Both the position numbers and the translations under genes were made by a program. The notes below the pieces were generated by a model, which was not told where the DNA came from, did no database searches, and saw only the letters and a list, made by a program, of their open reading frames with translations. Shown one piece after another: positions 1 through 64,000 of a stretch of 64,000 nt of DNA. Where the stretch lies: the IMG/VR virus record IMGVR_UViG_3300028805_003982; one strand, given 5' to 3'. Positions within the stretch are counted from its first letter, which is position 1. Each line of letters starts with the position of its first letter. The DNA comes from a virus (Duplodnaviria > Caudoviricetes).

Positions 1-198
1 TTAGATGTACTTCATTGGCTTGCAAGGGTTTACCCGTATTTTCAGTTTCGTTATGACATCCCTTTTTCAGACATAGCGGATAATATGAGAGCCGACGAAG
101 TAGTGAAACTTTATAATCCGTTTCACGAAGCCTCAGTGAGTAATGCTTGTGCGAAGTTAAAGGAGCGCTTTTATGGACCCCATAACAGAATTTGTTGA
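1..198 (+). CDS. 3' end of a truncated ORF resembling the helical partner/antitoxin proteins that accompany DUF3990 (DUF3791-like)
   Basis: Frame 1 is open from nt 1 to TGA at 196-198 (LDVLHWLARVYPYFQFRYDIPFSDI...LYNPFHEAS...). The W-x3-Y-x-Y-x-Q...FSDI...LY-x2-HE pattern resembles that family (from memory). It overlaps the NADAR start. Confidence 0.45.
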   Translation, partial: LDVLHWLARVYPYFQFRYDIPFSDIADNMRADEVVKLYNPFHEASVSNACAKLKERFYGPHNRIC

Positions 199-616
199 TG
201 ATTATTTTTTCTTGAGTAATTTTTATGACGCTCCTGTGTGTTACGAAGGCTTGAATTTCTTTAATAACGAAGCTGCTTTTCAGGCGCAAAAAAGCGTTAA
301 TCCTTCTGACAGATCGCTCTTTTGTGATCTAAACCCATCACAGGCCAAGAAGCTCGGCAGATCCATAAAGCTCCGTAAAGACTGGGAACAGATAAAGTTC
401 GGGGTAATGTCCGACATTGTCCGTTGCAAGTTTACTCAGAATCCTGACCTTGCAGACAAACTTCTTGCCACAGGCGATGCGTATCTTGAAGAAGGTAATA
501 CATGGGGAGACAGGGTCTGGGGTACTGTAAACGGATCGGGCCGAAACCTTTTAGGTCAGATCCTGATGACAGTCCGGGAAGAGCTCAGATTATCCCGGGA
601 ACATGGATTGACTTAA
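173..616 (+). CDS. NADAR (YbiA-like) family protein
   Basis: Motifs FLSNFY, EAAFQAQK, AKKLGR, KFTQNPDL, LLATG, D-x2-WG and GRNLLGQILM-x-VR; AAGGAG RBS. Confidence 0.92.
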   Translation: MDPITEFVDDYFFLSNFYDAPVCYEGLNFFNNEAAFQAQKSVNPSDRSLFCDLNPSQAKKLGRSIKLRKDWEQIKFGVMSDIVRCKFTQNPDLADKLLATGDAYLEEGNTWGDRVWGTVNGSGRNLLGQILMTVREELRLSREHGLT

Positions 617-635
617 GTGGTCAATCGAAGCTAAA

Positions 636-664
636 AAGACCTCAATATTGACGGAGGCCTTTTG
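636..664 (+). terminator. Probable intrinsic terminator after NADAR
   Basis: Imperfect hairpin AAAGACCTC...GAGGCCTTTT followed by T residues; related to the hairpin at 1585-1610. Confidence 0.5.
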
Positions 665-718
665 TATTGTTATAGCGGTCTTGAACAATTGGGTAAAAGT
701 TAATAGCGGTGTTATAAT
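659..718 (+). repeat. 60-bp direct repeat copy 1 (promoter unit ending in TATAAT)
   Basis: CTTTTGTATTGTTATAGCGGTCTTGAACAATTGGGTAAAAGTTAATAGCGGTGTTATAAT is 59/60 identical to 1606-1665. Similarity continues to the RBS (GATTTATACAAGG). Confidence 0.95.
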
Positions 719-754
719 GTAAGGTGTAAAAGATTTATACAAGGGGGGTGTGTT

Positions 755-958
755 ATGAAAACTTCAAAAGTTTTTGTTCCTGATGATGACGAGGCAATGG
801 AAGCTCGTTTTCAGAAGGCTGTTGAAATTGCAAAAGAGACTTCCAGAGCTAAAGGAAAGCCGGTTGCAGGATACGATGATGAGCGTGGTGAAGCATATAT
901 GGAATATCCTGATGGCAAGCGTGTTTATTATCCTAATGTTGGGGGAATTGGCGTTTAA
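755..958 (+). CDS. Small putative antitoxin
   Basis: 67-aa charged protein whose TAA stop overlaps the ATG of the zeta-like ATPase (TAATG), the usual two-gene arrangement for this family. Confidence 0.6.
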   Translation: MKTSKVFVPDDDEAMEARFQKAVEIAKETSRAKGKPVAGYDDERGEAYMEYPDGKRVYYPNVGGIGV

Positions 959-1575
959 TGAAAACAAAGGATAAAAAACCTGAAATTGTAGTGTTTGCAG
1001 GCCCTAATGGGTCGGGGAAATCAACAGTAACAGGATTAACTAACGTTTTGGGTGATTATATAAACGCCGATGATATTAAAAGGGTTTTATTTTGTGATGA
1101 CTTAGAAGCAGCACAAATAGCTGAAGGACAACGGGAAGGGTGTATTGCCGCACGAAAGGATTTTACTTTTGAAACAGTTTTATCTACCGATCGCAATTTA
1201 AACTTGTTGAAAAAGGCTAAAAAGGACGGGTACTTTATCCGATGCTTTTATGTGCTAACGAGCGATCCCGCTGTAAACATTTCTCGTGTTGATACAAGGG
1301 TTGAAAATGGCGGACATAAAGTTGAACCAGATAAAATCGTTTCCCGGTATTATAAAGCTTTAGCTCTCTTGCCTGAACTTATCAAAGTGTGTGATGTTAT
1401 TAACGTATATGATAATACTCTTAAGCCTGAGCGTATTTTTAGTAAAAAGAAAGATATTTTTAGATTATGGGAGAACAAATACTGGCCTGCAGATCGAATT
1501 GTTCAATTAACCGGGGTTGTTGATTTTACTGAAAAACATCTTGGCAGTGACGATTCCAAACACCCGGGCAGTTAA
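958..1575 (+). CDS. Zeta-toxin-like P-loop ATPase/kinase
   Basis: VVFAGPNGSGKST Walker A, INADDI, FETVLS, RV-x2-GGH-x-V and VYDN. Confidence 0.8.
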   Translation: MKTKDKKPEIVVFAGPNGSGKSTVTGLTNVLGDYINADDIKRVLFCDDLEAAQIAEGQREGCIAARKDFTFETVLSTDRNLNLLKKAKKDGYFIRCFYVLTSDPAVNISRVDTRVENGGHKVEPDKIVSRYYKALALLPELIKVCDVINVYDNTLKPERIFSKKKDIFRLWENKYWPADRIVQLTGVVDFTEKHLGSDDSKHPGS

Positions 1576-1584
1576 TTATCATTT

Positions 1585-1611
1585 AAAGACCTTCAAAATG
1601 AGGGTCTTTTG
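1585..1611 (+). terminator. Intrinsic terminator after the zeta-like gene
   Basis: AAAGACCTTC-AAAAT-GAGGGTCTTT hairpin plus T-tract. Confidence 0.7.
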
Positions 1612-1665
1612 TATTGTTATAGCGGTCTTGAACAAATGGGTAAAAGTTAATAGCGGTGTTATAAT
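1606..1665 (+). repeat. 60-bp direct repeat copy 2 (promoter unit ending in TATAAT)
   Basis: One mismatch relative to 659-718; followed by AAGGAG and ATG at 1701. Confidence 0.95.
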
Positions 1666-1700
1666 AAAAGGGTGTGAAGGATTTATACAAGGAGAGCTTT

Positions 1701-2261
1701 ATGTTTGAAGACGCTTTTAATGCCGAAACCTTTGATGTTGATGCCGTATTAGATCAGCTGGAAAAAGAACCTTTGGTTTTAAGGGCTGATCTGGAATCGG
1801 TTAAGTCTACGATTGTCTCTTTAAATGCAATACGTATTGGAGAGGCGGGTCTTAATGCGCACCGACAAGAGTTGTTAAAAAGAGTTCCTGATATTTCTCA
1901 ATATGCGTCTTTTCCCATAAATAGTATTGAGATAATAGATCTTGCTTATTTGTCAGCAGCGACTCAGCATGAGTTTGCTCTGTTCAGAAGCAAAAAAGAA
2001 GATATTTTGTTCCATGGGGATTCAGGCGAATGTAATTTCCCGGAGAACCTTGAATTTTTGTTAGAGAATCATAAATGCCGGTTAGAAGCACATTCCCATC
2101 CGGATTATCCCGACATAATTCCTTCCGCCAGCGATCGTGCGTTATTGCGAAGGATAGGTCAGAAAGAAAGTGTTATTGTATCTTGGTATACCGGGCAGAG
2201 TCTTACGTTCAGTGCCGACATGTTTGAGGATCTTACTAAATCACAAAAGGAGGAGAAATAA
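1701..2261 (+). CDS. JAB/MPN-like metalloenzyme (toxin-like)
   Basis: E(F)...HSHP-x7-S-x2-D (HEFALF...AHSHPDYPDIIPSASD) matches the JAB/MPN+ signature. Start reassigned to ATG 1701 behind AAGGAG. Confidence 0.6.
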   Translation: MFEDAFNAETFDVDAVLDQLEKEPLVLRADLESVKSTIVSLNAIRIGEAGLNAHRQELLKRVPDISQYASFPINSIEIIDLAYLSAATQHEFALFRSKKEDILFHGDSGECNFPENLEFLLENHKCRLEAHSHPDYPDIIPSASDRALLRRIGQKESVIVSWYTGQSLTFSADMFEDLTKSQKEEK

Positions 2262-2262
2262 A

Positions 2263-2538
2263 ATGGATCTTTCAAAAATAGGTTTTAAAGCACTTGTTTC
2301 CCTTTTTGATTCTACTTTTATTAACACATATAAAGACTGTGCATGTTACGCATATGGGGAAGATCTGGAAGGGAATTTATTCTGTTTTTTAGGCTTTGAC
2401 TTGGTTCCGTTTAATGCGGGAAAACTTGTGCTCAAAAACTCGTATTTGTCTGATTGGACTTATTATGCTAAATGTGTTGTTTTGTCTGACGGGCAGGTAA
2501 TCGTTAAGGAAAGCAAACTTCCGGTATCTAAACCATAA
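2263..2538 (+). CDS. Small hypothetical protein (candidate immunity/partner)
   Basis: ATG 2263 follows AGGAGG, 1 nt after the JAB-like stop; 91 aa (MDLSKIGF...). Confidence 0.6.
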   Translation: MDLSKIGFKALVSLFDSTFINTYKDCACYAYGEDLEGNLFCFLGFDLVPFNAGKLVLKNSYLSDWTYYAKCVVLSDGQVIVKESKLPVSKP

Positions 2539-2548
2539 GGAGCGTTAA

Positions 2549-3673
2549 ATGTACCAGATCTTCTATAAGAACATTCCGGTCTTCGAAATCGATACGGAAT
2601 CCGTTAAGGGATCTGTAAACATATTCAATAATAAATATCTTCCGTTTTCTCTTGGGATTAAGGAGTCCGACGATTTTGACGATCATTTTAACAATCTGAT
2701 CAACTTTAACGCCTGGTGCTCCAAAAGAGTTCTCCCGCTTGATCGTGAATATGCTAAAGAAATACTTAATTATTACGGCTACTCCCAAGGGTTTACCGAT
2801 GCAGAGCGTTCAAAGATCGCCATTGAGTGCCGCTGCTTATCATTGAATGATTGCTTTTGGCTTAAAGCGTCCGATGAAAGGATAGCATGGGAGGATGTCA
2901 ATCTCTTCAAGAACAGTTTGAAGGACGCGGTATTTGAGGTCGCACTTTTCGGGACTACGCCTACGATGACCAGCAAGGAGCTTGCAACGTCAGATCTTAC
3001 GACCGACGGAAAGGCCCCCAAAGCATGGCAGCGCCTGGGGGATGAGTTTTATCTGTTAAAGGGCGATAAAAACGACTCCGTTAATAAAGAGACCGAGGCT
3101 TCTCAAATTCTTGATAAGTTAGGCTTCAGACCGGTTGTTTATACTAAAGAGACTTTTGACGGCCGCCCCGTATCCAAGAGCCGTTGCTTTACCGATGACA
3201 GGACTAATCTGGTTAAGGCCGAGTGGTTTAATATCTGGTGTATGAACCATGATCTGTCAATTAGTGATTTTATAGAGAGCTTCAGGACTCGGTTTGACTT
3301 AATGAACCTTGCCGACTATTTGGTCGGCAACAGTGACGGGCATTCCCTCAACTGGGGTTTTCTGTACGATAATGATTTTAATATATTGGCGTTAAATCCT
3401 TTGATGGACCTGGATCATGCCTTTGAGAGCACTCCGGCTTCGCCGTGTCTACCGATGAGGTTTTTGGGTAATAATATGACTCAACTGGGAGCAGCCGTAG
3501 ATGTTTTGACAAGGCATCCCGAGTGGCTTTCCGGTGAGATAGATCTGTCTGAATACAAGTATGGTGCATTTACAGAAGAACGCATCAGTTTGCTTCAGAA
3601 AGAACTGGGAACAGACTTAAATATCCGTATAACCGGTGCGGATGATCTTTCAAGTGATGATCCGGGGTTGTGA
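2549..3673 (+). CDS. HipA/CtkA-like kinase
   Basis: TTDGKAPKAW (P-loop), YLLKG, DYLVGNSDGHSLNWGFL (catalytic loop) and PLMDLDHAF. Confidence 0.75.
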   Translation: MYQIFYKNIPVFEIDTESVKGSVNIFNNKYLPFSLGIKESDDFDDHFNNLINFNAWCSKRVLPLDREYAKEILNYYGYSQGFTDAERSKIAIECRCLSLNDCFWLKASDERIAWEDVNLFKNSLKDAVFEVALFGTTPTMTSKELATSDLTTDGKAPKAWQRLGDEFYLLKGDKNDSVNKETEASQILDKLGFRPVVYTKETFDGRPVSKSRCFTDDRTNLVKAEWFNIWCMNHDLSISDFIESFRTRFDLMNLADYLVGNSDGHSLNWGFLYDNDFNILALNPLMDLDHAFESTPASPCLPMRFLGNNMTQLGAAVDVLTRHPEWLSGEIDLSEYKYGAFTEERISLLQKELGTDLNIRITGADDLSSDDPGL

Positions 3674-3910
3674 TACCTTCAGGAAAGAAATTAAAATTTT
3701 CTTTTTCAAATCATTTCCGTTATTTCCGCTTTACTGCGAGAAACCCGTTTTCGGGTGAAGTAGAATTAAACTGTCGATAAGTGTAAGAGACCTCCTGCCG
3801 AAGCGGGTGGGGAGAACACCCCAGACAATACAGTGCAATACATAATAATACAGACTGTCAAAGCACAGGACAGTATCATACGCTATGACAAAAACGTGAT
3901 ATTTTTTGAT

Positions 3911-3966
3911 AAAGGTGCCGTATTTTCCTAGAGAAAGACGCTTTTCTTGTTTTTCGCTGTTATAGT
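3911..3966 (+). promoter_or_regulatory. Conserved 29-bp box promoter, copy A
   Basis: AAAGGTGCCGTATTTTCCTAGAGAAAGAC, then 19 nt, then GT-TATAGT. Three more copies have identical spacing. Confidence 0.85.
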
Positions 3967-4002
3967 ATAAAATAGCGTTTTAGGACGTGAGGCAGGATTA
4001 TC

Positions 4003-4036
4003 AGAGGATCTCGAAGTTTCGGGGTCCTTTTGTTTT
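4003..4036 (+). terminator. Intrinsic terminator about 30-60 nt after promoter copy A
   Basis: AGAGGATCTCGA-AGTT-TCGGGGTCCTTT hairpin followed by TGTTTT. Confidence 0.75.
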
Positions 4037-4081
4037 GCTTGAACAATTAGAGATTACACACAGAAAGGAAGGATATTGATC

Positions 4082-4138
4082 ATGTTACACCGGATAAGAG
4101 ACGGCCCAAGCGTGGCAGAACCAGTTAATTTTTACTGA
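4082..4138 (+). CDS. Putative 18-aa leader peptide MLHRIRDGPSVAEPVNFY
   Basis: Strong RBS (AGAAAGGAAGGA), ATG 4082 and TGA 4136-4138; followed by a terminator and then the 2083-aa gene. Confidence 0.5.
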   Translation: MLHRIRDGPSVAEPVNFY

Positions 4139-4152
4139 CACCCAATAAGACT

Positions 4153-4189
4153 AAAGAAGAAACGCCGGTCTAGAGGGTGTTTCTTTTTT
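4153..4189 (+). terminator. Leader terminator/attenuator upstream of the large surface protein
   Basis: AAAGAAGAAACGCC...GGTGTTTCTTTTTT hairpin with U-tract. Confidence 0.7.
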
Positions 4190-4233
4190 AATACCCGCAC
4201 AGCGGAAAATAAATCTAAAGGAGAAAAATCATT

Positions 4234-7200
4234 ATGAGTAAGAACTCAAAGAAAAAGTTTGTCAGCACGATGCTTGCTGCAAGCATGATCTTCTCCTCAA
4301 TACCTTTTACGGCATTGGCAGATGATGCTATCTCCGGCGGCGATAATGACGATGTTGTTATCGAGTCGCAGGTAGCAGAAGAGCCTGCCGTAACAGAACA
4401 GACTTTTGAGCCCGAGCCGATCCAGGCCGAGGAACCCGTTGAAGACAAGAACGTCGATAAGGTTCCCGAGGATGACGCGGAGCCTTCAGAAGTTGTTTCT
4501 GATGTTGAGGAAGAACCGCCCATCGAGGCAGAAGAAGGTAATGATGAGGAAACACCAGCTGCAACGGACACAGAAGTTGTAACAGAACCTACAGAGACTG
4601 CGGATAATCCGGCGGCTTCTGAGCCTGATACAACTAAGACTGCCGAAACTGAAGCAGCTTCTGAAAATGTTGTATTTGATCATTACTTTACAACTATTGA
4701 TACTTCACTTGTAAAGACAAAGGATCTTTTGGTTCAGACATCAGACCCTTCTGTATTCACATACAATACAAATGTTGTATCTAACTATGATGACGTATAT
4801 GTTATTTCTTGCGATTCTCTTAAAGAAGCAAGGTACGTGTTCTCTTATTATGTGGATAAGGTAAATAATATAACAGATATGTCGAATGTGTTTACTATCG
4901 CTTCAGAGTCGGATGATACTGCAGATCTGTCAGATCTTAATAATGGTACAGATGCAATTGCTGCTCTGAACGATATCAACGCAACAAATCACAGCGGTTA
5001 TATTGCTCTGATCGATACGGGTGCGAATGCAAACATCAATTATTCCGTAGTTGGTGATGATGTTTCTGATTCTAACGGTCATGGTACGGCAATGCTGAAC
5101 TATATCCGTGAAGAAAACCCTGCTGCAAGAGTGATCTCTATCAAGGTCTTTGATGGTAATAAGACAAATGCAGCAAACGTTTATGCAGGAATCAAACTTG
5201 CTATTGAATCTAAGGTTTCTATTATCAATCTGTCATTCGTAGGACCCGATGTAGAAAATAATGCCATCGTTAAGTCTGCTATTCAGGAAGCTTTGGATAA
5301 CAACATTAAAGTTGTTGGTGCGGCAGGTAATAACAATGGTAATGCCAAGAAGTATATTCCGGGTTGTGTTGAAGACGCTATCGTCGTAGGCGCAGTTAAC
5401 TCTGACGGCACAAAGTTCAGTTCTTCCAACTATAATGCTGATCTTTATGTTGTAGCTACTTCTTCGTCTGAAGCGGCAGCCAGATATACCGGTATGCTTT
5501 CAGGCAACTCTACAAACAACGACCGAGTATTTTCTACTCTGACATCTGGAGAAGTTCAGGATGCAGTAGCAGATACCGAGGGTGGCCGTGTTTTCTATGC
5601 TACATCTGACGATGATATTGATTGGAATAATCTTAAAGCCGGTGATGTAGTTTATCTGCCAGATTGTTATTATGTGATTAATGCGGTCAATGCGGACGGC
5701 ACTGTTGTTTTTATGCCTTATGCTCTTGACTATGACGAAGATAGTTTTGAATTGACCGCTCGTCACTATGGCGATCAGACAAAAACATCTTCCGCAAAGA
5801 CCATTACTCCCGGACAATCAGGTACTGATACAGGCACGGGGCATATCGGTTATAATGCGCATGGCTATGATAGTGTTACAAATCTTAAGTCGAACTCTTC
5901 CAGTAAGTACAAGCTGACAGACTGGTTCTCCAGTCTCGGTGCGGATTGTGAGTCCTTGTGGTTTGGGGATAGCGATTCTTCAAGACATGCTAAGTGCTTA
6001 TCTAATACAGATGTTAAGTATTCTGCTTCTTGGAAAACATACACAAACTCTAACGGTCTGCCTGAAATTAAGTTTACTGTCAGATTTACTGCCTCCAATG
6101 ATAATTTTAGTGCTAGAAATTGGGTTCACCATAAAATAACCTGGAAAGTTACCAAAGAACACTTAGGCAATAATGTTTATCAGTGGGATGCCTATATTTA
6201 TGATAACGGTACTCAAAAGTGGCACAAAGATTGGAGCGCGTACGACTCCACAAGTATCAATGATACGATCTGTTCGAGTATAAAAAGTTCCATCGCTTCA
6301 TACAAGGCTATCGGGGGTGATTGGACAGGTTATAAGTCTGTAAGCAGTGTATCAGTTCCGTCGGCAAAGACTATCGGTGATGCCACTACTACCAAGCCTG
6401 CTACCGGTACTTACCAGACTTATTATAAGTGCACCAATCCTATGCAGATCTATCGTGGTGTTGGGATTGTTAATATGCCTGGTCTTATGCTGTTCATGCA
6501 GAAGACGGCACCTTCATCAGATTATTCTGTATTAACAGACGATAGCACCTGCTATAGCTTTAAGGGTACTCAGTACAAGTTGTATACGGGATATGATTCA
6601 CATGAGGACAAGGCTACAGGAACCGTTCTTAAGACATTTACTCTTGATGCCCAGGGTCTCTCAGATGATCATTATACAGTTACGGAGTTCCCTTCCACCT
6701 TCTATATACAGGAGACTACAGCAGGTAAGGGGTTCTCGATCGATACACATGTCTATAAGGTGTATGTGCCCTCTGTTACCGGCTCTGTAGTTGTTACCGA
6801 TATGACTACTGAAGATCCTGATGACGTATGGCGTTATCCTTCTGACGGTACTTTAGTTCGTATGAAGTTTAAGGACTATCCGGTTACCGACCCTCTGGCT
6901 TTTGAGCTTAGAAAGATCAATGAGCAGGGGCAGATAACTGATGCTACGCTTTCAGATACAGAGTTTACTCTGGAATATTATGCACAGAACATCGCCTGGG
7001 ATAATAAGATTTCTGATTACGAGCCTACTGTCGTATATCATTTTACCCGCGCAGCTGGTGATAATTCACAGCTTAAACTTTCTGACTTTATGAATCTGCC
7101 GCCTGTCGGTGGTACAAACGGTGAGTATCTGCACGATCTTTATGAGGCAGATGTTTTGGATAATGAATATCAGTGGCCTCTCGGTACATATCTGATTTAC

Positions 7201-10200
7201 GAGAGCACACCGCCTGCCGGCTTTGCTTGTAATGAACAGATCCTTCGTATTAAGTTCTATCAGGTAAATAATGGCGATGACGTAGCTCGTATCATTCATA
7301 AGGTTGAGGACCGCGACGGAAATCAGATCGAAGGCGACGGTTATTTCTGGGATTACACGCTCGACCGTTCAGGTGACGAGTATAACCAGATCTTCATGAC
7401 TCTTGATGATAACGTTCTTACAGGACACTATCAGCTTACAAAGTCGATGAAGTCTGATGACGTTGTTAAGGATCTGGACGGCGTATTTACTTTTGAACTC
7501 GTTCAGGGTGATAAGCAGATCGCAACAGGTGTTTCTCAGGCAGACGGCAAGGTTCTTTGGACTTATACTCTTGAGGGCTTGAAGTCTGAGATCAACAGAG
7601 AAGCTCTTACGGGCACAACCGCGAACGTGCTTGAGCTCGCTGCTTATTGGGCAGACGGCTCTGCTATCGAGTATGAAGTAAGAGAAACTGTTCCTGCATA
7701 TCCTTATGGCGGAACTTCTAACATCTCTTATACTCAGAAAGCTCCTGAGGGCTGGACGTTAAGTGGTGACGGTACTTATTACTATCATACGTTTACCGTT
7801 ACAGAGGCTCAGACAGTGGATGCTCCTTACGAGGACACCATTGTTAATGACCTTGAGTCCTACTCTTTGAGCTTTGTAAAGAACATTCCCGCAGGCGACA
7901 GCTTTGACCGTACAAAGGTTGCTTTCCAGCTTATCTATACAGACACAAACACAGTTATCGCTAACGGTGTTGCAGATGCTACAGGTAACATTACTTGGAC
8001 AGCAGCTCACAATACAGGTTATGTTTGTGATACAAGTGTCGCAAGTCTGATCAAGGGTCTGCCCGGCGGTAACTACAAGGTCACAGAGACTTGGGATAAG
8101 ACTTATATCGCAACTCTTGACGATGATCAGGCAGAGCTTATCGAAGATAACTTGTCTGACGGTTGGGTAAAGGCTAACAGAAATGACGTTTACGAGTTTG
8201 GTTATACCTTTACTCTTGACGCGGACAAACAGATCTCCGGCGGCGAGGTCATCAATGACACTGTTGCTCAGTGGTTCAACATGACTAAGACGACTACGGT
8301 AGCAGGAGATGCTTCTACTGTTACGGTCGAACTTATCAATGCTGACGGCAATATCCTTGCAAGAGGTACTGCTGAAACAACAGCACAGCCCGGAACATTT
8401 AATGTTACTTGGGATTATGCAGGTAAGCACAAGGAAGTTAACGGTCTTGATACCATCGAGCTTCCTGCAGGCGATTATACTATAAGAGAATATCAGCCCG
8501 TTACTTACTACGATAACGGAAAGAACAATGTTCCTTATACCTATATGAAGCCTGAACTTAAGATCGGTGACGATACTCTTGGCGTTTTCGTTTCAGAGAA
8601 AGACGGTAAGGTAACATTTGAGTCTTCCGCATTCACTGTCGAGAACAATGAGACGGTAGTCCTCAACTCTACCGCTTCTAACACGCGTATCGAGGGTGAC
8701 CTTAGCATTATCAAGGTTGAAAGATCAGATGATACATCAACTGATAAGACTTTCAATCTGGAAATCTACTACAGAGGAAATGACTCTGAGGCGCATGACG
8801 TTGGCATGTTCCTTGAGAATTATCTCCTTGATACAATCACGATCACTACAAAGAACGGCGAAGGCACGGCAACACTTGGTAAGATCCCTGAGGGCTGGTA
8901 CGAAGTCCGTGAGATCGACAACGATGGTTGGACCGTAACTTGGGGCGGCGATGCCGCAACAAGTATCATTGGCGGTACTCCGACTAAGTTGTTCCATGTA
9001 GATTCAAAGGACAAGACAAATGCCGCACCCGTCGTAAATGATGGCGTAGAAGAGAACGGTACTCCTATCGACGGACTGCTTATCTATAACGATATCGCTC
9101 CTGAGATCGGTACAACCTTTACTGACAGTGCTACAAAGGATCATATCGCAGCTACAGACGTTGAAGCTAAACTGATCGATACTGTTGCTTATAAGAGAGT
9201 TCTTCCGGGCAGCTATAAGCTTTACGGTGTTCTTATGAACAAGGCAACAGGTGAACCTTTGGTAGATGCAGAAGGTGTTGAAGTTCGCGCTTCTACAGCA
9301 TTTACTATCCCTACGGTTGGCAATCTTGACAGATTTGGCAATCCCATGCCTGTAAGCGATACGGTTGACGTTGAGTTTATCCTTGATACAACTATGGTCA
9401 ATGGTCTCAAGGCAGTTGCCTTTGAGGAACTTTACGCAGTAGATGTTCACGGTGATGTAACAGGTCAGCCTGTTGCTGAACATGAAGACATTGATGATGT
9501 TGATCAGACAATGGATATCGGTGATGGTCAGACAACGCTTCTTGACGATGCAACCGGTACTCATACAACAGCTCTGGCAGAGAAGGTTTCTCTTACAGAC
9601 TATGTTGAGTTCAATCATCTGCTTCCTGGCAAGTCTTACACCATGACAGGTACTCTGATGGATAAGGCAACAGGAGAGCCTCTGAAGGATGCCGAGGGCA
9701 ACGAGATCACTGCTTCACAGCAGTTCTTGGCTGATCCTGATGATCCTAACCTTGAGAACGTCATCGTTGAGGACGGTTCATTCTCAGGTATGGTTAAGGT
9801 TACTTTCGAGATCGATACAACGATCCTTGTTAAGAAGACAACACACATCGTTGCCTTTGAGACTTGTACCGACGATGAGACCGGCGTAGCCGTAATCATC
9901 CACGCAGATCTTGAAGATGATGATCAGACAGTACGCGTTCCTACGGCGATCACAAAGGCTGAGTATCCTGACGGAGCAAAGACTGCCGTAAGAGTTCCTG
10001 ATCTCGTTCTTATCGACACCGTAACTTATACGGGTCTTGAACCCGGTCAGAGATACCGTATCGTTGCAACACTTATGGTTAAGGAAACGGGCGAGCCGCT
10101 TATGAACAACGGCGAGATCGTAAAGGTAACCGATGAGTTCGTTGCACCTGCATCTGACGGTGTTGAACCCGTTGAGATCACGTTTGACGCTACAGGCCTT

Positions 10201-10485
10201 AAGGTTACTGATCATGTCGTAGTCTTTGAGGAAGTTTATAACCTCTTTACAGGTAAGCAGGTAGATCCTGATACCGGAGATGAGACTGAGGTTGAGGAAC
10301 TTGTTCTTGTTGCAGAGCACAAGGATATCAACGATCAGGACCAGACAGTGGGCTTCATGGCTAAGACAGGCGACAGTCTGCACACACTTGCTTATATCAT
10401 CGGAACAGTAGTTTCAGTAGCAGGTCTTGCAGGACTGACAGTCTTTGTCATCAAGAGAAAGAAGAAGGGCACTGAAGAAGCCTGA
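4234..10485 (+). CDS. Sortase-anchored surface protein: subtilase (S8)-like domain, Ig-like stalk and three T-Q ester (VaFE) repeats
   Basis: Signal peptide and acidic linker; IALIDTG, HGTAM, AAGNN and SSSEAAARYTG; VAFE/VVFE with HEDIDDVDQT, HADLEDDDQT and HKDINDQDQT; C-terminal MAKTG, TM helix and KRKKK. Confidence 0.85.
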   Translation: MSKNSKKKFVSTMLAASMIFSSIPFTALADDAISGGDNDDVVIESQVAEEPAVTEQTFEPEPIQAEEPVEDKNVDKVPEDDAEPSEVVSDVEEEPPIEAEEGNDEETPAATDTEVVTEPTETADNPAASEPDTTKTAETEAASENVVFDHYFTTIDTSLVKTKDLLVQTSDPSVFTYNTNVVSNYDDVYVISCDSLKEARYVFSYYVDKVNNITDMSNVFTIASESDDTADLSDLNNGTDAIAALNDINATNHSGYIALIDTGANANINYSVVGDDVSDSNGHGTAMLNYIREENPAARVISIKVFDGNKTNAANVYAGIKLAIESKVSIINLSFVGPDVENNAIVKSAIQEALDNNIKVVGAAGNNNGNAKKYIPGCVEDAIVVGAVNSDGTKFSSSNYNADLYVVATSSSEAAARYTGMLSGNSTNNDRVFSTLTSGEVQDAVADTEGGRVFYATSDDDIDWNNLKAGDVVYLPDCYYVINAVNADGTVVFMPYALDYDEDSFELTARHYGDQTKTSSAKTITPGQSGTDTGTGHIGYNAHGYDSVTNLKSNSSSKYKLTDWFSSLGADCESLWFGDSDSSRHAKCLSNTDVKYSASWKTYTNSNGLPEIKFTVRFTASNDNFSARNWVHHKITWKVTKEHLGNNVYQWDAYIYDNGTQKWHKDWSAYDSTSINDTICSSIKSSIASYKAIGGDWTGYKSVSSVSVPSAKTIGDATTTKPATGTYQTYYKCTNPMQIYRGVGIVNMPGLMLFMQKTAPSSDYSVLTDDSTCYSFKGTQYKLYTGYDSHEDKATGTVLKTFTLDAQGLSDDHYTVTEFPSTFYIQETTAGKGFSIDTHVYKVYVPSVTGSVVVTDMTTEDPDDVWRYPSDGTLVRMKFKDYPVTDPLAFELRKINEQGQITDATLSDTEFTLEYYAQNIAWDNKISDYEPTVVYHFTRAAGDNSQLKLSDFMNLPPVGGTNGEYLHDLYEADVLDNEYQWPLGTYLIYESTPPAGFACNEQILRIKFYQVNNGDDVARIIHKVEDRDGNQIEGDGYFWDYTLDRSGDEYNQIFMTLDDNVLTGHYQLTKSMKSDDVVKDLDGVFTFELVQGDKQIATGVSQADGKVLWTYTLEGLKSEINREALTGTTANVLELAAYWADGSAIEYEVRETVPAYPYGGTSNISYTQKAPEGWTLSGDGTYYYHTFTVTEAQTVDAPYEDTIVNDLESYSLSFVKNIPAGDSFDRTKVAFQLIYTDTNTVIANGVADATGNITWTAAHNTGYVCDTSVASLIKGLPGGNYKVTETWDKTYIATLDDDQAELIEDNLSDGWVKANRNDVYEFGYTFTLDADKQISGGEVINDTVAQWFNMTKTTTVAGDASTVTVELINADGNILARGTAETTAQPGTFNVTWDYAGKHKEVNGLDTIELPAGDYTIREYQPVTYYDNGKNNVPYTYMKPELKIGDDTLGVFVSEKDGKVTFESSAFTVENNETVVLNSTASNTRIEGDLSIIKVERSDDTSTDKTFNLEIYYRGNDSEAHDVGMFLENYLLDTITITTKNGEGTATLGKIPEGWYEVREIDNDGWTVTWGGDAATSIIGGTPTKLFHVDSKDKTNAAPVVNDGVEENGTPIDGLLIYNDIAPEIGTTFTDSATKDHIAATDVEAKLIDTVAYKRVLPGSYKLYGVLMNKATGEPLVDAEGVEVRASTAFTIPTVGNLDRFGNPMPVSDTVDVEFILDTTMVNGLKAVAFEELYAVDVHGDVTGQPVAEHEDIDDVDQTMDIGDGQTTLLDDATGTHTTALAEKVSLTDYVEFNHLLPGKSYTMTGTLMDKATGEPLKDAEGNEITASQQFLADPDDPNLENVIVEDGSFSGMVKVTFEIDTTILVKKTTHIVAFETCTDDETGVAVIIHADLEDDDQTVRVPTAITKAEYPDGAKTAVRVPDLVLIDTVTYTGLEPGQRYRIVATLMVKETGEPLMNNGEIVKVTDEFVAPASDGVEPVEITFDATGLKVTDHVVVFEEVYNLFTGKQVDPDTGDETEVEELVLVAEHKDINDQDQTVGFMAKTGDSLHTLAYIIGTVVSVAGLAGLTVFVIKRKKKGTEEA

Positions 10486-10518
10486 TTAGTTCTCTTTTTA
10501 ACTCGATAATCAGTTGAG

Positions 10519-10577
10519 TTTGCTCTTTAAAGCGTCTGCGGGCTGTAAAAGGCTCGCAGGCGTCATTAGAGAGTAAA
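10519..10577 (+). other. Long intergenic stem-loop without U-tract
   Basis: TTTGCTCTTTAA-AGCGTCTGCGGGC...GCTCGCAGGCGT-CA-TTAGAGAGTAAA, with G-U-compatible pairing. Confidence 0.65.
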
Positions 10578-10602
10578 ACGGCTAAATCATCAGAAAGGAA
10601 GC

Positions 10603-11523
10603 ATGATGCGTAAAAAAGAATCAAAGATAAAAAGGTATATCAGTAATGTACTTATTGTATTGGCCGGGATATGTCTTGCTGTTGGCGCATACTTTAGCAT
10701 AAGGGGTTTGATCACGGACATCAAAGACTATAACGAAGTGGAAGCTGACAGAGAGGAACTTACTGACACATTCCATAAGACTGTTCCGCAGCCAAACGCT
10801 CAGGGCGGAGACCTGGATCTTCCGTACGATGAGTCAGAGGATCTTAAGCTTAAGTACGATACCATGAAGGCCATAAATCCTGATTATGCCTGCTGGCTCA
10901 AGATAAACGGGACCGGGCAGGAATACCCGGTTTGCGTTAACCTGGAAGGCTCTTCATATTATTACTTAAATCACAGTTTTAAAAGGAAGCCCTTGGGCGC
11001 CGGTTGTCTCTTTATCGATCCGGGATCTTCGGTCGATTGCGATAATCTTATAATATACGGACATCACATGAGAAACGGTACGATGTTCGGCAGCTTGGGT
11101 AAGTTCTTGAAAGAGGAATGGACCCGTGACGGCAATAACAGCCTTATCGAAGTATTTACGGAGACAGAGCACCGTTATTATGAAGTTGTTTGTGTATTAA
11201 CGGCAAGTGTTTATAAAATGCCTTTCAGCATTACCGGGTATACAGATCTTTCTGATTATAATGATAATGTTGCGTTTGGCAACCTGCTCCGTAAGCATTC
11301 ACAGATCAACATGGATTGGAAAATAGGTGACAACGGTTTTGAGCCTAATCCCAATCTGTTTACTCCGGGTGTGTATAAAGACCGGTTCTTAACACTTATT
11401 ACTTGTGAATATACACATCGTAACGGCAGGGAAGTAGTCATAGCAAGGGAGCTTTACAGACCGATGTGGACGGCGGAAGAAATGATGCAGTCTGCCGCGC
11501 AATCCGAGGCGATTTCTGAATAA
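10603..11523 (+). CDS. srtB: Class B sortase
   Basis: N-terminal TM helix, INPDY..WL.I.GT..YPV, IYGHHMRNGTMFG, TLITC and GREVV. Confidence 0.92.
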   Translation: MMRKKESKIKRYISNVLIVLAGICLAVGAYFSIRGLITDIKDYNEVEADREELTDTFHKTVPQPNAQGGDLDLPYDESEDLKLKYDTMKAINPDYACWLKINGTGQEYPVCVNLEGSSYYYLNHSFKRKPLGAGCLFIDPGSSVDCDNLIIYGHHMRNGTMFGSLGKFLKEEWTRDGNNSLIEVFTETEHRYYEVVCVLTASVYKMPFSITGYTDLSDYNDNVAFGNLLRKHSQINMDWKIGDNGFEPNPNLFTPGVYKDRFLTLITCEYTHRNGREVVIARELYRPMWTAEEMMQSAAQSEAISE

Positions 11524-11577
11524 AGGAGCCGTGTTTTCCTAATAAAAGATAACAAGGACGAAAAATGACGTTATAAT
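11522..11577 (+). promoter_or_regulatory. Conserved 29-bp box promoter, copy B (drives the large ncRNA)
   Basis: AAAGGAGCCGTGTTTTCCTAATAAAAGAT, then 19 nt, then GT-TATAAT. Confidence 0.85.
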
Positions 11578-11602
11578 AGTTGTACTCGATTGAACTTTGA
11601 AA

Positions 11603-12218
11603 ACCTAATAATCATCAGGATAGCAGTGCATACACGTTATCTCGGTGTAGAGGGGCTTATCACCCTGCCGAGACGCTGCCGGATCAGAAGAGAAGCTTTT
11701 AAGGATACTTTCCAGTTTCTCAAGCGTGCTGAACGTGAGCTTAGCACCTCGTCATAGCAATGGCGTTGGCAGGCGGCGGTATGTACTGTGTGATGTTGGC
11801 GTGAACTGCTGGTGGCCGATGTAATAGACGCCAGCTCGAAAGGCTGGAAGAATCCGAATGCCCTAAGGCCGGTAACCTTAGGCACCTTTCGGAAATACCA
11901 AACAAGTCGGTTTGCCGTGAGACTGCGGAAACGCAGAGTATAACATCAGCAGGCTTCGTAAGTAGCCCAAGGCAGCAAGAACTTCAGATAATGATATTAC
12001 ATTTGCGAAATGTGATAGGAATTTTTCTGAATGATATGGGTGAAAGCTGGGGGTATCAATCCCTTACAGGCTCGGGCGATATCAGCCTGCGCAAGAAGGA
12101 CGGTGTAGCTGACCGTTTCTCAGACTTGCGTACCTGTCGGCGCGATAAACCGTAGCACAGATAGTATGCTGAACAAAAGGCAAGCGTGTGTGTACTGTTA
12201 TCCTGATGGTTGTCGGGT
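11603..12218 (+). ncRNA. Large structured ncRNA, most likely ROOL (rumen-originating ornate large) RNA
   Basis: No credible ORF. 11603-11638 pairs with 12183-12218 as a ~36-bp closing stem whose deviations are nearly all G-U. Many internal hairpins (CTCGG..CCGAG, GTGCT..AGCAC, CCAGC..GCTGG, CCTAAGG..CCTTAGG, CTGCG-GAAA-CGCAG, CAGGCT..AGCCTG, CGCAAG..CTTGCG). The size and the segments GTAGCCCAA and ATATGGGTGAAAG..GGTATCAATCC resemble ROOL as I recall it. Confidence 0.8.
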
Positions 12219-12226
12219 GGTATAAT
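12218..12226 (+). promoter_or_regulatory. Extended -10 element TGGTATAAT at the 3' end of the ROOL closing stem
   Basis: Perfect TGnTATAAT consensus. Confidence 0.45.
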
Positions 12227-12324
12227 ATACTGAAAACGAAAGACGGCCAAGGCTCTGAAAAACCAAAATAATTATGAATAGCCTTAAAGCGAATTGCGTG
12301 CACAAGGTCGTTTTAGTTGATATT

Positions 12325-12366
12325 ACAGACTCCGAAAGATCTTCTTTTGGGGTCTGTTTTTTATTT
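12325..12366 (+). terminator. Intrinsic terminator after the large ncRNA
   Basis: ACAGACTCCGAAAGA-TCT-TCTTTTGGGGTCTGT followed by TTTTTATTT. Confidence 0.85.
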
Positions 12367-12403
12367 GGGGTTAATTACGGCCACGGAAAGGAAGGGGATA
12401 GGA

Positions 12404-13072
12404 GTGAGCAGCGATTTTGCGAGAATAAGAGCAGAGGTGCTTCAAGACGTTGAGCTGAATCCGGATTATTATGAACTGTTGTCGGATCGGGCAGATATGA
12501 TAGAGTTCATAGATAAGACAGATGGGATATTTGATTATCATTATGTTATTACAGATACGGATGTAATAACCCCGGATTGGCTGAAAAGCAAGACTTTGGT
12601 TACTCCGGATGCCCGGGAGTTATTTAGAACAGATCTGTCGAACCTCTTTGAACTGGTGGATAAATACATCCCTAAAGAAGCATATCAGACATTGCAGGAA
12701 TTGATATTTATCACTAATTCGGATGCGGATTATGAATATCTCTATAATGATAGCGAACTTTATATCAGGAAATTACTGGAAGAACATGCCTTGCCGGATG
12801 AGGAACAATTGGGTTTGTCTTGGACCGCAGAAGGGGTAGTTATCATTAATCTGGGGAAGATCGAGACTTCAGTCAAAGAGATGACAGAGGAAGGGGCTTT
12901 CGGTTCTACTCTGGAACGGGTTGTGTTGGATACCATTGCACACGAGTTCAGACATCTTCAGCAAACTAATCCGTATGTATCACAAGAGATCAAAGACACG
13001 TTCCTCGATGACATAGAGATAGATGCAGAGGTGTTTGCAAGAAATATCAACTATGGGGAGTTGGGATTATAG
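12404..13072 (+). CDS. HExxH zincin-like metallopeptidase-domain protein
   Basis: DTIAHEFRHLQQ...IEIDAEVFA. Start reassigned to GTG 12404 because the ORF-track start lies inside the terminator. Confidence 0.65.
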   Translation: MSSDFARIRAEVLQDVELNPDYYELLSDRADMIEFIDKTDGIFDYHYVITDTDVITPDWLKSKTLVTPDARELFRTDLSNLFELVDKYIPKEAYQTLQELIFITNSDADYEYLYNDSELYIRKLLEEHALPDEEQLGLSWTAEGVVIINLGKIETSVKEMTEEGAFGSTLERVVLDTIAHEFRHLQQTNPYVSQEIKDTFLDDIEIDAEVFARNINYGELGL

Positions 13073-13101
13073 AAACATCAAGAGAAAGCTGAGGTGTAAA
13101 T

Positions 13102-13344
13102 ATGAATCAGTTTGGACTTTATTTTATTGATACCAAGGAGTTTGTCAGCTGTGGCAGTTATGCACAGGCGTTTAAGATGTATCTGGACGTTCTATATAAG
13201 GCTATCGATGAAAGTTTCCTGTTGCCGGATAACGTGGGAATAGCGTATTTCGTTCCTGAGCGTAACAGAATAGAACAAGTTGATATGCTTGGACGTGTGA
13301 CAAGATCCGTTCTCATATCCAAGGAAGAGATCACGTTCAGTTGA
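13102..13344 (+). CDS. Hypothetical protein
   Basis: GAGGTG RBS; 80-aa ORF. Confidence 0.65.
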   Translation: MNQFGLYFIDTKEFVSCGSYAQAFKMYLDVLYKAIDESFLLPDNVGIAYFVPERNRIEQVDMLGRVTRSVLISKEEITFS

Positions 13345-13434
13345 AGGCTTTTGGCAATATGCTACAAAAACTGATTAAATGTCTTGGGATTTTTGTGCTA
13401 TAATACCTACGAGAAATACTATAGGTATAACAAG

Positions 13435-13662
13435 ATGAGTCCTGAAGATTATTTAGAGAAGTTTAGAATGCTTGCCAATCAAAAGGCTTTTATATGTCCG
13501 TCCACAGATCCGCTGTTGGCGGAGTCTTTGTGTGAAGAATGGAATGAAACCGTTATGCAGGCAACAAAGGCGGGGCTGGCTCATAGCGAGATACGCAAGA
13601 TATGGGAAGAAACGTCCTTTATAAAAGGTTCTCTTTTAGGGATTGACCGGAAATCCATGTAA
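13435..13662 (+). CDS. Small protein, paralogue of 25842-26051
   Basis: Shares WNET-x3-A-x-K-x-GL-x7-IWE...SFIK with 25842-26051; start at ATG 13435. Confidence 0.7.
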   Translation: MSPEDYLEKFRMLANQKAFICPSTDPLLAESLCEEWNETVMQATKAGLAHSEIRKIWEETSFIKGSLLGIDRKSM

Positions 13663-13718
13663 AAAGGTTCCGTATTTTCCTAGAGATAGACACATTATTA
13701 ATTTTCTGCTGTTATATT
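13663..13718 (+). promoter_or_regulatory. Conserved 29-bp box promoter, copy C
   Basis: AAAGGTTCCGTATTTTCCTAGAGATAGAC, then 19 nt, then GT-TATATT. Confidence 0.85.
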
Positions 13719-13724
13719 ATAAAG

Positions 13725-13823
13725 TGTTACTATGCTACATGATTCCCAACGAAGCAGATGTAGATGTAGTGGAATACTCCTTTTTAATTGATGGTCGGTG
13801 CCGGAAACGGCATCGATCTTTTT
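13725..13823 (+). ncRNA. Putative ~100-nt sRNA or attenuated leader
   Basis: Lies between promoter copy C and a strong terminator (GGTCGGTGCCG-GAAA-CGGCATCGATC-TTTTT, 13793-13823). Contains a 5' stem GCTACAT/ATGTAGT and an unpaired CTCCTTTTT. Confidence 0.5.
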
Positions 13824-13841
13824 ATGTTGAAGGGACAACGT

Positions 13842-14489
13842 ATGGATTGGTATGAGTTTGACAGTTTGGAAAGACAAAAAGAGTATTTTCCAGAGTTGCA
13901 GGCTGCTGTTGATTCCGAATACGGGCAGCACCTTTGCTATCCTTTAAGGGAAAATATCTATAATGCCTTTAAATTAACACCTGTTAGCAGTATCCGATGT
14001 GTGATACTTGGACAAGACCCGTATCACGGGCCGGGGCAGGCGACCGGATTGGCTTTTTCGGTTCCGCATAGTTTCCCGTTGCCGCCGTCTCTTCGTAACA
14101 TCTATAAAGAGATAGAAGCGGATACAGGTAAAAAGACGGTGAATCCTGACGGGTGCCTTGAACCCTGGGCCTCTCAGGGTGTATTGCTCTTGAATTCATC
14201 TTTGTCGGTCAGGGCACACGAACCCGGGTCTCATGCAGATCTGGGGTGGGGGACCTATACCGATAATTTCATTAAGATGCTGGGCGCCTTGGACCAAGAT
14301 ATCGTCTATATGTTATGGGGTAAGTTCGCAAGGAGTAAAAAGCAGCTTATAACAAACAAAAGGCAGTTGATCCTGGAAGCGCCTCACCCGTCTCTGTTTT
14401 CGGCAAACCGGGGATTTTTCGGATGCGGGCATTTCAGTAAATGTAATGAATATCTTGAATCAAAAGGTCAGAACAAAATAATCTGGTAA
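13842..14489 (+). CDS. ung: Uracil-DNA glycosylase (family 1)
   Basis: VILGQDPYHGPGQATGLAFS, PPSLRNIYKE, GVLLLNSSLSV, HPSLFSANRGFFG; start at ATG 13842. Confidence 0.95.
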   Translation: MDWYEFDSLERQKEYFPELQAAVDSEYGQHLCYPLRENIYNAFKLTPVSSIRCVILGQDPYHGPGQATGLAFSVPHSFPLPPSLRNIYKEIEADTGKKTVNPDGCLEPWASQGVLLLNSSLSVRAHEPGSHADLGWGTYTDNFIKMLGALDQDIVYMLWGKFARSKKQLITNKRQLILEAPHPSLFSANRGFFGCGHFSKCNEYLESKGQNKIIW

Positions 14490-14501
14490 AGGAGATTTTT
14501 A

Positions 14502-14693
14502 ATGTATCAGTACGAGGTCGCTAAACAAAAGGGAGGCAAGAACTATTTTTGTTATGAGGTCGGAGAGCAGCTGCCGATTAAAGGAACTTTCGGCGATAAG
14601 AAAAAAGTAATGAAGATTGCAGCCTCACTGAACGGCGTTTCGTACGCGGATTTTGTGAAAAACAGAAAAAACGGTTTTGATATAGAAAAATAA
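14502..14693 (+). CDS. Small hypothetical protein
   Basis: AAGGAG RBS; 63 aa. Confidence 0.65.
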   Translation: MYQYEVAKQKGGKNYFCYEVGEQLPIKGTFGDKKKVMKIAASLNGVSYADFVKNRKNGFDIEK

Positions 14694-14701
14694 CGGGTGT
14701 A

Positions 14702-14727
14702 ATACCTTTGGAGTAACCAAAAGGTAT
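14702..14727. promoter_or_regulatory. Inverted repeat (candidate operator) upstream of pilus cluster 1
   Basis: ATACCTTTGG-AGTAA-CCAAAAGGTAT, a near-perfect palindrome without a U-tract. Confidence 0.4.
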
Positions 14728-14944
14728 ACCATTTGTAATCTAATTGTGATATAAATAGTGTGTCGGGGAAGTATAAGTTAGACGAGATGTTTTGATGTAG
14801 TTTTTGGTCGTAATTGTAATTAGTGTACGCTTTGTTGTCAGATTTTGTTTTCCTTGATAATGATAAGTTACTTATAGGTTTTCCCCGGCACGTTTATTTA
14901 TATAACCGCTTATGCGGGTATTAAATCTTAGTGGAGGTTAGATT

Positions 14945-16225
14945 ATGCACAAATTCAAGAACTTTCTCGGCATACTGTGTGCTGTTGCATTGATGGCAGG
15001 CTCAGTATTCAGCGTATCTGCAGCCGAGATAGGAGAGGGCACCGCTGAGACCAATGATACGGAGATCCTGATCCCCAAGAGCATCAATGTCACAAATCCG
15101 GAGGACATTGAGGTTTGGACACCTGCGATCACGTATTCATATGAGATCAGAGGTGTTGAGAGCAGATTGGGTTCTACGGTAACTGATACGGAAGGCCGCA
15201 GGGTATCCGTAAGGCCTGGACCTGATGGCGGTGCAGTGTTGCCCACGGGCGTTGTTGAGTTTGACTCACAGAAGGTCATGGCAAACACTGCTGCCAACGA
15301 AGTTGAGGATAATCTTGTGGTTAATGTCGATCTCAGCAAGTTTGAACAGCCAGGCATTTATCGTTATGAGATCAAGGACGTAACAGACTTGGGTCTTCTC
15401 CGGGCAGCAGGTATCGAAAGAGCCGAAGATTATGATCTTATCAGATATCTTGATGTTTATATCATCAGGGATCAGGATACGGGAAATCTTAAGGTTTCCG
15501 GCTACGCTTTGACTAACGGATATGTACTCGATCCCGAGCATACGGGGTACCCGGTAATATCCATTGAAGCATGGGAGACCGACAAATCTTCAGGTTATGT
15601 ACCACGGTCAGAGATCTTTGACGACTATACGTATGATATCGACGGCACCGCACAGATGACCGATACGTATGATACGTATAACGTTAAGATTACTAAGCAG
15701 GTTACAGGCGATATGGGTGACACGTCTCACGAGTTCCCCTTCGTAGTTGATGTAACCGGACAGGATGAGATCAAGTACAGCCACGGTAAGTGCGCAGCAG
15801 ATCAGGCAGATCCTGACATTACAGAAGATACTAATACAGATTCCATCAGCACAACGATGAAGAACACCGAGTATTACGTACTTCAGGGATTGTCCCCTCT
15901 GGCCACGGTTGCTGTTGAAGAGACCAACGACACTTATGACGGTTATACAGTAACGGTAACTGACAAGGACGGAACTGAAGTAGTCCCCGCAACAGACGCT
16001 GTGGCCTTTAACGGCACGGTTAAAGTTGATGCCTTCCAGGTATCAGACTACGAAACTCCGGATGTTGAGGCTTCTGCAAATGCCAAAGACGAGCTTACAT
16101 ACGACAATCATCTGGACAACGTATCTCCTACAGGCGTTATCCTTGCGTCAATGCCTTTCGTAGGCTTGGCAGGTGTTGGCGGCACGATGCTCGTTTTGGG
16201 CAAGAGAAAGAAAAAGGAAGACTAA
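14945..16225 (+). CDS. Backbone pilin (Spy0128/FCT-like), module 1
   Basis: Signal peptide; F-x2-PGIYRY; ITKQVTGDMGD...FPF, VEETND and YDN (K/E/N isopeptide-like set); VSPTGV, TM helix and KRKKK. Confidence 0.8.
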   Translation: MHKFKNFLGILCAVALMAGSVFSVSAAEIGEGTAETNDTEILIPKSINVTNPEDIEVWTPAITYSYEIRGVESRLGSTVTDTEGRRVSVRPGPDGGAVLPTGVVEFDSQKVMANTAANEVEDNLVVNVDLSKFEQPGIYRYEIKDVTDLGLLRAAGIERAEDYDLIRYLDVYIIRDQDTGNLKVSGYALTNGYVLDPEHTGYPVISIEAWETDKSSGYVPRSEIFDDYTYDIDGTAQMTDTYDTYNVKITKQVTGDMGDTSHEFPFVVDVTGQDEIKYSHGKCAADQADPDITEDTNTDSISTTMKNTEYYVLQGLSPLATVAVEETNDTYDGYTVTVTDKDGTEVVPATDAVAFNGTVKVDAFQVSDYETPDVEASANAKDELTYDNHLDNVSPTGVILASMPFVGLAGVGGTMLVLGKRKKKED

Positions 16226-16228
16226 GTT

Positions 16229-16798
16229 ATGAGCGATGAACTTACGGGAGCTACAACTGATATGACAGAGGTTAACGCCCCCGGTAAGTGGAAGACCTTC
16301 TGGTCGTCCTGGGCAGATGAAATAAAGCGGTTAGTCCGCAATGTTTTTGTCGTCCTTGTCGGGCTCTGGATTATGTTCGGCTTTATAGTAGGAATCGGCA
16401 GGGTCGGTTCAGTCGAGATGTCCCCGACCGTGGGCTTGGGCGATATCGTAATGTATTCCAGACTCGACAAGGCACCCCGGACAAATGAGGTAATCGTTTT
16501 TGATATGGAAGCCTCCGAATGTATTGGCCGCGTAATCGCCGGACCCGGTGATAAGGTAGACATTTCCGAGCAAGGTCAGCTGTTCGTGAACGGCCATCTT
16601 GTTCAAGAGAGCAGGATCACAGATCCCACATATCCGTATCCTGAATATGTTTCGTATCCTTTAACTGTAGCTCCTGACAACTATTTTGTTTTGGGGGATA
16701 ACAGGAAGTCCGGTGTGGACAGCAGATATTACGGAACGGTTCCGAAAGACCAGATCAAGGGAACACTTATAACACTTATCAGGCACAACAATTTTTAA
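16229..16798 (+). CDS. Signal peptidase I-like protein, catalytically degenerate (SipA/LepA-like)
   Basis: S26 boxes present (EMSPT, GRVIAGPGD, YFVLGDNR..GVDSRYYG), but the catalytic Ser is Glu and the Lys is Gly. Confidence 0.8.
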   Translation: MSDELTGATTDMTEVNAPGKWKTFWSSWADEIKRLVRNVFVVLVGLWIMFGFIVGIGRVGSVEMSPTVGLGDIVMYSRLDKAPRTNEVIVFDMEASECIGRVIAGPGDKVDISEQGQLFVNGHLVQESRITDPTYPYPEYVSYPLTVAPDNYFVLGDNRKSGVDSRYYGTVPKDQIKGTLITLIRHNNF

Positions 16799-16819
16799 GG
16801 TTAGAGAAAGGGAACAAAC

Positions 16820-17953
16820 ATGTCCTTAGCAGCATTTTTCAAATTGAGTAATCTTGCGACCAACGCGCTCGCTACAGTAACAGCGGTATCCGTTATCGGA
16901 TTCTCCGGTTATATGGTGTACGACAACTACATGGCGCAGAATAAGGCTTATGGATATGATCTGTTATCTTATAAACCGTCTGTCGAAGAAAATACCATCT
17001 CAATGCAGGAGTTGTATGATCTGAACCCGGATATTTGCGGCTGGATCACGATCGATGATACACATATAGATTATCCGATAGTTCATTCTGACGATGATCT
17101 GTACTATGTAAACAGAGACGCGACAGGTCAGCCTTCACTTACGGGTTCCATCTATCTGCAGGCTAAAAATGAATCGGATTTTACGGATTCTTACAATCTT
17201 TTGTATGGCCATCATGTTGACGGCGGCGCAATGTTCGGGGATCTTTCCCTGTTCCGTGACGCCGACTTCTTTAAGAAACATACTGAAGGTACTCTGATCA
17301 CTTTGAATAAAGCGTATTCCATAGATATCATTGCTTGCGTCAGCACTAATGCTTACTGTAAGTGCGTGTATGACAGGACTAAGCTTGACAAGGCTTCATA
17401 CGAAGAGCTTATTGCAGACCCTGAAGTCTTTGTAATGAATCAGAATGCCCGCAGTTTGGATTCGGCAGTCAAGTATCTTGCTCTTTCAACCTGTTACGGT
17501 GTTTCGACTGACGGAAGAACCGTTGTCATCTGTAAGATCACTGAGATCCCTGTTCCGGTCGATCCGCCCAAGCCTGATCCTAAGCCTCCGAAGGTCGTTA
17601 AGACCGGTGAGACATACCAGGTAGGCTGGGGCATTATCAACGTAGCAGCAGTCTTTATGACTTTGCTTACTGCGGTTCCTTATCTTAAGTTCTTTAAGGA
17701 CGATAAGAAGAAGATATACGCAAGGCTCGGTTTTGCGGCAAGCATCGTAGCTACTATATCCGCGGCACTCGTATTCTTTAGGGTGGAGGAACTGTCCGGA
17801 GCAATGATGATAACAGACAGATTTACTTTCATTTTCCTTTTGTTCTTCGGAGTTGCATTACTCGCAGAAGAACTGATAACCAAGGTTTACACAAAAAAGA
17901 ACAAAAATAAAGGCATTTCCATTAAGGAGGAAAAAAGATCATGGGAAGTTTAA
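16820..17953 (+). CDS. srtB: Class B sortase with Pro-rich linker, VVKTG and C-terminal 3-TM extension
   Basis: YGHHVDGGAMFG, LSTC and GRTVV, then PVDPPKPDPKPPKVVKTG and three hydrophobic segments. Confidence 0.88.
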   Translation: MSLAAFFKLSNLATNALATVTAVSVIGFSGYMVYDNYMAQNKAYGYDLLSYKPSVEENTISMQELYDLNPDICGWITIDDTHIDYPIVHSDDDLYYVNRDATGQPSLTGSIYLQAKNESDFTDSYNLLYGHHVDGGAMFGDLSLFRDADFFKKHTEGTLITLNKAYSIDIIACVSTNAYCKCVYDRTKLDKASYEELIADPEVFVMNQNARSLDSAVKYLALSTCYGVSTDGRTVVICKITEIPVPVDPPKPDPKPPKVVKTGETYQVGWGIINVAAVFMTLLTAVPYLKFFKDDKKKIYARLGFAASIVATISAALVFFRVEELSGAMMITDRFTFIFLLFFGVALLAEELITKVYTKKNKNKGISIKEEKRSWEV

Positions 17954-19230
17954 AACTTAAGAGAGTGGCAACCCCTATTCTTGCAGCGGCCATTATGGCC
18001 AGTATGGCTTCGGTTTCATTTGCCGCAGACATTGGTGCGAACGGTATCGTTGAAACGTCGGATACGGCTATCAACATTCCTAAGTCGGTGACACTGTATA
18101 ACGACGGATTTAACAAGTCCTATCTCCCGGCTATCACATTCAATTTCACCATCGCTCCTGCGACATTGACCGAAGAGGTACACATTACTGACTCTAACGG
18201 TCATACCGTTGCAGTGCAGTCCGGTCCTGCAAATTCCATTTCCAATCCTACTGCAACCGCAGTATTTGAGGAACAGGAAGTCGTTGATACAGGTGCTACT
18301 CTTGACGAGACAGTAAGGAAGAACATGACTTGGAATGTTGATCTTACCAAGTTTACAAAGCCCGGTGTTTACCGTTATACGATCACTGACGTAACACCTA
18401 TCTCTACTTTGTATGCTGCAGGCCTTGAGAGACCTTCGACATACGATACGACAAGAGAACTTGATGTTTATATCAAGAGGGATGCTACTACAGGTAATCT
18501 CGTAGTTGGCGGATATACTCTCCACGATGACATCACCGGTGATATCACTCCCGCAACCGAGAAGGACCCCGGCTTCGTGCCTGAGAGCTTCAACCCCGGT
18601 AACATTTCTAACGGATATGATACTTATACCACATATAACTATCAGGTTCAGAAGAACATTACCGGTGAAATGGCTGATCTGAGTCACAAGTTCCCGTTCG
18701 CAATATCTTTGAACGACGGCGGTTCCGTTGCAGGTCTTGACTATTACGGAGCAGCAGGTAACGCAACTCCTGCATACAGTAATGCAGCAACGATTAACAC
18801 AACCCTTGGAAACAGTGATGTTTACCACGTTTACGCTCTTAATCCCAAGGCTTCTGTAAGTGTTGTCGAGACTAATGATACAAATGATTCATACGATCTT
18901 TATGTAACTACTGTTAATGCTTCCGGCAGTTCAACAGATGCTCAGGCTGAAGCGCTTGCCGCAGGTGCTGCATCAACAGCCAGAACAGGTAACGTATCAA
19001 CATACGCTACAGCCAATTCAGCGTCCAACGTATCAGGCGAAGCTCAGGCCGATCTGCAGTCCAACGGTTTCAGAAATGACCTTCCCGGCATCATCACAAC
19101 TGGCGTTGTACTGAAGTCTCTTCCTTTCGTAGCTCTTGCAGGTATCGGCGGTCTTATGTTTGCACTTTCCAGAAAGAGCAAGAAGAACAAGGTAGCAGAA
19201 GATATTCAGGGCGATTCTTCTGAGATGTAA
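17941..19230 (+). CDS. Backbone pilin, module 2
   Basis: Paralogue of 14945 and 42276: FTKPGVYRY, VQKNITG, VVETND, FRN; IITTGV, TM helix and basic tail. Confidence 0.8.
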   Translation: MGSLKLKRVATPILAAAIMASMASVSFAADIGANGIVETSDTAINIPKSVTLYNDGFNKSYLPAITFNFTIAPATLTEEVHITDSNGHTVAVQSGPANSISNPTATAVFEEQEVVDTGATLDETVRKNMTWNVDLTKFTKPGVYRYTITDVTPISTLYAAGLERPSTYDTTRELDVYIKRDATTGNLVVGGYTLHDDITGDITPATEKDPGFVPESFNPGNISNGYDTYTTYNYQVQKNITGEMADLSHKFPFAISLNDGGSVAGLDYYGAAGNATPAYSNAATINTTLGNSDVYHVYALNPKASVSVVETNDTNDSYDLYVTTVNASGSSTDAQAEALAAGAASTARTGNVSTYATANSASNVSGEAQADLQSNGFRNDLPGIITTGVVLKSLPFVALAGIGGLMFALSRKSKKNKVAEDIQGDSSEM

Positions 19231-19271
19231 TTCAAAAAATAAATTAAAAAGGGGTTTAACAAGGTAACTTT

Positions 19272-19784
19272 ATGAAAGAAAAAATAATGGCGTTTTTCAA
19301 AAAATATGATGCACTTCCGCGTATATTCCTGAAACTGGCCATTTTCGCAACGCTTCTTTATATCGCATTCGGGTTCATAATAGGTGTTTCTATTATGAAC
19401 TCGGACGATATGAAGCCTAATGTCAAATTAAGGGACATAGTTGTTTATTCAAGGATAGATAAAGATTACCTGAACAGAACGGCCGTCGTGTACGAGGTTA
19501 ACAATAACACGTTGGTCGGAAGAATCGTAGCTTTACCCGGCAGCCATGTGATCATTGATGAAAAAGGCAATGTTAACGTAGACGGTATTACGATCCAGGA
19601 AAGCGAAGTTTATATGAGTAAAAAGCAGGAAGGGTTCTCAACGGACGTAACATTAGGTCCTGATGAGTATTTCATTCTTGCAGACAACAGGCAGGTCGGT
19701 ATCGACAGCAGATACGTAGGGCCTGTCAGTAGCAGCGCTATCAAGGGAGAAACCTTAATAATAATAAGAAGGTATGGTATATGA
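19272..19784 (+). CDS. SipA-like degenerate signal peptidase
   Basis: DDMKPN (Ser to Asp), VGRIVALPG (Lys to Gly), YFILADNR..IDSRYVG. Confidence 0.8.
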   Translation: MKEKIMAFFKKYDALPRIFLKLAIFATLLYIAFGFIIGVSIMNSDDMKPNVKLRDIVVYSRIDKDYLNRTAVVYEVNNNTLVGRIVALPGSHVIIDEKGNVNVDGITIQESEVYMSKKQEGFSTDVTLGPDEYFILADNRQVGIDSRYVGPVSSSAIKGETLIIIRRYGI

Positions 19785-20890
19785 ACAAGGGACAGAAAGC
19801 TCTTGGTGTTACGGACAATGTTATCACAAAGATGCTTAGGATCTGTTCTGTTATCCTCTTGATAGGCTCCTGCTATATGTTCTTTGACGTTTACTTCCTC
19901 AATAAGGGGGCTTCATCTGAGGTTGTGGCAGAACGCTATAAACCTGAGATCACCGTTTCTGATGAAGGAAAGAGGATAGTTGACATGACCGAGCTTAAAC
20001 AGATCAACCCCGATATCAAGGGTTGGCTTACGATGGATGATACAGGAATAGACTATCCGGTTCTTCAGGGCGATGACGATTATGAGTACTTAAACCGTGA
20101 CATGTACGGTAATTCCTGTCTTACAGGTTCGCTGTACTTCAGGTCGATAGATACTACCGAGAACGCAGATGCCGACTACCGTATGATCTACGGGCATCAC
20201 ATGGACGCGAGTTCCATGTTTGGCTGTCTCGATAAGTACATTGACGCAGAATACTTCAGCAGCCATAAGACAGGTACGCTCATAACCGATCATGGTATCT
20301 GGAATCTTGAGGCAGTTGCCGTACTTTATACGCACGCGTATAACAACACTTTTTATTACGGCAGGTCTTTTCCATGTATCGTCAGGGGCTTGGAAACTAA
20401 GCATATTCAGACGATCAGCGGAAACCTAAGTGAAGCAGATGCTCCTATCCTGATCTTATCGACTTGTTATGAGATCAAGCCGAACGGCAGGCTTCTTGTT
20501 GTCCTTAAGATGACGCCTGCTGAAGACGTGGTAGTTGACAGCGGTTCTGCTACTGATGAAGACATTTCGATCAAAGACCTGAGAATGGGTCAGATCCAAG
20601 AGGGGGTAAAACCTACATGGAGTGTAATGAATATTGTCTTCGTATTTATTACAGTCCTGTGTAGTATCACGATGACTGTTGACGCTGCTTTAAGAAAACA
20701 GCTTAAGCAGGTTGACGGCGTTGTTTGGGCGTTGATCACGCCACTTTCGATAGTTTTGTTCTTTGTAGGGCAGAAATTATCTGGAAGGGGGACTTTTGTT
20801 GATAAGTATACGATTGTTTTTGCCGGAATAGCGATCGCGGCTTCCGCACTTGCTGCGTATACTGTCAAACGGAAAGGAAAAGCGATATGA
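19781..20890 (+). CDS. srtB: Class B sortase with C-terminal 3-TM extension
   Basis: YGHHMDASSMFG, LSTC and GRLLV; tail WSVMN...LFF..Q.LSG...VDKYT parallels the tail of 16820. Confidence 0.88.
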   Translation: MNKGQKALGVTDNVITKMLRICSVILLIGSCYMFFDVYFLNKGASSEVVAERYKPEITVSDEGKRIVDMTELKQINPDIKGWLTMDDTGIDYPVLQGDDDYEYLNRDMYGNSCLTGSLYFRSIDTTENADADYRMIYGHHMDASSMFGCLDKYIDAEYFSSHKTGTLITDHGIWNLEAVAVLYTHAYNNTFYYGRSFPCIVRGLETKHIQTISGNLSEADAPILILSTCYEIKPNGRLLVVLKMTPAEDVVVDSGSATDEDISIKDLRMGQIQEGVKPTWSVMNIVFVFITVLCSITMTVDAALRKQLKQVDGVVWALITPLSIVLFFVGQKLSGRGTFVDKYTIVFAGIAIAASALAAYTVKRKGKAI

Positions 20891-23295
20891 AGAAAAAGAT
20901 AGTATCAAGTTTATTGGCTCTGGTAATGCTGTTGGCTTTGCCGATGACAGTTTTTGCTGCATCTAAAAAGACCTACGGTGAAGACTTTTTCCCGGTAGAT
21001 TATGCAAAAGGATATATCAGGCTGAATGCTACAGGTGTTGAGTGTATCCCCAGTTCAGCCGTTAAAGGTCCTTATACCGGTGGGTGGGGAGACAATACTT
21101 ATACCTATTTCTGGGCTGATAATACATCTAAAGATTCTTCTATTTATATAGACTTTATCAACGGTGCCTGTTACGACAGCGAACTGTTGGATGTACGTAT
21201 ATACCTCTGGTGTAATAATACATCAGCGGGCAGTAAAGATAACTGGTGGGCTATGACTTCAGGCGGCCTTCTGGTCCATGACCAGCCTACTAACGGCGAC
21301 CAGGTTTGGGCAGACGCTAAGTATAGAACATCTATGCAGTTCCATTTTTACCGTAAAAAAGCTGACGGTACCAGTCAGGTCGGTAAATCTGCATATGAGA
21401 CGTCCGTTCAGGGTGTTATGCGTTTTAACGATTTGGATGCAGGTGAAGGATACGAGATTACACATGGTTTAAAAAACATCTATGTTGCCACTCCAACAAA
21501 GGTAACTGTAGATACTACTAATAACTATGTTTACGGAACCCGTGTCACCGCTGGTTCAGACGAGTCAGATGACCGAGACAGAGCTTGGATCACGTTTGAT
21601 GCCACGCCGGATGAACCATTCACTTTAAGGTATTGGACCCGAGGGCATTATACATCCCGTATCCACTATGTAGGGCAAACCGTAAAATATAAAATAGTGG
21701 GTAAGACTCCTTTATCTCAATCGATCAAGATATCGAGCGAGAATGTTGCCGAGTGGGGTAAATACGTTCTCCGTACGGTCGATGATGAAATAGGCAGTTC
21801 TTATTATGCGCAGCAATTCATCGGCTGGACAGAGCGTACTGCCGGCGACCGTACTGAACTGGCTCCTGCGATGGTCATGAATCTGACTACCGGCGGCATG
21901 TCTCTTTATGGCAGTTTCACATATAATATATTCCTTTTTAACGGTGAAGGCGGAGATATATATTTTAGTGGGGAAGATATAGGAGAGGGTCTGCCTGCCG
22001 GATCTAACCATACGTATGATATTGTTCCTCACCCGGGTTATTATATTAAAAACATAAATGTTCAATACCGTGATCTTGACGGCGAGCTTCAGACAAAGGC
22101 TACGTATGGTCCTGATACTATCGCTTTAGGGGATTCTTACACTTTAAACATTAAGGGGCTTGACCGTAATTATGAGATCAGTGCTGAATACGATACCATC
22201 GTTAATCTGAGCACTTCCGTTCTTAACGGTACGATTTCGCCGGAAGAAGGAACTCATAAGTATCCTTATGGTTCAAATGCAACGGTTACATATCAGCCCA
22301 TCAGTGAAAGATATGACCTTGATAAGATCTATATCGACGGTGTTGATACAGATTTTTCAGATATCATGTCTCAGTATATCTTTGAAAACATGACTGAAGA
22401 CCATGAGATCAGGGTTGAATATCAGCCGTGGTATGAGATCACAACTGAAGTCGTTAATGGTACTATTACTGATGATGAAAGTCATATCAGGGTAGGATCT
22501 GACCGCACCGTAAGCTATGCTCCGTTGAACGACAATTTCCGTTTAACAAGCATCAAGGTTGACGGCGAATCTGTAAGTTTGGATGACTACACATCCGATT
22601 ATGCCTTTAACAATATATCGGCAGACCACCACGTAGCGGTTGTTTATCAGCCATACAGAAGCGGTACTATCCATTTTATCGACACTGATAACAACGAACT
22701 TGCATCTCCTGTGGATTACGAAATGATAGGCGACCGGGCTGATTTTAACCCTTCAGCTACTCTGACTGCATATACTAATGCTACAAACGGTATCTTAGAT
22801 GACGGATATTCGTTAATATCAGATGAAGTAGCAGACAGAGATCAGGATGAAGACGGTAACGGTTTCCTGGATTCTGCCGTAGGCAGCCATAAGGATCTGT
22901 ATGTTGTTTTCGAAGGCTACAGGTACGGTGTTATTCATTACGTTGATACGGAAGGCAATAAGCTGGCAGATGATACTACGTATTCCAATGCCGGAAACAT
23001 TGATAACTTTGACGACAGCGTAACGCTTGCTGCATATACACAGAATTCGGCCAATCTGACGGCTCGTGGATATGTAGTCGTTTCTGATGACGTTGCAGAC
23101 CGTAACGGTTGGTTCCTTCCCGCGATCAACAGCACTAAGGAAATGACGGTTGTATTTGAATTACAGCCGCCTGTAATGACAGGTATTCAGGACTATCCGG
23201 CGGCAGTCTTTTGTATTATGTGTCTGGCCGTATTTGGCATCGTTCTGAGTGTTTATATCAAAAAGAGCCCTGAAGAAGGCGAAACAGAAGAATAA
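20887..23295 (+). CDS. Sortase-anchored adhesin (tip-pilin candidate), paralogue 1
   Basis: Signal peptide; beta-rich head with FNDLDAGEG; repeats T-x2-NGTI...I.V.Y; two (F/Y)(I/V)DT(D/E)(G/N)N MucBP-like repeats; PPVMTG and TM helix. Confidence 0.75.
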   Translation: MKKKIVSSLLALVMLLALPMTVFAASKKTYGEDFFPVDYAKGYIRLNATGVECIPSSAVKGPYTGGWGDNTYTYFWADNTSKDSSIYIDFINGACYDSELLDVRIYLWCNNTSAGSKDNWWAMTSGGLLVHDQPTNGDQVWADAKYRTSMQFHFYRKKADGTSQVGKSAYETSVQGVMRFNDLDAGEGYEITHGLKNIYVATPTKVTVDTTNNYVYGTRVTAGSDESDDRDRAWITFDATPDEPFTLRYWTRGHYTSRIHYVGQTVKYKIVGKTPLSQSIKISSENVAEWGKYVLRTVDDEIGSSYYAQQFIGWTERTAGDRTELAPAMVMNLTTGGMSLYGSFTYNIFLFNGEGGDIYFSGEDIGEGLPAGSNHTYDIVPHPGYYIKNINVQYRDLDGELQTKATYGPDTIALGDSYTLNIKGLDRNYEISAEYDTIVNLSTSVLNGTISPEEGTHKYPYGSNATVTYQPISERYDLDKIYIDGVDTDFSDIMSQYIFENMTEDHEIRVEYQPWYEITTEVVNGTITDDESHIRVGSDRTVSYAPLNDNFRLTSIKVDGESVSLDDYTSDYAFNNISADHHVAVVYQPYRSGTIHFIDTDNNELASPVDYEMIGDRADFNPSATLTAYTNATNGILDDGYSLISDEVADRDQDEDGNGFLDSAVGSHKDLYVVFEGYRYGVIHYVDTEGNKLADDTTYSNAGNIDNFDDSVTLAAYTQNSANLTARGYVVVSDDVADRNGWFLPAINSTKEMTVVFELQPPVMTGIQDYPAAVFCIMCLAVFGIVLSVYIKKSPEEGETEE

Positions 23296-23311
23296 GAAAC
23301 GAGGTTTTAAG

Positions 23312-25855
23312 ATGAAAAAAGCTATCAGCAAAATACTGTCGGGCGTAGCTTCGTTAAGTATAGCGTTGGTTAGTTGTCTGTCTTTCTTTTCGCACGTAGC
23401 TCTTGCGGCCGGTACAGCGCATCACGCGGATTCTTCAGCTTATGGTGCGAGCAGAACACACCGTTCAGATGAGCTGGTATATTCAACCAATTATTTTGAA
23501 GGGCGATACGCTTCTGGATATATTTCGTTGGACAGTTCTCAGGTTCATCCGAGTTCTGCCGTATCCAGCGGTAATTCCAGATGGAGTACAAGGGCGGTTT
23601 ATTACAGCACTAACTCGTCTCTCGACGATACTCATTACGTCGATTGGTACGACAGTGCCTTTATGGACGGTGTTGCGTACGATGTCAGGATAAAGTTTGC
23701 TCAGGTAGGTTCTACGGATGACCGTTGGAGCGTTACTCCGTACGGAAGCGTAGTTGACGATCACGCCATGACCGCTACTTATCCCGGCATTAATGGCCAT
23801 AACGATTACACTAATTATGATAAAACCAGCCACGGCGTAAAGATGGAGTTCCATTTTTATGAAAAGGACTATGATGGTGGGCATCACTGCGGCGATCCTG
23901 ATTATGAGGTCACATTTTACGGCGTAATGAAAATGAACGACCTTGACCGTGGTGAAGGATGGAACATTGCGTCCGGGGGTGTTCAGGATGTTTATGTTAC
24001 TAACACCACCTTTGTAGGACGTGCAGACGACCATAAACTTGCCAGCGTGTGCGGCACCAGAACCACTACAGCTAATGCACATTCTCAATCCAGTGGGAGT
24101 ATTCCATCAGACGGAACCGACGCAGATGCCGTCTGGATAACGTTCAAAGGCGCTCCTACAGCACCTTTTGCGTTGATCTATTGGAGTAACGGACAATTTA
24201 TTTCCAGCATCGGTTACAAAGGTCAGACCGTTAATTATACGGTCGTTGGCAGCCAGCCGGTCAGCACGTCCTATGACTTCGGTAAGAATGGTACGGCGTC
24301 ATACAGCTTATATCAGGTAAAAGCATTCCCCGAATACCCGGGGTATGAAGGTCAGTTTACAGGCTGGAATACCAGCAGTACGTTTGACGGTACGTTATAT
24401 GATCCCGCTGACATCGATCATAACATTGTCCGCGTACAGACTTCCAATGTCTCGTTATACGGCAAGTGGGTTTATAATATCGAAACTTCAGCGGGAACGG
24501 GCGGGTCTATAACAGAAGGCGGTTTGTCTTATGCTGCAGACTCATCTCATAGCATTACCGCTACGCCCGATGCGGGATATTATATCAAGTCTTTAAAAGT
24601 GCAATACATTGATCTGGACGGGGAAGTAGTGGATCTTGAAACACTTTCCGCCTCCGATCTGTCAGATGCAGGTTGTGCTCTCGGAGACGCGTATACCTAT
24701 AACATATCTGCAATCGATCGTAACTATATCTTGAACGCCACGTTTGAACGAATAGTCCATCTGACAACATCCGTTCTTAACGGCACCATTGATCCGGGTG
24801 AGGGTACACACGAGTATCCTAACGGAGCAGATGGAGCGGTCTCTTATGAACCGATAGGGGAGAGATATGACCTTGATAAGATCATAATAGACGGTGTTGA
24901 GCAGTCAGATCTTTCCGGTATTTCAAGCAATTATACGTTTGAACAGATGACAGAGGATCATTCAATCCGTGTTGAATATCAACCCAGGTATGTTATTGAT
25001 ACTACTGTTATAAACGGTACTATTACTCCTGATGAAGAACATATCAAAGCAGGCTCTGACAGAACGATTGAATATGAACCGTTAAATGAATACTATCGCT
25101 TGGTAGGAGTCACGGTTGACGGCACTAAGGTAGATCCGGAAGTGTATGAGTCGGAATATCACTTTGCGGACATTCAGGCAGATCACGAGGTTGTGGTCGA
25201 GTATCAGCCGTACAGAACGGGTACGATCCATTTCGTCGATACTGACGGCAATGAGATTGCGGAAAACATAGAGTATGAGCATTTAGGGGATAGAACCGAG
25301 TTTGACCCGTCTACTATCCTTGGGCAATACAATTCAAGCGTTACGGACATCTTATCCGATGGATTTGCCAAACAATCAGATGATGTGTCAGATCGAGACA
25401 CAACAGAAGACGGTAACGGTTTCCTTGACAGCGCTGTAGGAAGTCACAAGGATCTGTATGTTGTCTTTGAAGGTGCAAGATATGGCATCATCCATTATGT
25501 TGATACCGAAGGCAACCGTCTTCGTGCTGATACCACTTATTCCAACGTGGGAGATCCGGACAATTTTGATGATACGGTTACTTTAGCTTTTTATAATCAA
25601 GCTAAGAGTGATCTGATCGACGAAGGATACCTTGTCATATCTGACGAAGTGGCACAGCGGGACAGTTGGTTCTTGCCCGAAGTGGAAAGCACAAAAGAAA
25701 TGACTGTTGTGTTTGAATTGCAGCCGCCTGTTATAACCGGTCTGAAGAAACATCCGGTATCGGTTCTTTGCCTGATAGATCTTGGTTTGGTGGGTTGGTT
25801 TATGACTTTGGTGCTTAGAAGAAAGCCAGAGGAACAAGAGGATGTTCAAAACTAA
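23312..25855 (+). CDS. Sortase-anchored adhesin, paralogue 2
   Basis: Collinear with 20887 (MNDLDRGEG; EDGNGFLDSAVGSHKDLYVVFEG identical); PPVITG and TM helix; start at ATG 23312 behind GAGG. Confidence 0.75.
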   Translation: MKKAISKILSGVASLSIALVSCLSFFSHVALAAGTAHHADSSAYGASRTHRSDELVYSTNYFEGRYASGYISLDSSQVHPSSAVSSGNSRWSTRAVYYSTNSSLDDTHYVDWYDSAFMDGVAYDVRIKFAQVGSTDDRWSVTPYGSVVDDHAMTATYPGINGHNDYTNYDKTSHGVKMEFHFYEKDYDGGHHCGDPDYEVTFYGVMKMNDLDRGEGWNIASGGVQDVYVTNTTFVGRADDHKLASVCGTRTTTANAHSQSSGSIPSDGTDADAVWITFKGAPTAPFALIYWSNGQFISSIGYKGQTVNYTVVGSQPVSTSYDFGKNGTASYSLYQVKAFPEYPGYEGQFTGWNTSSTFDGTLYDPADIDHNIVRVQTSNVSLYGKWVYNIETSAGTGGSITEGGLSYAADSSHSITATPDAGYYIKSLKVQYIDLDGEVVDLETLSASDLSDAGCALGDAYTYNISAIDRNYILNATFERIVHLTTSVLNGTIDPGEGTHEYPNGADGAVSYEPIGERYDLDKIIIDGVEQSDLSGISSNYTFEQMTEDHSIRVEYQPRYVIDTTVINGTITPDEEHIKAGSDRTIEYEPLNEYYRLVGVTVDGTKVDPEVYESEYHFADIQADHEVVVEYQPYRTGTIHFVDTDGNEIAENIEYEHLGDRTEFDPSTILGQYNSSVTDILSDGFAKQSDDVSDRDTTEDGNGFLDSAVGSHKDLYVVFEGARYGIIHYVDTEGNRLRADTTYSNVGDPDNFDDTVTLAFYNQAKSDLIDEGYLVISDEVAQRDSWFLPEVESTKEMTVVFELQPPVITGLKKHPVSVLCLIDLGLVGWFMTLVLRRKPEEQEDVQN

Positions 25856-26051
25856 AGGTGAAGCAGAGAGAAGGCTTGCCGACATAGCGGCGCATAAAAA
25901 GGATCTGAGTCCATATAACAGGGAAGAGGAGATCCGGGAGTTATTCGATCTTTGGAACGAAACCATCCCTTTTGCGTTCAAAGTAGGTCTTTCTGTTATA
26001 GATCTTGACCGTATCTGGGAGAGCGTTCCCTGGTCGTTTATTAAGAAATAG
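25842..26051 (+). CDS. Small protein, paralogue of 13435-13662
   Basis: LWNETIPFAFKVGLSVIDLDRIWESVPWSFIK aligns with EWNETVMQATKAGLAHSEIRKIWEETSFIK. Confidence 0.7.
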   Translation: MFKTKGEAERRLADIAAHKKDLSPYNREEEIRELFDLWNETIPFAFKVGLSVIDLDRIWESVPWSFIKK

Positions 26052-26055
26052 ATAG

Positions 26056-26085
26056 GAGCTTGAGCCGTGTGCTCAAGCTCTTTTT
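26056..26085 (+). terminator. Intrinsic terminator ending the pilus/adhesin operon
   Basis: GAGCTTGAGC-CGTGT-GCTCAAGCTC-TTTTT, a perfect 10-bp stem. Confidence 0.9.
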
Positions 26086-26204
26086 CTGTGAAAGGGGTTT
26101 TTGTTAATAGAGATGATTCGAACCTTACAACGGGTTTATTGGCTATCCAAGATGTGATAAGTGATCTCTACATTGTTAAAGATAAATTGAAGGGGGTTAA
26201 AAGT

Positions 26205-26519
26205 ATGATAGAGCTTAAATACAATCCGCAGGAAAAAGAGCGCTGCATAAAGGGGGCTTTTGCAAAGGCTTCGTATCAGCGGGGTGATATTGTTCGTTTT
26301 AAAGATGGGGCAGAATACAGGGAAGGAACTATTATGGTCGTTGACACCATAGGTTTAAATGAAGCATCTTATGACATTTTTAATCTGTCTGAGCTCGTTA
26401 TATATAAGCACTACGAAGAGTCGAAGGTCGATTGCCTGTTAACCAAAGCTTCTCCGGATACTATTTCACAGATGGAAAAAGCTTTGTTTGCCAATGTCGG
26501 GCCGACCAGGGAAATGTGA
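26205..26519 (+). CDS. Hypothetical protein (possible SH3/KOW-like fold)
   Basis: Start reassigned to ATG 26205 behind AAGGGGG; YQRGDIVRF...EGTI.VVD...YDI. Confidence 0.55.
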   Translation: MIELKYNPQEKERCIKGAFAKASYQRGDIVRFKDGAEYREGTIMVVDTIGLNEASYDIFNLSELVIYKHYEESKVDCLLTKASPDTISQMEKALFANVGPTREM

Positions 26520-26642
26520 TAAATATAGTGTATTGCAAAAAATATACAAAAATTTACAGAATTCAATACGTTTTCTGTTTTTTGATGTAATAATAAATGT
26601 AGGAAAACATTTCGTATAACATTTGAGACAAGGAGATTAGGT

Positions 26643-27734
26643 ATGATATTGAAGAAGCACATAGCGATGGTCTTGTCGTTGGTAATGGTTTTCGGCATTG
26701 TTGTTTCCGGGTGTTCTAAGGAGACTGTTCTTTCTTTGGATACCTCAGAGACTTCGTCAGAACCTTCTCAGACAAGCGAGCAGAATGTTTTTATCCCCGA
26801 AGAAACATCTTCAACGGCATCGACTTTTGTCGATCCCGGTACAGGAGAGACCGTGGAGATCATATCTACTTTACCGGACGGAACTCCGGATGAGACGCGG
26901 CCGACAACAGCACGCGGGCAGAGCAACGGTAACAACAGTTCCGCAACCAACCCGACTAATCAACCAGCGGGCGGAACGACTGGTGCTCTTGATACTGCAA
27001 GTACACCCGGTACAACAGTAACTCCTGTTCCTACAACAGTTCCGGGAACGACGGCAACTGTTACACCCAAGCCGACGGGTACTTCGTATGTAACGCCTAC
27101 GCCATATCCTACGTCATCACCCAAGCCGACGGTAACGGTTAAGCCTACAAATACGCCTACTCCGGCCCCTTCAGGTAACGGTACTTGGCAGGATTCAAAG
27201 GCTGATGAAATCATCAGTATCCTGAATCAGAAGAGACATGACAGGGCTGTGCGTTTGGGTACGGCAACCTGGTATGTTCCGTACCAGAAGAGCTCGTCTT
27301 TTACCAATTCAGCCAAACAGCTTGTATTAAAGGGTTTTTCGGCGAATGGTGATGACAAGTTTATCTTTAGTGGCAATGCGTCTGCATCAACAATCGCAAG
27401 CAGCATCGATCCTTATTTATCCTACACAAAGAAGATCAAGTATGTAAGTGTCGGTTTCGGTATCTATTACAATAACGGCAAGACATATGTAGTTATGATC
27501 CAGCAGGAAGGCCCTTCCGGTGAACCTTCTTCATCATACCATATCACGCCTAACAAGCCGGCAACTCCGACACCTGTACCTAAGCCTACGAACACGCCTA
27601 CGCCTGTTCCTACCAACACTCCTACGCCGGCACCTACGGCTACAAATACGCCTACACCTAAACCTACGAATACACCTACACCAAAGCCTACTGAAGCTCC
27701 GAGTGAGCAGCCAGATGACAGTGGTGACGCTTAA
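26643..27734 (+). CDS. Lipoprotein with Pro/Thr repeats and a degenerate CAP-like domain
   Basis: Lipobox VSGC; PT-rich linkers; WQDSK..EII..LNQKR...VGFGIYY..GKTYVV. Confidence 0.7.
27560..27700 (+). repeat. Degenerate ~24-bp coding tandem repeat (PTNTPTP)
   Basis: Repeated CCTACGAA(C/T)AC(G/A)CCTAC(G/A)CC units. Confidence 0.8.
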
Positions 27735-27751
27735 GATTTAAGGAGGTTATT

Positions 27752-28693
27752 ATGAATTACAATAAGTTTTCTAAATGGGTTGTCGCTTCTTTAGCATTCC
27801 TGCTTATGTTTGGATTTTCGGCATGTGAAGCGAAGGGCGAAGACGGCAGTGCCCCGTCCATATCTGAGACGACTGCGGTTGACTCTACCGTAACCGAGAC
27901 AACGGAAAGCGAATTTGTACCTGTAGATACATCCGCTACCTCTTTTGAGACGATAGAGACTGTCGAAGCCACGCTGTCCTCAGAGACTTCTCAGGATAAG
28001 AAGCCGGGTGATCCGACAAATACAACAACACAGAACAAGGACAATGGCAAGCGGGAGGATACTACAAGTAAGCCTGCTCCAACCAAGAAGCCTACGGCAA
28101 CTCCTAAGCCTACAAAGAAGCCTACGGCAACTCCCAAACCTACGAATAAGCCTACTCCTAAGCCTACGAAGATTCCTAAGCCGACCAAGGCACCTACGCC
28201 AAAGCCAACCAAGGCGCCTACACCTAAGCCTACAAAGGCACCTACACCTGAACCTACAAAGAAGCCTACAGCAACCCCTACACCTAAGCCTACTCCCAAG
28301 CCGACACAGGCTCCGAGTGAAGGCAAGTGGCAGGACAGCAAGATCGATGATGTAATCAAGAAGCTCAATCAGATCCGTATGGACTATGTGGCTCAGGACG
28401 ACTCCGCTGAGTATTATGTACCGTTAAGGGCAAGCGATACTTTGTTGAAGACGGCAAAGAAAGAATGTTCTGACTACAATGATTCCGATTTTACCAAGTA
28501 TAAGATAGGCGGCAACGCATCTGCTTCAAAGATTGCCGATAAATTAAAGGATCGCTTAAAGTATTGGAATGTTGATGCCAAGTGCAAGCACGTAAATCTC
28601 GGTCTTGCGATCTTATATAAAGACGGTAACACATATGTCGTTGCCGTATACACCAAGGGTCCGTCAGGACATGGTGATTCGATAGAGCGTTGA
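27752..28693 (+). CDS. Paralogous lipoprotein with PTK(K/A)PT repeats and CAP-like domain
   Basis: Lipobox FSAC; [17 protein letters not shown]...GNASASKIA...[15 protein letters not shown]. Confidence 0.7.
28075..28315 (+). repeat. Coding tandem repeat ([16 protein letters not shown])
   Basis: Repeated AAGCCTAC units with 24-30 bp periodicity. Confidence 0.8.
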
Positions 28694-28721
28694 TGACCTG
28701 TCCTGTTGATGGAGAAGTGAC

Positions 28722-29621
28722 ATGTCAGATGTGATTTTGATCATTGTTAGTGTGATAGCCGTTATAGCCTCTATAACGGCTGTTATGCTGTTAATAAGAT
28801 GCAGAAAGTATCTGTTCGGTAAAGAGCTTGATCCGGACGAAAAGCTTAAGCTGAAAGAAGCCGCTATGCAGGCTCGTATAGACGAGCTCGGCAAGCAATA
28901 TGATACCAAATTTGCCGATCTGGACAAACGTTTTAAGACTATGGAAGAGACTGCTCAAAAGCAGTTTAATGCGAAACGGGAACAGAACGAGCAGGAATAC
29001 CTGAAAAAATGCCTTGAACAACAGGCAAGCCTTACGAAGCTGCAAACAGAAAACGCTGAGAAGGTCGAGAAGATCAAAGCGGATCTGAAGTTTTATGAAG
29101 ACCTGCAATCTTCTGTTGTAACTAATTATCTGGAAGCAGAGAAAAAGGCTAAGGATCGGGATTTTCACAGGATCATGCTTGAAGGTTCTGAGCAGTCTGA
29201 TATAGAAGTGCTTCGTCCGGTGGCAGAGAAGATAAGTAAACCGATCATTTTGTATAAGCTCATATATGAGATTTACTATAAGCCCAAGCTTGATACGATG
29301 TTTAAGCAGGTTCTCGGCACCTCTGAAGGGGGCGGGGGCATATACAAGATAACCAACATCAAAGACGGGCGGGTATATATCGGAAGGGCTACGAAGTTCC
29401 TTGACCGCTGGAGGCAGCACGCTAAATGCGGCACTGGAGCAGATAACGGGGCTCAGATCAATGTCCGGTTATACGACTCTATGAAAAAAGAAGGGATAGA
29501 AAACTTTACTTTTGAGGTTCTGGACGAATGTCCGGCAGAAGAACAGCCTGCAAGAGAGAAGTATTGGATCGATTATTATCGTTCTATGGAGTATGGATAC
29601 AACATTAAGAGTGGCGGCTGA
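28722..29621 (+). CDS. TM-coiled-coil protein with C-terminal GIY-YIG nuclease domain
   Basis: N-terminal hydrophobic helix and E/K/Q-rich coil; GIYKITN...VYIGRA...RWRQH...E.YWI...GYN. Confidence 0.8.
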   Translation: MSDVILIIVSVIAVIASITAVMLLIRCRKYLFGKELDPDEKLKLKEAAMQARIDELGKQYDTKFADLDKRFKTMEETAQKQFNAKREQNEQEYLKKCLEQQASLTKLQTENAEKVEKIKADLKFYEDLQSSVVTNYLEAEKKAKDRDFHRIMLEGSEQSDIEVLRPVAEKISKPIILYKLIYEIYYKPKLDTMFKQVLGTSEGGGGIYKITNIKDGRVYIGRATKFLDRWRQHAKCGTGADNGAQINVRLYDSMKKEGIENFTFEVLDECPAEEQPAREKYWIDYYRSMEYGYNIKSGG

Positions 29622-29729
29622 TCTTTAAACCGTATCTATTTTAATTTCCTTATATAAGTTTACACACTTTAGGATTTTCTGTGTCATAATTAAGTGTAAT
29701 ACCAAGAGTATAAACAGGAGGATACCAAT

Positions 29730-30062
29730 ATGACTTATATCCCGGATTGCCGTGTCGACGGCAATTATAACGAGCGTTATTTGAACGCAACAGATAAGGA
29801 ATACCTCGCAGGTTTTGACGCTGCCGTTGAAGCACTGCTTAATCTTGAGGGCAATCTTGACGTATATTCTGCCGATAGTCTGGTCATGCATTATCTGGAG
29901 GAGAATCCGGAAAAGGCCAAAGAACTCTTTGCTTCTATGAAGGATTGGGCAGAAATGGAAAGAAATGAGCTTATCGTTTCGATGCTCGACAATATGGACG
30001 ACGATGAATACCAAAAGATCAAAGCAGAAGTTGATAAGAATAAGAACACAGACGGAGAATAA
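29730..30062 (+). CDS. Hypothetical acidic protein
   Basis: AGGAGG RBS; 110 aa. Confidence 0.7.
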   Translation: MTYIPDCRVDGNYNERYLNATDKEYLAGFDAAVEALLNLEGNLDVYSADSLVMHYLEENPEKAKELFASMKDWAEMERNELIVSMLDNMDDDEYQKIKAEVDKNKNTDGE

Positions 30063-30071
30063 GTATAAATT

Positions 30072-30674
30072 ATGGCTAAGACAGCGGATTTTATCTATGC
30101 GTTTACAAAACTTGAGACCGCATTAAAGGAACAGTATAACCAAACTGTTTTGCAGTTTGAGACTGGTTTGCAGGAAACTGATATTGATACGGCGGAAAAG
30201 CTTAAGGTGTGCCGTATCTTGCGTAATTATGTTTCTCATCATTCGGATAGTATAAAGTTTGTCAGTGTTTCCGATAAACAGGTCGCCTTTTTGGAAGATC
30301 TGGTGAACCGGGTTAACGGCATCCCGGCATTAAAAGACTGTTATCAGCGGCTTACTCCGATAACCCAGAACACATCCAGGGAAGACTTGATGAAGATTCT
30401 TGCCAAGAGCAAGTTTGGAATAGTTCCCGTGACGGATCTTTCCGGTTTTCCTATAGGCAGTTTAAGCTGGGAAGATGCCGTAAAGCTTTTTAATGCCTCA
30501 TCAGGCAAGAGAATTGATAAAGATACTTTGTTTAAGATCGTTGGAAAACAGAAAAATCTTTGTTTGTGTAATCGTAACTACACAGGTGAAGACATACAAA
30601 GCGGTAAGGTGATCTTTGTCGTGGACGCCGGAGGATTATATCAGGGCATATATAAATATATTAAAAGAGGGTGA
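30072..30674 (+). CDS. HEPN-like plus CBS-domain protein
   Basis: F-x3-F-x2-LE helix and RNYVSH (Rx4H); downstream TPIT..TS.EDLMKIL....GIVPVTD..G.PIGSLS.ED is CBS-like. Confidence 0.6.
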   Translation: MAKTADFIYAFTKLETALKEQYNQTVLQFETGLQETDIDTAEKLKVCRILRNYVSHHSDSIKFVSVSDKQVAFLEDLVNRVNGIPALKDCYQRLTPITQNTSREDLMKILAKSKFGIVPVTDLSGFPIGSLSWEDAVKLFNASSGKRIDKDTLFKIVGKQKNLCLCNRNYTGEDIQSGKVIFVVDAGGLYQGIYKYIKRG

Positions 30675-30682
30675 GATGCTAA

Positions 30683-30991
30683 ATGGCTAATACTGAATTT
30701 GAGTTTACTTGGAAATACGGTGATTTTGAGATACGGACAACAAGGGCGCTTAATAAAGGACATGCGCCCTATGTTGAACTTGTGAAATGGGAAGAAGGGC
30801 GTAACGGAAAGAAATCCTGCTTTACGCTTGCCTATTATCGTTGGGACGATGAAGGCGGTGAACTTTCTTTTGTTGGGCAGCGGCCTTTTGAGGAGATCAG
30901 TGAGATCGATATATCTCCTGTCTGGAAACAGTTATGGCTTGCGTGTCAGATGTTAAAAGATTGGTGTGATAAAGAATGTCAGGAGGACTGA
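30683..30991 (+). CDS. Hypothetical protein
   Basis: 102-aa ORF in operon context. Confidence 0.65.
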   Translation: MANTEFEFTWKYGDFEIRTTRALNKGHAPYVELVKWEEGRNGKKSCFTLAYYRWDDEGGELSFVGQRPFEEISEIDISPVWKQLWLACQMLKDWCDKECQED

Positions 30992-31161
30992 TGATGGGTC
31001 TTTTTGGGACAGAAGAAGAGCGTATCAACAAAAAGATCTTGAAGATCGAGCATAAGAGGGCAAGGGTTGTGGCAGATCCGCTGCACAGTAAAGATGATCT
31101 GATAGCCTTTGACCTTGAATTGGAAGAATTACAGAATAAGTTAAAACAAATAAAAAGATAA
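30991..31161 (+). CDS. Small hypothetical protein
   Basis: AGGAGG RBS; TGATG overlap with the upstream stop. Confidence 0.55.
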   Translation: MMGLFGTEEERINKKILKIEHKRARVVADPLHSKDDLIAFDLELEELQNKLKQIKR

Positions 31162-31173
31162 GGAGAGTTGAGT

Positions 31174-31380
31174 ATGTCAGTAATTAAATGGGTAAACAAG
31201 TGGAGTGGCGAAACCGGCTATGTGAAGAGCATTAAGCCTAAGCAGGGTCACTTCGTAAATACTTTTGAGCAGACAGAAGCTAAAAAGTATAAAGATGAGG
31301 CGGTTTTGAACCGTGCGTTGGACGTTCTCATCGCTATCGGTGAGGGTGATAACAACTACTTTGAGGTAGTTGAGGCTTAA
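31174..31380 (+). CDS. Small hypothetical protein
   Basis: AAGGAG RBS; MSVIKWVNKWSGETGYV... Confidence 0.65.
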   Translation: MSVIKWVNKWSGETGYVKSIKPKQGHFVNTFEQTEAKKYKDEAVLNRALDVLIAIGEGDNNYFEVVEA

Positions 31381-31391
31381 GGAGGGCGCAT

Positions 31392-32159
31392 ATGAAACAC
31401 AAGAAGATATTAGCTGTTCTTTTGGCATCATGCCTTGTTTTTAGTCTTGCAGGATGCTCGAAAACTAACGAGACAACTGTAAGCGCTCAGACAAGTATTT
31501 CCGAGAGTTCAGACACCGGCTCTGATATTACTGACATTACTGCTGTTTCTTCCGGCGAAGCTACAAGTACGACGGAAGCAGCCGGCTGGGAGTATCTGCT
31601 TGACAATATGTCGGATGAAGAGGTAGCGGATCTTGTATTTAATATGGTATCTGGCTTTCATTTGGGAATGTCGGTTGACGATTGGTATTCCGTAGTAGGT
31701 AAGGTGCCTGCAACTGTTTCTAATGCGAATAAGTTGGAATACAAGTGTTTAGGTTACAGTATGGGGCATTGGCCTTCTAATGACTATGTAAAGACCATTG
31801 AACTTCAGTATATGAGAACAGACGACGGTACTGTTCAGGTAAGTGACTCCAATCGCAACATAGCTAAGATCGATATTAGTCTGAGATTTGTTGACGAGGC
31901 AAGAGCAAAGCATATCTATGAGCTCCTTAAAGAAAAGTTCGCTGTCGTTACAAATGAGGGGTATCACGAAGATGAAGACGAAGCAAGATACTGGCAGACA
32001 TATGCTTTCAGCAATACTGAGGATCATAAGTATGATGAGGCTTGGCGTGTTAAGTGGGGAGGAAGTAATGAAGAGAGCATTCAGATGCACGCTGACGGTA
32101 TGAGTGAGTATGATATTGAAGTCTGGGCCTTCCTTGAAGGTTATCCTGGATTGATGTAA
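31392..32159 (+). CDS. Lipoprotein
   Basis: MKHKKILAVLL...LAGC lipobox; S/T-rich tether. Confidence 0.75.
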   Translation: MKHKKILAVLLASCLVFSLAGCSKTNETTVSAQTSISESSDTGSDITDITAVSSGEATSTTEAAGWEYLLDNMSDEEVADLVFNMVSGFHLGMSVDDWYSVVGKVPATVSNANKLEYKCLGYSMGHWPSNDYVKTIELQYMRTDDGTVQVSDSNRNIAKIDISLRFVDEARAKHIYELLKEKFAVVTNEGYHEDEDEARYWQTYAFSNTEDHKYDEAWRVKWGGSNEESIQMHADGMSEYDIEVWAFLEGYPGLM

Positions 32160-32208
32160 CGGAACCCTTTATTTATTATAGGTAATTTATAAGAAAGGAC
32201 ATATAATA

Positions 32209-32985
32209 ATGAAAGCAAAGAAAATTATCGCTTTATTCTTAACTATGTGCTGTCTTGGCTCGTTGGCCGCTTGTAATAGCTCGCCTGTCGAGTCTGCAAA
32301 CCTTGATCCTGATGCCTCGGTGGTAGAAACCTCAGATAATCAAGGAGATGACCATTATTACAAATACTTTAAGGTGTTTGAGATCGTTAAAGATGGTGTA
32401 ACAACAAAGGCATTTGACCTTGATAAATCCGTAGGTACACTGCAAGAGGCAAGGGAAAATGTATCTGGTGAAATCAATATCCCCGAGGGTGTTGATACAA
32501 TTTGCTCATTCAAGGGTTTTACAAAAATCACAAAAGTTACCATTCCCGAAGGTGTTACAGTTCTTCCTTTTGCTTGTTTTGAGGGTTGTTCTGCTCTTAC
32601 AGAGGTTAAATTAGCTGACTCCATTGAAGTTATTGAGGGAAATACTTTTAAGAGCTGTACTAATATGACTTCGGTTGTCATGCCGAAATCGCTTAAAACT
32701 CTTGGTGGAACTGCTGATTATTACAGGAGTGGAATATCAAGTATCTATTTTCCTGCTGAAGTTCAACTTGAAAACTATATAAAGAAAAGTGATCTTGGTG
32801 TTTCTTTTACTTGTATGCCTCGAATAATGGGGAGTAGGGTAATAACCGTATATTTAGTTGAGGGTTCTTGGTTGGACGTAAACTTTAAGAGTCTATATGA
32901 GGACGAGTCTTCTGAATATGAATGGGCCGTTGACCATAATGAGGATAGAAGTGATTTACCAGAAATAGCCTATTGGAATGGCTAA
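32209..32985 (+). CDS. Lipoprotein with BspA-type (LRR_5) repeats
   Basis: LAAC lipobox; VTIPEGVTVL..ACFEGCSALTEVKL...IEGNTFKSCTNMTSVVMP. Confidence 0.8.
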   Translation: MKAKKIIALFLTMCCLGSLAACNSSPVESANLDPDASVVETSDNQGDDHYYKYFKVFEIVKDGVTTKAFDLDKSVGTLQEARENVSGEINIPEGVDTICSFKGFTKITKVTIPEGVTVLPFACFEGCSALTEVKLADSIEVIEGNTFKSCTNMTSVVMPKSLKTLGGTADYYRSGISSIYFPAEVQLENYIKKSDLGVSFTCMPRIMGSRVITVYLVEGSWLDVNFKSLYEDESSEYEWAVDHNEDRSDLPEIAYWNG

Positions 32986-33049
32986 TAGCTACCGGAGCTA
33001 GTGCCTTGCGATGCACTTAAATAATTTATAAACAGAAAGGTGTTTTACT

Positions 33050-33763
33050 ATGAAACATAAGAAAATCTTAGCTATTCTTTTGACTTTTAGTTTGGCTGCC
33101 GGATTTACGGCGTGCACCAAGCCCGCGGCAACGAGTGATACCAGCAATTCGGTGCCTGATATCTCTATTTCAGAATCGGAGCCAACGTCATTTGAAACAG
33201 AAGAAACAGAAGATATGGCATTTTCAGAGTTCTATAGTCTTGAAAATATGTCAGCTTCTGAGATCAAGGGTGTACTTGAGAAATATTATACTGAGATAAT
33301 CCCTGCCGAGGGACAGTCTTCTGATGAATTCAGGAAGAGTCTTCCGGTGATCCCCGAGAGGATCGTTAACGGATCTCCCGAAACTAATTGCTTTGCATCT
33401 TACAGGGGGCTTGATACCGAAGGACATAGCAGGGTCTTGGTTATCAGCTGGGAAGGTTTCATTGAAGGAGAAAATGATGTTTTTGCTCCGGCTGATGTTC
33501 ATGACCCCAAGACGAAGTTTGATATGGTAATTCAGGGAAAAGATTTGGCGTTAGAACTGTTGGATCTTTATCGCCAGGAGATTAACTCTATCGGTTTTGA
33601 GCAGGTTACCGATCAGAACCAGGGTAATATCTGGTCTCTTAGCGGTGCTTCCGATTTTGTTGACCAGCGTGCGACTAAATCTATTTCGGTATTGATTGGT
33701 CCGGCTACTACAGAAGGCGATGACTTTTGGACAGTTACGGTTAAGCATTCTTACGTAAAGTAA
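33050..33763 (+). CDS. Lipoprotein
   Basis: MKHKKILAILL...FTAC lipobox. Confidence 0.75.
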   Translation: MKHKKILAILLTFSLAAGFTACTKPAATSDTSNSVPDISISESEPTSFETEETEDMAFSEFYSLENMSASEIKGVLEKYYTEIIPAEGQSSDEFRKSLPVIPERIVNGSPETNCFASYRGLDTEGHSRVLVISWEGFIEGENDVFAPADVHDPKTKFDMVIQGKDLALELLDLYRQEINSIGFEQVTDQNQGNIWSLSGASDFVDQRATKSISVLIGPATTEGDDFWTVTVKHSYVK

Positions 33764-33865
33764 ACCGGATAACGACATGGGGGAAAATGCATGAATTATA
33801 AGGCAGGAGCACCTAAAACATAAACATATTTTATCATCGGTATAAGGGGGAGCCGAACACGGGGG

Positions 33866-36355
33866 TTGGTGTTAGTGAAAAAGAGAAATTGTTTGGCTGC
33901 GTTGTTGATAACGTTTATTGTTATAAGTCATCTGTCGCCCTGCTTGGTCTTGGGCGATGGTGAAACCACGCTTCCCGAGACCCAAGAACAGTCTGAGATC
34001 CAAGAGGGGGCTGAGGTTGATGCAGAAGTTTCTGAACAACCGGGGGTTGAAAATGATTCAACTGATCCGGTTAACGAAGATAAAGAGACTGTTGCAGAAG
34101 CTGCCGGTTCAGAAGAGGCTGAAGAGATTTCCGAGCAGGCAGAAGAATCCGCAAATGATGGGTCTTCCGATGGGTTTGAGTCTACTCAAACAGACGCCCC
34201 CGAGGAGCAAAAACCCGTTTTAAGGGGGTCTGTAAGGAGCGCTGCGTTGGAGATAACCTACGTTAATGGGAAATACGTTTATGACGGGGCAGAACACGAC
34301 ACGTTCCCTGTCAGCGGCGATTATATACTGGGTTCTGATGTTCCCGTATACAGTCAGATATCCGTAGGAGATGCAAATGGCAGTGTTTTGAGCATAGATC
34401 TGAACGGATATGATCTCATAGACAGGTCCGGTACTAATAAGCCTTTCTTTTCGGTCCAGCAAAATGATGTTCTTAACGTTACCGGAACATCAGGCAAGAT
34501 ACGATCTGAACAAACGGCGCATCATACGGCGGTCTATCTTAATAACGGCGGTACATTCAATTTTAGCGGCGGAAGTTTGGAAGACTTTGTATCAGATACT
34601 TACGGCGGCGGGGTTGATGTTGAACATGCTAATGATGTGTTCAGGATGACAGGTACTGCTTCGATAAAGAATTGTGGTACGACATATGCATCAGGCGGTG
34701 GCGGTATAAATGTCCTTCGCGGAAAGTTTTATATGACTGATAATGCTTCGGTCACGGAATGCTATACCTCTTTTTCTTCGGGCGGGGAGAAGAAGGGCAA
34801 TGGGGCAGGTATTCAGGTCGGCACTAACGGCTCCTTCTATCTGTCCGGTAATGCCGTGATCGCCAATAACCACGGTACCGGGTATCACGGCGCCGGCGTT
34901 GACCTGTGGAGTTCCGGCATTATGTATCTTTCAGGGTCACCCACGATCGTTAATAACATGAACGGCAAGAATCAGCCTGTTAACCTTTATGCAGGTTCCG
35001 TTGTTAGGATAAACGGTGTTTTAACGGGCACTCCTGATTCTATCGGTGTCTCCGTTCAAAGCAATCCTGTTTTTACGACCGGACTTAAAGAGCATAATCC
35101 TGATGCGGACATCGCGGATCTGATCGGTATTTTTGACTCTGACAGATATTATTGGGAAGACCTTCCCAGACATCTTGAGTATTCCATCATTGACCAAGAT
35201 GGGTTGGAAGCGAAGCAGTCGCCTACCATAATGGTTCATTTTATGACTAACATAGATGATCCGGAGGCCGAGTATAAAAATCAGTACATCGTTCCCGGCG
35301 GGTATGCCACAAATCCGGGCAATCCGTCAAGGACGGGGTATAACTTTAAGGGCTGGTATACAACTGCAGCAGGTACCGGCAGCGCCTGGTCTTTTAATAA
35401 CAACAACGTGCCGGTTGATCACGATCTGTATCTGTATGCTAAATGGGAAAAGAAAACCTATAATATGACAGTTGTCGTTACGGAGAATGAGTATTCCGAC
35501 AAAATTACTACTTCCGGCAATACCACAGTAGCATATGGAGAAGACTGGACATTTACGGCAGAAACCGAAGAAGGCTACTATATAAGTGCCGTCAAGATCG
35601 ATTCAACCGTTCAACCCATTGAGGGTCAGCCTGCCGAGTATGAGACGACGATAGGCCCGATATCTTCTGCAAGGACGGTTACGGTTACGGTCGGGCGCGA
35701 GGAAGTGACCCTTACTCTTGCCGCGTTAGATAATACGCATCAATCGGCATGGTCTTGTGATACTCCTGAAACAACCGTGTTTTATGGAGAATCAGCTGAG
35801 CTTGAAGGAACTTTTGCCGACGGATATTACGTAAAATCGATCACCGTTGAAGGGGTGGCATTACCGGCAGAACAGTATTCGATCGAGAAAAATGCCGTCA
35901 GAGTGTCCTATATGGAGCTTATGACAGATATCGATGTAGTAGTTGAGCTTGAAAAGTATTTGAAAATAGACGTAGTAAAAGACGGCTCAGCAGGATATTC
36001 GGATGAGACTCTGGATCTATATCTGGCTGAAGCAGGGGCTTCCCAGACGGTCGTATTAAAGTCTGCTGACGGGTATTTCATAGACGAAGTGGAAGTAGAC
36101 GGGGTTTTAAGATCCGATGTGGGCGATCAGACAGGTTCATACACCGTGTCTTTTGAGAATATCAGTTCGGATCACACCATCAGATATACAGTGACCCGGC
36201 CGGCGGTTATGATTCCGGAGCCTACGGGATTTTCGGACAATTCATCTTGGTTATCTTTAACAGTTGCTATATACGCGTCTCTTTTAGCAGGATTAGTAAC
36301 TTTTAAGATCATAAATAAAAATGATACTTTGGAGGAAAAAGAGTATGAAAACTAA
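33866..36355 (+). CDS. Sortase-anchored surface protein (beta-helix-like repeats plus InlB-B/Flg_new repeat)
   Basis: Signal peptide and acidic linker; GGG(V/I)...G.F...G repeats; PSRTGYNFKGWY...LYAKW; IPEPTG and TM helix. Confidence 0.75.
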   Translation: MVLVKKRNCLAALLITFIVISHLSPCLVLGDGETTLPETQEQSEIQEGAEVDAEVSEQPGVENDSTDPVNEDKETVAEAAGSEEAEEISEQAEESANDGSSDGFESTQTDAPEEQKPVLRGSVRSAALEITYVNGKYVYDGAEHDTFPVSGDYILGSDVPVYSQISVGDANGSVLSIDLNGYDLIDRSGTNKPFFSVQQNDVLNVTGTSGKIRSEQTAHHTAVYLNNGGTFNFSGGSLEDFVSDTYGGGVDVEHANDVFRMTGTASIKNCGTTYASGGGGINVLRGKFYMTDNASVTECYTSFSSGGEKKGNGAGIQVGTNGSFYLSGNAVIANNHGTGYHGAGVDLWSSGIMYLSGSPTIVNNMNGKNQPVNLYAGSVVRINGVLTGTPDSIGVSVQSNPVFTTGLKEHNPDADIADLIGIFDSDRYYWEDLPRHLEYSIIDQDGLEAKQSPTIMVHFMTNIDDPEAEYKNQYIVPGGYATNPGNPSRTGYNFKGWYTTAAGTGSAWSFNNNNVPVDHDLYLYAKWEKKTYNMTVVVTENEYSDKITTSGNTTVAYGEDWTFTAETEEGYYISAVKIDSTVQPIEGQPAEYETTIGPISSARTVTVTVGREEVTLTLAALDNTHQSAWSCDTPETTVFYGESAELEGTFADGYYVKSITVEGVALPAEQYSIEKNAVRVSYMELMTDIDVVVELEKYLKIDVVKDGSAGYSDETLDLYLAEAGASQTVVLKSADGYFIDEVEVDGVLRSDVGDQTGSYTVSFENISSDHTIRYTVTRPAVMIPEPTGFSDNSSWLSLTVAIYASLLAGLVTFKIINKNDTLEEKEYEN

Positions 36356-36932
36356 AACAAACAGAAAGATCGCGGCAGCTTGTATGCTGCTTGCCATGGG
36401 CTTGACAGTGGTAGCAGCCAAGAGCCCCGTTGCAGGGCTTCATCCTATTTCAGCTATCGCTAACACGGGTGAAGACATTACAGGAAGGATCGTTATCGAA
36501 GAAGGTGTTGATGAGAAGGGCGTTATTGGCATGAATGCGGGTGGCTTGGATTCAACATATAAGAACGATGATTTCGTGGTTGTTGACACATTTGATTGTT
36601 ATTATGTTGACGCTGACGGCAATAAAACTGCCCTTCCTTATGACCATGTAACTATACAGGCATCTTATCAATCCGATGAGAATGACGCCGTTATTGTTCT
36701 TCATTATGCCGACGGTAAGTGGCAGGCAGTAGGTGAGGCCATCTCTACTTCGGTAGTTGAGTTCAACGTCGAGAGCCTTTCTCCTTTTGCGATCGCGAAG
36801 AAGTCTGCACATTCTTCAGCACAGACCGGAGATTTTGCTTCAGTAGCTGTTCTTGGCGGTTCTGCAATTTGTGCTTTCGGCGGTGTGGTAGCTCTTCAGA
36901 ATGCACGTAAGAGCAGGGAAGACGAGGCCTGA
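36345..36932 (+). CDS. Small surface-anchored protein
   Basis: Signal peptide; VLHY..G.W...F.VESLSPFAI; SAQTG, TM helix and basic tail; start at ATG 36345 behind GGAGG. Confidence 0.7.
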   Translation: MKTKTNRKIAAACMLLAMGLTVVAAKSPVAGLHPISAIANTGEDITGRIVIEEGVDEKGVIGMNAGGLDSTYKNDDFVVVDTFDCYYVDADGNKTALPYDHVTIQASYQSDENDAVIVLHYADGKWQAVGEAISTSVVEFNVESLSPFAIAKKSAHSSAQTGDFASVAVLGGSAICAFGGVVALQNARKSREDEA

Positions 36933-36967
36933 CCGTTTACGGGGATTATAGAATTCAGTACGTTGAT

Positions 36968-37123
36968 ATGAAACATTTTTTAGCCGCCATGTGTATGTTT
37001 TCCGGTTTTATTTTATGGCCCGTTGCGTTTGCTTTGATTAAGAAAGCATCCGGAAAGGTCATTACGTGTTTGGTGCTGTCAGGGTTGTTTTTAATGATGT
37101 TAGGAGGAGTTTTGTTCATTTAA
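36968..37123 (+). CDS. Possible 51-aa two-TM membrane peptide
   Basis: MKHFLAAMCMFSGFILWPVAFALIKKASGKVITCLVLSGLFLMMLGGVLFI fills the gap, but has no clear RBS. Confidence 0.35.
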   Translation: MKHFLAAMCMFSGFILWPVAFALIKKASGKVITCLVLSGLFLMMLGGVLFI

Positions 37124-37169
37124 TACAATGCTGTTGCATTATTAAGTTTCGGGTATTAGGGGGTATGTA

Positions 37170-37733
37170 ATGTCTACTTACTATGATTTTTATCTGGCCA
37201 GAAAGAACGCTGAAGGTAAATATGTTCTTGCCGGGAACTATGTTTTTGACGGAGAGAAATACGTTCTTACCTCTCTGTTTTCCCGTTCTGGCGGGTTTAT
37301 GAGCGGCTTTAATGATATTGGTTTTTGGCAGTTGTCTGCCGATCAGCTGGGGACCGCGGAACAGGAAAAGTTTGTGCACTCTTATGGGGAGGGGCATTCA
37401 TATTGTACTGCACAGGTTCTTAAGCTTTCTGAACTGGAAGCTGTCGCCGAGCTGGATAACCGCGGCTTAAGACTTGGATATGTGTTAAAGTCGAAACTTA
37501 AGATGATTCATGACCTTGATTATAAGCTGGAATGTTGGGATGTTGAGTTAAAAACATCTGATGAAGTAGCGGAGATGTCCGAGAAAGAGCGTGCGAAATA
37601 CGCAAGAACAGCTTTTGTAGAGACCGATTCACGCGGATACATAGCTGATTGTATAGTAAAGGCGTGCGGCACTTTAACCTATGAGTATTATGGGAATATT
37701 GATGATTTTTATATTATCTGCGAGATCCATTGA
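37170..37733 (+). CDS. Hypothetical protein
   Basis: AGGGGG RBS; 187 aa. Confidence 0.7.
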   Translation: MSTYYDFYLARKNAEGKYVLAGNYVFDGEKYVLTSLFSRSGGFMSGFNDIGFWQLSADQLGTAEQEKFVHSYGEGHSYCTAQVLKLSELEAVAELDNRGLRLGYVLKSKLKMIHDLDYKLECWDVELKTSDEVAEMSEKERAKYARTAFVETDSRGYIADCIVKACGTLTYEYYGNIDDFYIICEIH

Positions 37734-37815
37734 GCCGAAATTCTGCTAAGACTGTTCTATTTTAAGGCTTTCCCGTCATACTGTAGATATATTGAGAAAG
37801 GACGGGCTGATTTTT

Positions 37816-38031
37816 ATGTGGGAACTGTTTCTTAAACGCGATAACAGCATTTTGTGTTTTGGTCTGTTTTCGACCGAACATTTAGACGAAGCCAAGCAAC
37901 TGCTGGAGGCAGCTTATCCTGACGGGTATGTCTACGTACAAGAGAAAGAATATGATGTTCTTAATTTCTATGCAGACGGCATAAAGCATACCGTTGATTT
38001 TAACGATCCTGAACGGGATGTATCGCTATAA
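37816..38031 (+). CDS. Hypothetical protein
   Basis: Likely start at ATG 37816 downstream of AAAGGA. Confidence 0.55.
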   Translation: MWELFLKRDNSILCFGLFSTEHLDEAKQLLEAAYPDGYVYVQEKEYDVLNFYADGIKHTVDFNDPERDVSL

Positions 38032-38041
38032 GGAGGATAAC

Positions 38042-38230
38042 ATGGCTAAGTATCGGGTTTGGGCAAAAATGACTTCATATAGTTTTTTGGATGTTGAAGC
38101 AGAAAGTGAACAGGAAGCTCTTGAAATAGCAGAAGATGCAGACGGTGGCGAGTTTATCACTACCGAAGACGGCGATTGGGAGCTATTGCCGGATGTTAAG
38201 CCTTTGGATAATGACGGGCCGGAGCTTTGA
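38042..38230 (+). CDS. Small DpnD/PcfM-like protein
   Basis: AGGAGG RBS; YRV.A......DVEAESEQEALEIA pattern. Confidence 0.5.
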   Translation: MAKYRVWAKMTSYSFLDVEAESEQEALEIAEDADGGEFITTEDGDWELLPDVKPLDNDGPEL

Positions 38231-38250
38231 TCGGCAGTAAGGAGACTGTT

Positions 38251-38577
38251 ATGGATACTGTAAAAATCGACGGGCATAAATGCGTTATTGAAAAAGAGTG
38301 GGATGATTATTCCGATGGTAGTTTTTATAACTACCTTGTAGGCAAGGCGGTTGATCGTGACGGCGGCGAATTTTATTACGCATCATGTTTCTACAAAATG
38401 AGTAGGCCTGAATATTGGATGTCCGGAAAATATAAAAATACCTTTGAGTATGATCACAACCCCGAAAAGGTTGAGGTTGAGCGTGATATGGGAGATTTTA
38501 TTGCAGAAAAGGTTTTAAACGAGCATGAGGCAGAATTCGGTGCTGACGGGCGTTTGGCTCAGGAGAGAGGACTTTGA
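38251..38577 (+). CDS. Hypothetical protein
   Basis: AAGGAG RBS before ATG 38251. Confidence 0.65.
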   Translation: MDTVKIDGHKCVIEKEWDDYSDGSFYNYLVGKAVDRDGGEFYYASCFYKMSRPEYWMSGKYKNTFEYDHNPEKVEVERDMGDFIAEKVLNEHEAEFGADGRLAQERGL

Positions 38578-39185
38578 TGGATCGAAATGATTTTGTTTTT
38601 GACGATATGTGGGTTAATGATGACCTAGGCACCATAACCTTTTATTATTCGACTTCACTTGAGACGCTAAAAAGTTTAACGGATGCACACGACACCGAAC
38701 TTTTATATGGGGCCGATTCAGCAACGTTATCAATTGAATGTCCAAACCCGTGCAAACAGCCGGTTGTCGAATATGCTTCCGTTATGATATCTCCGTGCGT
38801 AAAAGGTTCCGATGTTGATTGGGCTGATGTTGATTTCCCGGATTCCGATCTTTTGGAGCAGCTTATTGTTGTCGGGTTTAACGTTAAAGGTTATGACGAG
38901 TGGGATAAGGATTATCAGCAGTTTATTTTGGAGAAATTTTTCGGAGAATGTGTCCGATATTGGGAAAGAACCTTAAAAACAGATGCGGATCTTGATGTTA
39001 TGCCTTTTCTTAAAGCAATGAAAGAGATCCCTTTAAAATACCCGTATGCACCTGACGGCAAAGATTTTGACCCCGATATAAGACAAACCTTTGTTAAATG
39101 CCGATATATGGATTGTTACGGCAGAGATTGGGAAGATAAATATAATCATGATTTTCCCGGAGAAAACAGCCGTTCTATAAATTAA
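38574..39185 (+). CDS. Hypothetical protein
   Basis: 203-aa ORF overlapping the upstream stop. Confidence 0.65.
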   Translation: MMDRNDFVFDDMWVNDDLGTITFYYSTSLETLKSLTDAHDTELLYGADSATLSIECPNPCKQPVVEYASVMISPCVKGSDVDWADVDFPDSDLLEQLIVVGFNVKGYDEWDKDYQQFILEKFFGECVRYWERTLKTDADLDVMPFLKAMKEIPLKYPYAPDGKDFDPDIRQTFVKCRYMDCYGRDWEDKYNHDFPGENSRSIN

Positions 39186-39202
39186 AAGAAAGCGAGATAT
39201 TT

Positions 39203-39799
39203 ATGACACCCGAACAGATCGAAACTAACAAACAGACTTTTATTCAGCTTCTCTCACAGGTGCAAAGACCAGGTATTGACAGGCTGATAAACTGGCTTTG
39301 CAGCAATGACTTTTTTACGGCACCTGCATCTACCAAATACCATCTTAACGAGGAGGGCGGTCTTTGCCTCCATTCTCTTAATGTGTATAAACTCTTATCT
39401 ATGAAAGTGCAGTCGGGGTTGGTTCAGCTTTCTCCGGAAACCGTGATCATAACAGCGTTGTGCCACGACATCTGTAAAGCCAATTTTTATGTAACCGAAC
39501 AGCGTTGGCGTAAAGACGAGAACAATAAGTGGGAATCGTATGAGACCTGGGCGGTGGATGAGAAGATGCCCATAGGGCACGGCGAAAAGAGCTGCTATAT
39601 TCTGCAGAGCTTTACCTGGATCAGCCCGGAAGAGTATGCAATGATCCGTTTCCACATGGGAAAGGAAGCTGACGGATATAACGATTATTTTACCAAGGCT
39701 GCTTCTAAGTATCCCGGAGTTGCGGCGATCCATGCGGCTGATATGGAGTCTGCTTTTATATTTGAAGCGCCTGAAGTTGATGACGGGCACAGTTTATGA
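39203..39799 (+). CDS. HD-domain phosphohydrolase
   Basis: APASTKYH, GGLCLHSLNV, LCHDICK, GHGEKS, IRFHMG and HAADM. Confidence 0.9.
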   Translation: MTPEQIETNKQTFIQLLSQVQRPGIDRLINWLCSNDFFTAPASTKYHLNEEGGLCLHSLNVYKLLSMKVQSGLVQLSPETVIITALCHDICKANFYVTEQRWRKDENNKWESYETWAVDEKMPIGHGEKSCYILQSFTWISPEEYAMIRFHMGKEADGYNDYFTKAASKYPGVAAIHAADMESAFIFEAPEVDDGHSL

Positions 39800-39810
39800 G
39801 AGGCGATACC

Positions 39811-39969
39811 ATGACAGAGGAGATAAAGAAGACCGGTTCGGTAAATATAGACAGTCCTAAAGAGGCTGATGAGTTTCTTCGCAGTACAAAGGAAGAAGCG
39901 GTACTTCGTGTGTTTATCGATCTTGACGTGTTATTTCACAACGATTCAGGGTTATTGTCTGATGAATAG
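39811..39969 (+). CDS. Small hypothetical protein (52 aa)
   Basis: GAGAGG RBS; MTEEIKKTGSVNIDSPKEADEFLR...TAG fills the gap. Confidence 0.5.
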   Translation: MTEEIKKTGSVNIDSPKEADEFLRSTKEEAVLRVFIDLDVLFHNDSGLLSDE

Positions 39970-39980
39970 GGGAGGAGAGT

Positions 39981-40634
39981 ATGCTGAAATATGATGTGAA
40001 TTTCGGAAGCTTTTTGGTTGCGGATCAGGAGAGGTTGTCAAAGAAAGATCCTGCAACGTATAGGGATGCCTTGGTTACGGCATATTTTAATCTTTATGAC
40101 CAGTTGAGCATGGTAGGCCTTAACGGACTGACTTCGGAGGTTTTGAGTTCAGATAAGATGAAGGATCTTGTTGACGTGGATATGTTCTGGTTTATCGGCC
40201 TTGATGAGCAGGGACATATCATAAAGGATAATCCGCCCGTATACGCGGCTAAGCTCAGATTGTATGAGCCGTGGATGGAAAGTATCCAGAGAAGCGAGAT
40301 AGCGTTTGCCAATAAACAGGCGATCGAAGGCGCTGTTAAAAGCCTCGCAGATGACGGCAGCGCGTCTTCCGTTATAGTCTGCTACGGCAGCTTTGATTTT
40401 GATATCGGACATGCGCCGAAGAACGCAGAAGAAAAGGAATGGCAGTCCATGATAGACGATGCCAGGTCAGAGAACATCAAAGCAATGAACGGCATATATG
40501 ACACCTTGCATAACTACGGCTTGGGTATGTATGACTTTGTTACCGGTTTTACTCCGGAAAACCAGTTCAGTTACAGGGAACACGGCGTTGCTGAGTTTGA
40601 TGATTTAGGATGCGCCGAATCAGTATCACTTTAA
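39981..40634 (+). CDS. Hypothetical protein
   Basis: GGAGG RBS; 217 aa. Confidence 0.7.
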   Translation: MLKYDVNFGSFLVADQERLSKKDPATYRDALVTAYFNLYDQLSMVGLNGLTSEVLSSDKMKDLVDVDMFWFIGLDEQGHIIKDNPPVYAAKLRLYEPWMESIQRSEIAFANKQAIEGAVKSLADDGSASSVIVCYGSFDFDIGHAPKNAEEKEWQSMIDDARSENIKAMNGIYDTLHNYGLGMYDFVTGFTPENQFSYREHGVAEFDDLGCAESVSL

Positions 40635-40649
40635 GTTTTGAAGAAACAC

Positions 40650-40680
40650 AGGCGTCGGGAAACCGGCGCCTTATTATTTT
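40650..40680 (+). terminator. Intrinsic terminator
   Basis: AGGCGTCGG-GAAA-CCGGCGCCT-TATTATTTT. Confidence 0.75.
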
Positions 40681-40778
40681 GTGTTGATTTATATTAAAAA
40701 GTATTGCATTTTACCGCATTTTTCCTAAAACGCAGTTATACTAATGGTATAACCAAATAAATGAAAGGAGCGCTCTAC

Positions 40779-41075
40779 ATGGCACGAAGCAAAGTGAAAA
40801 TATCTGAAGCGCGGAGTTTCCGTATCCGAAAAGACCTTTGTGACAGGCTTGATGATTATTCGGATGTCAGTATGATCCCTAAAACAGCCTTGGTCGAAAA
40901 GGCTCTGGAAGAATATCTCGATAAAGTAGCCCCGGTAGAAGAGGGTTATGAGAACTCTTATGTCAGCCCGATCGTTGCAGAACAGGAGCATTATCAGGCA
41001 CCGGCAGCAATAAGGCGTCCCGCAAGTGTTTCTACGGGAAATCTGCAGGCGTTAATGAACAATTCACAGCATTAG
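40779..41075 (+). CDS. Ribbon-helix-helix transcriptional regulator
   Basis: RSFRIRKDLCDRLDDYS....IPKTALVEKALEEYL; AAGGAG RBS; monocistronic between terminators. Confidence 0.75.
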   Translation: MARSKVKISEARSFRIRKDLCDRLDDYSDVSMIPKTALVEKALEEYLDKVAPVEEGYENSYVSPIVAEQEHYQAPAAIRRPASVSTGNLQALMNNSQH

Positions 41076-41097
41076 TATTTCTTATTATTTGTTTAAT

Positions 41098-41133
41098 AAG
41101 GGGGTTTCGGGTTAATCGGGACCTCTTTTGTTT
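41098..41133 (+). terminator. Intrinsic terminator
   Basis: AAGGGGGTTTCGG-GTTAA-TCGGGACCTCTT-TTGTTT. Confidence 0.7.
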
Positions 41134-41219
41134 CTTAAAGACATTTTATGTGTTATAATATGTAGGTAAACTGTGGGGATACCTATGAGTAAAGCAGGTT
41201 TTCGAACGGAAAGGAAATT

Positions 41220-42272
41220 ATGAAGTTAGTACACTCTTTTCTTGCAAGCGCCCTTGCACTTATGTTTGTCGGTTCATATCTTTATCCCGTTTCAGCCGAT
41301 CAGATCGATTCGGCTTTTAGTCAGTCGGTAAAGATCGTTAACGACAGTTCTCAAAGTGCAGAGTTTAATAAAACATATTCTTACTCCCTTGAGGCAGTAA
41401 CCGATCCTGAAAAGCTTGATATCATCGAGCAGGGAGGGATGCCGGTATCTGCCGGTGTAGAGGGAGCTCTTTCATTGATCGAGTCAGAGGTTTCTTTTTC
41501 GTTTTCCGTAGATGCCGGTGTTGGCGAATACTCGGAAACAAAAGAGATACCTTTTGCTATTGATATGGATCTGTTTACAAACCCCGGCGTGTATCGTTAT
41601 GAATTGTCATGTGATACGACCGGGGATGTCGCTGTCTTGGACGCTTACATCCTCAGAGAAGAAGGCTCTCTTACCCTGGGCGGTTGTGTTTTCTATGAGG
41701 ACGGCGTTAAGGTTAACGGCTTTATTGATGAATATGTCGTAGAAGAAGGGGAGACAACCCTTTATAACGCCATTTTCAGATTCATTGATACTGAGGGGAA
41801 TAAGATAGCTGATGACATAGTCTTAACATCGACCGTGATCGACGATCCTTCTATCAAGTCGGACAGACCTGTTAAAGCAGCAAGTCTTCCCGGAAGAACG
41901 CTCGGTGTGGCAAACCGTTTTAACAGCGGGCTGGTCATACTTTATACAATGTCTTATGATCAGTTGACTTCTGCATTGGAAGAATATGAGATCGTTAAAA
42001 AGAGTCTCCTCAGCGACGGTTATAAGCTGATATCAGATGATGTGGCATCTCACCCCGAAGGAGAATCGTGGTTTGCAGATGATCCTGCTCAAACAAATAT
42101 CTACTATATTACTTTTGAAAAGAGTAATCCGTCTCCGATCAATCCTAAAACAGGAGACCCCATTCCGGTTTTTACTTACTATGCGATAGGATTCACGACA
42201 GTAGGAGCTGCCTTGTTTCTCATCATAGTAATTAAGAATAAAAAAGAAAATAATTCCAAGGAGGAAAATTAA
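41220..42272 (+). CDS. Ancillary pilin: pilin-like N-domain plus MucBP-like domain
   Basis: DLFTNPGVYRY as in the backbone pilins; FIDTEGNKIADD...DGYKLISDDVA as in the adhesins; NPKTG and TM helix. Confidence 0.7.
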   Translation: MKLVHSFLASALALMFVGSYLYPVSADQIDSAFSQSVKIVNDSSQSAEFNKTYSYSLEAVTDPEKLDIIEQGGMPVSAGVEGALSLIESEVSFSFSVDAGVGEYSETKEIPFAIDMDLFTNPGVYRYELSCDTTGDVAVLDAYILREEGSLTLGGCVFYEDGVKVNGFIDEYVVEEGETTLYNAIFRFIDTEGNKIADDIVLTSTVIDDPSIKSDRPVKAASLPGRTLGVANRFNSGLVILYTMSYDQLTSALEEYEIVKKSLLSDGYKLISDDVASHPEGESWFADDPAQTNIYYITFEKSNPSPINPKTGDPIPVFTYYAIGFTTVGAALFLIIVIKNKKENNSKEEN

Positions 42273-42275
42273 AGC

Positions 42276-43604
42276 ATGAAGAAAACAAGACAGAGAATTG
42301 CGAAGACGCTTATTGCTTGTATGATGGCCGGAACGCTTGCCGTACCTGCTTTCGCGGCTGAAGTGCCTTCAACCGGTGTTATTGAAACAGATGACACCAC
42401 GGTCTCCATTTCAAAGGCTTTCCTTGTCCTGAATGACGGCTACACCAAGTCGTACAGCCCTGACATCACTTTTACTTTCAGTGCTGCACCGGCTAACGTT
42501 GCCGCAGGTACAACGATCACGGACGAGAATGACAACACGATCACTGTTCAGGCAGGTGTTGCAGGAGGCCTTTCGTCCACATCTTCTCTTGATCTCGCAT
42601 CACAAGAGGTTGTTGAGACAGACGCGGGTGCTACAGCCCTTTCAGAGGTTGTAAAAGGCACTTTTGATTTTGAGGTCGATCTGACCCAGTTTACACAGCC
42701 CGGCGTTTACCGTTATCAGATTACTGATACTACTCCTACGGCAAACCTTTATAACGCAGGTATTGTAAGACCCGATTCTTATGACACTACAAGAGAGCTT
42801 GATGTGTATATCGAGCGTGATGCAACTTCAGGTAACCTTGAAGTTAAGGGCTATGTTCTTTTGGATGAAACTCCCGGCACTATCGTTCCCGGTACACCTA
42901 AGGTTCCCGGCTATGAGATCGGCGGTGACCTTGAGAAGAAAGAGTGGTCTGAGCAGAATCCCGGCCCCGGCGGAGAGACTTCTGGCGTAGGCTACGAGGT
43001 TCTCGGCGACGATACTATGGACTCTTATACAACGTATAACATGTCTGTAGAAAAGATCGTTACAGGTAATATGGGTGATACGGATCACCAGTTCCCGTTC
43101 GCAGTTTCTTTCGAGAACAGCAACGATAACGCAACAGTACCTGCAAATTACTATACTCAGCTGGGCAGTGTGATCGCTTCCGAGTCTTCTGATGAGGCTT
43201 CTACAGCATTGAAGCATGAGGACGTTTTCCATATCTACGGACTTAATCCTTTTGCGGTTGCAACCGTAACCGAGACTAACGATACAGCTAACGCTTATAC
43301 TGTTACGTCTTCTGACGGATCTATCTCAGGCGTAGTTACCAACGCTGGCGCTGACGCAGAGACTGATCCTCTTGCAATCTCAACTTACGATACTGTCAAC
43401 AGCGCTACTGATGTTTCCAATGAGGCAGATGCAGGTGATGATAATGACCTTACCGTTACCAACAACCTTGGTATCGATACACCTACAGGCGTGCTCCTGA
43501 AGGCAGCTCCTTTTGTAGCTATCATCGGTGCTTTTGGTGCAGCTCTTGCAATCTCAAAGGCTAAGTTCGGTAAGAAGAAGACAGCTTCTGATATCGAGGA
43601 GTAA
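42276..43604 (+). CDS. Backbone pilin, module 3
   Basis: FTQPGVYRY, YDTTRELDVYI, VEKIVTGNMGD...FPF, VTETND, VTN; DTPTGV and TM helix. Confidence 0.8.
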   Translation: MKKTRQRIAKTLIACMMAGTLAVPAFAAEVPSTGVIETDDTTVSISKAFLVLNDGYTKSYSPDITFTFSAAPANVAAGTTITDENDNTITVQAGVAGGLSSTSSLDLASQEVVETDAGATALSEVVKGTFDFEVDLTQFTQPGVYRYQITDTTPTANLYNAGIVRPDSYDTTRELDVYIERDATSGNLEVKGYVLLDETPGTIVPGTPKVPGYEIGGDLEKKEWSEQNPGPGGETSGVGYEVLGDDTMDSYTTYNMSVEKIVTGNMGDTDHQFPFAVSFENSNDNATVPANYYTQLGSVIASESSDEASTALKHEDVFHIYGLNPFAVATVTETNDTANAYTVTSSDGSISGVVTNAGADAETDPLAISTYDTVNSATDVSNEADAGDDNDLTVTNNLGIDTPTGVLLKAAPFVAIIGAFGAALAISKAKFGKKKTASDIEE

Positions 43605-43608
43605 TTGA

Positions 43609-44124
43609 GTGGAAGAAAAAGGCGGATTTAAGACCAAGAAGTTCAAGATAAACGGGCTCGTTGAGTTTGGAATAAAATTAGCGGCCTTCTTGTTAGCTCT
43701 CTTTATTACTTTCGTCTTTGTCATCGGTGTGGTGTCCGCGAGATCGGATTCGATGTCTCCTAATATCAAATTTCGCGACACTGTTGTTTATTCCAGGATG
43801 AATCATGAGTATTTTTTAAATGATTCTGTTGTTTATAAATATAATGATGAAATCTATATAGCAAGAATAGCGGGTACCCCCGGTGATCACATAAAAATAG
43901 ACGCGCACGGGAACCTATACAGGAACGAACATCTTGTATATGACACTCATGTGTATATCGGTTCTACTGTTTCCCCTGAATGCGACGTTACTCTGCCGGA
44001 AGGCGAATACTTTGTATTGGCCGACAATAGAGAAACAGTCGATGACAGCAGAACACAGGGTACGGTTTCCGAAAAGGACATTAAAGGATCTGTACTCTTC
44101 ATATTAAGAAGGTTCGAAGTATGA
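43609..44124 (+). CDS. SipA-like degenerate signal peptidase
   Basis: DSMSPN retains Ser, but YIARIAG lacks the Lys; YFVLADNR..DDSR. Confidence 0.8.
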   Translation: MEEKGGFKTKKFKINGLVEFGIKLAAFLLALFITFVFVIGVVSARSDSMSPNIKFRDTVVYSRMNHEYFLNDSVVYKYNDEIYIARIAGTPGDHIKIDAHGNLYRNEHLVYDTHVYIGSTVSPECDVTLPEGEYFVLADNRETVDDSRTQGTVSEKDIKGSVLFILRRFEV

Positions 44125-44831
44125 AGACGGCAACCAAGGTTCTGGAAACCATCATCGAGATAGTATGCTTTTGTGCCATCTCGTGCGCGATCTATTTTCT
44201 TCTTGAAAACTATAGGATCGAACGTCAGGCAGAAAATTATGCTTCAGAGTATAAGGAACTGCTTACGGAAGATGAAAACGGAAGAATGTCTTTGGAGGAG
44301 CTTCAAAAGCTCAATCCTGACGCAGCCGCATGGATCGAGATATACGATACTACTCTGGATTATCCGATCATGAAGGGGAGACCGGAGTATACATATCTTA
44401 ATCGCGATTTCCTGGGGAATAACTGTATAACCGGGTCACTTTATATCCGTAACATAGATGACCGATATTTTACGGATGAATATGAGATCGTGTACGGACA
44501 TCATATGGCAAACGGGGGGATGCTCGGTTGCCTTGACTATTTTGCCGATCCTGCTTACTTACAAGCACATAATAAAGGTCAACTTATAACTGAAAAAGAA
44601 ACTTACGATGTCGAAGTGTTGACTCTGATAATTACGGATTCATACAACGACACTTTATATACAAATAACGAGCGCGAGTATTTCTATAAGGCTATGGAAA
44701 ATGCTACGGTGCTCACGGGGAGCCTGCCGGAAAGGGATAAAGAAGGCACTTTGCTTTTGTTTTCCACCTGTTCGGCTTCCGGAAATACAGATAGGACAAT
44801 ATTGATAACGCGACTTACGAAGCAGATGTAA
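44121..44831 (+). CDS. srtB: Class B sortase (no C-terminal extension)
   Basis: LNPDAAAWI, YGHHMANGGMLG, FSTC and DRTIL. Confidence 0.9.
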   Translation: MKTATKVLETIIEIVCFCAISCAIYFLLENYRIERQAENYASEYKELLTEDENGRMSLEELQKLNPDAAAWIEIYDTTLDYPIMKGRPEYTYLNRDFLGNNCITGSLYIRNIDDRYFTDEYEIVYGHHMANGGMLGCLDYFADPAYLQAHNKGQLITEKETYDVEVLTLIITDSYNDTLYTNNEREYFYKAMENATVLTGSLPERDKEGTLLLFSTCSASGNTDRTILITRLTKQM

Positions 44832-44843
44832 GGAGACAGTAAA

Positions 44844-47800
44844 ATGAGAACCTCAGTACTTAAAAAAGCAGCAGTATTTATGATACCTATGATGTTATTT
44901 AACTTTTTAGGTACCAGTGTTGGACTTGCTTATGAGACATTTGACGGGGAAGAGCCGACAGAAATAGTCGAACCTCAAAACGCAGGATCTGAAGAACAGG
45001 TTCCGGCAGAACCTCAAGAAGCTATGAGCAAACAGGACAAAGTTACTGCTGAGCCTGAAAAAGATCCTGTTGATAATGAAGCGGACAAAACTGATCCGGC
45101 AACGGATTCTCCTAAAACAGACCCAGCTTCTGATAATACAACAGAGCCGGCTGCCGATACTGGCACGCCTTCTGAAAATGCGGATAACCCGACTGATGAA
45201 CCTACCGAGGTGTCTTCAGAAGCTCCCGCAGCAACCGAGGAATCTTCAGCCGTTACAGGAGAACCCGAAGAGACGCCGAGAAAGGCTCCTTTGAGAGGCG
45301 CGTCCACTATAGCAACTGCGGGTGTTGACGCTTATGCTATTCTTTACGATGACGGTGAGCTCGTATTCCAGAAGGGCAATGAGCCTGAAGAGGGAAGAAC
45401 AGCAGCTGAGATCTGGGAAGTTAATCCTTCTGAGGATATAGCAAGCGATGAGTATGTCGGTTGGCATGACAATGATGATGTTCAGGTTATTACCTTTAAG
45501 GATAAACTTGAAGGCGTTACCAGTCTGCGAGAGTTTTTCTATTCACTTGACAATCTGACAGCTTTTAATAATCTTTCTTATTTAGACACGTCCGCGGTTA
45601 CTGCGTTTAATAGTGTTTTTTATAGTCTGCCTTTAGTTACTGAGATAGATCTTACCGGTTGGGACACTTCGTCCGGCGAAACCTTTTCCAATATGATCAC
45701 TTCTTGTGGCAGCATTACCAGTTTGGATCTGTCGATGCTTGATATTTCAAACGCTTCTGCTATTAGTACGTTGGTTCTTGCTTGTTCACAATTAAAGACA
45801 ATTAATTGTGATGGCTGGGATCTCCGTTCGGTTCCATCTCTGTCTGCGGCCAGCGGTATATTTCAAAGCATGTCTCTTGATTCTATTTCGATGCGGAATT
45901 GGACCAATGTTCCTGACGGATCACACATCTTCGGCAGGGGGTGGGGTGCCGCCAAGTCTCTGGATGTAACAGGCTGGCAGTTCCGTTCCAACGCAACAAG
46001 AATGGAAGGCTTTTTCTGCAGTTCTGCGATCCAGGAAATCGTAGGACTTGATACTTGGGACGTTTCCAATTTTACATATATGGGCGCGGCCTTCCAGGGG
46101 TGCGGAGCTTCTGATCTGAGTGGTATCACAAACTGGGATACAGGCAATGTAACTGATACGAACAATATGTTCAATGATTGCAGCAATCTGACATCTCTTG
46201 ATCTGTCCGGTTGGGATACACATAGTCTTGCCACAATGTCATCTATGTTTTACAACAACTCTAATCTTACATCTCTTGATTTAAGTAATTGGGATTTAAG
46301 AAGTCTTGATCCGTCCAGATACCCTACCGGGGGTGCTTTAAGCATACCTTCATTAAAAACACTTACTTGTAAGAATTGGAGTCATGTTCCCGGAATGAAC
46401 TCTATGTGGTTTGGCAGAGGCATGAGTTTAGGCGGTGCCTCTCTTGACTATATTGATGTTACAGGCTGGGACCTGTCGGGAACAACAAGCATTGAGACGC
46501 TCTTTGCCAATATGAACGTTAAGGAAATAAGAGGGCTTGGCACTTGGACCAATACGTCCGGCATTACTAACGTTAATCAGGCTTTTGCTTATATTAACAG
46601 TTTGTCTTCACTTGATCTTTCAGGCCTTGACCTCAGTGGTGTTACTGATGCGAGCCAGTTGTTCAATACTTCATCTGCATTGGTTAGCATCGATCTCGGT
46701 TCTAATGATTTTGCCAACAATACTAATTTTAATGGCATGTTTACTGAATGCTCAAAGCTGCAGACTTTAGATCTCAGTAATGTTGATTTTTTATCAGCTA
46801 CGGATACGGACGGTATGTTCCTGGGTACAACGGCACTTAAAACAATTACTTTACCCGCTTCTTATAAGCTGGTTGGTTCTGGATCTGAGTTGGACGCCGG
46901 GCTTACCGATTCTTGGGGTAATATTAATACCAAGGTTTGCTATGATGCGGCAGATCTTACAAAAAACTTTACGTCCGACATGGCAGGGACTTATGAAAAG
47001 ATAATCCAGACGGTAAATCTCCATTATAGCGGCGGCAGCAGTTCTGCCTTTGTAGATGCTATTTACCTTTCTGAAAATACACGTTTCGGGGATCTTCCTG
47101 AGACTGTAACAAGAGGAACCGATGAGTTCTTAGGCTGGTATAATGATGACGGTTCTGTTAAATATACAAACTCTTCAAGATCTTTTCCTTCTGATCTTTA
47201 TGCTGTATATGGTCATGAGCCTGATGTTGCAACAGCAGGCGTTGATGCATATGCGATCCTTTACTCAGATAACACCTTTGTCATCCAGAAGGGTAATACA
47301 CCTGATGAGCAGCATGGCACCGTTACCAGTATCTGGGAGATTCCTGTTTCCGGTGGATTCCCCGCATGGTATAACTACGTTTCCAATGTAACTAAGGTTG
47401 AGGTTAAGGACAGACTGGTTGAAAGAACGGCACTTACAGCTTTTTTTGCAAACTTTAATTCTTGTACGGTATTTGAAAACCTTGATTACATAGATCTGTC
47501 TAAAGTCACAACTGTTGACAGGATGTTTATGAATAACAGGGCTGTTTCTTCTTATGAAGGAACGGGTATCGAGAATTGGGATATATCAAACGTCGGTAAT
47601 TTTGAATATCTGTTTAACAGTAATAATCTTGTAACCACAATGCCAGATCTTTCTAACTGGGTCTTTAAGGCAAATGCCAGAGTTTCTAACATGCTTCCTT
47701 CCGGTCTTGTTTCAGTAGGGGGCCTTGGCAACTGTGACATTTCTAATCTTACTTCTTTGGCCAACATGTTCTCAAATCTTTCTTCGTTGACTGATATAAA

Positions 47801-50800
47801 CAGCCTGGCTAATTGGGATGTCAGCAACATTACCAGTATGCAGGGAATTTTCCAGAACTGTTCATCTCTTGTAGATCTTGCGCCTCTTAGTAATTGGAAC
47901 ACTTCTCGTGTTACAGCCTTAAATGATGCCTTTAACGGGTGTTCGTCCTTGACAAATCTTGACGGTTTGGCCAATTGGGACTTAAGTCAGGTTACTACTC
48001 TTCGTCAGGCGTTTTACTGTAACACCTCACTTACCGATATAAGCGGGTTAAACAACAAAAACTGTACGGCTCTTACCGATATGCGTAGTATGTTTTATCA
48101 GGATGCGGCCATTGACAGTGTTTTCTCTGGTCTAAATGCTCCGGCTTTGACTACTATGGACTACGCATTCTATCAGTGTACTGGGCTTAAGCAGGTTAAC
48201 GGCATGTCTGACTGGAATGTTCCGTCACTCTCTTCGTTTGATTCGTGTTTTTCAGGAGATACGGCTTTAACAAGTATAGAAGGTCTTTCAGGTCTTTCTG
48301 AAGCACCTTTTACCGAACTGAATAACGCATTTAACGGCTGTAGTGCCTTAACATCGCTGAACGGTCTTGAAGACTGGAATGTTACCGGAGTCGGCAATAA
48401 TGCCGACAGCTATTTCAATAGGTTCGGAGCGATCTTTGCAGGTTGTTCAAGTATCACAGACGTAGACGCTTTGGCTGATTGGGACGTTTCGCATAATACC
48501 TTGTTTAGATATATGTTCGATTCCTGTAATAATCTTGCGGATCTGTCAGGTCTTTCCGGCTGGGATACGTCAAGTGCCAAGTCGTTTAATAATATGTTTT
48601 TCAGAGATTCTGCGATTACCGATCTTTCTCCGATAGCACACTGGAATACGGCAAGCGTTACAGACATGTCCGAAATGTTTGGCGGTTATAACGGCGATGC
48701 AGTAATTTCCGAGTTGGATTTCAGTAATTGGGATTTCAGCAGCGTAACCAATGTCAACAATATGTTGTCGAATGTTAAAGATGAATCCGTCCGCATCGTA
48801 AAGCTTCCTGCTACATTTAAGAGCGGCAATACAGGTCTTACGGGTTCTTTCATACATGTAGAAACAGGGGAGACCGCACAGATCGGTACAGTAATGAGCT
48901 CTTTCACAGCCGATAGGGCCGGTACATACTATAAGTTAGAAGATCTGCATTTTTATGCTATGGGCGGTGTATCATCTGTTGCTACAGCTAAAGTTTCTCC
49001 TTTAGGCTTTGCTACATTAAACGAGCTTCCTACGGCAACCCGAAATGGTTACAGATTCCTTGGTTGGTACACTGATCCCGTTGCAGGAGAACTCTTTACT
49101 GAGTATCCGACAGGTGAGTATCTGACAGCTCTGTATGCTCATTGGGAGGCTGATGGCACTTATACTTTAATCTTGAATCCTAACAGAACCGGGTTAGAAG
49201 CAGTTTCTGTTGAGCTTGCAAAAGACGAACTGTATAGTTTAGACCCTACGATTTTTGGAGAAGTAGAAGGATATTCGGTTGTTAACTGGGCTACCAGAGC
49301 ATCCGGTAAAGGAACTGTTTACAGGGCAAGTCAGTCTGTTATGAACCTTTGCGACGATCCGGGTGATACTATTACTTTGTATGCACAGTGGGCAAGCAAT
49401 ACGACCTTTACCATTACAGCACACTATATTAATGCCATTACGGGAGAGGAATTAAAAACTGCTGACTATCAGATGGTTAGTGGCGGTTGTTTCTTAGACC
49501 TTGATCCAAGCATCGGATATTATGATGAGCAGGTAGAAAACTATACAACATATTTTTGGAGCAAACGTGCTGATATCTATTCTGATGCTCAGACAACATA
49601 TCCGGCACAGTATCTTTCTTATTATTACGGCGGCGAAGATAGTAATGAGTATCAGTTGATCCACATGTATAACACTAAGTTCTATACAGATACAACTGAT
49701 ATCTATGCGTATTGTGTACCTCCTCTTCAGGCAAGATTCTGGTTTGCGAATTGCGCTGCCGATGTTCTTCCCGCAGAGGCTCTTACTTTTGAACTCGACG
49801 GTCATACATACGGCAATGGCGAGTATGTTGATATTCAGAAATTTGTTGTTGATAGTTATGACAGGCATGATACTTTCTCAACATCTTTCTCTGTCAGAGT
49901 TGGCAGCAAGTTCCAAATGTATTCGCCCAATAACCTTCTGAACAACTCTTCGTTGTTTAACAATAATCAATATATCAGTTATTGTGATTATACGATGTGG
50001 GCAACTCCTGATGTTCTTGATAGTGAAGGCAGGATCAAATCTTCAGGGTCAGACGGTTCTGCTAATTACGGCAATTATTGGGGTTATAAGGAGATATATG
50101 ATGATCAGGGTAGCTACTTAGGATATGAGTATGAACATGATTACCGTCCTTGGTACGGCGATTCTATCGACGTTTATTGTGTACCTAACATAAGGATTTT
50201 CGTTAATTATCAAAATGATAACGAGCCTTACTATCATTTTGACGGAATTGATGCAAATACGTATTACAGTCTTTATAGTTCTTCCGGAACTCTTTATGAC
50301 ATCCATAATTTTGCCTTACCCTATATCTCTACACCGTCTGCACCCGAGGGTAAGATCTTTAAAGGATGGTTCACAGAGCCTGTCGGCGGCACAGAGCTTC
50401 ATGAGGGCGATCTGGTTGACCTTCTAGAGTTGCGCATCTTCTACGCTCAGTGGGATGATGATCCGACATATGATCCTGATATCACTCCTACTCCGACGCC
50501 GACACCGGCGGGGCCGTTCTATCCTAATGGTTCAGATCCTAAGCAGTTTATAACGATTACTTACGATCCTCAGGACGGTCAAGTGGCGGACGGAAGCGTA
50601 AGACGGGGAGAGCCTATTACGCGTGTCATCAGTTTGGGTTCTATTCCTGCTAATTTACAGGCTTATAGCAATCAGCCTAATCATTATTTTGACGGTTGGT
50701 ACTCCAATCCTGACGGAACAGGCTATAAGATACCTTACGTTACTTATCAGGGATATGGTCCCAAGGAAGATACCACTTTCTATGCGCATTACATTCCTGA

Positions 50801-53800
50801 AAACATTGTTAATTTCAATTTGAATGGCGGTGACTCTTTTGTAAGAGCTGCGGTAGGTAAAGGTGTTTCCTTTAATAGCAATACCGGTGTCGCAAGTATT
50901 CCGGCCGGGTATTCTTTCGGAGAATTGCCTATTGCGCATAGAAATTATTATTCGTTTGACGGATGGTTTACAGAGCCTGACGGCGGTGAACAATATACAG
51001 GTAATGTGCCTGTTGCTGAAAATGCAACATATTTTGCACATTGGACAGCACTTGACACTGCTACAACAGCCGGCAATGTTACTTTAAATGCCTCTGCATA
51101 CTGGACATCCAACAGTTCAGACTTCAGATATTTAAATACCAGCGAGACCGGTGCCGCTTTCGTTAGCTTTGAGATCATAGGCAATAACGTTACCATTCCT
51201 TCACAGGGAGTGGTTATAGATTTTGAGTATGACAATGCTCTAGTAGATTCATTAGATGCAAACTTTGCAACTTATCCGAATACTACAACATCACAGCCGT
51301 ATTTCTCAAAATTAGATGCAAACCGTTTGACTAATAATAATGCTTTTACCGGAAGTGTCGGCTGCAGAGCTACGGTCAACTTTAATGGCAGTAGCTGGTC
51401 CGGGGTCGAGGATATTGATATCAGGATAACGGTAGACACCAATCTTGACGGCATCTATGAAATAGATGAAACTTTAACCTTGCAGGCTTGCGGGCACTAC
51501 GCAAACAGCAATGACACAACCCTTGAGTACGGTCATGGCCGTGTTTACAGGTCTTTCTATACCTGGCAGGATGCGTGGGGCTCAAAGCCCTCTGATGCTG
51601 ATGATTACTTCTATGTTGTATGGCAGTATGACGCTGATTTTAACAGAGGTAGCAGGGATAGCAAGGCAGACCTTACAACAATGCCCAATGAGCAAGGCGA
51701 GTTTATAACTTACGGTTATTTATCCGGCAGCACTCCTTATTACAGTGTTTTCTCTGATTCTGCTCCTGCCGGAAACTCTGATTATAATAACGCGTATAAG
51801 GGTCTTATTCTTTATCGTTATCCTAAAACAATGATCGATGAGGAATCAGGCAGATGCATAGTTCGAAATCAGGCCCGCTTGTATTATAACGGTGTAGACA
51901 TGGTCATAAATGCCGATCCTTATACCTTCCGTTGGGATATCCAGGGCAGGGATGAGGCTAATTTCATTATGGGTGTAGCTTCATCTTACAATCGTGTGCA
52001 GGAAACCCAGGAGTCCTTCCTTGGTGGTGATACCATATCTTTAGACTGGTCTGTAACGACGCAGAATGTTAACGATTGGCGCAGCAAGACTTTAGAGATC
52101 GATCTTAACGGCGATGGCAATATCTCTGATGACGAGAAAACTACAACAAGCTGGTTCTTGAAGAAAGATATTACAATCAATCAGGGCCCTGATGACGTTT
52201 TCTACAATTCGGGCGCTCCGGATGATTATTATGTAACTAACCCGGCAACAGGTCTTGTACCTCTTACTGAAGATGACTATTCTATCACACAGGTAAGAAT
52301 CGCAAGAGCTTATATCTGTAAGTCTGAATCCGGCATAGATGCCGATGTTGCCTGGACTACCAGAGAACAGGTCAACAGACAGGTTCCTTATGAGCTTTGG
52401 ATAAGAAGAGCGGCCGACAGCCAGTTACTCTTATTTAAAGAATCTACCATCAATACCTATACAGGCGGTTCTCCTTCCGAAACGATAGAGCTGCCTGAGG
52501 GCACGGTAGAGTATGAGTTCAGGTTCTCCACTTCAGATTATTACTGGTCGTTCACTTTAGTTCCTACGATCAAGCTTAATCTGAACAATCATACCAGGGC
52601 ATTGTTTAACAACGATGCTATCCAGAACGCTTCTTCGTGTGTCAGAATGAGCGCGGATCTCACCGTTAATACAACCGACCCGCAGGACATTGATGCTGAT
52701 CTGCCCGTTGTAAACATTGACTGGCATGATGGTATGTCCGGTACTGTTTTGGACGACATCTATGAACTTACGCCTACTATTCGCGGCGATCTGACTCTTG
52801 CAACGGGTCTTGTGTCATCCGATAAGAATGAAGATGCTGATAATGGCGGAATAGTTACTAATTATTTTACCATCCAGGGTCACAACAGTTCTACCGAATA
52901 TAATGATAAGAGAGCCATAGATACCGGTAAGTTCTATGTACTGCTCCCTGCACACGTAACTTTCCAGCGTGTATACAGCTTCGAAGGTAAGAACGAAAAC
53001 TGCGGTGTCTGGAGCTATATCGAAGATGATCTGAAGTATATCAGTCCTTCGCACTACACGATAGAACACATTGATAACTGGGAAGGCACCGGCCGTACGA
53101 TGTACATCATATCGTTTGATTGCACCGGGGAGCGCTTCGCTTATTACAATGTTGGTATAGAGACTACAAGGACTTATGACGACTGTACCAGATACGGATC
53201 TTCAGGCCTTGTATCCTGGGCTTTTGTTAATACAACCGAGCCTGTAAATTACGTATCTTATTACAACACTTCTGATACGGTTCCTAATGCAGAAAAGGAT
53301 CTGTATACACAGGAGCTTGGTATCTACAATCATAAGATCCTTGGCTGCACTACTTTGAGCTTCAGGACTGCAACAACAGATGTTTCCACTGGGCTTACTT
53401 CGAGTATTTTGAATAATGCCGGAAAGTCCAATCCCAGTGGAGAGACATTGTTGTTCCCGGGTGAAGATTTCAGTGTCGATATTACTTATGGACAGTCCGT
53501 GAATGATACAACAGATCATTTAGTCCTTAAGAATAAATTAGACGGTAACAGCACTTTTAACAGTATCTATGTGCCTACTTTGGCGGGTAAAGACGATACC
53601 GGAGCTTCAGCTTCCGCGTCTGGCGTAGTCTGGTATTCGGTAGCTGAAAATCCTGACTTTGATAACATTGATACAGAACATGGCTGGACACAGGATGCTC
53701 CTGTAGGGGAGACCGTATACGGTATTGTGATCGACTATACAACAGCAGATAACGGAAGGCCCTTCTCTTATAACGGCAATAAGTTCTTTAATGTTACATT

Positions 53801-54509
53801 ATATGGGACAGCAAAGGATCTGCCCGTTGATACTACGGTTCTTAATCAGGCAACGCTTGAAAGAAGGACGTTTGAGAATGATGTTCTCATATCCGAGAGT
53901 GATCCTTTGACATCTAATGTCTCTGCAAAGATCGCACATCCGGTCATTACTGTTGGTAAATACTCTAATCCTTCTTCCGGTACTGTCGATAATCCGGCAA
54001 CTGTCGAGTATGAACAGGATCTTGTTTATACGGTCTATGTTGCTAACTATAATAACAATAAGGATCTGTATAACATCCATCTGTCCGACGTTCTTCCTGA
54101 AGGCCTTTCTTACAACAGATCAGACATAACATTATCAGACGGTACGAAGTTGTCAGAGAGCACTAATATCGAGTCGTACGATACAAGTAATGGCTTGGAC
54201 GTAGTTATTAAGTGTCTCCCTGCGGAAACAAGCATGAGTTTCAAAATCCCTTGTATGGTCAATTCTAAGGTAGACCAGCTCAGGATTGAAAATACTGCTT
54301 ATGTATTGGGTTATTCAAACGTGGTATTTGATGATAACGAGAAGCCATCATCTGAGACAACATATCATATCGTGTCTGCACCTATGCCTGAGCCTACCGG
54401 ATACTCAGACGGCGGTGCCGGAATCATCACAATCATACTTGTAACTGCAGTCCTTTGCATCGGTGTCAGCCTCTTTAGGCGTAAAAAACCTGAAGAGGAA
54501 AGGAGCTAG
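44844..54509 (+). CDS. Giant sortase-anchored adhesin: two BspA/DUF285-type LRR blocks, InlB-B repeats and a C-terminal DUF11-like domain
   Basis: Many L..LDLS.W(D/N)(T/V)S.VT.M..MF repeats; several GY.F.GW(Y/F)...LYA.W; YTV.V.N...I.LSD.LPEGLSY; MPEPTG, TM helix and RRKK. Confidence 0.85.
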   Translation: MRTSVLKKAAVFMIPMMLFNFLGTSVGLAYETFDGEEPTEIVEPQNAGSEEQVPAEPQEAMSKQDKVTAEPEKDPVDNEADKTDPATDSPKTDPASDNTTEPAADTGTPSENADNPTDEPTEVSSEAPAATEESSAVTGEPEETPRKAPLRGASTIATAGVDAYAILYDDGELVFQKGNEPEEGRTAAEIWEVNPSEDIASDEYVGWHDNDDVQVITFKDKLEGVTSLREFFYSLDNLTAFNNLSYLDTSAVTAFNSVFYSLPLVTEIDLTGWDTSSGETFSNMITSCGSITSLDLSMLDISNASAISTLVLACSQLKTINCDGWDLRSVPSLSAASGIFQSMSLDSISMRNWTNVPDGSHIFGRGWGAAKSLDVTGWQFRSNATRMEGFFCSSAIQEIVGLDTWDVSNFTYMGAAFQGCGASDLSGITNWDTGNVTDTNNMFNDCSNLTSLDLSGWDTHSLATMSSMFYNNSNLTSLDLSNWDLRSLDPSRYPTGGALSIPSLKTLTCKNWSHVPGMNSMWFGRGMSLGGASLDYIDVTGWDLSGTTSIETLFANMNVKEIRGLGTWTNTSGITNVNQAFAYINSLSSLDLSGLDLSGVTDASQLFNTSSALVSIDLGSNDFANNTNFNGMFTECSKLQTLDLSNVDFLSATDTDGMFLGTTALKTITLPASYKLVGSGSELDAGLTDSWGNINTKVCYDAADLTKNFTSDMAGTYEKIIQTVNLHYSGGSSSAFVDAIYLSENTRFGDLPETVTRGTDEFLGWYNDDGSVKYTNSSRSFPSDLYAVYGHEPDVATAGVDAYAILYSDNTFVIQKGNTPDEQHGTVTSIWEIPVSGGFPAWYNYVSNVTKVEVKDRLVERTALTAFFANFNSCTVFENLDYIDLSKVTTVDRMFMNNRAVSSYEGTGIENWDISNVGNFEYLFNSNNLVTTMPDLSNWVFKANARVSNMLPSGLVSVGGLGNCDISNLTSLANMFSNLSSLTDINSLANWDVSNITSMQGIFQNCSSLVDLAPLSNWNTSRVTALNDAFNGCSSLTNLDGLANWDLSQVTTLRQAFYCNTSLTDISGLNNKNCTALTDMRSMFYQDAAIDSVFSGLNAPALTTMDYAFYQCTGLKQVNGMSDWNVPSLSSFDSCFSGDTALTSIEGLSGLSEAPFTELNNAFNGCSALTSLNGLEDWNVTGVGNNADSYFNRFGAIFAGCSSITDVDALADWDVSHNTLFRYMFDSCNNLADLSGLSGWDTSSAKSFNNMFFRDSAITDLSPIAHWNTASVTDMSEMFGGYNGDAVISELDFSNWDFSSVTNVNNMLSNVKDESVRIVKLPATFKSGNTGLTGSFIHVETGETAQIGTVMSSFTADRAGTYYKLEDLHFYAMGGVSSVATAKVSPLGFATLNELPTATRNGYRFLGWYTDPVAGELFTEYPTGEYLTALYAHWEADGTYTLILNPNRTGLEAVSVELAKDELYSLDPTIFGEVEGYSVVNWATRASGKGTVYRASQSVMNLCDDPGDTITLYAQWASNTTFTITAHYINAITGEELKTADYQMVSGGCFLDLDPSIGYYDEQVENYTTYFWSKRADIYSDAQTTYPAQYLSYYYGGEDSNEYQLIHMYNTKFYTDTTDIYAYCVPPLQARFWFANCAADVLPAEALTFELDGHTYGNGEYVDIQKFVVDSYDRHDTFSTSFSVRVGSKFQMYSPNNLLNNSSLFNNNQYISYCDYTMWATPDVLDSEGRIKSSGSDGSANYGNYWGYKEIYDDQGSYLGYEYEHDYRPWYGDSIDVYCVPNIRIFVNYQNDNEPYYHFDGIDANTYYSLYSSSGTLYDIHNFALPYISTPSAPEGKIFKGWFTEPVGGTELHEGDLVDLLELRIFYAQWDDDPTYDPDITPTPTPTPAGPFYPNGSDPKQFITITYDPQDGQVADGSVRRGEPITRVISLGSIPANLQAYSNQPNHYFDGWYSNPDGTGYKIPYVTYQGYGPKEDTTFYAHYIPENIVNFNLNGGDSFVRAAVGKGVSFNSNTGVASIPAGYSFGELPIAHRNYYSFDGWFTEPDGGEQYTGNVPVAENATYFAHWTALDTATTAGNVTLNASAYWTSNSSDFRYLNTSETGAAFVSFEIIGNNVTIPSQGVVIDFEYDNALVDSLDANFATYPNTTTSQPYFSKLDANRLTNNNAFTGSVGCRATVNFNGSSWSGVEDIDIRITVDTNLDGIYEIDETLTLQACGHYANSNDTTLEYGHGRVYRSFYTWQDAWGSKPSDADDYFYVVWQYDADFNRGSRDSKADLTTMPNEQGEFITYGYLSGSTPYYSVFSDSAPAGNSDYNNAYKGLILYRYPKTMIDEESGRCIVRNQARLYYNGVDMVINADPYTFRWDIQGRDEANFIMGVASSYNRVQETQESFLGGDTISLDWSVTTQNVNDWRSKTLEIDLNGDGNISDDEKTTTSWFLKKDITINQGPDDVFYNSGAPDDYYVTNPATGLVPLTEDDYSITQVRIARAYICKSESGIDADVAWTTREQVNRQVPYELWIRRAADSQLLLFKESTINTYTGGSPSETIELPEGTVEYEFRFSTSDYYWSFTLVPTIKLNLNNHTRALFNNDAIQNASSCVRMSADLTVNTTDPQDIDADLPVVNIDWHDGMSGTVLDDIYELTPTIRGDLTLATGLVSSDKNEDADNGGIVTNYFTIQGHNSSTEYNDKRAIDTGKFYVLLPAHVTFQRVYSFEGKNENCGVWSYIEDDLKYISPSHYTIEHIDNWEGTGRTMYIISFDCTGERFAYYNVGIETTRTYDDCTRYGSSGLVSWAFVNTTEPVNYVSYYNTSDTVPNAEKDLYTQELGIYNHKILGCTTLSFRTATTDVSTGLTSSILNNAGKSNPSGETLLFPGEDFSVDITYGQSVNDTTDHLVLKNKLDGNSTFNSIYVPTLAGKDDTGASASASGVVWYSVAENPDFDNIDTEHGWTQDAPVGETVYGIVIDYTTADNGRPFSYNGNKFFNVTLYGTAKDLPVDTTVLNQATLERRTFENDVLISESDPLTSNVSAKIAHPVITVGKYSNPSSGTVDNPATVEYEQDLVYTVYVANYNNNKDLYNIHLSDVLPEGLSYNRSDITLSDGTKLSESTNIESYDTSNGLDVVIKCLPAETSMSFKIPCMVNSKVDQLRIENTAYVLGYSNVVFDDNEKPSSETTYHIVSAPMPEPTGYSDGGAGIITIILVTAVLCIGVSLFRRKKPEEERS

Positions 54510-54535
54510 GTCTGCGTTTACGATATTTCCTTTCT

Positions 54536-54572
54536 GGGCGGGCGGGTTCTTCGGGATCTGCCCGTTTCTTTT
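54536..54572 (+). terminator. Intrinsic terminator
   Basis: GGGCGGGCGGGTTC-TTCG-GGATCTGCCCGTTT-CTTTT. Confidence 0.85.
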
Positions 54573-54661
54573 GACTATTGAAAGACGGGTCTAAAACACA
54601 CCAGCCCCGTTATACCTTATGGCATAAGGATTTTATTTGTAACAGAAAGGGAAGCTTTGTT

Positions 54662-55858
54662 ATGATGGAAGATTTTAATATAATGGAGTATCTCGACAAA
54701 ACTGGTGTTGCATATAAGGAAAAGGGGTACGATCGCGTAGTTTTGGAAGCGCACGATTCATTAACGATAACCCCGTCCCGTAATCTGTTTAATTGGTTTT
54801 CCAGGGGCATCGGAGGATACGGTGTTTGGGATTTTATCAGACTCGTTGAATATGAAGGACAAAACGTCAGCAAAAGAGATATTATGCAGCGTCTTATTGA
54901 TGTGTTTGGCGAGGACAGGTGCGGTGTTACTGATTGGGATGAGGGGGATCGCAAGAGGCCGAAGCCCGTATTGCATGAGGCTAAATATCAGGTACAGTCG
55001 CAGCCTCAGAATACCATAGAATTTGCTTTGCCGGAGAAAAACAGGAGCGTTGACCTGATCCGTAAATATCTTTGTGAAGAAAGAGGCATTTCTGAAAAGG
55101 TGTTTAACGAATTTGTTTCAAGGGGCCTGTTATATGAATCAAACATCAAGATAACCAAGAATCGTGACGGCACGGACAGGTCGAAGCCTTTTTATGCCCA
55201 TAATGCCGTATTTGTCAGAATAGACCCCAGGGACGGGAACATCAAGGCGGCAACTGTTAAAGGTTCTTATGTGGACCCGACTACCCATAAAAGATATAGT
55301 AGGGATGTGCCCGGATCTAATAAGTTTGACTGTCTATTCTATTTTCAGGGCAAAAATGTTAAAGAGCCCGATCACGTTATTCTCTTTGAGGCCGAGATAG
55401 ATCTTATGAGCTACTTGTCACTTCAGGAAGAAAAAGGCGTCAGCATGGATAATTTTGTATGTGTTTCTTTAGGCGGCATCAGCGCTGATATGACGATCCG
55501 TGCTAGTCTTCAGCACCTTTTTGACCGGTTCCCGACAATAAAAAAGGTAATGATATCTTTTGATAATGATTACGACAAAGAATTAATGGGCAAAATAAAT
55601 GTCGGCAGGGAAGCAATGGTGTCTTTACACCAGAATCTGATACAGGCAGGGAAAAAGCCCGGATGGATCTTTGTTAGGGACGGGGACGACGGAACTCGTT
55701 GTAAGGATTGGAATGACTGTCTTCTGGAATACCGCAAGGGGAATTGGACTTTTCTTGGTCAGGGCAAGAAACAGGACAATGAGCCGGATGGCAATGGCAA
55801 GACAACCGATCCTAAAAAAGATACTCCTGATGACGATGCAGGACCCGGGGGTCAATAA
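54662..55858 (+). CDS. DUF3991/Toprim primase-like protein of conjugative elements
   Basis: HDSLTI...FNWFSRGIGG, YL..ERGIS, FEAEIDLMSY, SLGG, FDND and KDWND; start at ATG 54662. Confidence 0.8.
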   Translation: MMEDFNIMEYLDKTGVAYKEKGYDRVVLEAHDSLTITPSRNLFNWFSRGIGGYGVWDFIRLVEYEGQNVSKRDIMQRLIDVFGEDRCGVTDWDEGDRKRPKPVLHEAKYQVQSQPQNTIEFALPEKNRSVDLIRKYLCEERGISEKVFNEFVSRGLLYESNIKITKNRDGTDRSKPFYAHNAVFVRIDPRDGNIKAATVKGSYVDPTTHKRYSRDVPGSNKFDCLFYFQGKNVKEPDHVILFEAEIDLMSYLSLQEEKGVSMDNFVCVSLGGISADMTIRASLQHLFDRFPTIKKVMISFDNDYDKELMGKINVGREAMVSLHQNLIQAGKKPGWIFVRDGDDGTRCKDWNDCLLEYRKGNWTFLGQGKKQDNEPDGNGKTTDPKKDTPDDDAGPGGQ

Positions 55859-55895
55859 CCGCGCGATATTCATTACTTTTTGTGAAAGTTTTGTA

Positions 55896-55951
55896 AAAGG
55901 TGCCGAGTTTTCCTAACAAAAGACGCGTTTTTTCTAAACCGCCGTTACAAT
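55896..55951 (+). promoter_or_regulatory. Conserved 29-bp box promoter, copy D (head of the transfer region)
   Basis: AAAGGTGCCGAGTTTTCCTAACAAAAGAC, then 19 nt, then GT-TACAAT. Confidence 0.85.
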
Positions 55952-55957
55952 ATAAAA

Positions 55958-56060
55958 TAGGATGAGTACATTTGATATGTACCAAACGAATATGACCGCG
56001 ATATGCGGTAGTTAAGTCTCCGGGTTTCTTTGGGCAGCACCTCTCCGGAGACTTCTTTTT
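55958..56060 (+). ncRNA. Putative ~100-nt structured leader or sRNA
   Basis: Hairpins GTACAT..ATGTAC and ACCGC..GCGGT, then terminator AAGTCTCCGGG...TCCGGAGACTT-CTTTTT (56014-56060). Confidence 0.5.
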
Positions 56061-56124
56061 ACGTTTATTATCGACTTTTTATAGAACTTGAAAGAAAGGA
56101 GGAGCGCTTAGGCGTGTTGTTTGT

Positions 56125-56502
56125 ATGATGGAAACAAATACTAAAGAGACTATTGCCGACCAGGATGCCGAGGCTTATGTTGATGATCTTAACAGCAAGA
56201 TCAGACAGCTTCAGGAAAAGCTCGAACGATATGAGTTTATTGCTTCTTCAAAAAATACATTAATGGGCAATAATCTTGAGTGGGTTATAAAAGACGGAAT
56301 TCCCGGATTGCTGCAGGACGATCTCATTCCCGGCGATGAAAAGACTTTGATCGAACAGGATAAGGAGATTATCGAGAAATACAAGGCGAATTTCGGGCTT
56401 GATAATTCGTCTTTTTCTGTTCTGATGGAGCTGCAGTCCAAGGAAGTACTGCGGCTTATTTGTGTTTGCGCGGATATATCCACGCATTTGATCGAAAAAT
56501 GA
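56125..56502 (+). CDS. Hypothetical protein
   Basis: 125-aa ORF downstream of AGGAGG; exact start uncertain. Confidence 0.6.
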   Translation: MMETNTKETIADQDAEAYVDDLNSKIRQLQEKLERYEFIASSKNTLMGNNLEWVIKDGIPGLLQDDLIPGDEKTLIEQDKEIIEKYKANFGLDNSSFSVLMELQSKEVLRLICVCADISTHLIEK

Positions 56503-56526
56503 TTTGGAAAGGGGTTTATAACCGAT

Positions 56527-57321
56527 ATGAAAAATGTTTTAGCAAAAACTGGAGCTATTGCTCTTACGGGCGTAATGCTGATGACTGGTGCAGTCGGGTG
56601 TAAAAGACGTGATGCATTTAATTCGCAGCCGTCTGAATCTTCCGTGAACGGCGCAGCCGAGAGTGCTGATATAAGGGCTTGGTGCGAAAAGACCGGAACA
56701 ACTTATATGAATAGTGTCATTCAGATGGACTTCACTGGTATTTCAAGTGTTGTTGATTATACCAAAAACTCTACTGCGGAATTGCAGTTTTATGAGTATT
56801 CTGATTCAGTTATGCAGAACGGCTGGTCATATGACTTTTATTCAAGTATTTTGCATGAAGCTACCTATGTAACAACGGGCTTTAATTATGATCCCGAGAC
56901 AGCTGTCGCGCATCTGGATTACAGGATCAGCGTTCCCGATTATTCGGCAACTTCGGCTGACGGGGCGATCAAATATACGTTGGGTGTTGATTTTAATTAT
57001 GATGCAACCGCCCAGACTGCGTTTGTTTCAGATCCTGCAACAGCTATTAACAATTTCTATAAAGTAGCTGAGCGTGATTATGTCAACTACATCTTAGAAA
57101 AAGCTGATCTTGCTTTCCTGACACCTACTCCGACACCCGCAGGCGGAAGAGCTCCGACCCCTGTACCTACAGACGATCCCGGTGTTCAGCCTACAGATGA
57201 AGCGGGCAATCCCGTAGAGACTTCTGCTACATCCGGTTCTAATTCGGGAAGCAGCGGTAATACTAATGGTACCATTCCCGAAGGCGAGTCTTTTGGGGAC
57301 GGAGAAACTGATGTGAATTAA
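56527..57321 (+). CDS. Lipoprotein
   Basis: AVGC lipobox; Pro/Thr/Ser-rich C-terminus. Confidence 0.7.
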   Translation: MKNVLAKTGAIALTGVMLMTGAVGCKRRDAFNSQPSESSVNGAAESADIRAWCEKTGTTYMNSVIQMDFTGISSVVDYTKNSTAELQFYEYSDSVMQNGWSYDFYSSILHEATYVTTGFNYDPETAVAHLDYRISVPDYSATSADGAIKYTLGVDFNYDATAQTAFVSDPATAINNFYKVAERDYVNYILEKADLAFLTPTPTPAGGRAPTPVPTDDPGVQPTDEAGNPVETSATSGSNSGSSGNTNGTIPEGESFGDGETDVN

Positions 57322-57338
57322 ATCGGAGGGGCAGATCA

Positions 57339-58427
57339 ATGCCTAATTTAAGAGATAAAGAACATGAAGCGTCATTTAAGAGAATGCCGGACGGAACCAT
57401 TAAAGTGCGGGATGTAAAAGATATCAATCTTTTTACACTCCGTAAGTTTGAGGAATCCCATCCCATCGAGCATGTCGAAGGCGGGCGCGTGGCATTAAGC
57501 CAGATCAAAGAGGTTGTTAAGTATTTCATAGACCGCGATTCAGACGGTTATTACAATCTTAACGCAGCCTTTGCGTTTGCCCTGGATCAGCCTCTGTTGA
57601 TGAAGTCCTTTTATATGACGGGATTAAGCAAGCTGGAACCAGTTTCCTATGCCTACGGAGTCAAGGGGGATAACACCTATTTTGGCGTTTCAGTTCCTCC
57701 GAAGTTCTATGTTTCGTCCGCAAGGCCGTACAGTATGCAGGAAATAACAGGGCTTGATGACCTTGCTCCGGTAGGCGTCGATGTTTGGGAAAAGGAGAAA
57801 AACAGGGTTGATCCTGAAATGTGCCAGGTTATAGAATCTTTCTATTCTGACATGCTGGAGAAGTTTGAAAAGCCCCGCATCTTCTTTGATATGGACGGCA
57901 CTTTGGTCCGTTGGGAAAACGATTGGAGCATGGGTCCTTTCGGAGTTAAAGCTTGGAAACAGCCCGGATTTTTTGAAAGCTGCGCACCTCATAGGGCAAT
58001 GGTATCCCTTTGTAATGCACTTGTTGAAGATGAAAGATATCAGGTCTTTGTTCTGACGGCAACTAACAAGGTTCCTCATGCCGTCGATGAGAAGATCAGA
58101 TGGTGTAAGAAATACATCCCCGGTCTTTATTCAGATCATGTGCTTTGTGTTGAAGACGGAGTTATGAAAGGTGCGGCCATAAGACCGGATACTAAGACAA
58201 TGGTGTTTGACGACTACCATAAGTCTTTACAGGGTATCAAGAATGCATATACCAAGGAATCCGGCGAAGCTGTGCTGGTTCAAGTTATCAACAATCTTAC
58301 TATTCCCTCAGATCCCGTAGTCAGTCCTATAACATGCAGTACGGACAGAGGACTGAAGATATCGGACATTGACAGGCTGTTGAAGGTGGATAATTCTTTC
58401 GGAGGTGGCGGATATGGGTCTCTTTAA
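57339..58427 (+). CDS. Protein with C-terminal HAD 5'(3')-deoxyribonucleotidase (NT5C-like) domain
   Basis: IFFDMDGTL, PGFF...P, FVLTA, EK..W...Y.P, K and FDDY. Confidence 0.75.
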   Translation: MPNLRDKEHEASFKRMPDGTIKVRDVKDINLFTLRKFEESHPIEHVEGGRVALSQIKEVVKYFIDRDSDGYYNLNAAFAFALDQPLLMKSFYMTGLSKLEPVSYAYGVKGDNTYFGVSVPPKFYVSSARPYSMQEITGLDDLAPVGVDVWEKEKNRVDPEMCQVIESFYSDMLEKFEKPRIFFDMDGTLVRWENDWSMGPFGVKAWKQPGFFESCAPHRAMVSLCNALVEDERYQVFVLTATNKVPHAVDEKIRWCKKYIPGLYSDHVLCVEDGVMKGAAIRPDTKTMVFDDYHKSLQGIKNAYTKESGEAVLVQVINNLTIPSDPVVSPITCSTDRGLKISDIDRLLKVDNSFGGGGYGSL

Positions 58428-58938
58428 GAAACTTATAAAAAAGAATCGGCCTGCCGAACCGAAAGAAACTGCTAATGATGAAGCAATCAAGGAGACCTCT
58501 ACAGAAACTGCTGCGGAGGTTTTTCCTTCTGAGGATACGTCTGAAGCAGCTAAAGCACTGTTTGCTATTCAGCAGGGTGGAAAGGGCAGAAGGCTTGAGG
58601 TCGGTATTGAAGAAGTTATTACCCCGATGGTCTTTGAGGATGAAGAAGAAACTCCGGAGCTCTACAATCCGATAGAGGAATTTTCATTAGACCCCGAGAG
58701 TAACACTTATATGGCGAAAAAGAGCTCATCTAAGGAAACTCTTGCAGAAGATAAGTCTCAGTTTGATTGGGAAAAGAATCAGGGTTTGTTGGACTTAAAC
58801 AATCTGGTTGATGCAAAGGCAGAAGACATACCAGATTCGGATGGAGATGCAGGTTCTGATACTGATGCTGATTATGATGAAGATGATGACGATTCGGAGG
58901 GTTCTTCTTATTCTGACGGGGACCCTGATTTTGATTAA
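58414..58938 (+). CDS. Acidic hypothetical protein
   Basis: GGAGGT RBS; D/E-rich tail. Confidence 0.6.
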   Translation: MGLFKKLIKKNRPAEPKETANDEAIKETSTETAAEVFPSEDTSEAAKALFAIQQGGKGRRLEVGIEEVITPMVFEDEEETPELYNPIEEFSLDPESNTYMAKKSSSKETLAEDKSQFDWEKNQGLLDLNNLVDAKAEDIPDSDGDAGSDTDADYDEDDDDSEGSSYSDGDPDFD

Positions 58939-58954
58939 TGGAGTATTGATGTAA

Positions 58955-59938
58955 ATGGCTACCAGTAAACTTTGGGCAGTACACAACAACGTGAGTTCAA
59001 CGCTTTCGTATGTTGAAGATAAAGAGAAGACACAGGCTTCTCTATCTGAACTTGTCCCAAATGTTACTGATGGCATCAAGTGCGAGGGTGGAAGGCTTTT
59101 AGCAGGTATTAACTGCGATCCTGCGACGGCCGTCGAGGAGATGAACCGGATCAAAGAAAAGTTCGGTAAGACTGACGGAGTAACTGCATATCACGGGTAT
59201 ATCAGTTTCGGACCGAAAGACGGCTTATCTCCTGTTGATGTGCTGGAGGTATCACGTCAGATTGCTAAAGAAATGTGGGGTGACCGCTTTCAGGTGCTCT
59301 TAGGCGTTCATACCAACACCGGAACGCTGCATTGTCATTTTGTCGTTAACTCCGTTTCGTTTGTTGACGGAATGAAAGCCGCGGATAATGAACACAATTA
59401 TTACTATATGAGAAATGTGGTAGACAGGATCTGCAAAGAAAATAATCTGTCCATTGTGGAACCGTATTCAAAGCCGAATATCCCGGACGGGGACGTTGCG
59501 TACGCAATAGCTTTGGCTTTGTCGGAAGGAGCGGGGGACGTAGAAAAGACCGCTGTTGAATTAGCCAAGTTCGGTATCAAAGTAGTTGGCGAGGATAAAG
59601 TCAGAGCGCCTAACGGGAAAACGTATTATACGACGTCGTTTGACGATTCATTTCATGTAGAACGTCCGGAAACCAAACCTGCCATCAATTCGATCGGCGT
59701 TGGGGAAACACCTGTCTTGGATCTCAGTAATATGGGTAAGCCTATGGCAGAAGAGGATAAACAGATCAAGCCTGTCGGCGGCAAGACCGCAAGCACCAAT
59801 GTTTCCGGCAGTAAGCATGATATCGCTCACGGTAGGGATCTGGGTAGTGAAGAGGTTCAGCCTTCCGTCTCTGAATCCGAGCCGGGCATTACGGACGACG
59901 CTTCGGACGATCTTTTAAAGTCTGGGCTGAATCCGTAA
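58955..59938 (+). CDS. MOBP-type relaxase (short)
   Basis: MAT.KLWAV...SYVEDKEKT, GINC, AYHGYISF, HTNTGTLHCHFVVNSVSFVDG. Confidence 0.88.
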   Translation: MATSKLWAVHNNVSSTLSYVEDKEKTQASLSELVPNVTDGIKCEGGRLLAGINCDPATAVEEMNRIKEKFGKTDGVTAYHGYISFGPKDGLSPVDVLEVSRQIAKEMWGDRFQVLLGVHTNTGTLHCHFVVNSVSFVDGMKAADNEHNYYYMRNVVDRICKENNLSIVEPYSKPNIPDGDVAYAIALALSEGAGDVEKTAVELAKFGIKVVGEDKVRAPNGKTYYTTSFDDSFHVERPETKPAINSIGVGETPVLDLSNMGKPMAEEDKQIKPVGGKTASTNVSGSKHDIAHGRDLGSEEVQPSVSESEPGITDDASDDLLKSGLNP

Positions 59939-59987
59939 GATCGTGTTATAGATAATAGTTAATAACAGTGTAAGTGAGGAATATAAG

Positions 59988-60455
59988 ATGGCAAAGAAAC
60001 ATGCTCCGGATTGTCCGTGTTGCGGAAATGGTCTGGTCTATTCCTATGATGGGGGGCCGGTATTGTCTAAGGATTGTGTTATCACATGCAATACATGTCA
60101 CACGGAATATAAACTATCTAAACTTGAGGTTATAGCTTTGGATGATTATATGTCCAAGGGTTTAGAAGCAAAAGCGGTTAATGTTTTGTTACACAAGGAC
60201 CAGTTGGACCAGTTTTTTACAACTGTTCCTCATCTGCCGGTCGATCCGGTTGTCAGGCAGGAAGAGCCCAAAAACCTTTCAAGTGGTGAATCGGAGGATT
60301 CTTTGAACGATCCGTTTAGTTGGGATAATACTACCAAGCGCAATGCTCAATGGGCATTTGGTGCGGCTAATCCGGATTCGGTATGTAGTTTAGATGGTTC
60401 TTTAAATCCGTTTTATACACCGCCCGGAACAAATAATGATGATCATGTTTTATAA
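59988..60455 (+). CDS. Zinc-ribbon protein
   Basis: CPCC...CNTC near the N-terminus. Confidence 0.6.
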   Translation: MAKKHAPDCPCCGNGLVYSYDGGPVLSKDCVITCNTCHTEYKLSKLEVIALDDYMSKGLEAKAVNVLLHKDQLDQFFTTVPHLPVDPVVRQEEPKNLSSGESEDSLNDPFSWDNTTKRNAQWAFGAANPDSVCSLDGSLNPFYTPPGTNNDDHVL

Positions 60456-60468
60456 AGGAGATTAGGCT

Positions 60469-62595
60469 ATGGCTATTGAAGATGCTGCTAAGAGTGTTTT
60501 GTCTAAGGGTAAAAACATATTATCGAATGCTAAAGAAAATGCCGGTGAACTGGTTGAAAAAAGTGCCGGAGTACTCAGAGATAGTGAATCGGACGATAAT
60601 CGCGTACAGCAAATGTCAAGGGCTTTAATAGACGGAACAATGTCTGCCTTTGGGAATGGTGGTGCCGGTACTCCTTTGGACGACATGGAAAGGTCTTTAA
60701 CTCATGCCGCTCAGGGTGCGGCTAATATGAGTATTGCTGTTGCAACAATGGGTATGCAGCAGTCTAAAGCGCTGGTTTCCAGAACCGTTTCTTACGGACC
60801 TGCTATTTTTGGACTTTTGGGGTTAGGGTCATTGCGGTATTTAGCCCGTAAAAATAATGATCAAGTGGTAACGTATAATATACGTCAGTATACTTCAAGC
60901 GGCAATATCTATGAAAAGGCGTTTGATACAATCAAAACAGCCGGGTTTGATATCGTTGCCGAAAACGGCGCTTTGAGGGTTGATCGTGTTAAGCTCGATC
61001 GCAATCTGATGGGGATGTCCGGCGCTGACGTAATGAACTGGCGAGGCGTTGCAATAGATTATAATACGATGCAGGACGCTTCGGGGCAGTTGGGTTTTAT
61101 GAGTGCCTCAGTAGCGGCTTTAGACCATTATGCGGATTCGTTAAAGGATTCGTTAAATGTATTACCTGAAGACAAATATAAGAGTTTTAAGGAGAATTTT
61201 GACCCTAATGCGATAGGGACTATTGAAGATTATAAGAAAGAACTTGCCGGTGTGTTTGAACAGTGGGACAAAAGAACCGCGGCTGCTAACATTCAGGCAT
61301 TACAGGATGCTGAAAACAGGGCGGTAATTAGCATTCGCGGTCCTGTCATGGACATGGGTTATGAAAAAAATGTTACCATAGGTGATTTTGTTCATCTGCA
61401 GGATAAATTGGATGTTGAACGAGCTTCCATTGTTAAGGATTTTGGAGACAGACTTCAGATGTCCGGAGCCTTTTCTCCTGAGCAGATCACAGAACTTACA
61501 GACGGTCTGGACGGTAAGCTCAAAAGTGCACAGAGCTTATTTGCAAAACAGTGCGATCCTGATCAGGATGGCACCGGGCCTCTTTTTGAGTTTGCTAATC
61601 CTGCTATTGATTATTCGCATGAACAGTTTGTTGAGGATGTATCTCCTTTGCTGGAGAATTTAAGTGATTCCTGGAAGAAATCTCTTAATGAATCCGTTGG
61701 GAAGGCGCAGGTTATTGAAAATGAGCATATTGCTCAGATCGATCCTAAAAACGCAGCTCAGGAATACTTATCTTCTGTTGAAGAGAAATTAAAAGACGCT
61801 CTGCCGGTTTCAGAACATCCTTCATTGTGGAAAAACGGGGAGTTTAAAAACCCGGTACAGTCAGAGGTCTTGTTGTCTGAGGCAGACGGACAGAAGAGTT
61901 GTCACGTAGAGTTCTACTTGGACGGGATTACAAATAAAGATCTTAAGGATAAGATCAGCAAGGTTCTTGCTGAAAAGGAAGTGGATGCACATAGATTTGA
62001 TCGTTCTTTGCGTATGGCAGATGGTGGATGCAGCGGTGATCTGATGAAGCATATCAAGCATGAATTCCAGCAGGATATGAACAAATATAATTATGAAAAC
62101 GGTGTTAAAGTTCCTTATAGTCTGAAGTTTGGAACAGGACCGCAGGGTGGTGAGATCCGTGTTAAGAGTTTGAGCAAAGAATCCGCAGAAGCTCTTGCTT
62201 TTGCAGGAAGCCGCGGCTTGCTGGCAGAAAAGGATAAAGCATTTACTTCGTTGCTCATGCCTGAAAAGGAATTCAGAGAAGCCTGCGCTGACAGGCATTT
62301 AACGGTATTTAGCGCGAAACTGCCCGAAAGGGTTCATCCTAATTGGCGTATGGATGACGCGGAAAGTACCCCGTACGATACGAATGTGGCACAGTTTATG
62401 AGGGACCAGATCGGCAGCGATCCTAGTGCCAGACGCGGTCAGATATCGTTTGCCATTGAAGGCGATACGATTTTCTTTACCGATAATGGAAAGCCTTTTG
62501 TAAACGATGCGATCGAATTGGCTCAGTTTGGCGGACGCGTTGCCAAAGCTCCGAGACTTATTCAGAACGGTGTAGAAGGAGGTCATGGATTATAA
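60469..62595 (+). CDS. Large hypothetical protein with one hydrophobic segment (transfer region)
   Basis: AAGGAG RBS; 708 aa; no recognised motif. Confidence 0.7.
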   Translation: MAIEDAAKSVLSKGKNILSNAKENAGELVEKSAGVLRDSESDDNRVQQMSRALIDGTMSAFGNGGAGTPLDDMERSLTHAAQGAANMSIAVATMGMQQSKALVSRTVSYGPAIFGLLGLGSLRYLARKNNDQVVTYNIRQYTSSGNIYEKAFDTIKTAGFDIVAENGALRVDRVKLDRNLMGMSGADVMNWRGVAIDYNTMQDASGQLGFMSASVAALDHYADSLKDSLNVLPEDKYKSFKENFDPNAIGTIEDYKKELAGVFEQWDKRTAAANIQALQDAENRAVISIRGPVMDMGYEKNVTIGDFVHLQDKLDVERASIVKDFGDRLQMSGAFSPEQITELTDGLDGKLKSAQSLFAKQCDPDQDGTGPLFEFANPAIDYSHEQFVEDVSPLLENLSDSWKKSLNESVGKAQVIENEHIAQIDPKNAAQEYLSSVEEKLKDALPVSEHPSLWKNGEFKNPVQSEVLLSEADGQKSCHVEFYLDGITNKDLKDKISKVLAEKEVDAHRFDRSLRMADGGCSGDLMKHIKHEFQQDMNKYNYENGVKVPYSLKFGTGPQGGEIRVKSLSKESAEALAFAGSRGLLAEKDKAFTSLLMPEKEFREACADRHLTVFSAKLPERVHPNWRMDDAESTPYDTNVAQFMRDQIGSDPSARRGQISFAIEGDTIFFTDNGKPFVNDAIELAQFGGRVAKAPRLIQNGVEGGHGL

Positions 62596-63440
62596 TGGAT
62601 CAGAATGAAAAAACAACATGTGCTCAGGGTACTATCTTAAACTGCATCGGTCTTCAGGTAGAAGGCGGGGTAACGGCCGTTACCTATACATACAAGCTTT
62701 TTAAGAGCTATATAGAAATGCAGAAGAATACAGGTACTCTTTGTAAAAAGAGCATCAATGAAGAGCCTCTTGCCGTAAAGGGCAGACATACGGACTTGCT
62801 TTGCATCCTGGTCGATTCGGAAAGCGAGCTGAGTCTTACATCTACTTTAAACGGCTTTGGTATCGACTTTAACGTGGCTACGTCAAGGGATGTGCCTTAC
62901 ACACTGTATGTGGTGTCTGAGCCTGTTGCGACTGAAAGAGCTATTCAGAGCACCGGCGCAAAGATCGTATCGTACTGCTATCTGTCTGTTAAGGATATCG
63001 GGCTTCCGGACAGGCCGGAGGTTGATTCAGAGAGTGAGTACGTGGGAATCGTGCGTGGGGTGGGGGTAGACGGCTATTTTGATCCGGACATATACTGGAA
63101 AGAGATGGCGGATATCGGGTCACGAGTAGCTGAATGGTATGTTAAAGCAACTCCGGAGCAGAGAGAAGGTCTGAGAGCTGAAACAAAATCATTAGACGAT
63201 TTGGCTAAGGAAGCTCGGGAGTATGTGACTGCTATAGAAAACGGGCTTACACCTCCTTCTCAGTTGGCGCAGGAACCCATAGACCCGGATGCTGATCAGG
63301 AATATGGTGTTACAGCGGGGGCCGGTGTTTTGGGAGAAAAAATACTGATCGCGGTTCAACAGGAAGTGGGTAATATAGGCAATACATTAACAAATTACGA
63401 TGACACAATAGATCTTTCTGAGCGAGCGCTTGGTATGTAA
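62595..63440 (+). CDS. Hypothetical protein immediately upstream of the coupling protein (PcfB-like position)
   Basis: AGGAGG RBS and TAATG coupling; the family guess rests on position only. Confidence 0.6.
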   Translation: MDQNEKTTCAQGTILNCIGLQVEGGVTAVTYTYKLFKSYIEMQKNTGTLCKKSINEEPLAVKGRHTDLLCILVDSESELSLTSTLNGFGIDFNVATSRDVPYTLYVVSEPVATERAIQSTGAKIVSYCYLSVKDIGLPDRPEVDSESEYVGIVRGVGVDGYFDPDIYWKEMADIGSRVAEWYVKATPEQREGLRAETKSLDDLAKEAREYVTAIENGLTPPSQLAQEPIDPDADQEYGVTAGAGVLGEKILIAVQQEVGNIGNTLTNYDDTIDLSERALGM

Positions 63441-63459
63441 TGCGTTTTAATGGAAATTG

Positions 63460-63495
63460 AAATGAACTGTTTTTCGGACGGTTCATTTTATTTTT
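63460..63495 (+). terminator. Terminator-like hairpin directly upstream of the VirD4-like gene
   Basis: AAATGAACTGTT-TTTC-GGACGGTTCATTT-TATTTTT. Confidence 0.7.
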
Positions 63496-63514
63496 ACGAA
63501 AGGAGTGATGCATA

Positions 63515-64000
63515 TTGTTTGAAAAATTGCGTGGCAAACCCAAGGAAACGGTTGATGTGGCTAATGGCGAAGAAAAACGTGTAAAAACTATTCGCTTTTT
63601 TATTTGTACTGCGGTAGTAGTCTTCGTTATCGGTTTTTTGATTGGCGGCTCTGTCGCCACGGGGACTCCGTTTATCGATGCTTTAACCTCATGGCAGTTC
63701 GACTGGGATTTGCTTAATCTATCAACTTTATGGGAACGCTTTAAAATAGCTTTAATAGTAACTACTATATACGCCATATTTCCTCTGACATATCTTGGCA
63801 ATCAAGGTAATTTCCGTTTCGGTGAAGAGTATGGCCAGGCTAAGTGGGCTAACCCTAAAAAGCTTCAGAAGACATATACCAATCTCGAAGATCCGATATA
63901 CAATAAGCTGTTAACGTCGCATGTGCAGATCAGCTATGATAACGAGAAGGCGGCAAGAAACGCCAATACGATTGTTATCGGAGGTTCCGGTGCCGGTAAG
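63515..64000 (+). CDS. virD4: VirD4/TraG-like type IV coupling protein (5' part, truncated by window end)
   Basis: TTG start after AAGGAG; two TM segments, GEEYGQAKW, NKLLT, RNANTIVIGGSGAGK (Walker A). Translated by hand. Confidence 0.88.
   Translation, partial: MFEKLRGKPKETVDVANGEEKRVKTIRFFICTAVVVFVIGFLIGGSVATGTPFIDALTSWQFDWDLLNLSTLWERFKIALIVTTIYAIFPLTYLGNQGNFRFGEEYGQAKWANPKKLQKTYTNLEDPIYNKLLTSHVQISYDNEKAARNANTIVIGGSGAGK

What the first reader, a model, noticed from the sequence alone, without database searches (positions are those of the whole stretch)
3911..56060. A 29-bp box promoter regulon in which every copy precedes a non-coding, terminated RNA, linking ROOL to conjugation
Seen: four copies (3911, 11522, 13663, 55896) of AAAGGWKCCGWRTTTTCCTARHRAWAGAY. 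Each is followed by exactly 19 unconserved nt and then GT plus TATAGT, TATAAT, TATATT or TACAAT, with no canonical -35. Each is then followed by non-coding sequence and an intrinsic terminator before any CDS: ~60 nt (A), the ROOL-like RNA (B), ~100 nt (C), ~100 nt (D). The downstream genes are the VaFE adhesin, a HExxH protein, ung and the transfer operon. Established: boxes of about this size abutting the -35 are how master activators such as AcaCD and SetCD switch on conjugative elements. Inference: an element-encoded activator or sigma factor co-induces ROOL, three sRNAs or attenuators and the mating genes. That would give a functional context for an RNA class of unknown function.
Basis: partly seen in the sequence, partly recalled or inferred. 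Interest (0 to 1): 0.9.

Follow-up and report, generated by a model that had tools for sequence, protein, structure and literature searches.

The report
Shared promoter box heading four operons
Four transcription units of a large, uncultured, rumen-type conjugative element (a surface adhesin, the ROOL RNA, a uracil-DNA glycosylase and the DNA-transfer genes) begin with the same 29-base box at a fixed distance from an ordinary -10 element, so one unidentified factor probably controls them, but nothing shows that ROOL works in conjugation.

Summary
The box occurs four times (3911, 11522, 13663, 55896, all on +), with none expected by chance. The four copies score 52-56 bits against 7.5 for the next best site. 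Twenty of 29 box columns are invariant, against 1 of 19 spacer columns and 6 of 8 in GTTAYANT. All copies are intergenic and sense-oriented, and each is followed by a non-coding leader and an intrinsic terminator before the first gene. Copy B drives a full-length ROOL RNA (Rfam, 241 bits).

New evidence comes from a syntenic relative at about 48% protein identity. Its adhesin and transfer-operon promoters carry a different box, identical between themselves, in exactly the same register (GTGCCG 46 nt before the -10 hexamer). That pattern suggests a site co-evolving with an element-specific factor.

The ROOL link is not conserved. ROOL is absent between sortase and ung in the two relatives that reach ung, and the ung promoter of the closest relative has no box. 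The -10 is the general TGT-TATAAT type of this element, so I rank an activator-like factor above a new sigma factor. No regulator was identified and no expression data could be obtained. The scan has already seen ROOL in a conjugative element and an element-wide promoter box on other DNA.

This is a sound promoter class of moderate interest.

The parts
3911..3939 (+). Box A (AAAGGTGCCGTATTTTCCTAGAGAAAGAC)
3959..3966 (+). Extended -10 of promoter A (GTTATAGT, preceded by T, so TGT-TATAGT); predicted start about 3973
4003..4030 (+). Leader A, first intrinsic terminator (12-bp stem plus UUUGUUUU)
4082..4138 (+). 18-codon leader ORF MLHRIRDGPSVAEPVNFY with a strong RBS; the RDGP motif is kept in the relative's leader ORF (L025:856-882, MVLCRDGP)
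4152..4190 (+). Leader A, second terminator hairpin followed by a U-run
4234..11523 (+). Unit A genes: 2083-aa sortase-anchored adhesin (T-Q ester domains, MAKTG signal) and a class B-like sortase
11522..11550 (+). Box B; overlaps the sortase stop codon by 2 nt
11570..11577 (+). -10 of promoter B (GTTATAAT); predicted start about 11584
11617..12201 (+). ROOL RNA, full-length Rfam match
12325..12357 (+). Terminator closing the ROOL unit; the HExxH gene (from about 12398) and two small genes follow, and I saw no promoter of their own
13663..13691 (+). Box C; starts directly after the stop codon of the 92-aa ORF
13711..13718 (+). -10 of promoter C (GTTATATT, preceded by T); predicted start about 13725
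13793..13818 (+). Leader C terminator (11-bp stem, GAAA loop, U-run), about 15 nt before the ung RBS
13842..14489 (+). Uracil-DNA glycosylase superfamily gene (unit C)
55896..55924 (+). Box D
55944..55951 (+). -10 of promoter D (GTTACAAT); predicted start about 55958
56014..56054 (+). Leader D terminator hairpin with GCACCUC in its loop, then CUUUUU; two small hairpins precede it
56125..64000 (+). Unit D: DNA-transfer genes including the MobA/VirD2-type relaxase (58955-59938) and the start of the coupling protein (63515-); internal terminator-like site at 63458-63490

Best explanation
The four sites are promoters of one class. Each combines the element's usual primary-sigma-type extended -10 (G at -14, TAYAAT) with no -35 hexamer, and adds a 29-bp recognition box spanning about -62 to -34. 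A dedicated, probably element-encoded DNA-binding factor reads the box. The most likely factor is an activator that touches RNA polymerase from just upstream of the -35 position. The class heads four co-oriented units: adhesin plus sortase; ROOL plus an HExxH gene cluster; ung; and the relaxase/coupling-protein operon. This would be a small mating-related regulon into which ROOL has been recruited in this one element. Each unit has a second checkpoint, a leader with an intrinsic terminator, so full expression of the genes also needs read-through. Shown: the motif, its geometry, its positions, the terminators, the ROOL identity and the conserved register in relatives. Inferred: promoter activity, the existence, nature and sign of the factor, and co-expression.
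For: Bipartite conservation with a free spacer of fixed length: box 20/29, spacer 1/19, -10 octamer 6/8. Copy B shares 23/29 of the box with A but only 2/19 of the spacer, which indicates selection on the box and argues against recent duplication. All four copies are intergenic and sense-oriented. The predicted start of B lies just before the ROOL terminal helix. In the syntenic relative contig, the orthologous adhesin and transfer promoters share an identical 25-nt box, TTTGTGCCGTTTTTGCACACGGGGA, with GTGCCG at the same 46 nt from the -10 hexamer as in the window. A third relative has TTGCCAAAATTGCACTTAGGGA in the same register. So the box is homologous across elements, identical between the two copies within the closest relative and different between elements, as expected for a site co-evolving with its binding protein. 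The -10 type (T)GT-TATAAT is shared by non-box promoters of the window and of the relatives, which favours an accessory factor over a new sigma. The box ends where a -35 would begin, and its TTTTCC-TA-RNRAAA pseudo-dyad is centred near -43.5 on my numbering, which is class II activator geometry. Co-regulating a sortase-anchored adhesin with DNA-processing genes makes biological sense for Gram-positive mating.
Against: There are no transcript data. No regulator was found in the 64-kb window, whose only recognisable DNA-binding protein is an Arc-like RHH. The rest of the 234,910-bp contig could not be read. Master control of Gram-positive conjugative elements is more often by repressors. Only three related elements were available, and none was found in IMG/VR, in GTDB species genomes or in JGI metagenomes. 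Membership varies between elements: ung has a box here but not in the relative, and ROOL is absent there.
Confidence: 0.55

Rival explanations
1. Promoter-loaded antitermination, working like phage lambda Q at pR'. The extended -10 fires constitutively and makes short terminated RNAs. A factor recruited through the DNA box modifies RNA polymerase so that it reads through the leader terminators and the internal terminators. On this view ROOL is made constitutively, and only the genes behind it are induced.
For: All 4 box promoters have a terminator before the first gene, whereas the five non-box promoters seen in the window (-10 octamers at 711, 1658, 26587, 40735 and 41152) run straight into an RBS. 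The leaders are unrelated in sequence, so a shared RNA signal is unlikely but a shared DNA signal is present. A, C and D carry a second -10-like hexamer (TATAAA/TAAAAT) right after the -10, which could pause sigma. An internal terminator-like site sits before the coupling-protein gene. Processive antitermination is known in Gram-positive conjugative elements (conAn PMC8191782; canT PMC11658703).
Against: The box lies at -62 to -34. As far as I recall, known Q-binding elements sit close to the core promoter and the paused polymerase, so this is far from their position. Pfam found no Q-like or ConAn1-like protein. In the relative, the box-bearing adhesin promoter has no canonical terminator, while box-less promoters (ung; L025 -10 at about 17673) do have leader terminators. 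The box-terminator link is therefore not strict.
Confidence: 0.15
2. The box is an operator for the element's master repressor. The four strong extended -10 promoters are held off until a mating or induction signal arrives.
For: Repression is the usual logic in Gram-positive conjugative elements (background knowledge: ImmR of ICEBs1, Rco of pLS20, PrgX of pCF10). The core CCGNNTTTT(T)CCTA recurs inside the spacer of the promoter of the Arc-like RHH gene (40714-40727), a typical autorepression position. The spacer of promoter D is 15/19 identical to that spacer.
Against: An operator entirely upstream of the core promoter is a poor roadblock. The promoters lack a -35, which usually signals a need for activation. 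The relative's RHH promoter keeps a window-like CCGCGGATTCCTTA and does not carry the relative's own box type, so box and RHH promoter do not co-vary.
Confidence: 0.12
3. An alternative, element-encoded sigma factor reads the class, with the 3' end of the box (AWAGAY) as its -35-like element and GTTAYA as its -10.
For: Unchecked notes from other windows of the same contig report several sigma-70-family genes and several promoter classes. Relatives carry tandem sigma genes. GTTATA is recalled as the -10 of TcdR-group sigma factors (from memory, untested).
Against: The same GT-TAYAAT -10 occurs at promoters without the box. The AWAGAY to -10 hexamer spacing is 21 nt (19 to GTTAYA), longer than the usual 16-18. 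A 29-bp conserved block is far larger than a -35 element.
Confidence: 0.1
4. The copies are passively duplicated promoter cassettes spread by recombination, for example with the ROOL module, and have no dedicated regulator.
For: A, C and D share extra similarity in the spacer (11/19) and in the first transcribed bases. Boxes B and C flank a 2.1-kb module that two relatives lack.
Against: B keeps the box with an unrelated spacer. Conservation is blocky instead of uniform. An independent box type sits in the same register in relatives.
Confidence: 0.06

Closest known systems
Master-activator regulons of conjugative elements (SetCD of SXT/R391, AcaCD of IncA/C)
   Same: Several co-oriented transfer-related operons of one mobile element share a roughly 20-30-bp box next to or replacing the -35. 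The promoters lack a canonical -35.
   Different: Those are FlhDC-family activators in Proteobacteria. No such gene was found here, the box sequence is unrelated, the host is Firmicute-like, there are only four copies, one drives a large ncRNA, and each copy is followed by a leader terminator.
Phage late-promoter activator sites (Mu Mor/C sites centred near -43.5; P2/P4 Ogr/Delta sites near -55)
   Same: About four promoters per element have a good -10, no -35 and a conserved upstream site at a fixed distance. The pseudo-dyad here is centred near -43.5.
   Different: The comparison rests on recalled geometry only. No Mor, C or Ogr homologue was detected, and the 5' half of the box (AAAGGnnCCG) has no counterpart.
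Lambda Q / pR' with its short terminated 6S RNA
   Same: A conserved DNA element at the promoter is followed by a short terminated transcript ahead of the regulated genes, with a -10-like repeat in the initially transcribed region of A, C and D.
   Different: The box is much further upstream than known Q-binding elements. There are four promoters where the phage has one, and no Q homologue was found.
conAn (pLS20 family) and canT (Tn916) processive antitermination
   Same: A Gram-positive conjugation operon preceded and interrupted by terminators; the leader of the transfer operon is conserved among relatives.
   Different: Those signals are cis-acting RNAs, with ConAn1 protein in the first case. 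Here the shared element is DNA upstream of the start, the leaders differ from each other, and no Rfam family matches them.
ROOL RNA on the Lactobacillus salivarius megaplasmid (Cousin et al. 2017, PMC5643018)
   Same: ROOL is carried by a very large extrachromosomal or mobile element and not by a phage, with its own strong promoter.
   Different: There the promoter was only roughly mapped and no link to transfer genes was made. Here the promoter type is shared with adhesin and transfer operons.

Membership tests
ROOL RNA (Rfam RF03087) | Covariance-model score above the gathering threshold over the full model | tested here: met
   241.4 bits against 99.1, model positions 1-574 of 574, at 11617-12201 +
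Primary-sigma extended -10 promoter (TGnTATAAT) | TG at -15/-14 and a TATAAT-like hexamer | tested here: inconclusive
   G-14 is present in 4/4, T-15 only in A and C, and the hexamers match 4-6 of 6 positions. The same type occurs at non-box promoters. Activity is untested.
SetCD/AcaCD-type master-activator regulon | FlhD/FlhC-like activator genes on the element | tested here: not met
   No such Pfam hit among 51 proteins of the window. The rest of the contig could not be read.
SetCD/AcaCD-type master-activator regulon | A shared box at a fixed position in -35-less promoters of several transfer-related operons | tested here: met
   Four copies at a fixed 19-nt spacing. A relative has its own box at two orthologous promoters.
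Lambda Q-type antitermination | A Q protein gene, and a binding element close to the core promoter and the pause site | tested here: not met
   No Q-like Pfam or PHROG hit. The box lies at -62 to -34.
Lambda Q-type antitermination | A promoter-proximal intrinsic terminator giving a short RNA | tested here: met
   Terminators at 4003-4030, 13793-13818 and 56014-56054
conAn / canT processive antitermination | A cis-acting antiterminator RNA (and ConAn1 protein) at the head of the conjugation operon | not testable with these tools
   ConAn1 orthologues share only 13-33% identity (PMC8191782). No model was available. The leaders match no Rfam family.
UP element (alpha-CTD site) | An A/T-rich tract from -59 to -38 without G/C-specific positions | tested here: not met
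   Invariant GG..CCG and CC inside the box

The most novel reading that the evidence does not exclude
ROOL is a true member of a mating regulon. It would be switched on together with the adhesin and the DNA-processing genes by a box-binding factor, which would put the ROOL nanocage to work during conjugative transfer or establishment and give this RNA class its first functional context. In a bolder variant, the box would load a new kind of promoter-recruited antiterminator.
Probability: 0.12. Interest if true: 0.85.

Novelty: new variant of a known kind. Interest (0 to 1): 0.45.

Why it matters
ROOL is a widespread, cage-forming RNA with no known function. Knowing which promoter class drives it, and which genes share that class, gives a concrete and testable handle: find the box-binding factor and ask when it is active. 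The finding also documents how a family of very large, uncultured rumen elements organises transcription. Their promoters pair an extended -10 with class-specific upstream boxes, and they use leader terminators widely. The finding further shows concerted evolution of a promoter box across elements. The weight is limited. The ROOL link is seen in one element only, the host is uncultured, and nothing here measures expression.

Tried and rejected
1. Whole-genome scan: no genome is held for this window, and the DNA of its own 234,910-bp contig could not be fetched.
2. Box pattern in IMG/VR: six chance hits without the 3' half or a -10.
3. Box plus GTTA in 185,579 species genomes: twelve hits, none with the window's box. 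Ten Bacteroidota hits share one protein-coding motif that I take to be gyrA (identity not tested), and two are isolated chance hits.
4. Box in JGI metagenomes: 0 hits. The relative-type box in JGI metagenomes gave ten chance hits without a -10.
5. megablast and blastn of the ROOL/ung region against plasmids and phages: no match.
7. PHROG and Pfam searches for a regulator: only an Arc-like RHH was found.
8. RHH as the box binder: its promoter holds the box core, but the relative's RHH promoter does not follow the relative's box type. I kept this only as a weak lead.
9. Rfam at relaxed thresholds on the leaders: only sub-threshold terminator look-alikes.
10. RNAalifold on three transfer-operon leaders: the alignment was poor and there were too few sequences.
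11. L020:18475, where 16 nt identical to the start of box A turned out to be the RBS region of an IS200-type tnpA: treated as coincidence.
12. Records behind the relative loci could not be searched as genomes.
Full report
THE OBSERVATION

The 29-mer AAAGGWKCCGWRTTTTCCTARHRAWAGAY occurs exactly four times, at 3911, 11522, 13663 and 55896, all on the + strand. Allowing three mismatches adds no match, and shuffled sequence gives none. Each copy is followed by exactly 19 nt and then GTTATAGT, GTTATAAT, GTTATATT or GTTACAAT.

Column by column, 20 of 29 box positions are invariant, against 1 of 19 spacer positions and 6 of 8 positions of the -10 octamer. A weight matrix gives the four copies 52-56 bits and nothing else in the window more than 7.5 bits, so there are no weak extra copies. 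All four copies lie in the 8.9% of the window that is intergenic, on the coding strand.

Copy B shares 23/29 of the box with copy A but only 2/19 of the spacer. The box is therefore under selection and is not simply a recent duplicate. A, C and D are closer to one another: 11/19 in the spacer, plus a shared ATAAARTRG just after the -10.

WHAT FOLLOWS EACH COPY

- **A.** A roughly 65-nt leader ends at a strong terminator (4003-4030). Next come an 18-codon ORF with a good RBS (4082-4138, MLHRIRDGPS...) and a second terminator (about 4152-4190). The genes that follow are a 2083-aa adhesin with three T-Q ester domains and a MAKTG sorting signal, and a sortase.
- **B.** A full-length ROOL RNA (RF03087, 241 bits, 11617-12201). 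The predicted start at about 11584 lies roughly 20 nt before its closing helix. A terminator at 12325-12357 closes the unit. Behind it come an HExxH gene and two small genes, for which I saw no promoter of their own.
- **C.** A roughly 100-nt leader with a long hairpin and a terminator (13793-13818), about 15 nt before the RBS of a uracil-DNA glycosylase gene.
- **D.** A roughly 100-nt leader with two small hairpins and a terminator (56014-56054). The operon that follows contains a MobA/VirD2 relaxase and, after a further terminator-like site at 63458-63490, the coupling protein.

The leaders match no Rfam family. The five non-box promoters I could recognise in the window (-10 octamers at 711, 1658, 26587, 40735 and 41152) have the order terminator, promoter, RBS, with no leader terminator. 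Within this window, then, the leader terminator is a trait of the box class.

THE ELEMENT

All genes are co-oriented. Besides the transfer genes, the window encodes several pilin, signal-peptidase and sortase sets, giant surface proteins, toxin-like cassettes and many orphan proteins.

The window belongs to a 234,910-bp metagenomic contig. Relatives come from rumen-type assemblies, and more distant relatives reach about 515 kb and carry tandem sigma-70 genes. Distant sortase homologues are named Clostridia (Christensenellales, Oscillibacter, Ruminococcus), so a Clostridia-like host is likely but unproven.

Unchecked notes from other windows of the same contig report tRNA arrays, several sigma genes and other promoter classes that also pair an extended -10 with an upstream box. 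Those notes list only these four copies of the present box over about 107 kb.

COMPARATIVE EVIDENCE

The closest relative is Logan contig SRR28201449_9047, with about 48% protein identity. I rebuilt positions 1-48,594 from loci L025, L041 and L019. It is syntenic: adhesin, sortase and ung on one side, and giant protein, DUF3991/Toprim, promoter and transfer operon on the other.

Its adhesin promoter and its transfer-operon promoter share an identical 25-nt box, TTTGTGCCGTTTTTGCACACGGGGA. GTGCCG lies 46 nt before the -10 hexamer, exactly as in the window's copies A and D. A third relative (L023/L024) has TTGCCAAAATTGCACTTAGGGA in the same register before its transfer operon.

The upstream element is therefore homologous across elements. 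Its 5' core (GTGCCGT.TTT) is kept and its 3' half has changed. In the closest relative, where two copies are available, the copies are identical. This is the pattern expected of a binding site that co-evolves with an element-specific protein, and it is the strongest argument for function.

The relative has only these two copies in 48.6 kb. Its ung promoter has no box, although it also has a leader with a terminator. ROOL is absent between sortase and ung in that relative and in L043. A third sortase contig, L044, ends before any ung gene and has an unmatched non-coding stretch after the sortase. No ROOL was found in any fetched relative DNA.

The conserved core of the regulon is thus adhesin plus transfer genes. 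ROOL and ung are additions in this element.

MECHANISM

The (T)GT-TATAAT motif is the general -10 of this element family, and non-box promoters of the window and of the relatives use it too. The polymerase therefore probably uses a primary-type sigma, and the box supplies class specificity.

The box spans about -62 to -34 and ends where a -35 hexamer would start. Its 3' half is a pseudo-dyad, TTTTCC-TA-RNRAAA, centred near -43.5. That is the geometry of class II activators such as Mu Mor and C, a comparison I make from memory.

I rank the readings as follows:

| Reading | Confidence |
|---|---|
| Activator-type factor | 0.55 |
| Promoter-loaded antiterminator | 0.15 |
| Upstream repressor operator | 0.12 |
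| Dedicated sigma factor | 0.10 |
| Passive duplicated cassettes | 0.06 |

The antiterminator reading would explain why all four box promoters are followed by terminators with unrelated leaders. It is weakened by the box lying far upstream and by the relatives. There, a box promoter lacks a canonical terminator while box-less promoters have one.

The only recognisable DNA-binding protein in the window is an Arc-like RHH (40761-41075). Its promoter holds the box core with one extra T (CCGCATTTTTCCTA, 40714-40727). The orthologous promoter in the relative does not follow the relative's box type, so this is only a weak lead.

COMPARISON WITH WHAT IS KNOWN

ROOL on a very large non-phage element is not new: the Lactobacillus salivarius megaplasmid RNA is ROOL (PMC5643018, noted in PMC5737381). 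This scan has also reported ROOL inside an integrated conjugative element of another genome.

Shared promoter boxes on conjugative elements are known in kind (SetCD, AcaCD), and the scan reported an element-wide box on another megaplasmid. Terminator and antiterminator control of Gram-positive conjugation operons is known as well (PMC8191782, PMC11658703).

What is new here is this particular box, its concerted change between related elements, its regular pairing with leader terminators, and the fact that one copy drives ROOL.

VERDICT

The ROOL-conjugation link rests on one element, without expression data and without an identified regulator. Interest is moderate.

Noticed in passing
window 4082-4138; L025:856-882: The leader ORF ahead of the giant adhesin keeps an RDGP motif in both elements (MLHRIRDGPS... 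here, MVLCRDGP-stop in the relative), although the surrounding leaders differ. This fits a conserved regulatory, possibly ribosome-arresting, leader peptide.
   Followed up: partly
window 56014-56054; L019:11262-11296; L023:5712-5749: The terminator hairpin of the transfer-operon leader carries GCACCUC in its loop in all three related elements, while the stem sequences differ. The motif resembles the anti-Shine-Dalgarno end of 16S rRNA.
   Followed up: partly
window 40714-40727 (promoter of the Arc-like RHH gene 40761-41075): The box core recurs with one extra T (CCGCATTTTTCCTA) inside the spacer of the RHH gene's promoter. The spacer of promoter D is 15/19 identical to that spacer. The relative's RHH promoter has CCGCGGATTCCTTA.
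   Followed up: partly
window 11522-13662 versus L025:9207-9386 and L043:2512-2674: The whole ROOL plus HExxH module (about 2.1 kb), bounded by boxes B and C, is missing in the two relatives where sortase is followed directly by a promoter and ung. ROOL here looks like an inserted cargo cassette.
   Followed up: yes
L044:2640-2839: In another relative, the sortase gene is followed by about 200 nt of non-coding sequence that looks structured and ends in a terminator. It matches no Rfam family.
   Followed up: partly
L020:18475-18503: Sixteen bases identical to the start of box A (AAAGGTGCCGTATTTT) form the RBS region of an IS200-type tnpA gene in a distant relative. This is probably coincidence but statistically unexpected.
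   Followed up: partly
window 663-718 and 1610-1665: Two near-identical promoter modules (TGTATTGTTATAGCGGTCTTGAACAAWTGGGTAAAAGTTAATAGCGGTGTTATAAT) stand ahead of genes in the cassette region that includes the zeta-toxin-like gene. They form a separate promoter class.
   Followed up: no
window 63458-63490: A terminator-like hairpin with a U-run lies about 25 nt before the coupling-protein gene, inside the transfer operon, with no room for a promoter.
   Followed up: no
L026, L029 (about 12,850-15,080): More distant relatives, on contigs up to about 515 kb, carry two adjacent sigma-70-family genes a few genes downstream of the homologous sortase, next to an ADP-ribosylglycohydrolase gene.
   Followed up: no

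Follow-up and report, generated by a model that had tools for sequence, protein, structure and literature searches.

The 64-kb window analysed here (the whole stretch of 64,000 nucleotides, which belongs to a contig of 234,910 bp) encodes at 11617–12201, on the plus strand, a genuine ROOL RNA. The RNA class is already known, and the novelty lies in the member and in its setting on a conjugative element. The initial annotation had proposed a ROOL-like giant ncRNA at this place and a comparison with the Rfam models of ROOL, GOLLD and OLE, and this comparison bears the proposal out. In the Infernal/Rfam search the core matched RF03087 with 241.4 bits (gathering score 99.1, E = 1.1e-53), and the alignment covers model positions 1–574 of 574, so that it is not truncated. 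ROOL was the sole Rfam family matched in the window; the GOLLD, OLE and intron models gave no match at the gathering score in the 64 kb, nor at E <= 5 in 11480–12420. The core measures 585 nt and the unit from promoter to terminator about 780 nt.

We folded this copy together with 11 other ROOLs. The RNAalifold consensus of the 12 sequences has 117 pairs, of which 95 show compensatory changes, and the covarying set includes a closing helix of 19 bp. The window ROOL forms 107 of the consensus pairs, a number comparable to that of the other members, and carries the conserved blocks AAUAGACGC, GUAUAACA, AGUAGCC, UUCUGAAUG, GGUGAAAG and UCAGACUU, while its variable part (around 11975–12025) aligns with the unconserved internal linker of the family. 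The folding energy of 11584–12366 is -281 kcal/mol (z = -5.8 against shuffles). With a GC content of 50% the copy is richer than most ROOLs; it scores 241 bits against 250–370 for most of them, and the closest ROOLs are only 59–62% identical. A blastn search of the RNA region against plasmids and phages gave no match, as did two other ROOLs searched against plasmids, blastn being too insensitive for the ROOL family. One further locus (L062) matched the search pattern, yet gave no ROOL match at the gathering score.

The ROOL copy is transcribed in the ruminant gut, where the core alone assembles and the flanks do not. Cover by metatranscriptome contigs from four independent studies is confined to 11627–12192 (contigs at 11627–12181, 11674–12184, 11639–12153 and 11788–12192, with 0–4 mismatches); these are assembled contigs, which give no strand, true ends or abundance. 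In one run the RNA contig reached a word depth of 295 and 4.5 kb of flanks yielded scraps only, and such near-bare flanks beside a covered core argue against DNA carry-over. Leader and 3' module had no cover in the RNA contigs, which is not the same as absence. A hairpin-dense stretch on a conjugative element could also have its function at the DNA level, whether as oriT, as replication origin or as single-strand initiation site, or it could be a degenerate coding sequence or intron; the RNA match would then be incidental. We consider the chance of this to be very slight, given the full-length covariance-model match, the compensatory changes on the RNA strand, the RNA contigs of four studies and the distance of 47 kb from the relaxase gene; the open reading frames inside the RNA stretch reach 55–82 aa at the longest, and intron models found no match. 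The initial annotation had named a missing transcript together with missing covariation, and a protein-coding or intron explanation, as grounds for giving up its call; a transcript exists, and the fold is supported by covariation.

Features of the ROOL unit and of its surroundings in the window
Feature	Position	Strand	Basis or remark
Box copy before the leader of the giant adhesin	3911–3938	+	Two terminator-like hairpins before the ATG at 4234
Giant TQ-ester adhesin, 2083 aa	4234–10485		Upstream of ROOL
Class B sortase, upstream neighbour	10603–11523	+	PF04203, TIGR03064
Element-specific 28-bp promoter box (AAAGGAGCCGTGTTTTCCTAATAAAAGA)	11522–11549	+	Overlaps the sortase stop codon; fixed spacing to the -10
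-10 hexamer TATAAT, preceded by GT	11572–11577	+	Promoter scan, 10/12 match; aligns with the other three box promoters
boxA-like leader motif TTGAACTTTGAAA	11590–11602	+	11/13 positions of the B. subtilis rrn boxA consensus
5' strand of the stalk, extending the closing helix past the Rfam model	11603–11616	+	MFE fold; duplex contiguous with P1
ROOL RNA core (585 nt)	11617–12201	+	RF03087 match; 107/117 consensus pairs canonical; RNA-contig cover
3' strand of the extended stalk	12202–12218	+	Fold and leader-trailer duplex
Lineage-specific structured 3' module	12219–12324	+	Starts with the extended -10-like TGGTATAAT
Intrinsic terminator: 15-bp stem, 3-nt loop, T run	12325–12366 (hairpin and T run 12325–12357)	+	
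222-aa protein of no known family, HEFRH motif	12404–13072	+	Starts 38 nt past the ROOL terminator
Box copy before the ung leader	13663–13690	+	Terminator-like hairpin ~13790–13825, then ATG at 13842 (gene call in L059)
Pilin, signal-peptidase and sortase cassettes	from 14945		Downstream of ROOL
DUF3991-Toprim primase	54578–55858		
Box copy before the leader of the relaxosome/T4SS operon	55896–55923	+	Terminator-like hairpin ~56013–56060
MobA/VirD2 relaxase	58955–59938		PF03432

The conjugative setting claimed initially is borne out by the gene content. Relaxase and primase lie in the window, and precomputed Pfam matches place a TraG/VirD4-type coupling protein (T4SS-DNA_transf/TrwB/TraG-D_C), PrgI and a VirB4-like ATPase (DUF87/AAA_10/P-loop_TraG) directly downstream of it, so that relaxase, coupling protein and VirB4-type ATPase, the genes by which a conjugative element is recognized, occur together on one contig. 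The element is best read as a conjugative megaplasmid or ICE of about 235 kb from uncultured Bacillota of the sheep and goat gut. The window has no phage structural genes, and the ROOL gene lies, as first described, between the sortase-adhesin pair and the pilus loci. When the sortase was used as a probe, its relatives were all at most 35% identical (L001–L050) and none was syntenic; the protein had no exact record match. The 222-aa protein has no relative in IMG/VR and no homologue at other ROOL loci.

ROOL is among the few natural RNAs known to make a closed protein-free cage, and we know of no member of the family with a known function; most copies lie in phage tRNA arrays, which are little informative on regulation. 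The family was described by Weinberg et al. 2017 (RF03087, PMC5737381). The octameric nanocage of the env-120 ROOL was solved by cryo-EM (PMC12286853), and hexameric or octameric cages are described for env-120, E. faecalis and L. salivarius (PMC12286853, PMC12990946). The window copy shares with the family, env-120 included, the full-length model match, the size of about 580 nt, the conserved blocks, the covarying helices and the variable linker. It departs from the family norm in that neighbouring tRNA and phage genes are lacking and that the unit has a box promoter of its own, with a boxA-like leader, a long stalk, a 3' module and a dedicated terminator. GOLLD (RF01998/RF02032) and OLE (RF01071) are likewise large ornate bacterial RNAs, but the window matches neither; of the two, GOLLD is a cage-forming RNA too and is found with tRNAs on mobile elements (PMC12286853).

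The absence of neighbouring tRNAs holds for the whole 64-kb window, where both ARAGORN and Rfam found no tRNA gene. Among the other, non-redundant ROOL loci, 13 of 22 have tRNAs within 5 kb. Tandem copies, positions beside the SRP RNA and, on pMP118, a place among metabolic genes are found in addition to tRNA arrays. Absence of a nearby tRNA is not unique to the window copy: further tRNA-free ROOL loci exist. The flanks of L072 and L074, the closest relatives of the window copy, show no phage or conjugation hallmark in Pfam. In the family of genome G002 (which holds L027 and is labelled an uncultured Lachnospiraceae MAG) a ROOL occurs in one of 61 genomes sampled, which indicates that it is sporadic there and nothing more. 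The ROOLs of phage and prophage tRNA arrays (L053, L054 and L056 from IMG/VR; L064, L066 and L069 from metagenomes) belong to the same RNA family, and homologues of NADAR, GIY-YIG and Ung recur as accessory neighbours at these loci and in the window. Their tRNAs are 0–60 nt away, which implies co-transcription and processing by RNase P/Z, whereas the window copy has a leader-trailer stalk and a dedicated terminator instead.

The nearest precedent for the replicon is the ROOL of the L. salivarius megaplasmid (Cousin et al. 2017, PMC5643018), which is plasmid-borne, stable and as abundant as 16S rRNA; since ROOL is already published on these megaplasmids, the replicon type is not a first. Its promoter lies 225–450 nt upstream of the mature 5' end, which indicates that the RNA is processed (PMC5643018). 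The copy on pMP118 (L060 8264–8806, 130 bits) resembles that of the window in lying on a plasmid-type replicon without tRNA neighbours, but the two are 37% identical, and the pMP118 copy lies among metabolic genes, not adhesin, pilus or transfer genes, with no shared box reported. The 33 matching plasmids of the pMP118 type were typed as mobilizable or non-mobilizable, and none as conjugative.

The unit has, as had been noticed, its own signals for initiation and termination: a strong terminator and, at 11549–11577, the promoter-like site ATAACA-17-TATAAT. Transcription is predicted to start near 11584. Upstream lies a 28-bp box of which the window holds four copies (starting at 3911, 11522, 13663 and 55896) against 0.00 expected in 100 shuffles, all with identical spacing to the -10 hexamer; a search for the box pattern in IMG/VR found no match outside the element. 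The copy at 55896 lies upstream of the relaxase-containing operon, in agreement with the promoter box that the initial annotation had seen as common to ROOL and the transfer operon.

Between each of the four box promoters and its first gene there are non-coding sequence and an intrinsic terminator. This arrangement, together with the start of the 222-aa gene just 38 nt past the ROOL terminator and a boxA-like motif that would suit an antitermination design, could mean that the ROOL fold is part of a long regulatory leader, in which read-through would control the genes at 12404–13344 by cis-acting attenuation or antitermination. However, ROOL genes are found in many kinds of unrelated surroundings, from tRNA arrays and tandem copies to places next to the SRP RNA or among metabolic genes, and this makes a shared cis-regulatory role unlikely. 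The 222-aa gene lacks a homologue at other ROOL loci and the RNA contigs consist of the ROOL core alone, and we regard a leader function of this kind as decidedly improbable.

The leader of the ROOL unit recalls that of rRNA operons, where boxA, which binds NusB-S10 in the nascent leader, goes with a stalk processed by RNase III. The likeness is one of resemblance only: a boxA-like sequence follows the predicted start at a short distance, and a long leader-trailer helix surrounds the mature RNA. The motif was scored against the consensus of B. subtilis rrn boxA, AUGAUCUUUGAAA (PMC13753749). At two mismatches or fewer it occurs in 3 of 24 ROOL leaders against a background of 0.35%, two ROOL lineages besides that of the window carrying similar leader motifs, and in the whole window there are 4 matches against 3.1 expected, so that its weight comes from its position and from a post hoc comparison of leaders. 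The E. coli boxA consensus found no match in any ROOL leader at the same threshold. At the 12 boxA motif loci of five isolate genomes no 16S or 23S start was found nearby, possibly since such leaders tend to be lost from draft assemblies. A first loose boxA-like pattern had been dropped in favour of the published consensus, as it picked up AT-rich stretches of promoters.

The long G-U-rich closing stem of the initial annotation was recovered by folding as a leader-trailer stalk of about 35 pairs (11603–11639 with ~12172–12219). It reaches about 14 nt past P1 of the Rfam model on each side, as a duplex of -14 kcal/mol (z = -3.0), and L072 and L074 show the same kind of stalk pairing with unrelated sequences. 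Processing at the stalk is weakly hinted.

Downstream of the stalk, the structured 3' module may be either a processed trailer or a separate small RNA. For the segment 12202–12366, which comprises the module, the terminator and the 3' stalk strand, the folding energy is -44.9 kcal/mol (z = -3.0), and none of 200 shuffles folded as well. The module has no homologue in about 100 other loci searched by nhmmer and blastn, and is near-identical in the variant element L059, whose unit is 99% identical (6 differences in 921 nt) and thus of no use for covariation or for showing selection. His_leader, considered as an identity for the module, was rejected as a chance match (27 bits, cut-off 49). An extended -10-like sequence, TGGTATAAT, borders the stalk on its 3' side (12219–12227) and raises the alternative of two RNAs, ROOL and a small RNA of about 130 nt (~12234–12362) that would start from this sequence and share the terminator; the 3' module would then be a regulator in its own right and no discarded trailer. 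The folding result, at 200 of 200 shuffles, and the conservation in L059 are in its favour, but a recognizable -35 is absent, the module has neither a homologue at other ROOL loci nor an Rfam family above threshold, and L059 is too close a relative (those 6 differences) to show selection. We regard a second RNA as unlikely.

The explanation that best joins these data, and in our view a probable one, is that of an expressed ROOL carried as cargo by the conjugative element, made from its own unit, trimmed at the stalk and acting in trans as a cage. A primary transcript of about 780 nt would start near 11584 and pass through the boxA-like leader, possibly aided by Nus factors as for rRNA. Leader and trailer would then pair into the stalk of about 35 bp, and trimming in or near it would release a stable RNA of about 570–585 nt; the stalk may thereby replace the end-making role that the flanking tRNAs (RNase P/Z) have at phage ROOLs. 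If it behaves like its homologues of known cryo-EM structure, the mature RNA would assemble into a protein-free homo-oligomeric cage; both cage formation and function are extrapolated to the window copy from its relatives. The cage would work in trans for the element and be induced together with adhesion, Ung and transfer functions. Its likeliest role would be that of an accessory, related to translation or defence, from which the element profits in donor cells or new recipients, and the ROOL of the window is probably no cis regulator. The absence of nearby tRNAs, the commonest setting of ROOL, speaks against this explanation.

A more specific reading, possible though rather unlikely, places ROOL through the 28-bp box in a regulon for transfer and establishment. 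The same box would switch on ROOL, the giant adhesin, Ung and the relaxase/T4SS operon, and transcription would follow the rRNA style, with a boxA leader and then excision from the stalk of about 35 bp. About 44 kb lie between ROOL and the relaxase operon downstream of it, and other conjugative elements with this co-orientation transfer their DNA in the direction leading away from the tra genes. If an oriT lies at the head of the relaxase operon and transfer proceeds in this direction, the ROOL DNA would enter the recipient early. The cage might then protect translation or counteract defences early on, on behalf of the incoming DNA, with a possible parallel in phages, where ROOL stands beside tRNA arrays. 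Such a reading, if true, would give a first regulatory and functional handle on ROOL.

The gain from this locus is one of context, and it shows that ROOL rides conjugative elements as well as phages. The box common to the adhesin, Ung and relaxase/T4SS operons leads to the testable hypothesis that ROOL is co-induced with DNA transfer, and the self-contained unit, expressed in vivo, provides a defined DNA fragment on which such co-induction can be tested. The recurrence of a boxA-like leader and a stalk suggests, for the family, a route to rRNA-like ROOL levels and to the formation of ends without flanking tRNAs.

When all 64 kb of the window were searched with Rfam 15, a single match emerged, to the ROOL family (RF03087). 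It scored 241.4 bits (E = 1.1e-53; gathering score 99.1) and was untruncated, spanning model positions 1-574 of 574. The initial annotation had called a ROOL-like RNA here and named the ROOL model as the check; as this model matches over its full length, the RNA is a member of the known family and not a new class. A permissive Rfam scan of 11480-12420 (E <= 5) gave only noise, with no match to GOLLD, OLE or intron models. We aligned the window RNA with 11 other ROOLs, and the RNAalifold consensus contained 117 pairs, including a 19-bp closing helix, with at least one compensatory double change in 95 of them. The window RNA forms 107 of these pairs and the other members 102-114. The longest open reading frames in the region encode 55-82 aa, and it is hardly credible that the stretch is instead a coding region or an element acting at the DNA level.

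Features of the window and its matching RNA contigs
Feature	Position	Strand	Remark
NADAR protein	173-616	+	
Zeta-toxin-like protein	958-1575	+	
Box copy	3911	+	heads giant-adhesin leader
TQ-ester adhesin	4234-10485	+	2083 aa
Class B sortase	10603-11523	+	
Box copy	11522	+	heads ROOL unit
Promoter-like site	11549-11577	+	ATAACA-17-TATAAT; sequence scan
ROOL	11617-12201	+	RF03087
RNA contig, run X8	11627-12181		contig word depth 295
RNA contig, run X7	11639-12153		
RNA contig, run X6	11674-12184		
RNA contig, run X10	11788-12192		
Strong intrinsic terminator	12325-12357	+	15-bp stem and T run; sequence scan
HEFRH (HExxH) motif protein	12404-13072	+	222 aa
Box copy	13663	+	heads ung leader
Family-1 Ung	13842-14489	+	273 bits to equivalog
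Paralogous cassettes, DUF7601 pilin and S26 signal peptidase	14945-20890 (two), 42276-44124 (third)	+	
Giant surface proteins	several sites	+	MucBP, LRR, DUF285
DUF3991-Toprim primase	54578-55858	+	
Box copy	55896	+	heads leader of relaxase-containing operon
MobA/VirD2 relaxase	58955-59938	+	

Gut metagenomes of sheep and goats contain the window DNA, and parts of it were found in 11 RNA runs. Four metatranscriptomes from four different studies were compared with positions 10000-14500, and their ROOL contigs matched the window with 0-4 mismatches, while the remainder of the 4.5 kb gave nothing but scraps, which were short, low in depth or matched only in part. This cover, limited to ROOL with otherwise bare flanks, argues against DNA carry-over, and we conclude that the RNA is produced in vivo. 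Each of the four contigs stops short of the Rfam boundaries at both ends, leaving leader, 3' module and terminator uncovered, which hints, weakly since the evidence comes from assembled contigs, that the stable species is a trimmed core. This agrees with the ROOL of Ligilactobacillus salivarius, whose mature RNA is 520 nt long and whose promoter lies 225-450 nt upstream (PMC5643018). A natural C to T variant at 11831, in the conserved AAUAGACGC block, occurs in the X8 contig and in L059, a near-identical variant of the window element.

The unit had been described as closed by a long G-U-rich stem and equipped with its own promoter and terminator, and the stem, a promoter-like site and a terminator were all recovered. 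For segment 11584-12366 the predicted fold has an energy of -281 kcal/mol (z = -5.8), and in it leader positions 11603-11616 pair with trailer positions 12202-12218, prolonging the Rfam closing helix outward into a G-U-rich stalk of about 35 bp. The leader-trailer duplex runs on from P1 (-14 kcal/mol, z = -3.0). The nearest ROOLs, L074/L082 (62% identity) and L072 (59%), have the same type of extension, yet their leader and trailer sequences are unrelated to those of the window; this retained pairing supports the stalk as a trait of the subgroup. On balance, we favour a primary transcript of about 780 nt that would be cut at the stalk to give the stable core. The stalk and the terminator are separated by a structured module of about 105 nt, which starts with TGGTATAAT (folding z = -3.0 for 12202-12366, with the stalk strand and terminator included) and has no homologue among about 100 other loci and no Rfam family. 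The predicted module may be a trailer that is discarded, or it may be a small RNA in its own right; that it yields a second small RNA is unlikely, though compatible with the processing of a ROOL core. We also consider it improbable that ROOL is a cis-regulatory leader for the genes at 12404-13344, the first of which starts 38 nt past the terminator and encodes a protein with no Pfam family and no homologue in other ROOL loci or IMG/VR.

A few bases past the predicted start, TTGAACTTTGAAA (11590-11602) agrees at 11 of 13 positions with AUGAUCUUUGAAA, the NusB-binding boxA consensus of Bacillus subtilis rrn operons (PMC13753749). Across the window, matches of equal stringency are no more frequent than chance predicts (4 found, 3.1 expected), and the weight of this one rests on its position and not on count. 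Such matches (at most 2 mismatches, no more than 60 nt from the RNA) occur in three of 24 non-redundant ROOL leaders, those of the window, L064 and L079, against 0.35% of control windows (binomial p ~8e-5, a post hoc comparison), and the three belong to different ROOL subgroups. The shared form, ATGAAC(T/A)TTGA(A/G)A, lies directly upstream of the RNA (-19 in L064, -11 in L079). Looser YTTGAAAA-type sequences in several other leaders form the 5' strand of an extended closing helix. In five isolate genomes, none of 12 loci with the motif had a 16S or 23S start close by, which may reflect the loss of rRNA leaders from draft assemblies. From the motif, boxA-assisted transcription is a plausible but unproven explanation of high ROOL output, and we only tentatively propose that boxA and Nus factors would aid it.

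The 28-bp box AAAGGNNCCGNNTTTTCCTANNNANAGA ahead of the -10 hexamer was searched with up to 2 mismatches, and all four copies matched without any (0.00 expected in 100 shuffles). The distance from box to -10 hexamer is identical in all four, and none has a conserved -35. The box is present in L059 and was not found in 102 other fetched loci or in IMG/VR. One copy heads the relaxase-containing operon, in agreement with the earlier claim that ROOL and the transfer operon share a promoter box. We infer co-regulation by an element factor, and the chances that ROOL would be co-induced with the adhesin, Ung and transfer operons appear even. Behind the other three box promoters, non-coding leaders with one or two intrinsic-terminator-like hairpins precede the giant adhesin (3911-4233), ung (13663-13841) and the relaxosome operon (55896-56124). 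These predicted hairpins suggest element-wide antitermination or attenuation control, which may resemble the conAn system of pLS20-type plasmids.

All credible window genes lie on the + strand. The relaxase, together with genes for a TraG/VirD4-type coupling protein, a PrgI-like protein and a VirB4-like ATPase just downstream on the same 234,910-bp contig, upholds the annotated conjugative-element setting; the element may be either a plasmid or an ICE. Both cassettes at 14945-20890 continue with a sortase that scores weakly in Pfam, and in the third the next protein (236 aa, 44121-44831) has no Pfam match. It is unusual for each pilus locus to have a signal peptidase of its own. The variant L059 keeps the adhesin-sortase-ROOL-ung order, with 6 differences from the window among the 921 positions of its ROOL unit. 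It carries an extra block (L059 6693-9643, against window ~14500-14940) between ung and the first pilin gene, with an IS1595 transposase, a BrnT/BrnA toxin-antitoxin pair, DUF6037 and an HTH gene, which would mark this gap as a cargo hotspot.

The absence of neighbouring tRNAs, also claimed initially, extends to the whole 64-kb window. Among 22 non-redundant loci from IMG/VR, metagenomes, two GTDB genomes and the L. salivarius megaplasmid pMP118, 13 have tRNAs within 5 kb of ROOL, frequently abutting, including the nearest relatives L072 and L074; settings without tRNAs include pMP118 and L051/L055. Published work already places ROOLs on plasmids, namely the megaplasmids of L. salivarius (PMC5643018, PMC12990946), and we confirmed that of pMP118 (L060 8264-8806, 130 bits). 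The pMP118 ROOL occurs on 33 PLSDB plasmids, all typed mobilizable or non-mobilizable and none conjugative, unlike the window element with its relaxase and T4SS genes. In chromosomes ROOL is sporadic (1 of 61 genomes drawn from the family of G002, which is labelled an uncultured Lachnospiraceae MAG and contains L027). In L061 (185-448; 1501-2067), from a genome drawn from that family, a 358-bit ROOL lies about 1 kb from an SRP RNA gene, and the 3.6 kb fetched there contain no tRNA. Tandem, mutually different ROOL genes on the same strand occur 29 nt apart in L057 (1501-2087 and 2117-2619; Solobacterium MAG, sheep rumen) and 131 nt apart in L085 (1575-2144 and 2276-2808). Homologues of three window genes recur near ROOLs: NADAR proteins (48-53% identity) within a few kb in four IMG/VR loci, L054, L056 and the pair L051 and L055, which carry the same ROOL; GIY-YIG proteins related to that at 28722-29621 adjoining ROOL in L074/L082, L076, L090 and L053; and family-1 Ung (43-51% identity) directly downstream in L079 (2089-2268) and L088 (245-15), a single lineage. 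The window Ung lies 1.6 kb downstream under its own box promoter, and this proximity could be coincidental or could reflect a recurrent pairing.

Judged by its homology to ROOLs of solved structure, the RNA probably assembles as a homo-oligomeric cage. It would plausibly act in trans to benefit the mobile element in a translation- or defence-related role, a statement of direction and not of specifics. Beyond the family call, our analysis adds evidence of expression in vivo, a unit complete in itself, the sharing of its promoter box with transfer genes, a boxA-like leader that recurs among ROOLs and a putative processing-stalk design in place of flanking tRNAs. The window ROOL overturns nothing, and it offers a concrete handle for studying ROOL regulation.
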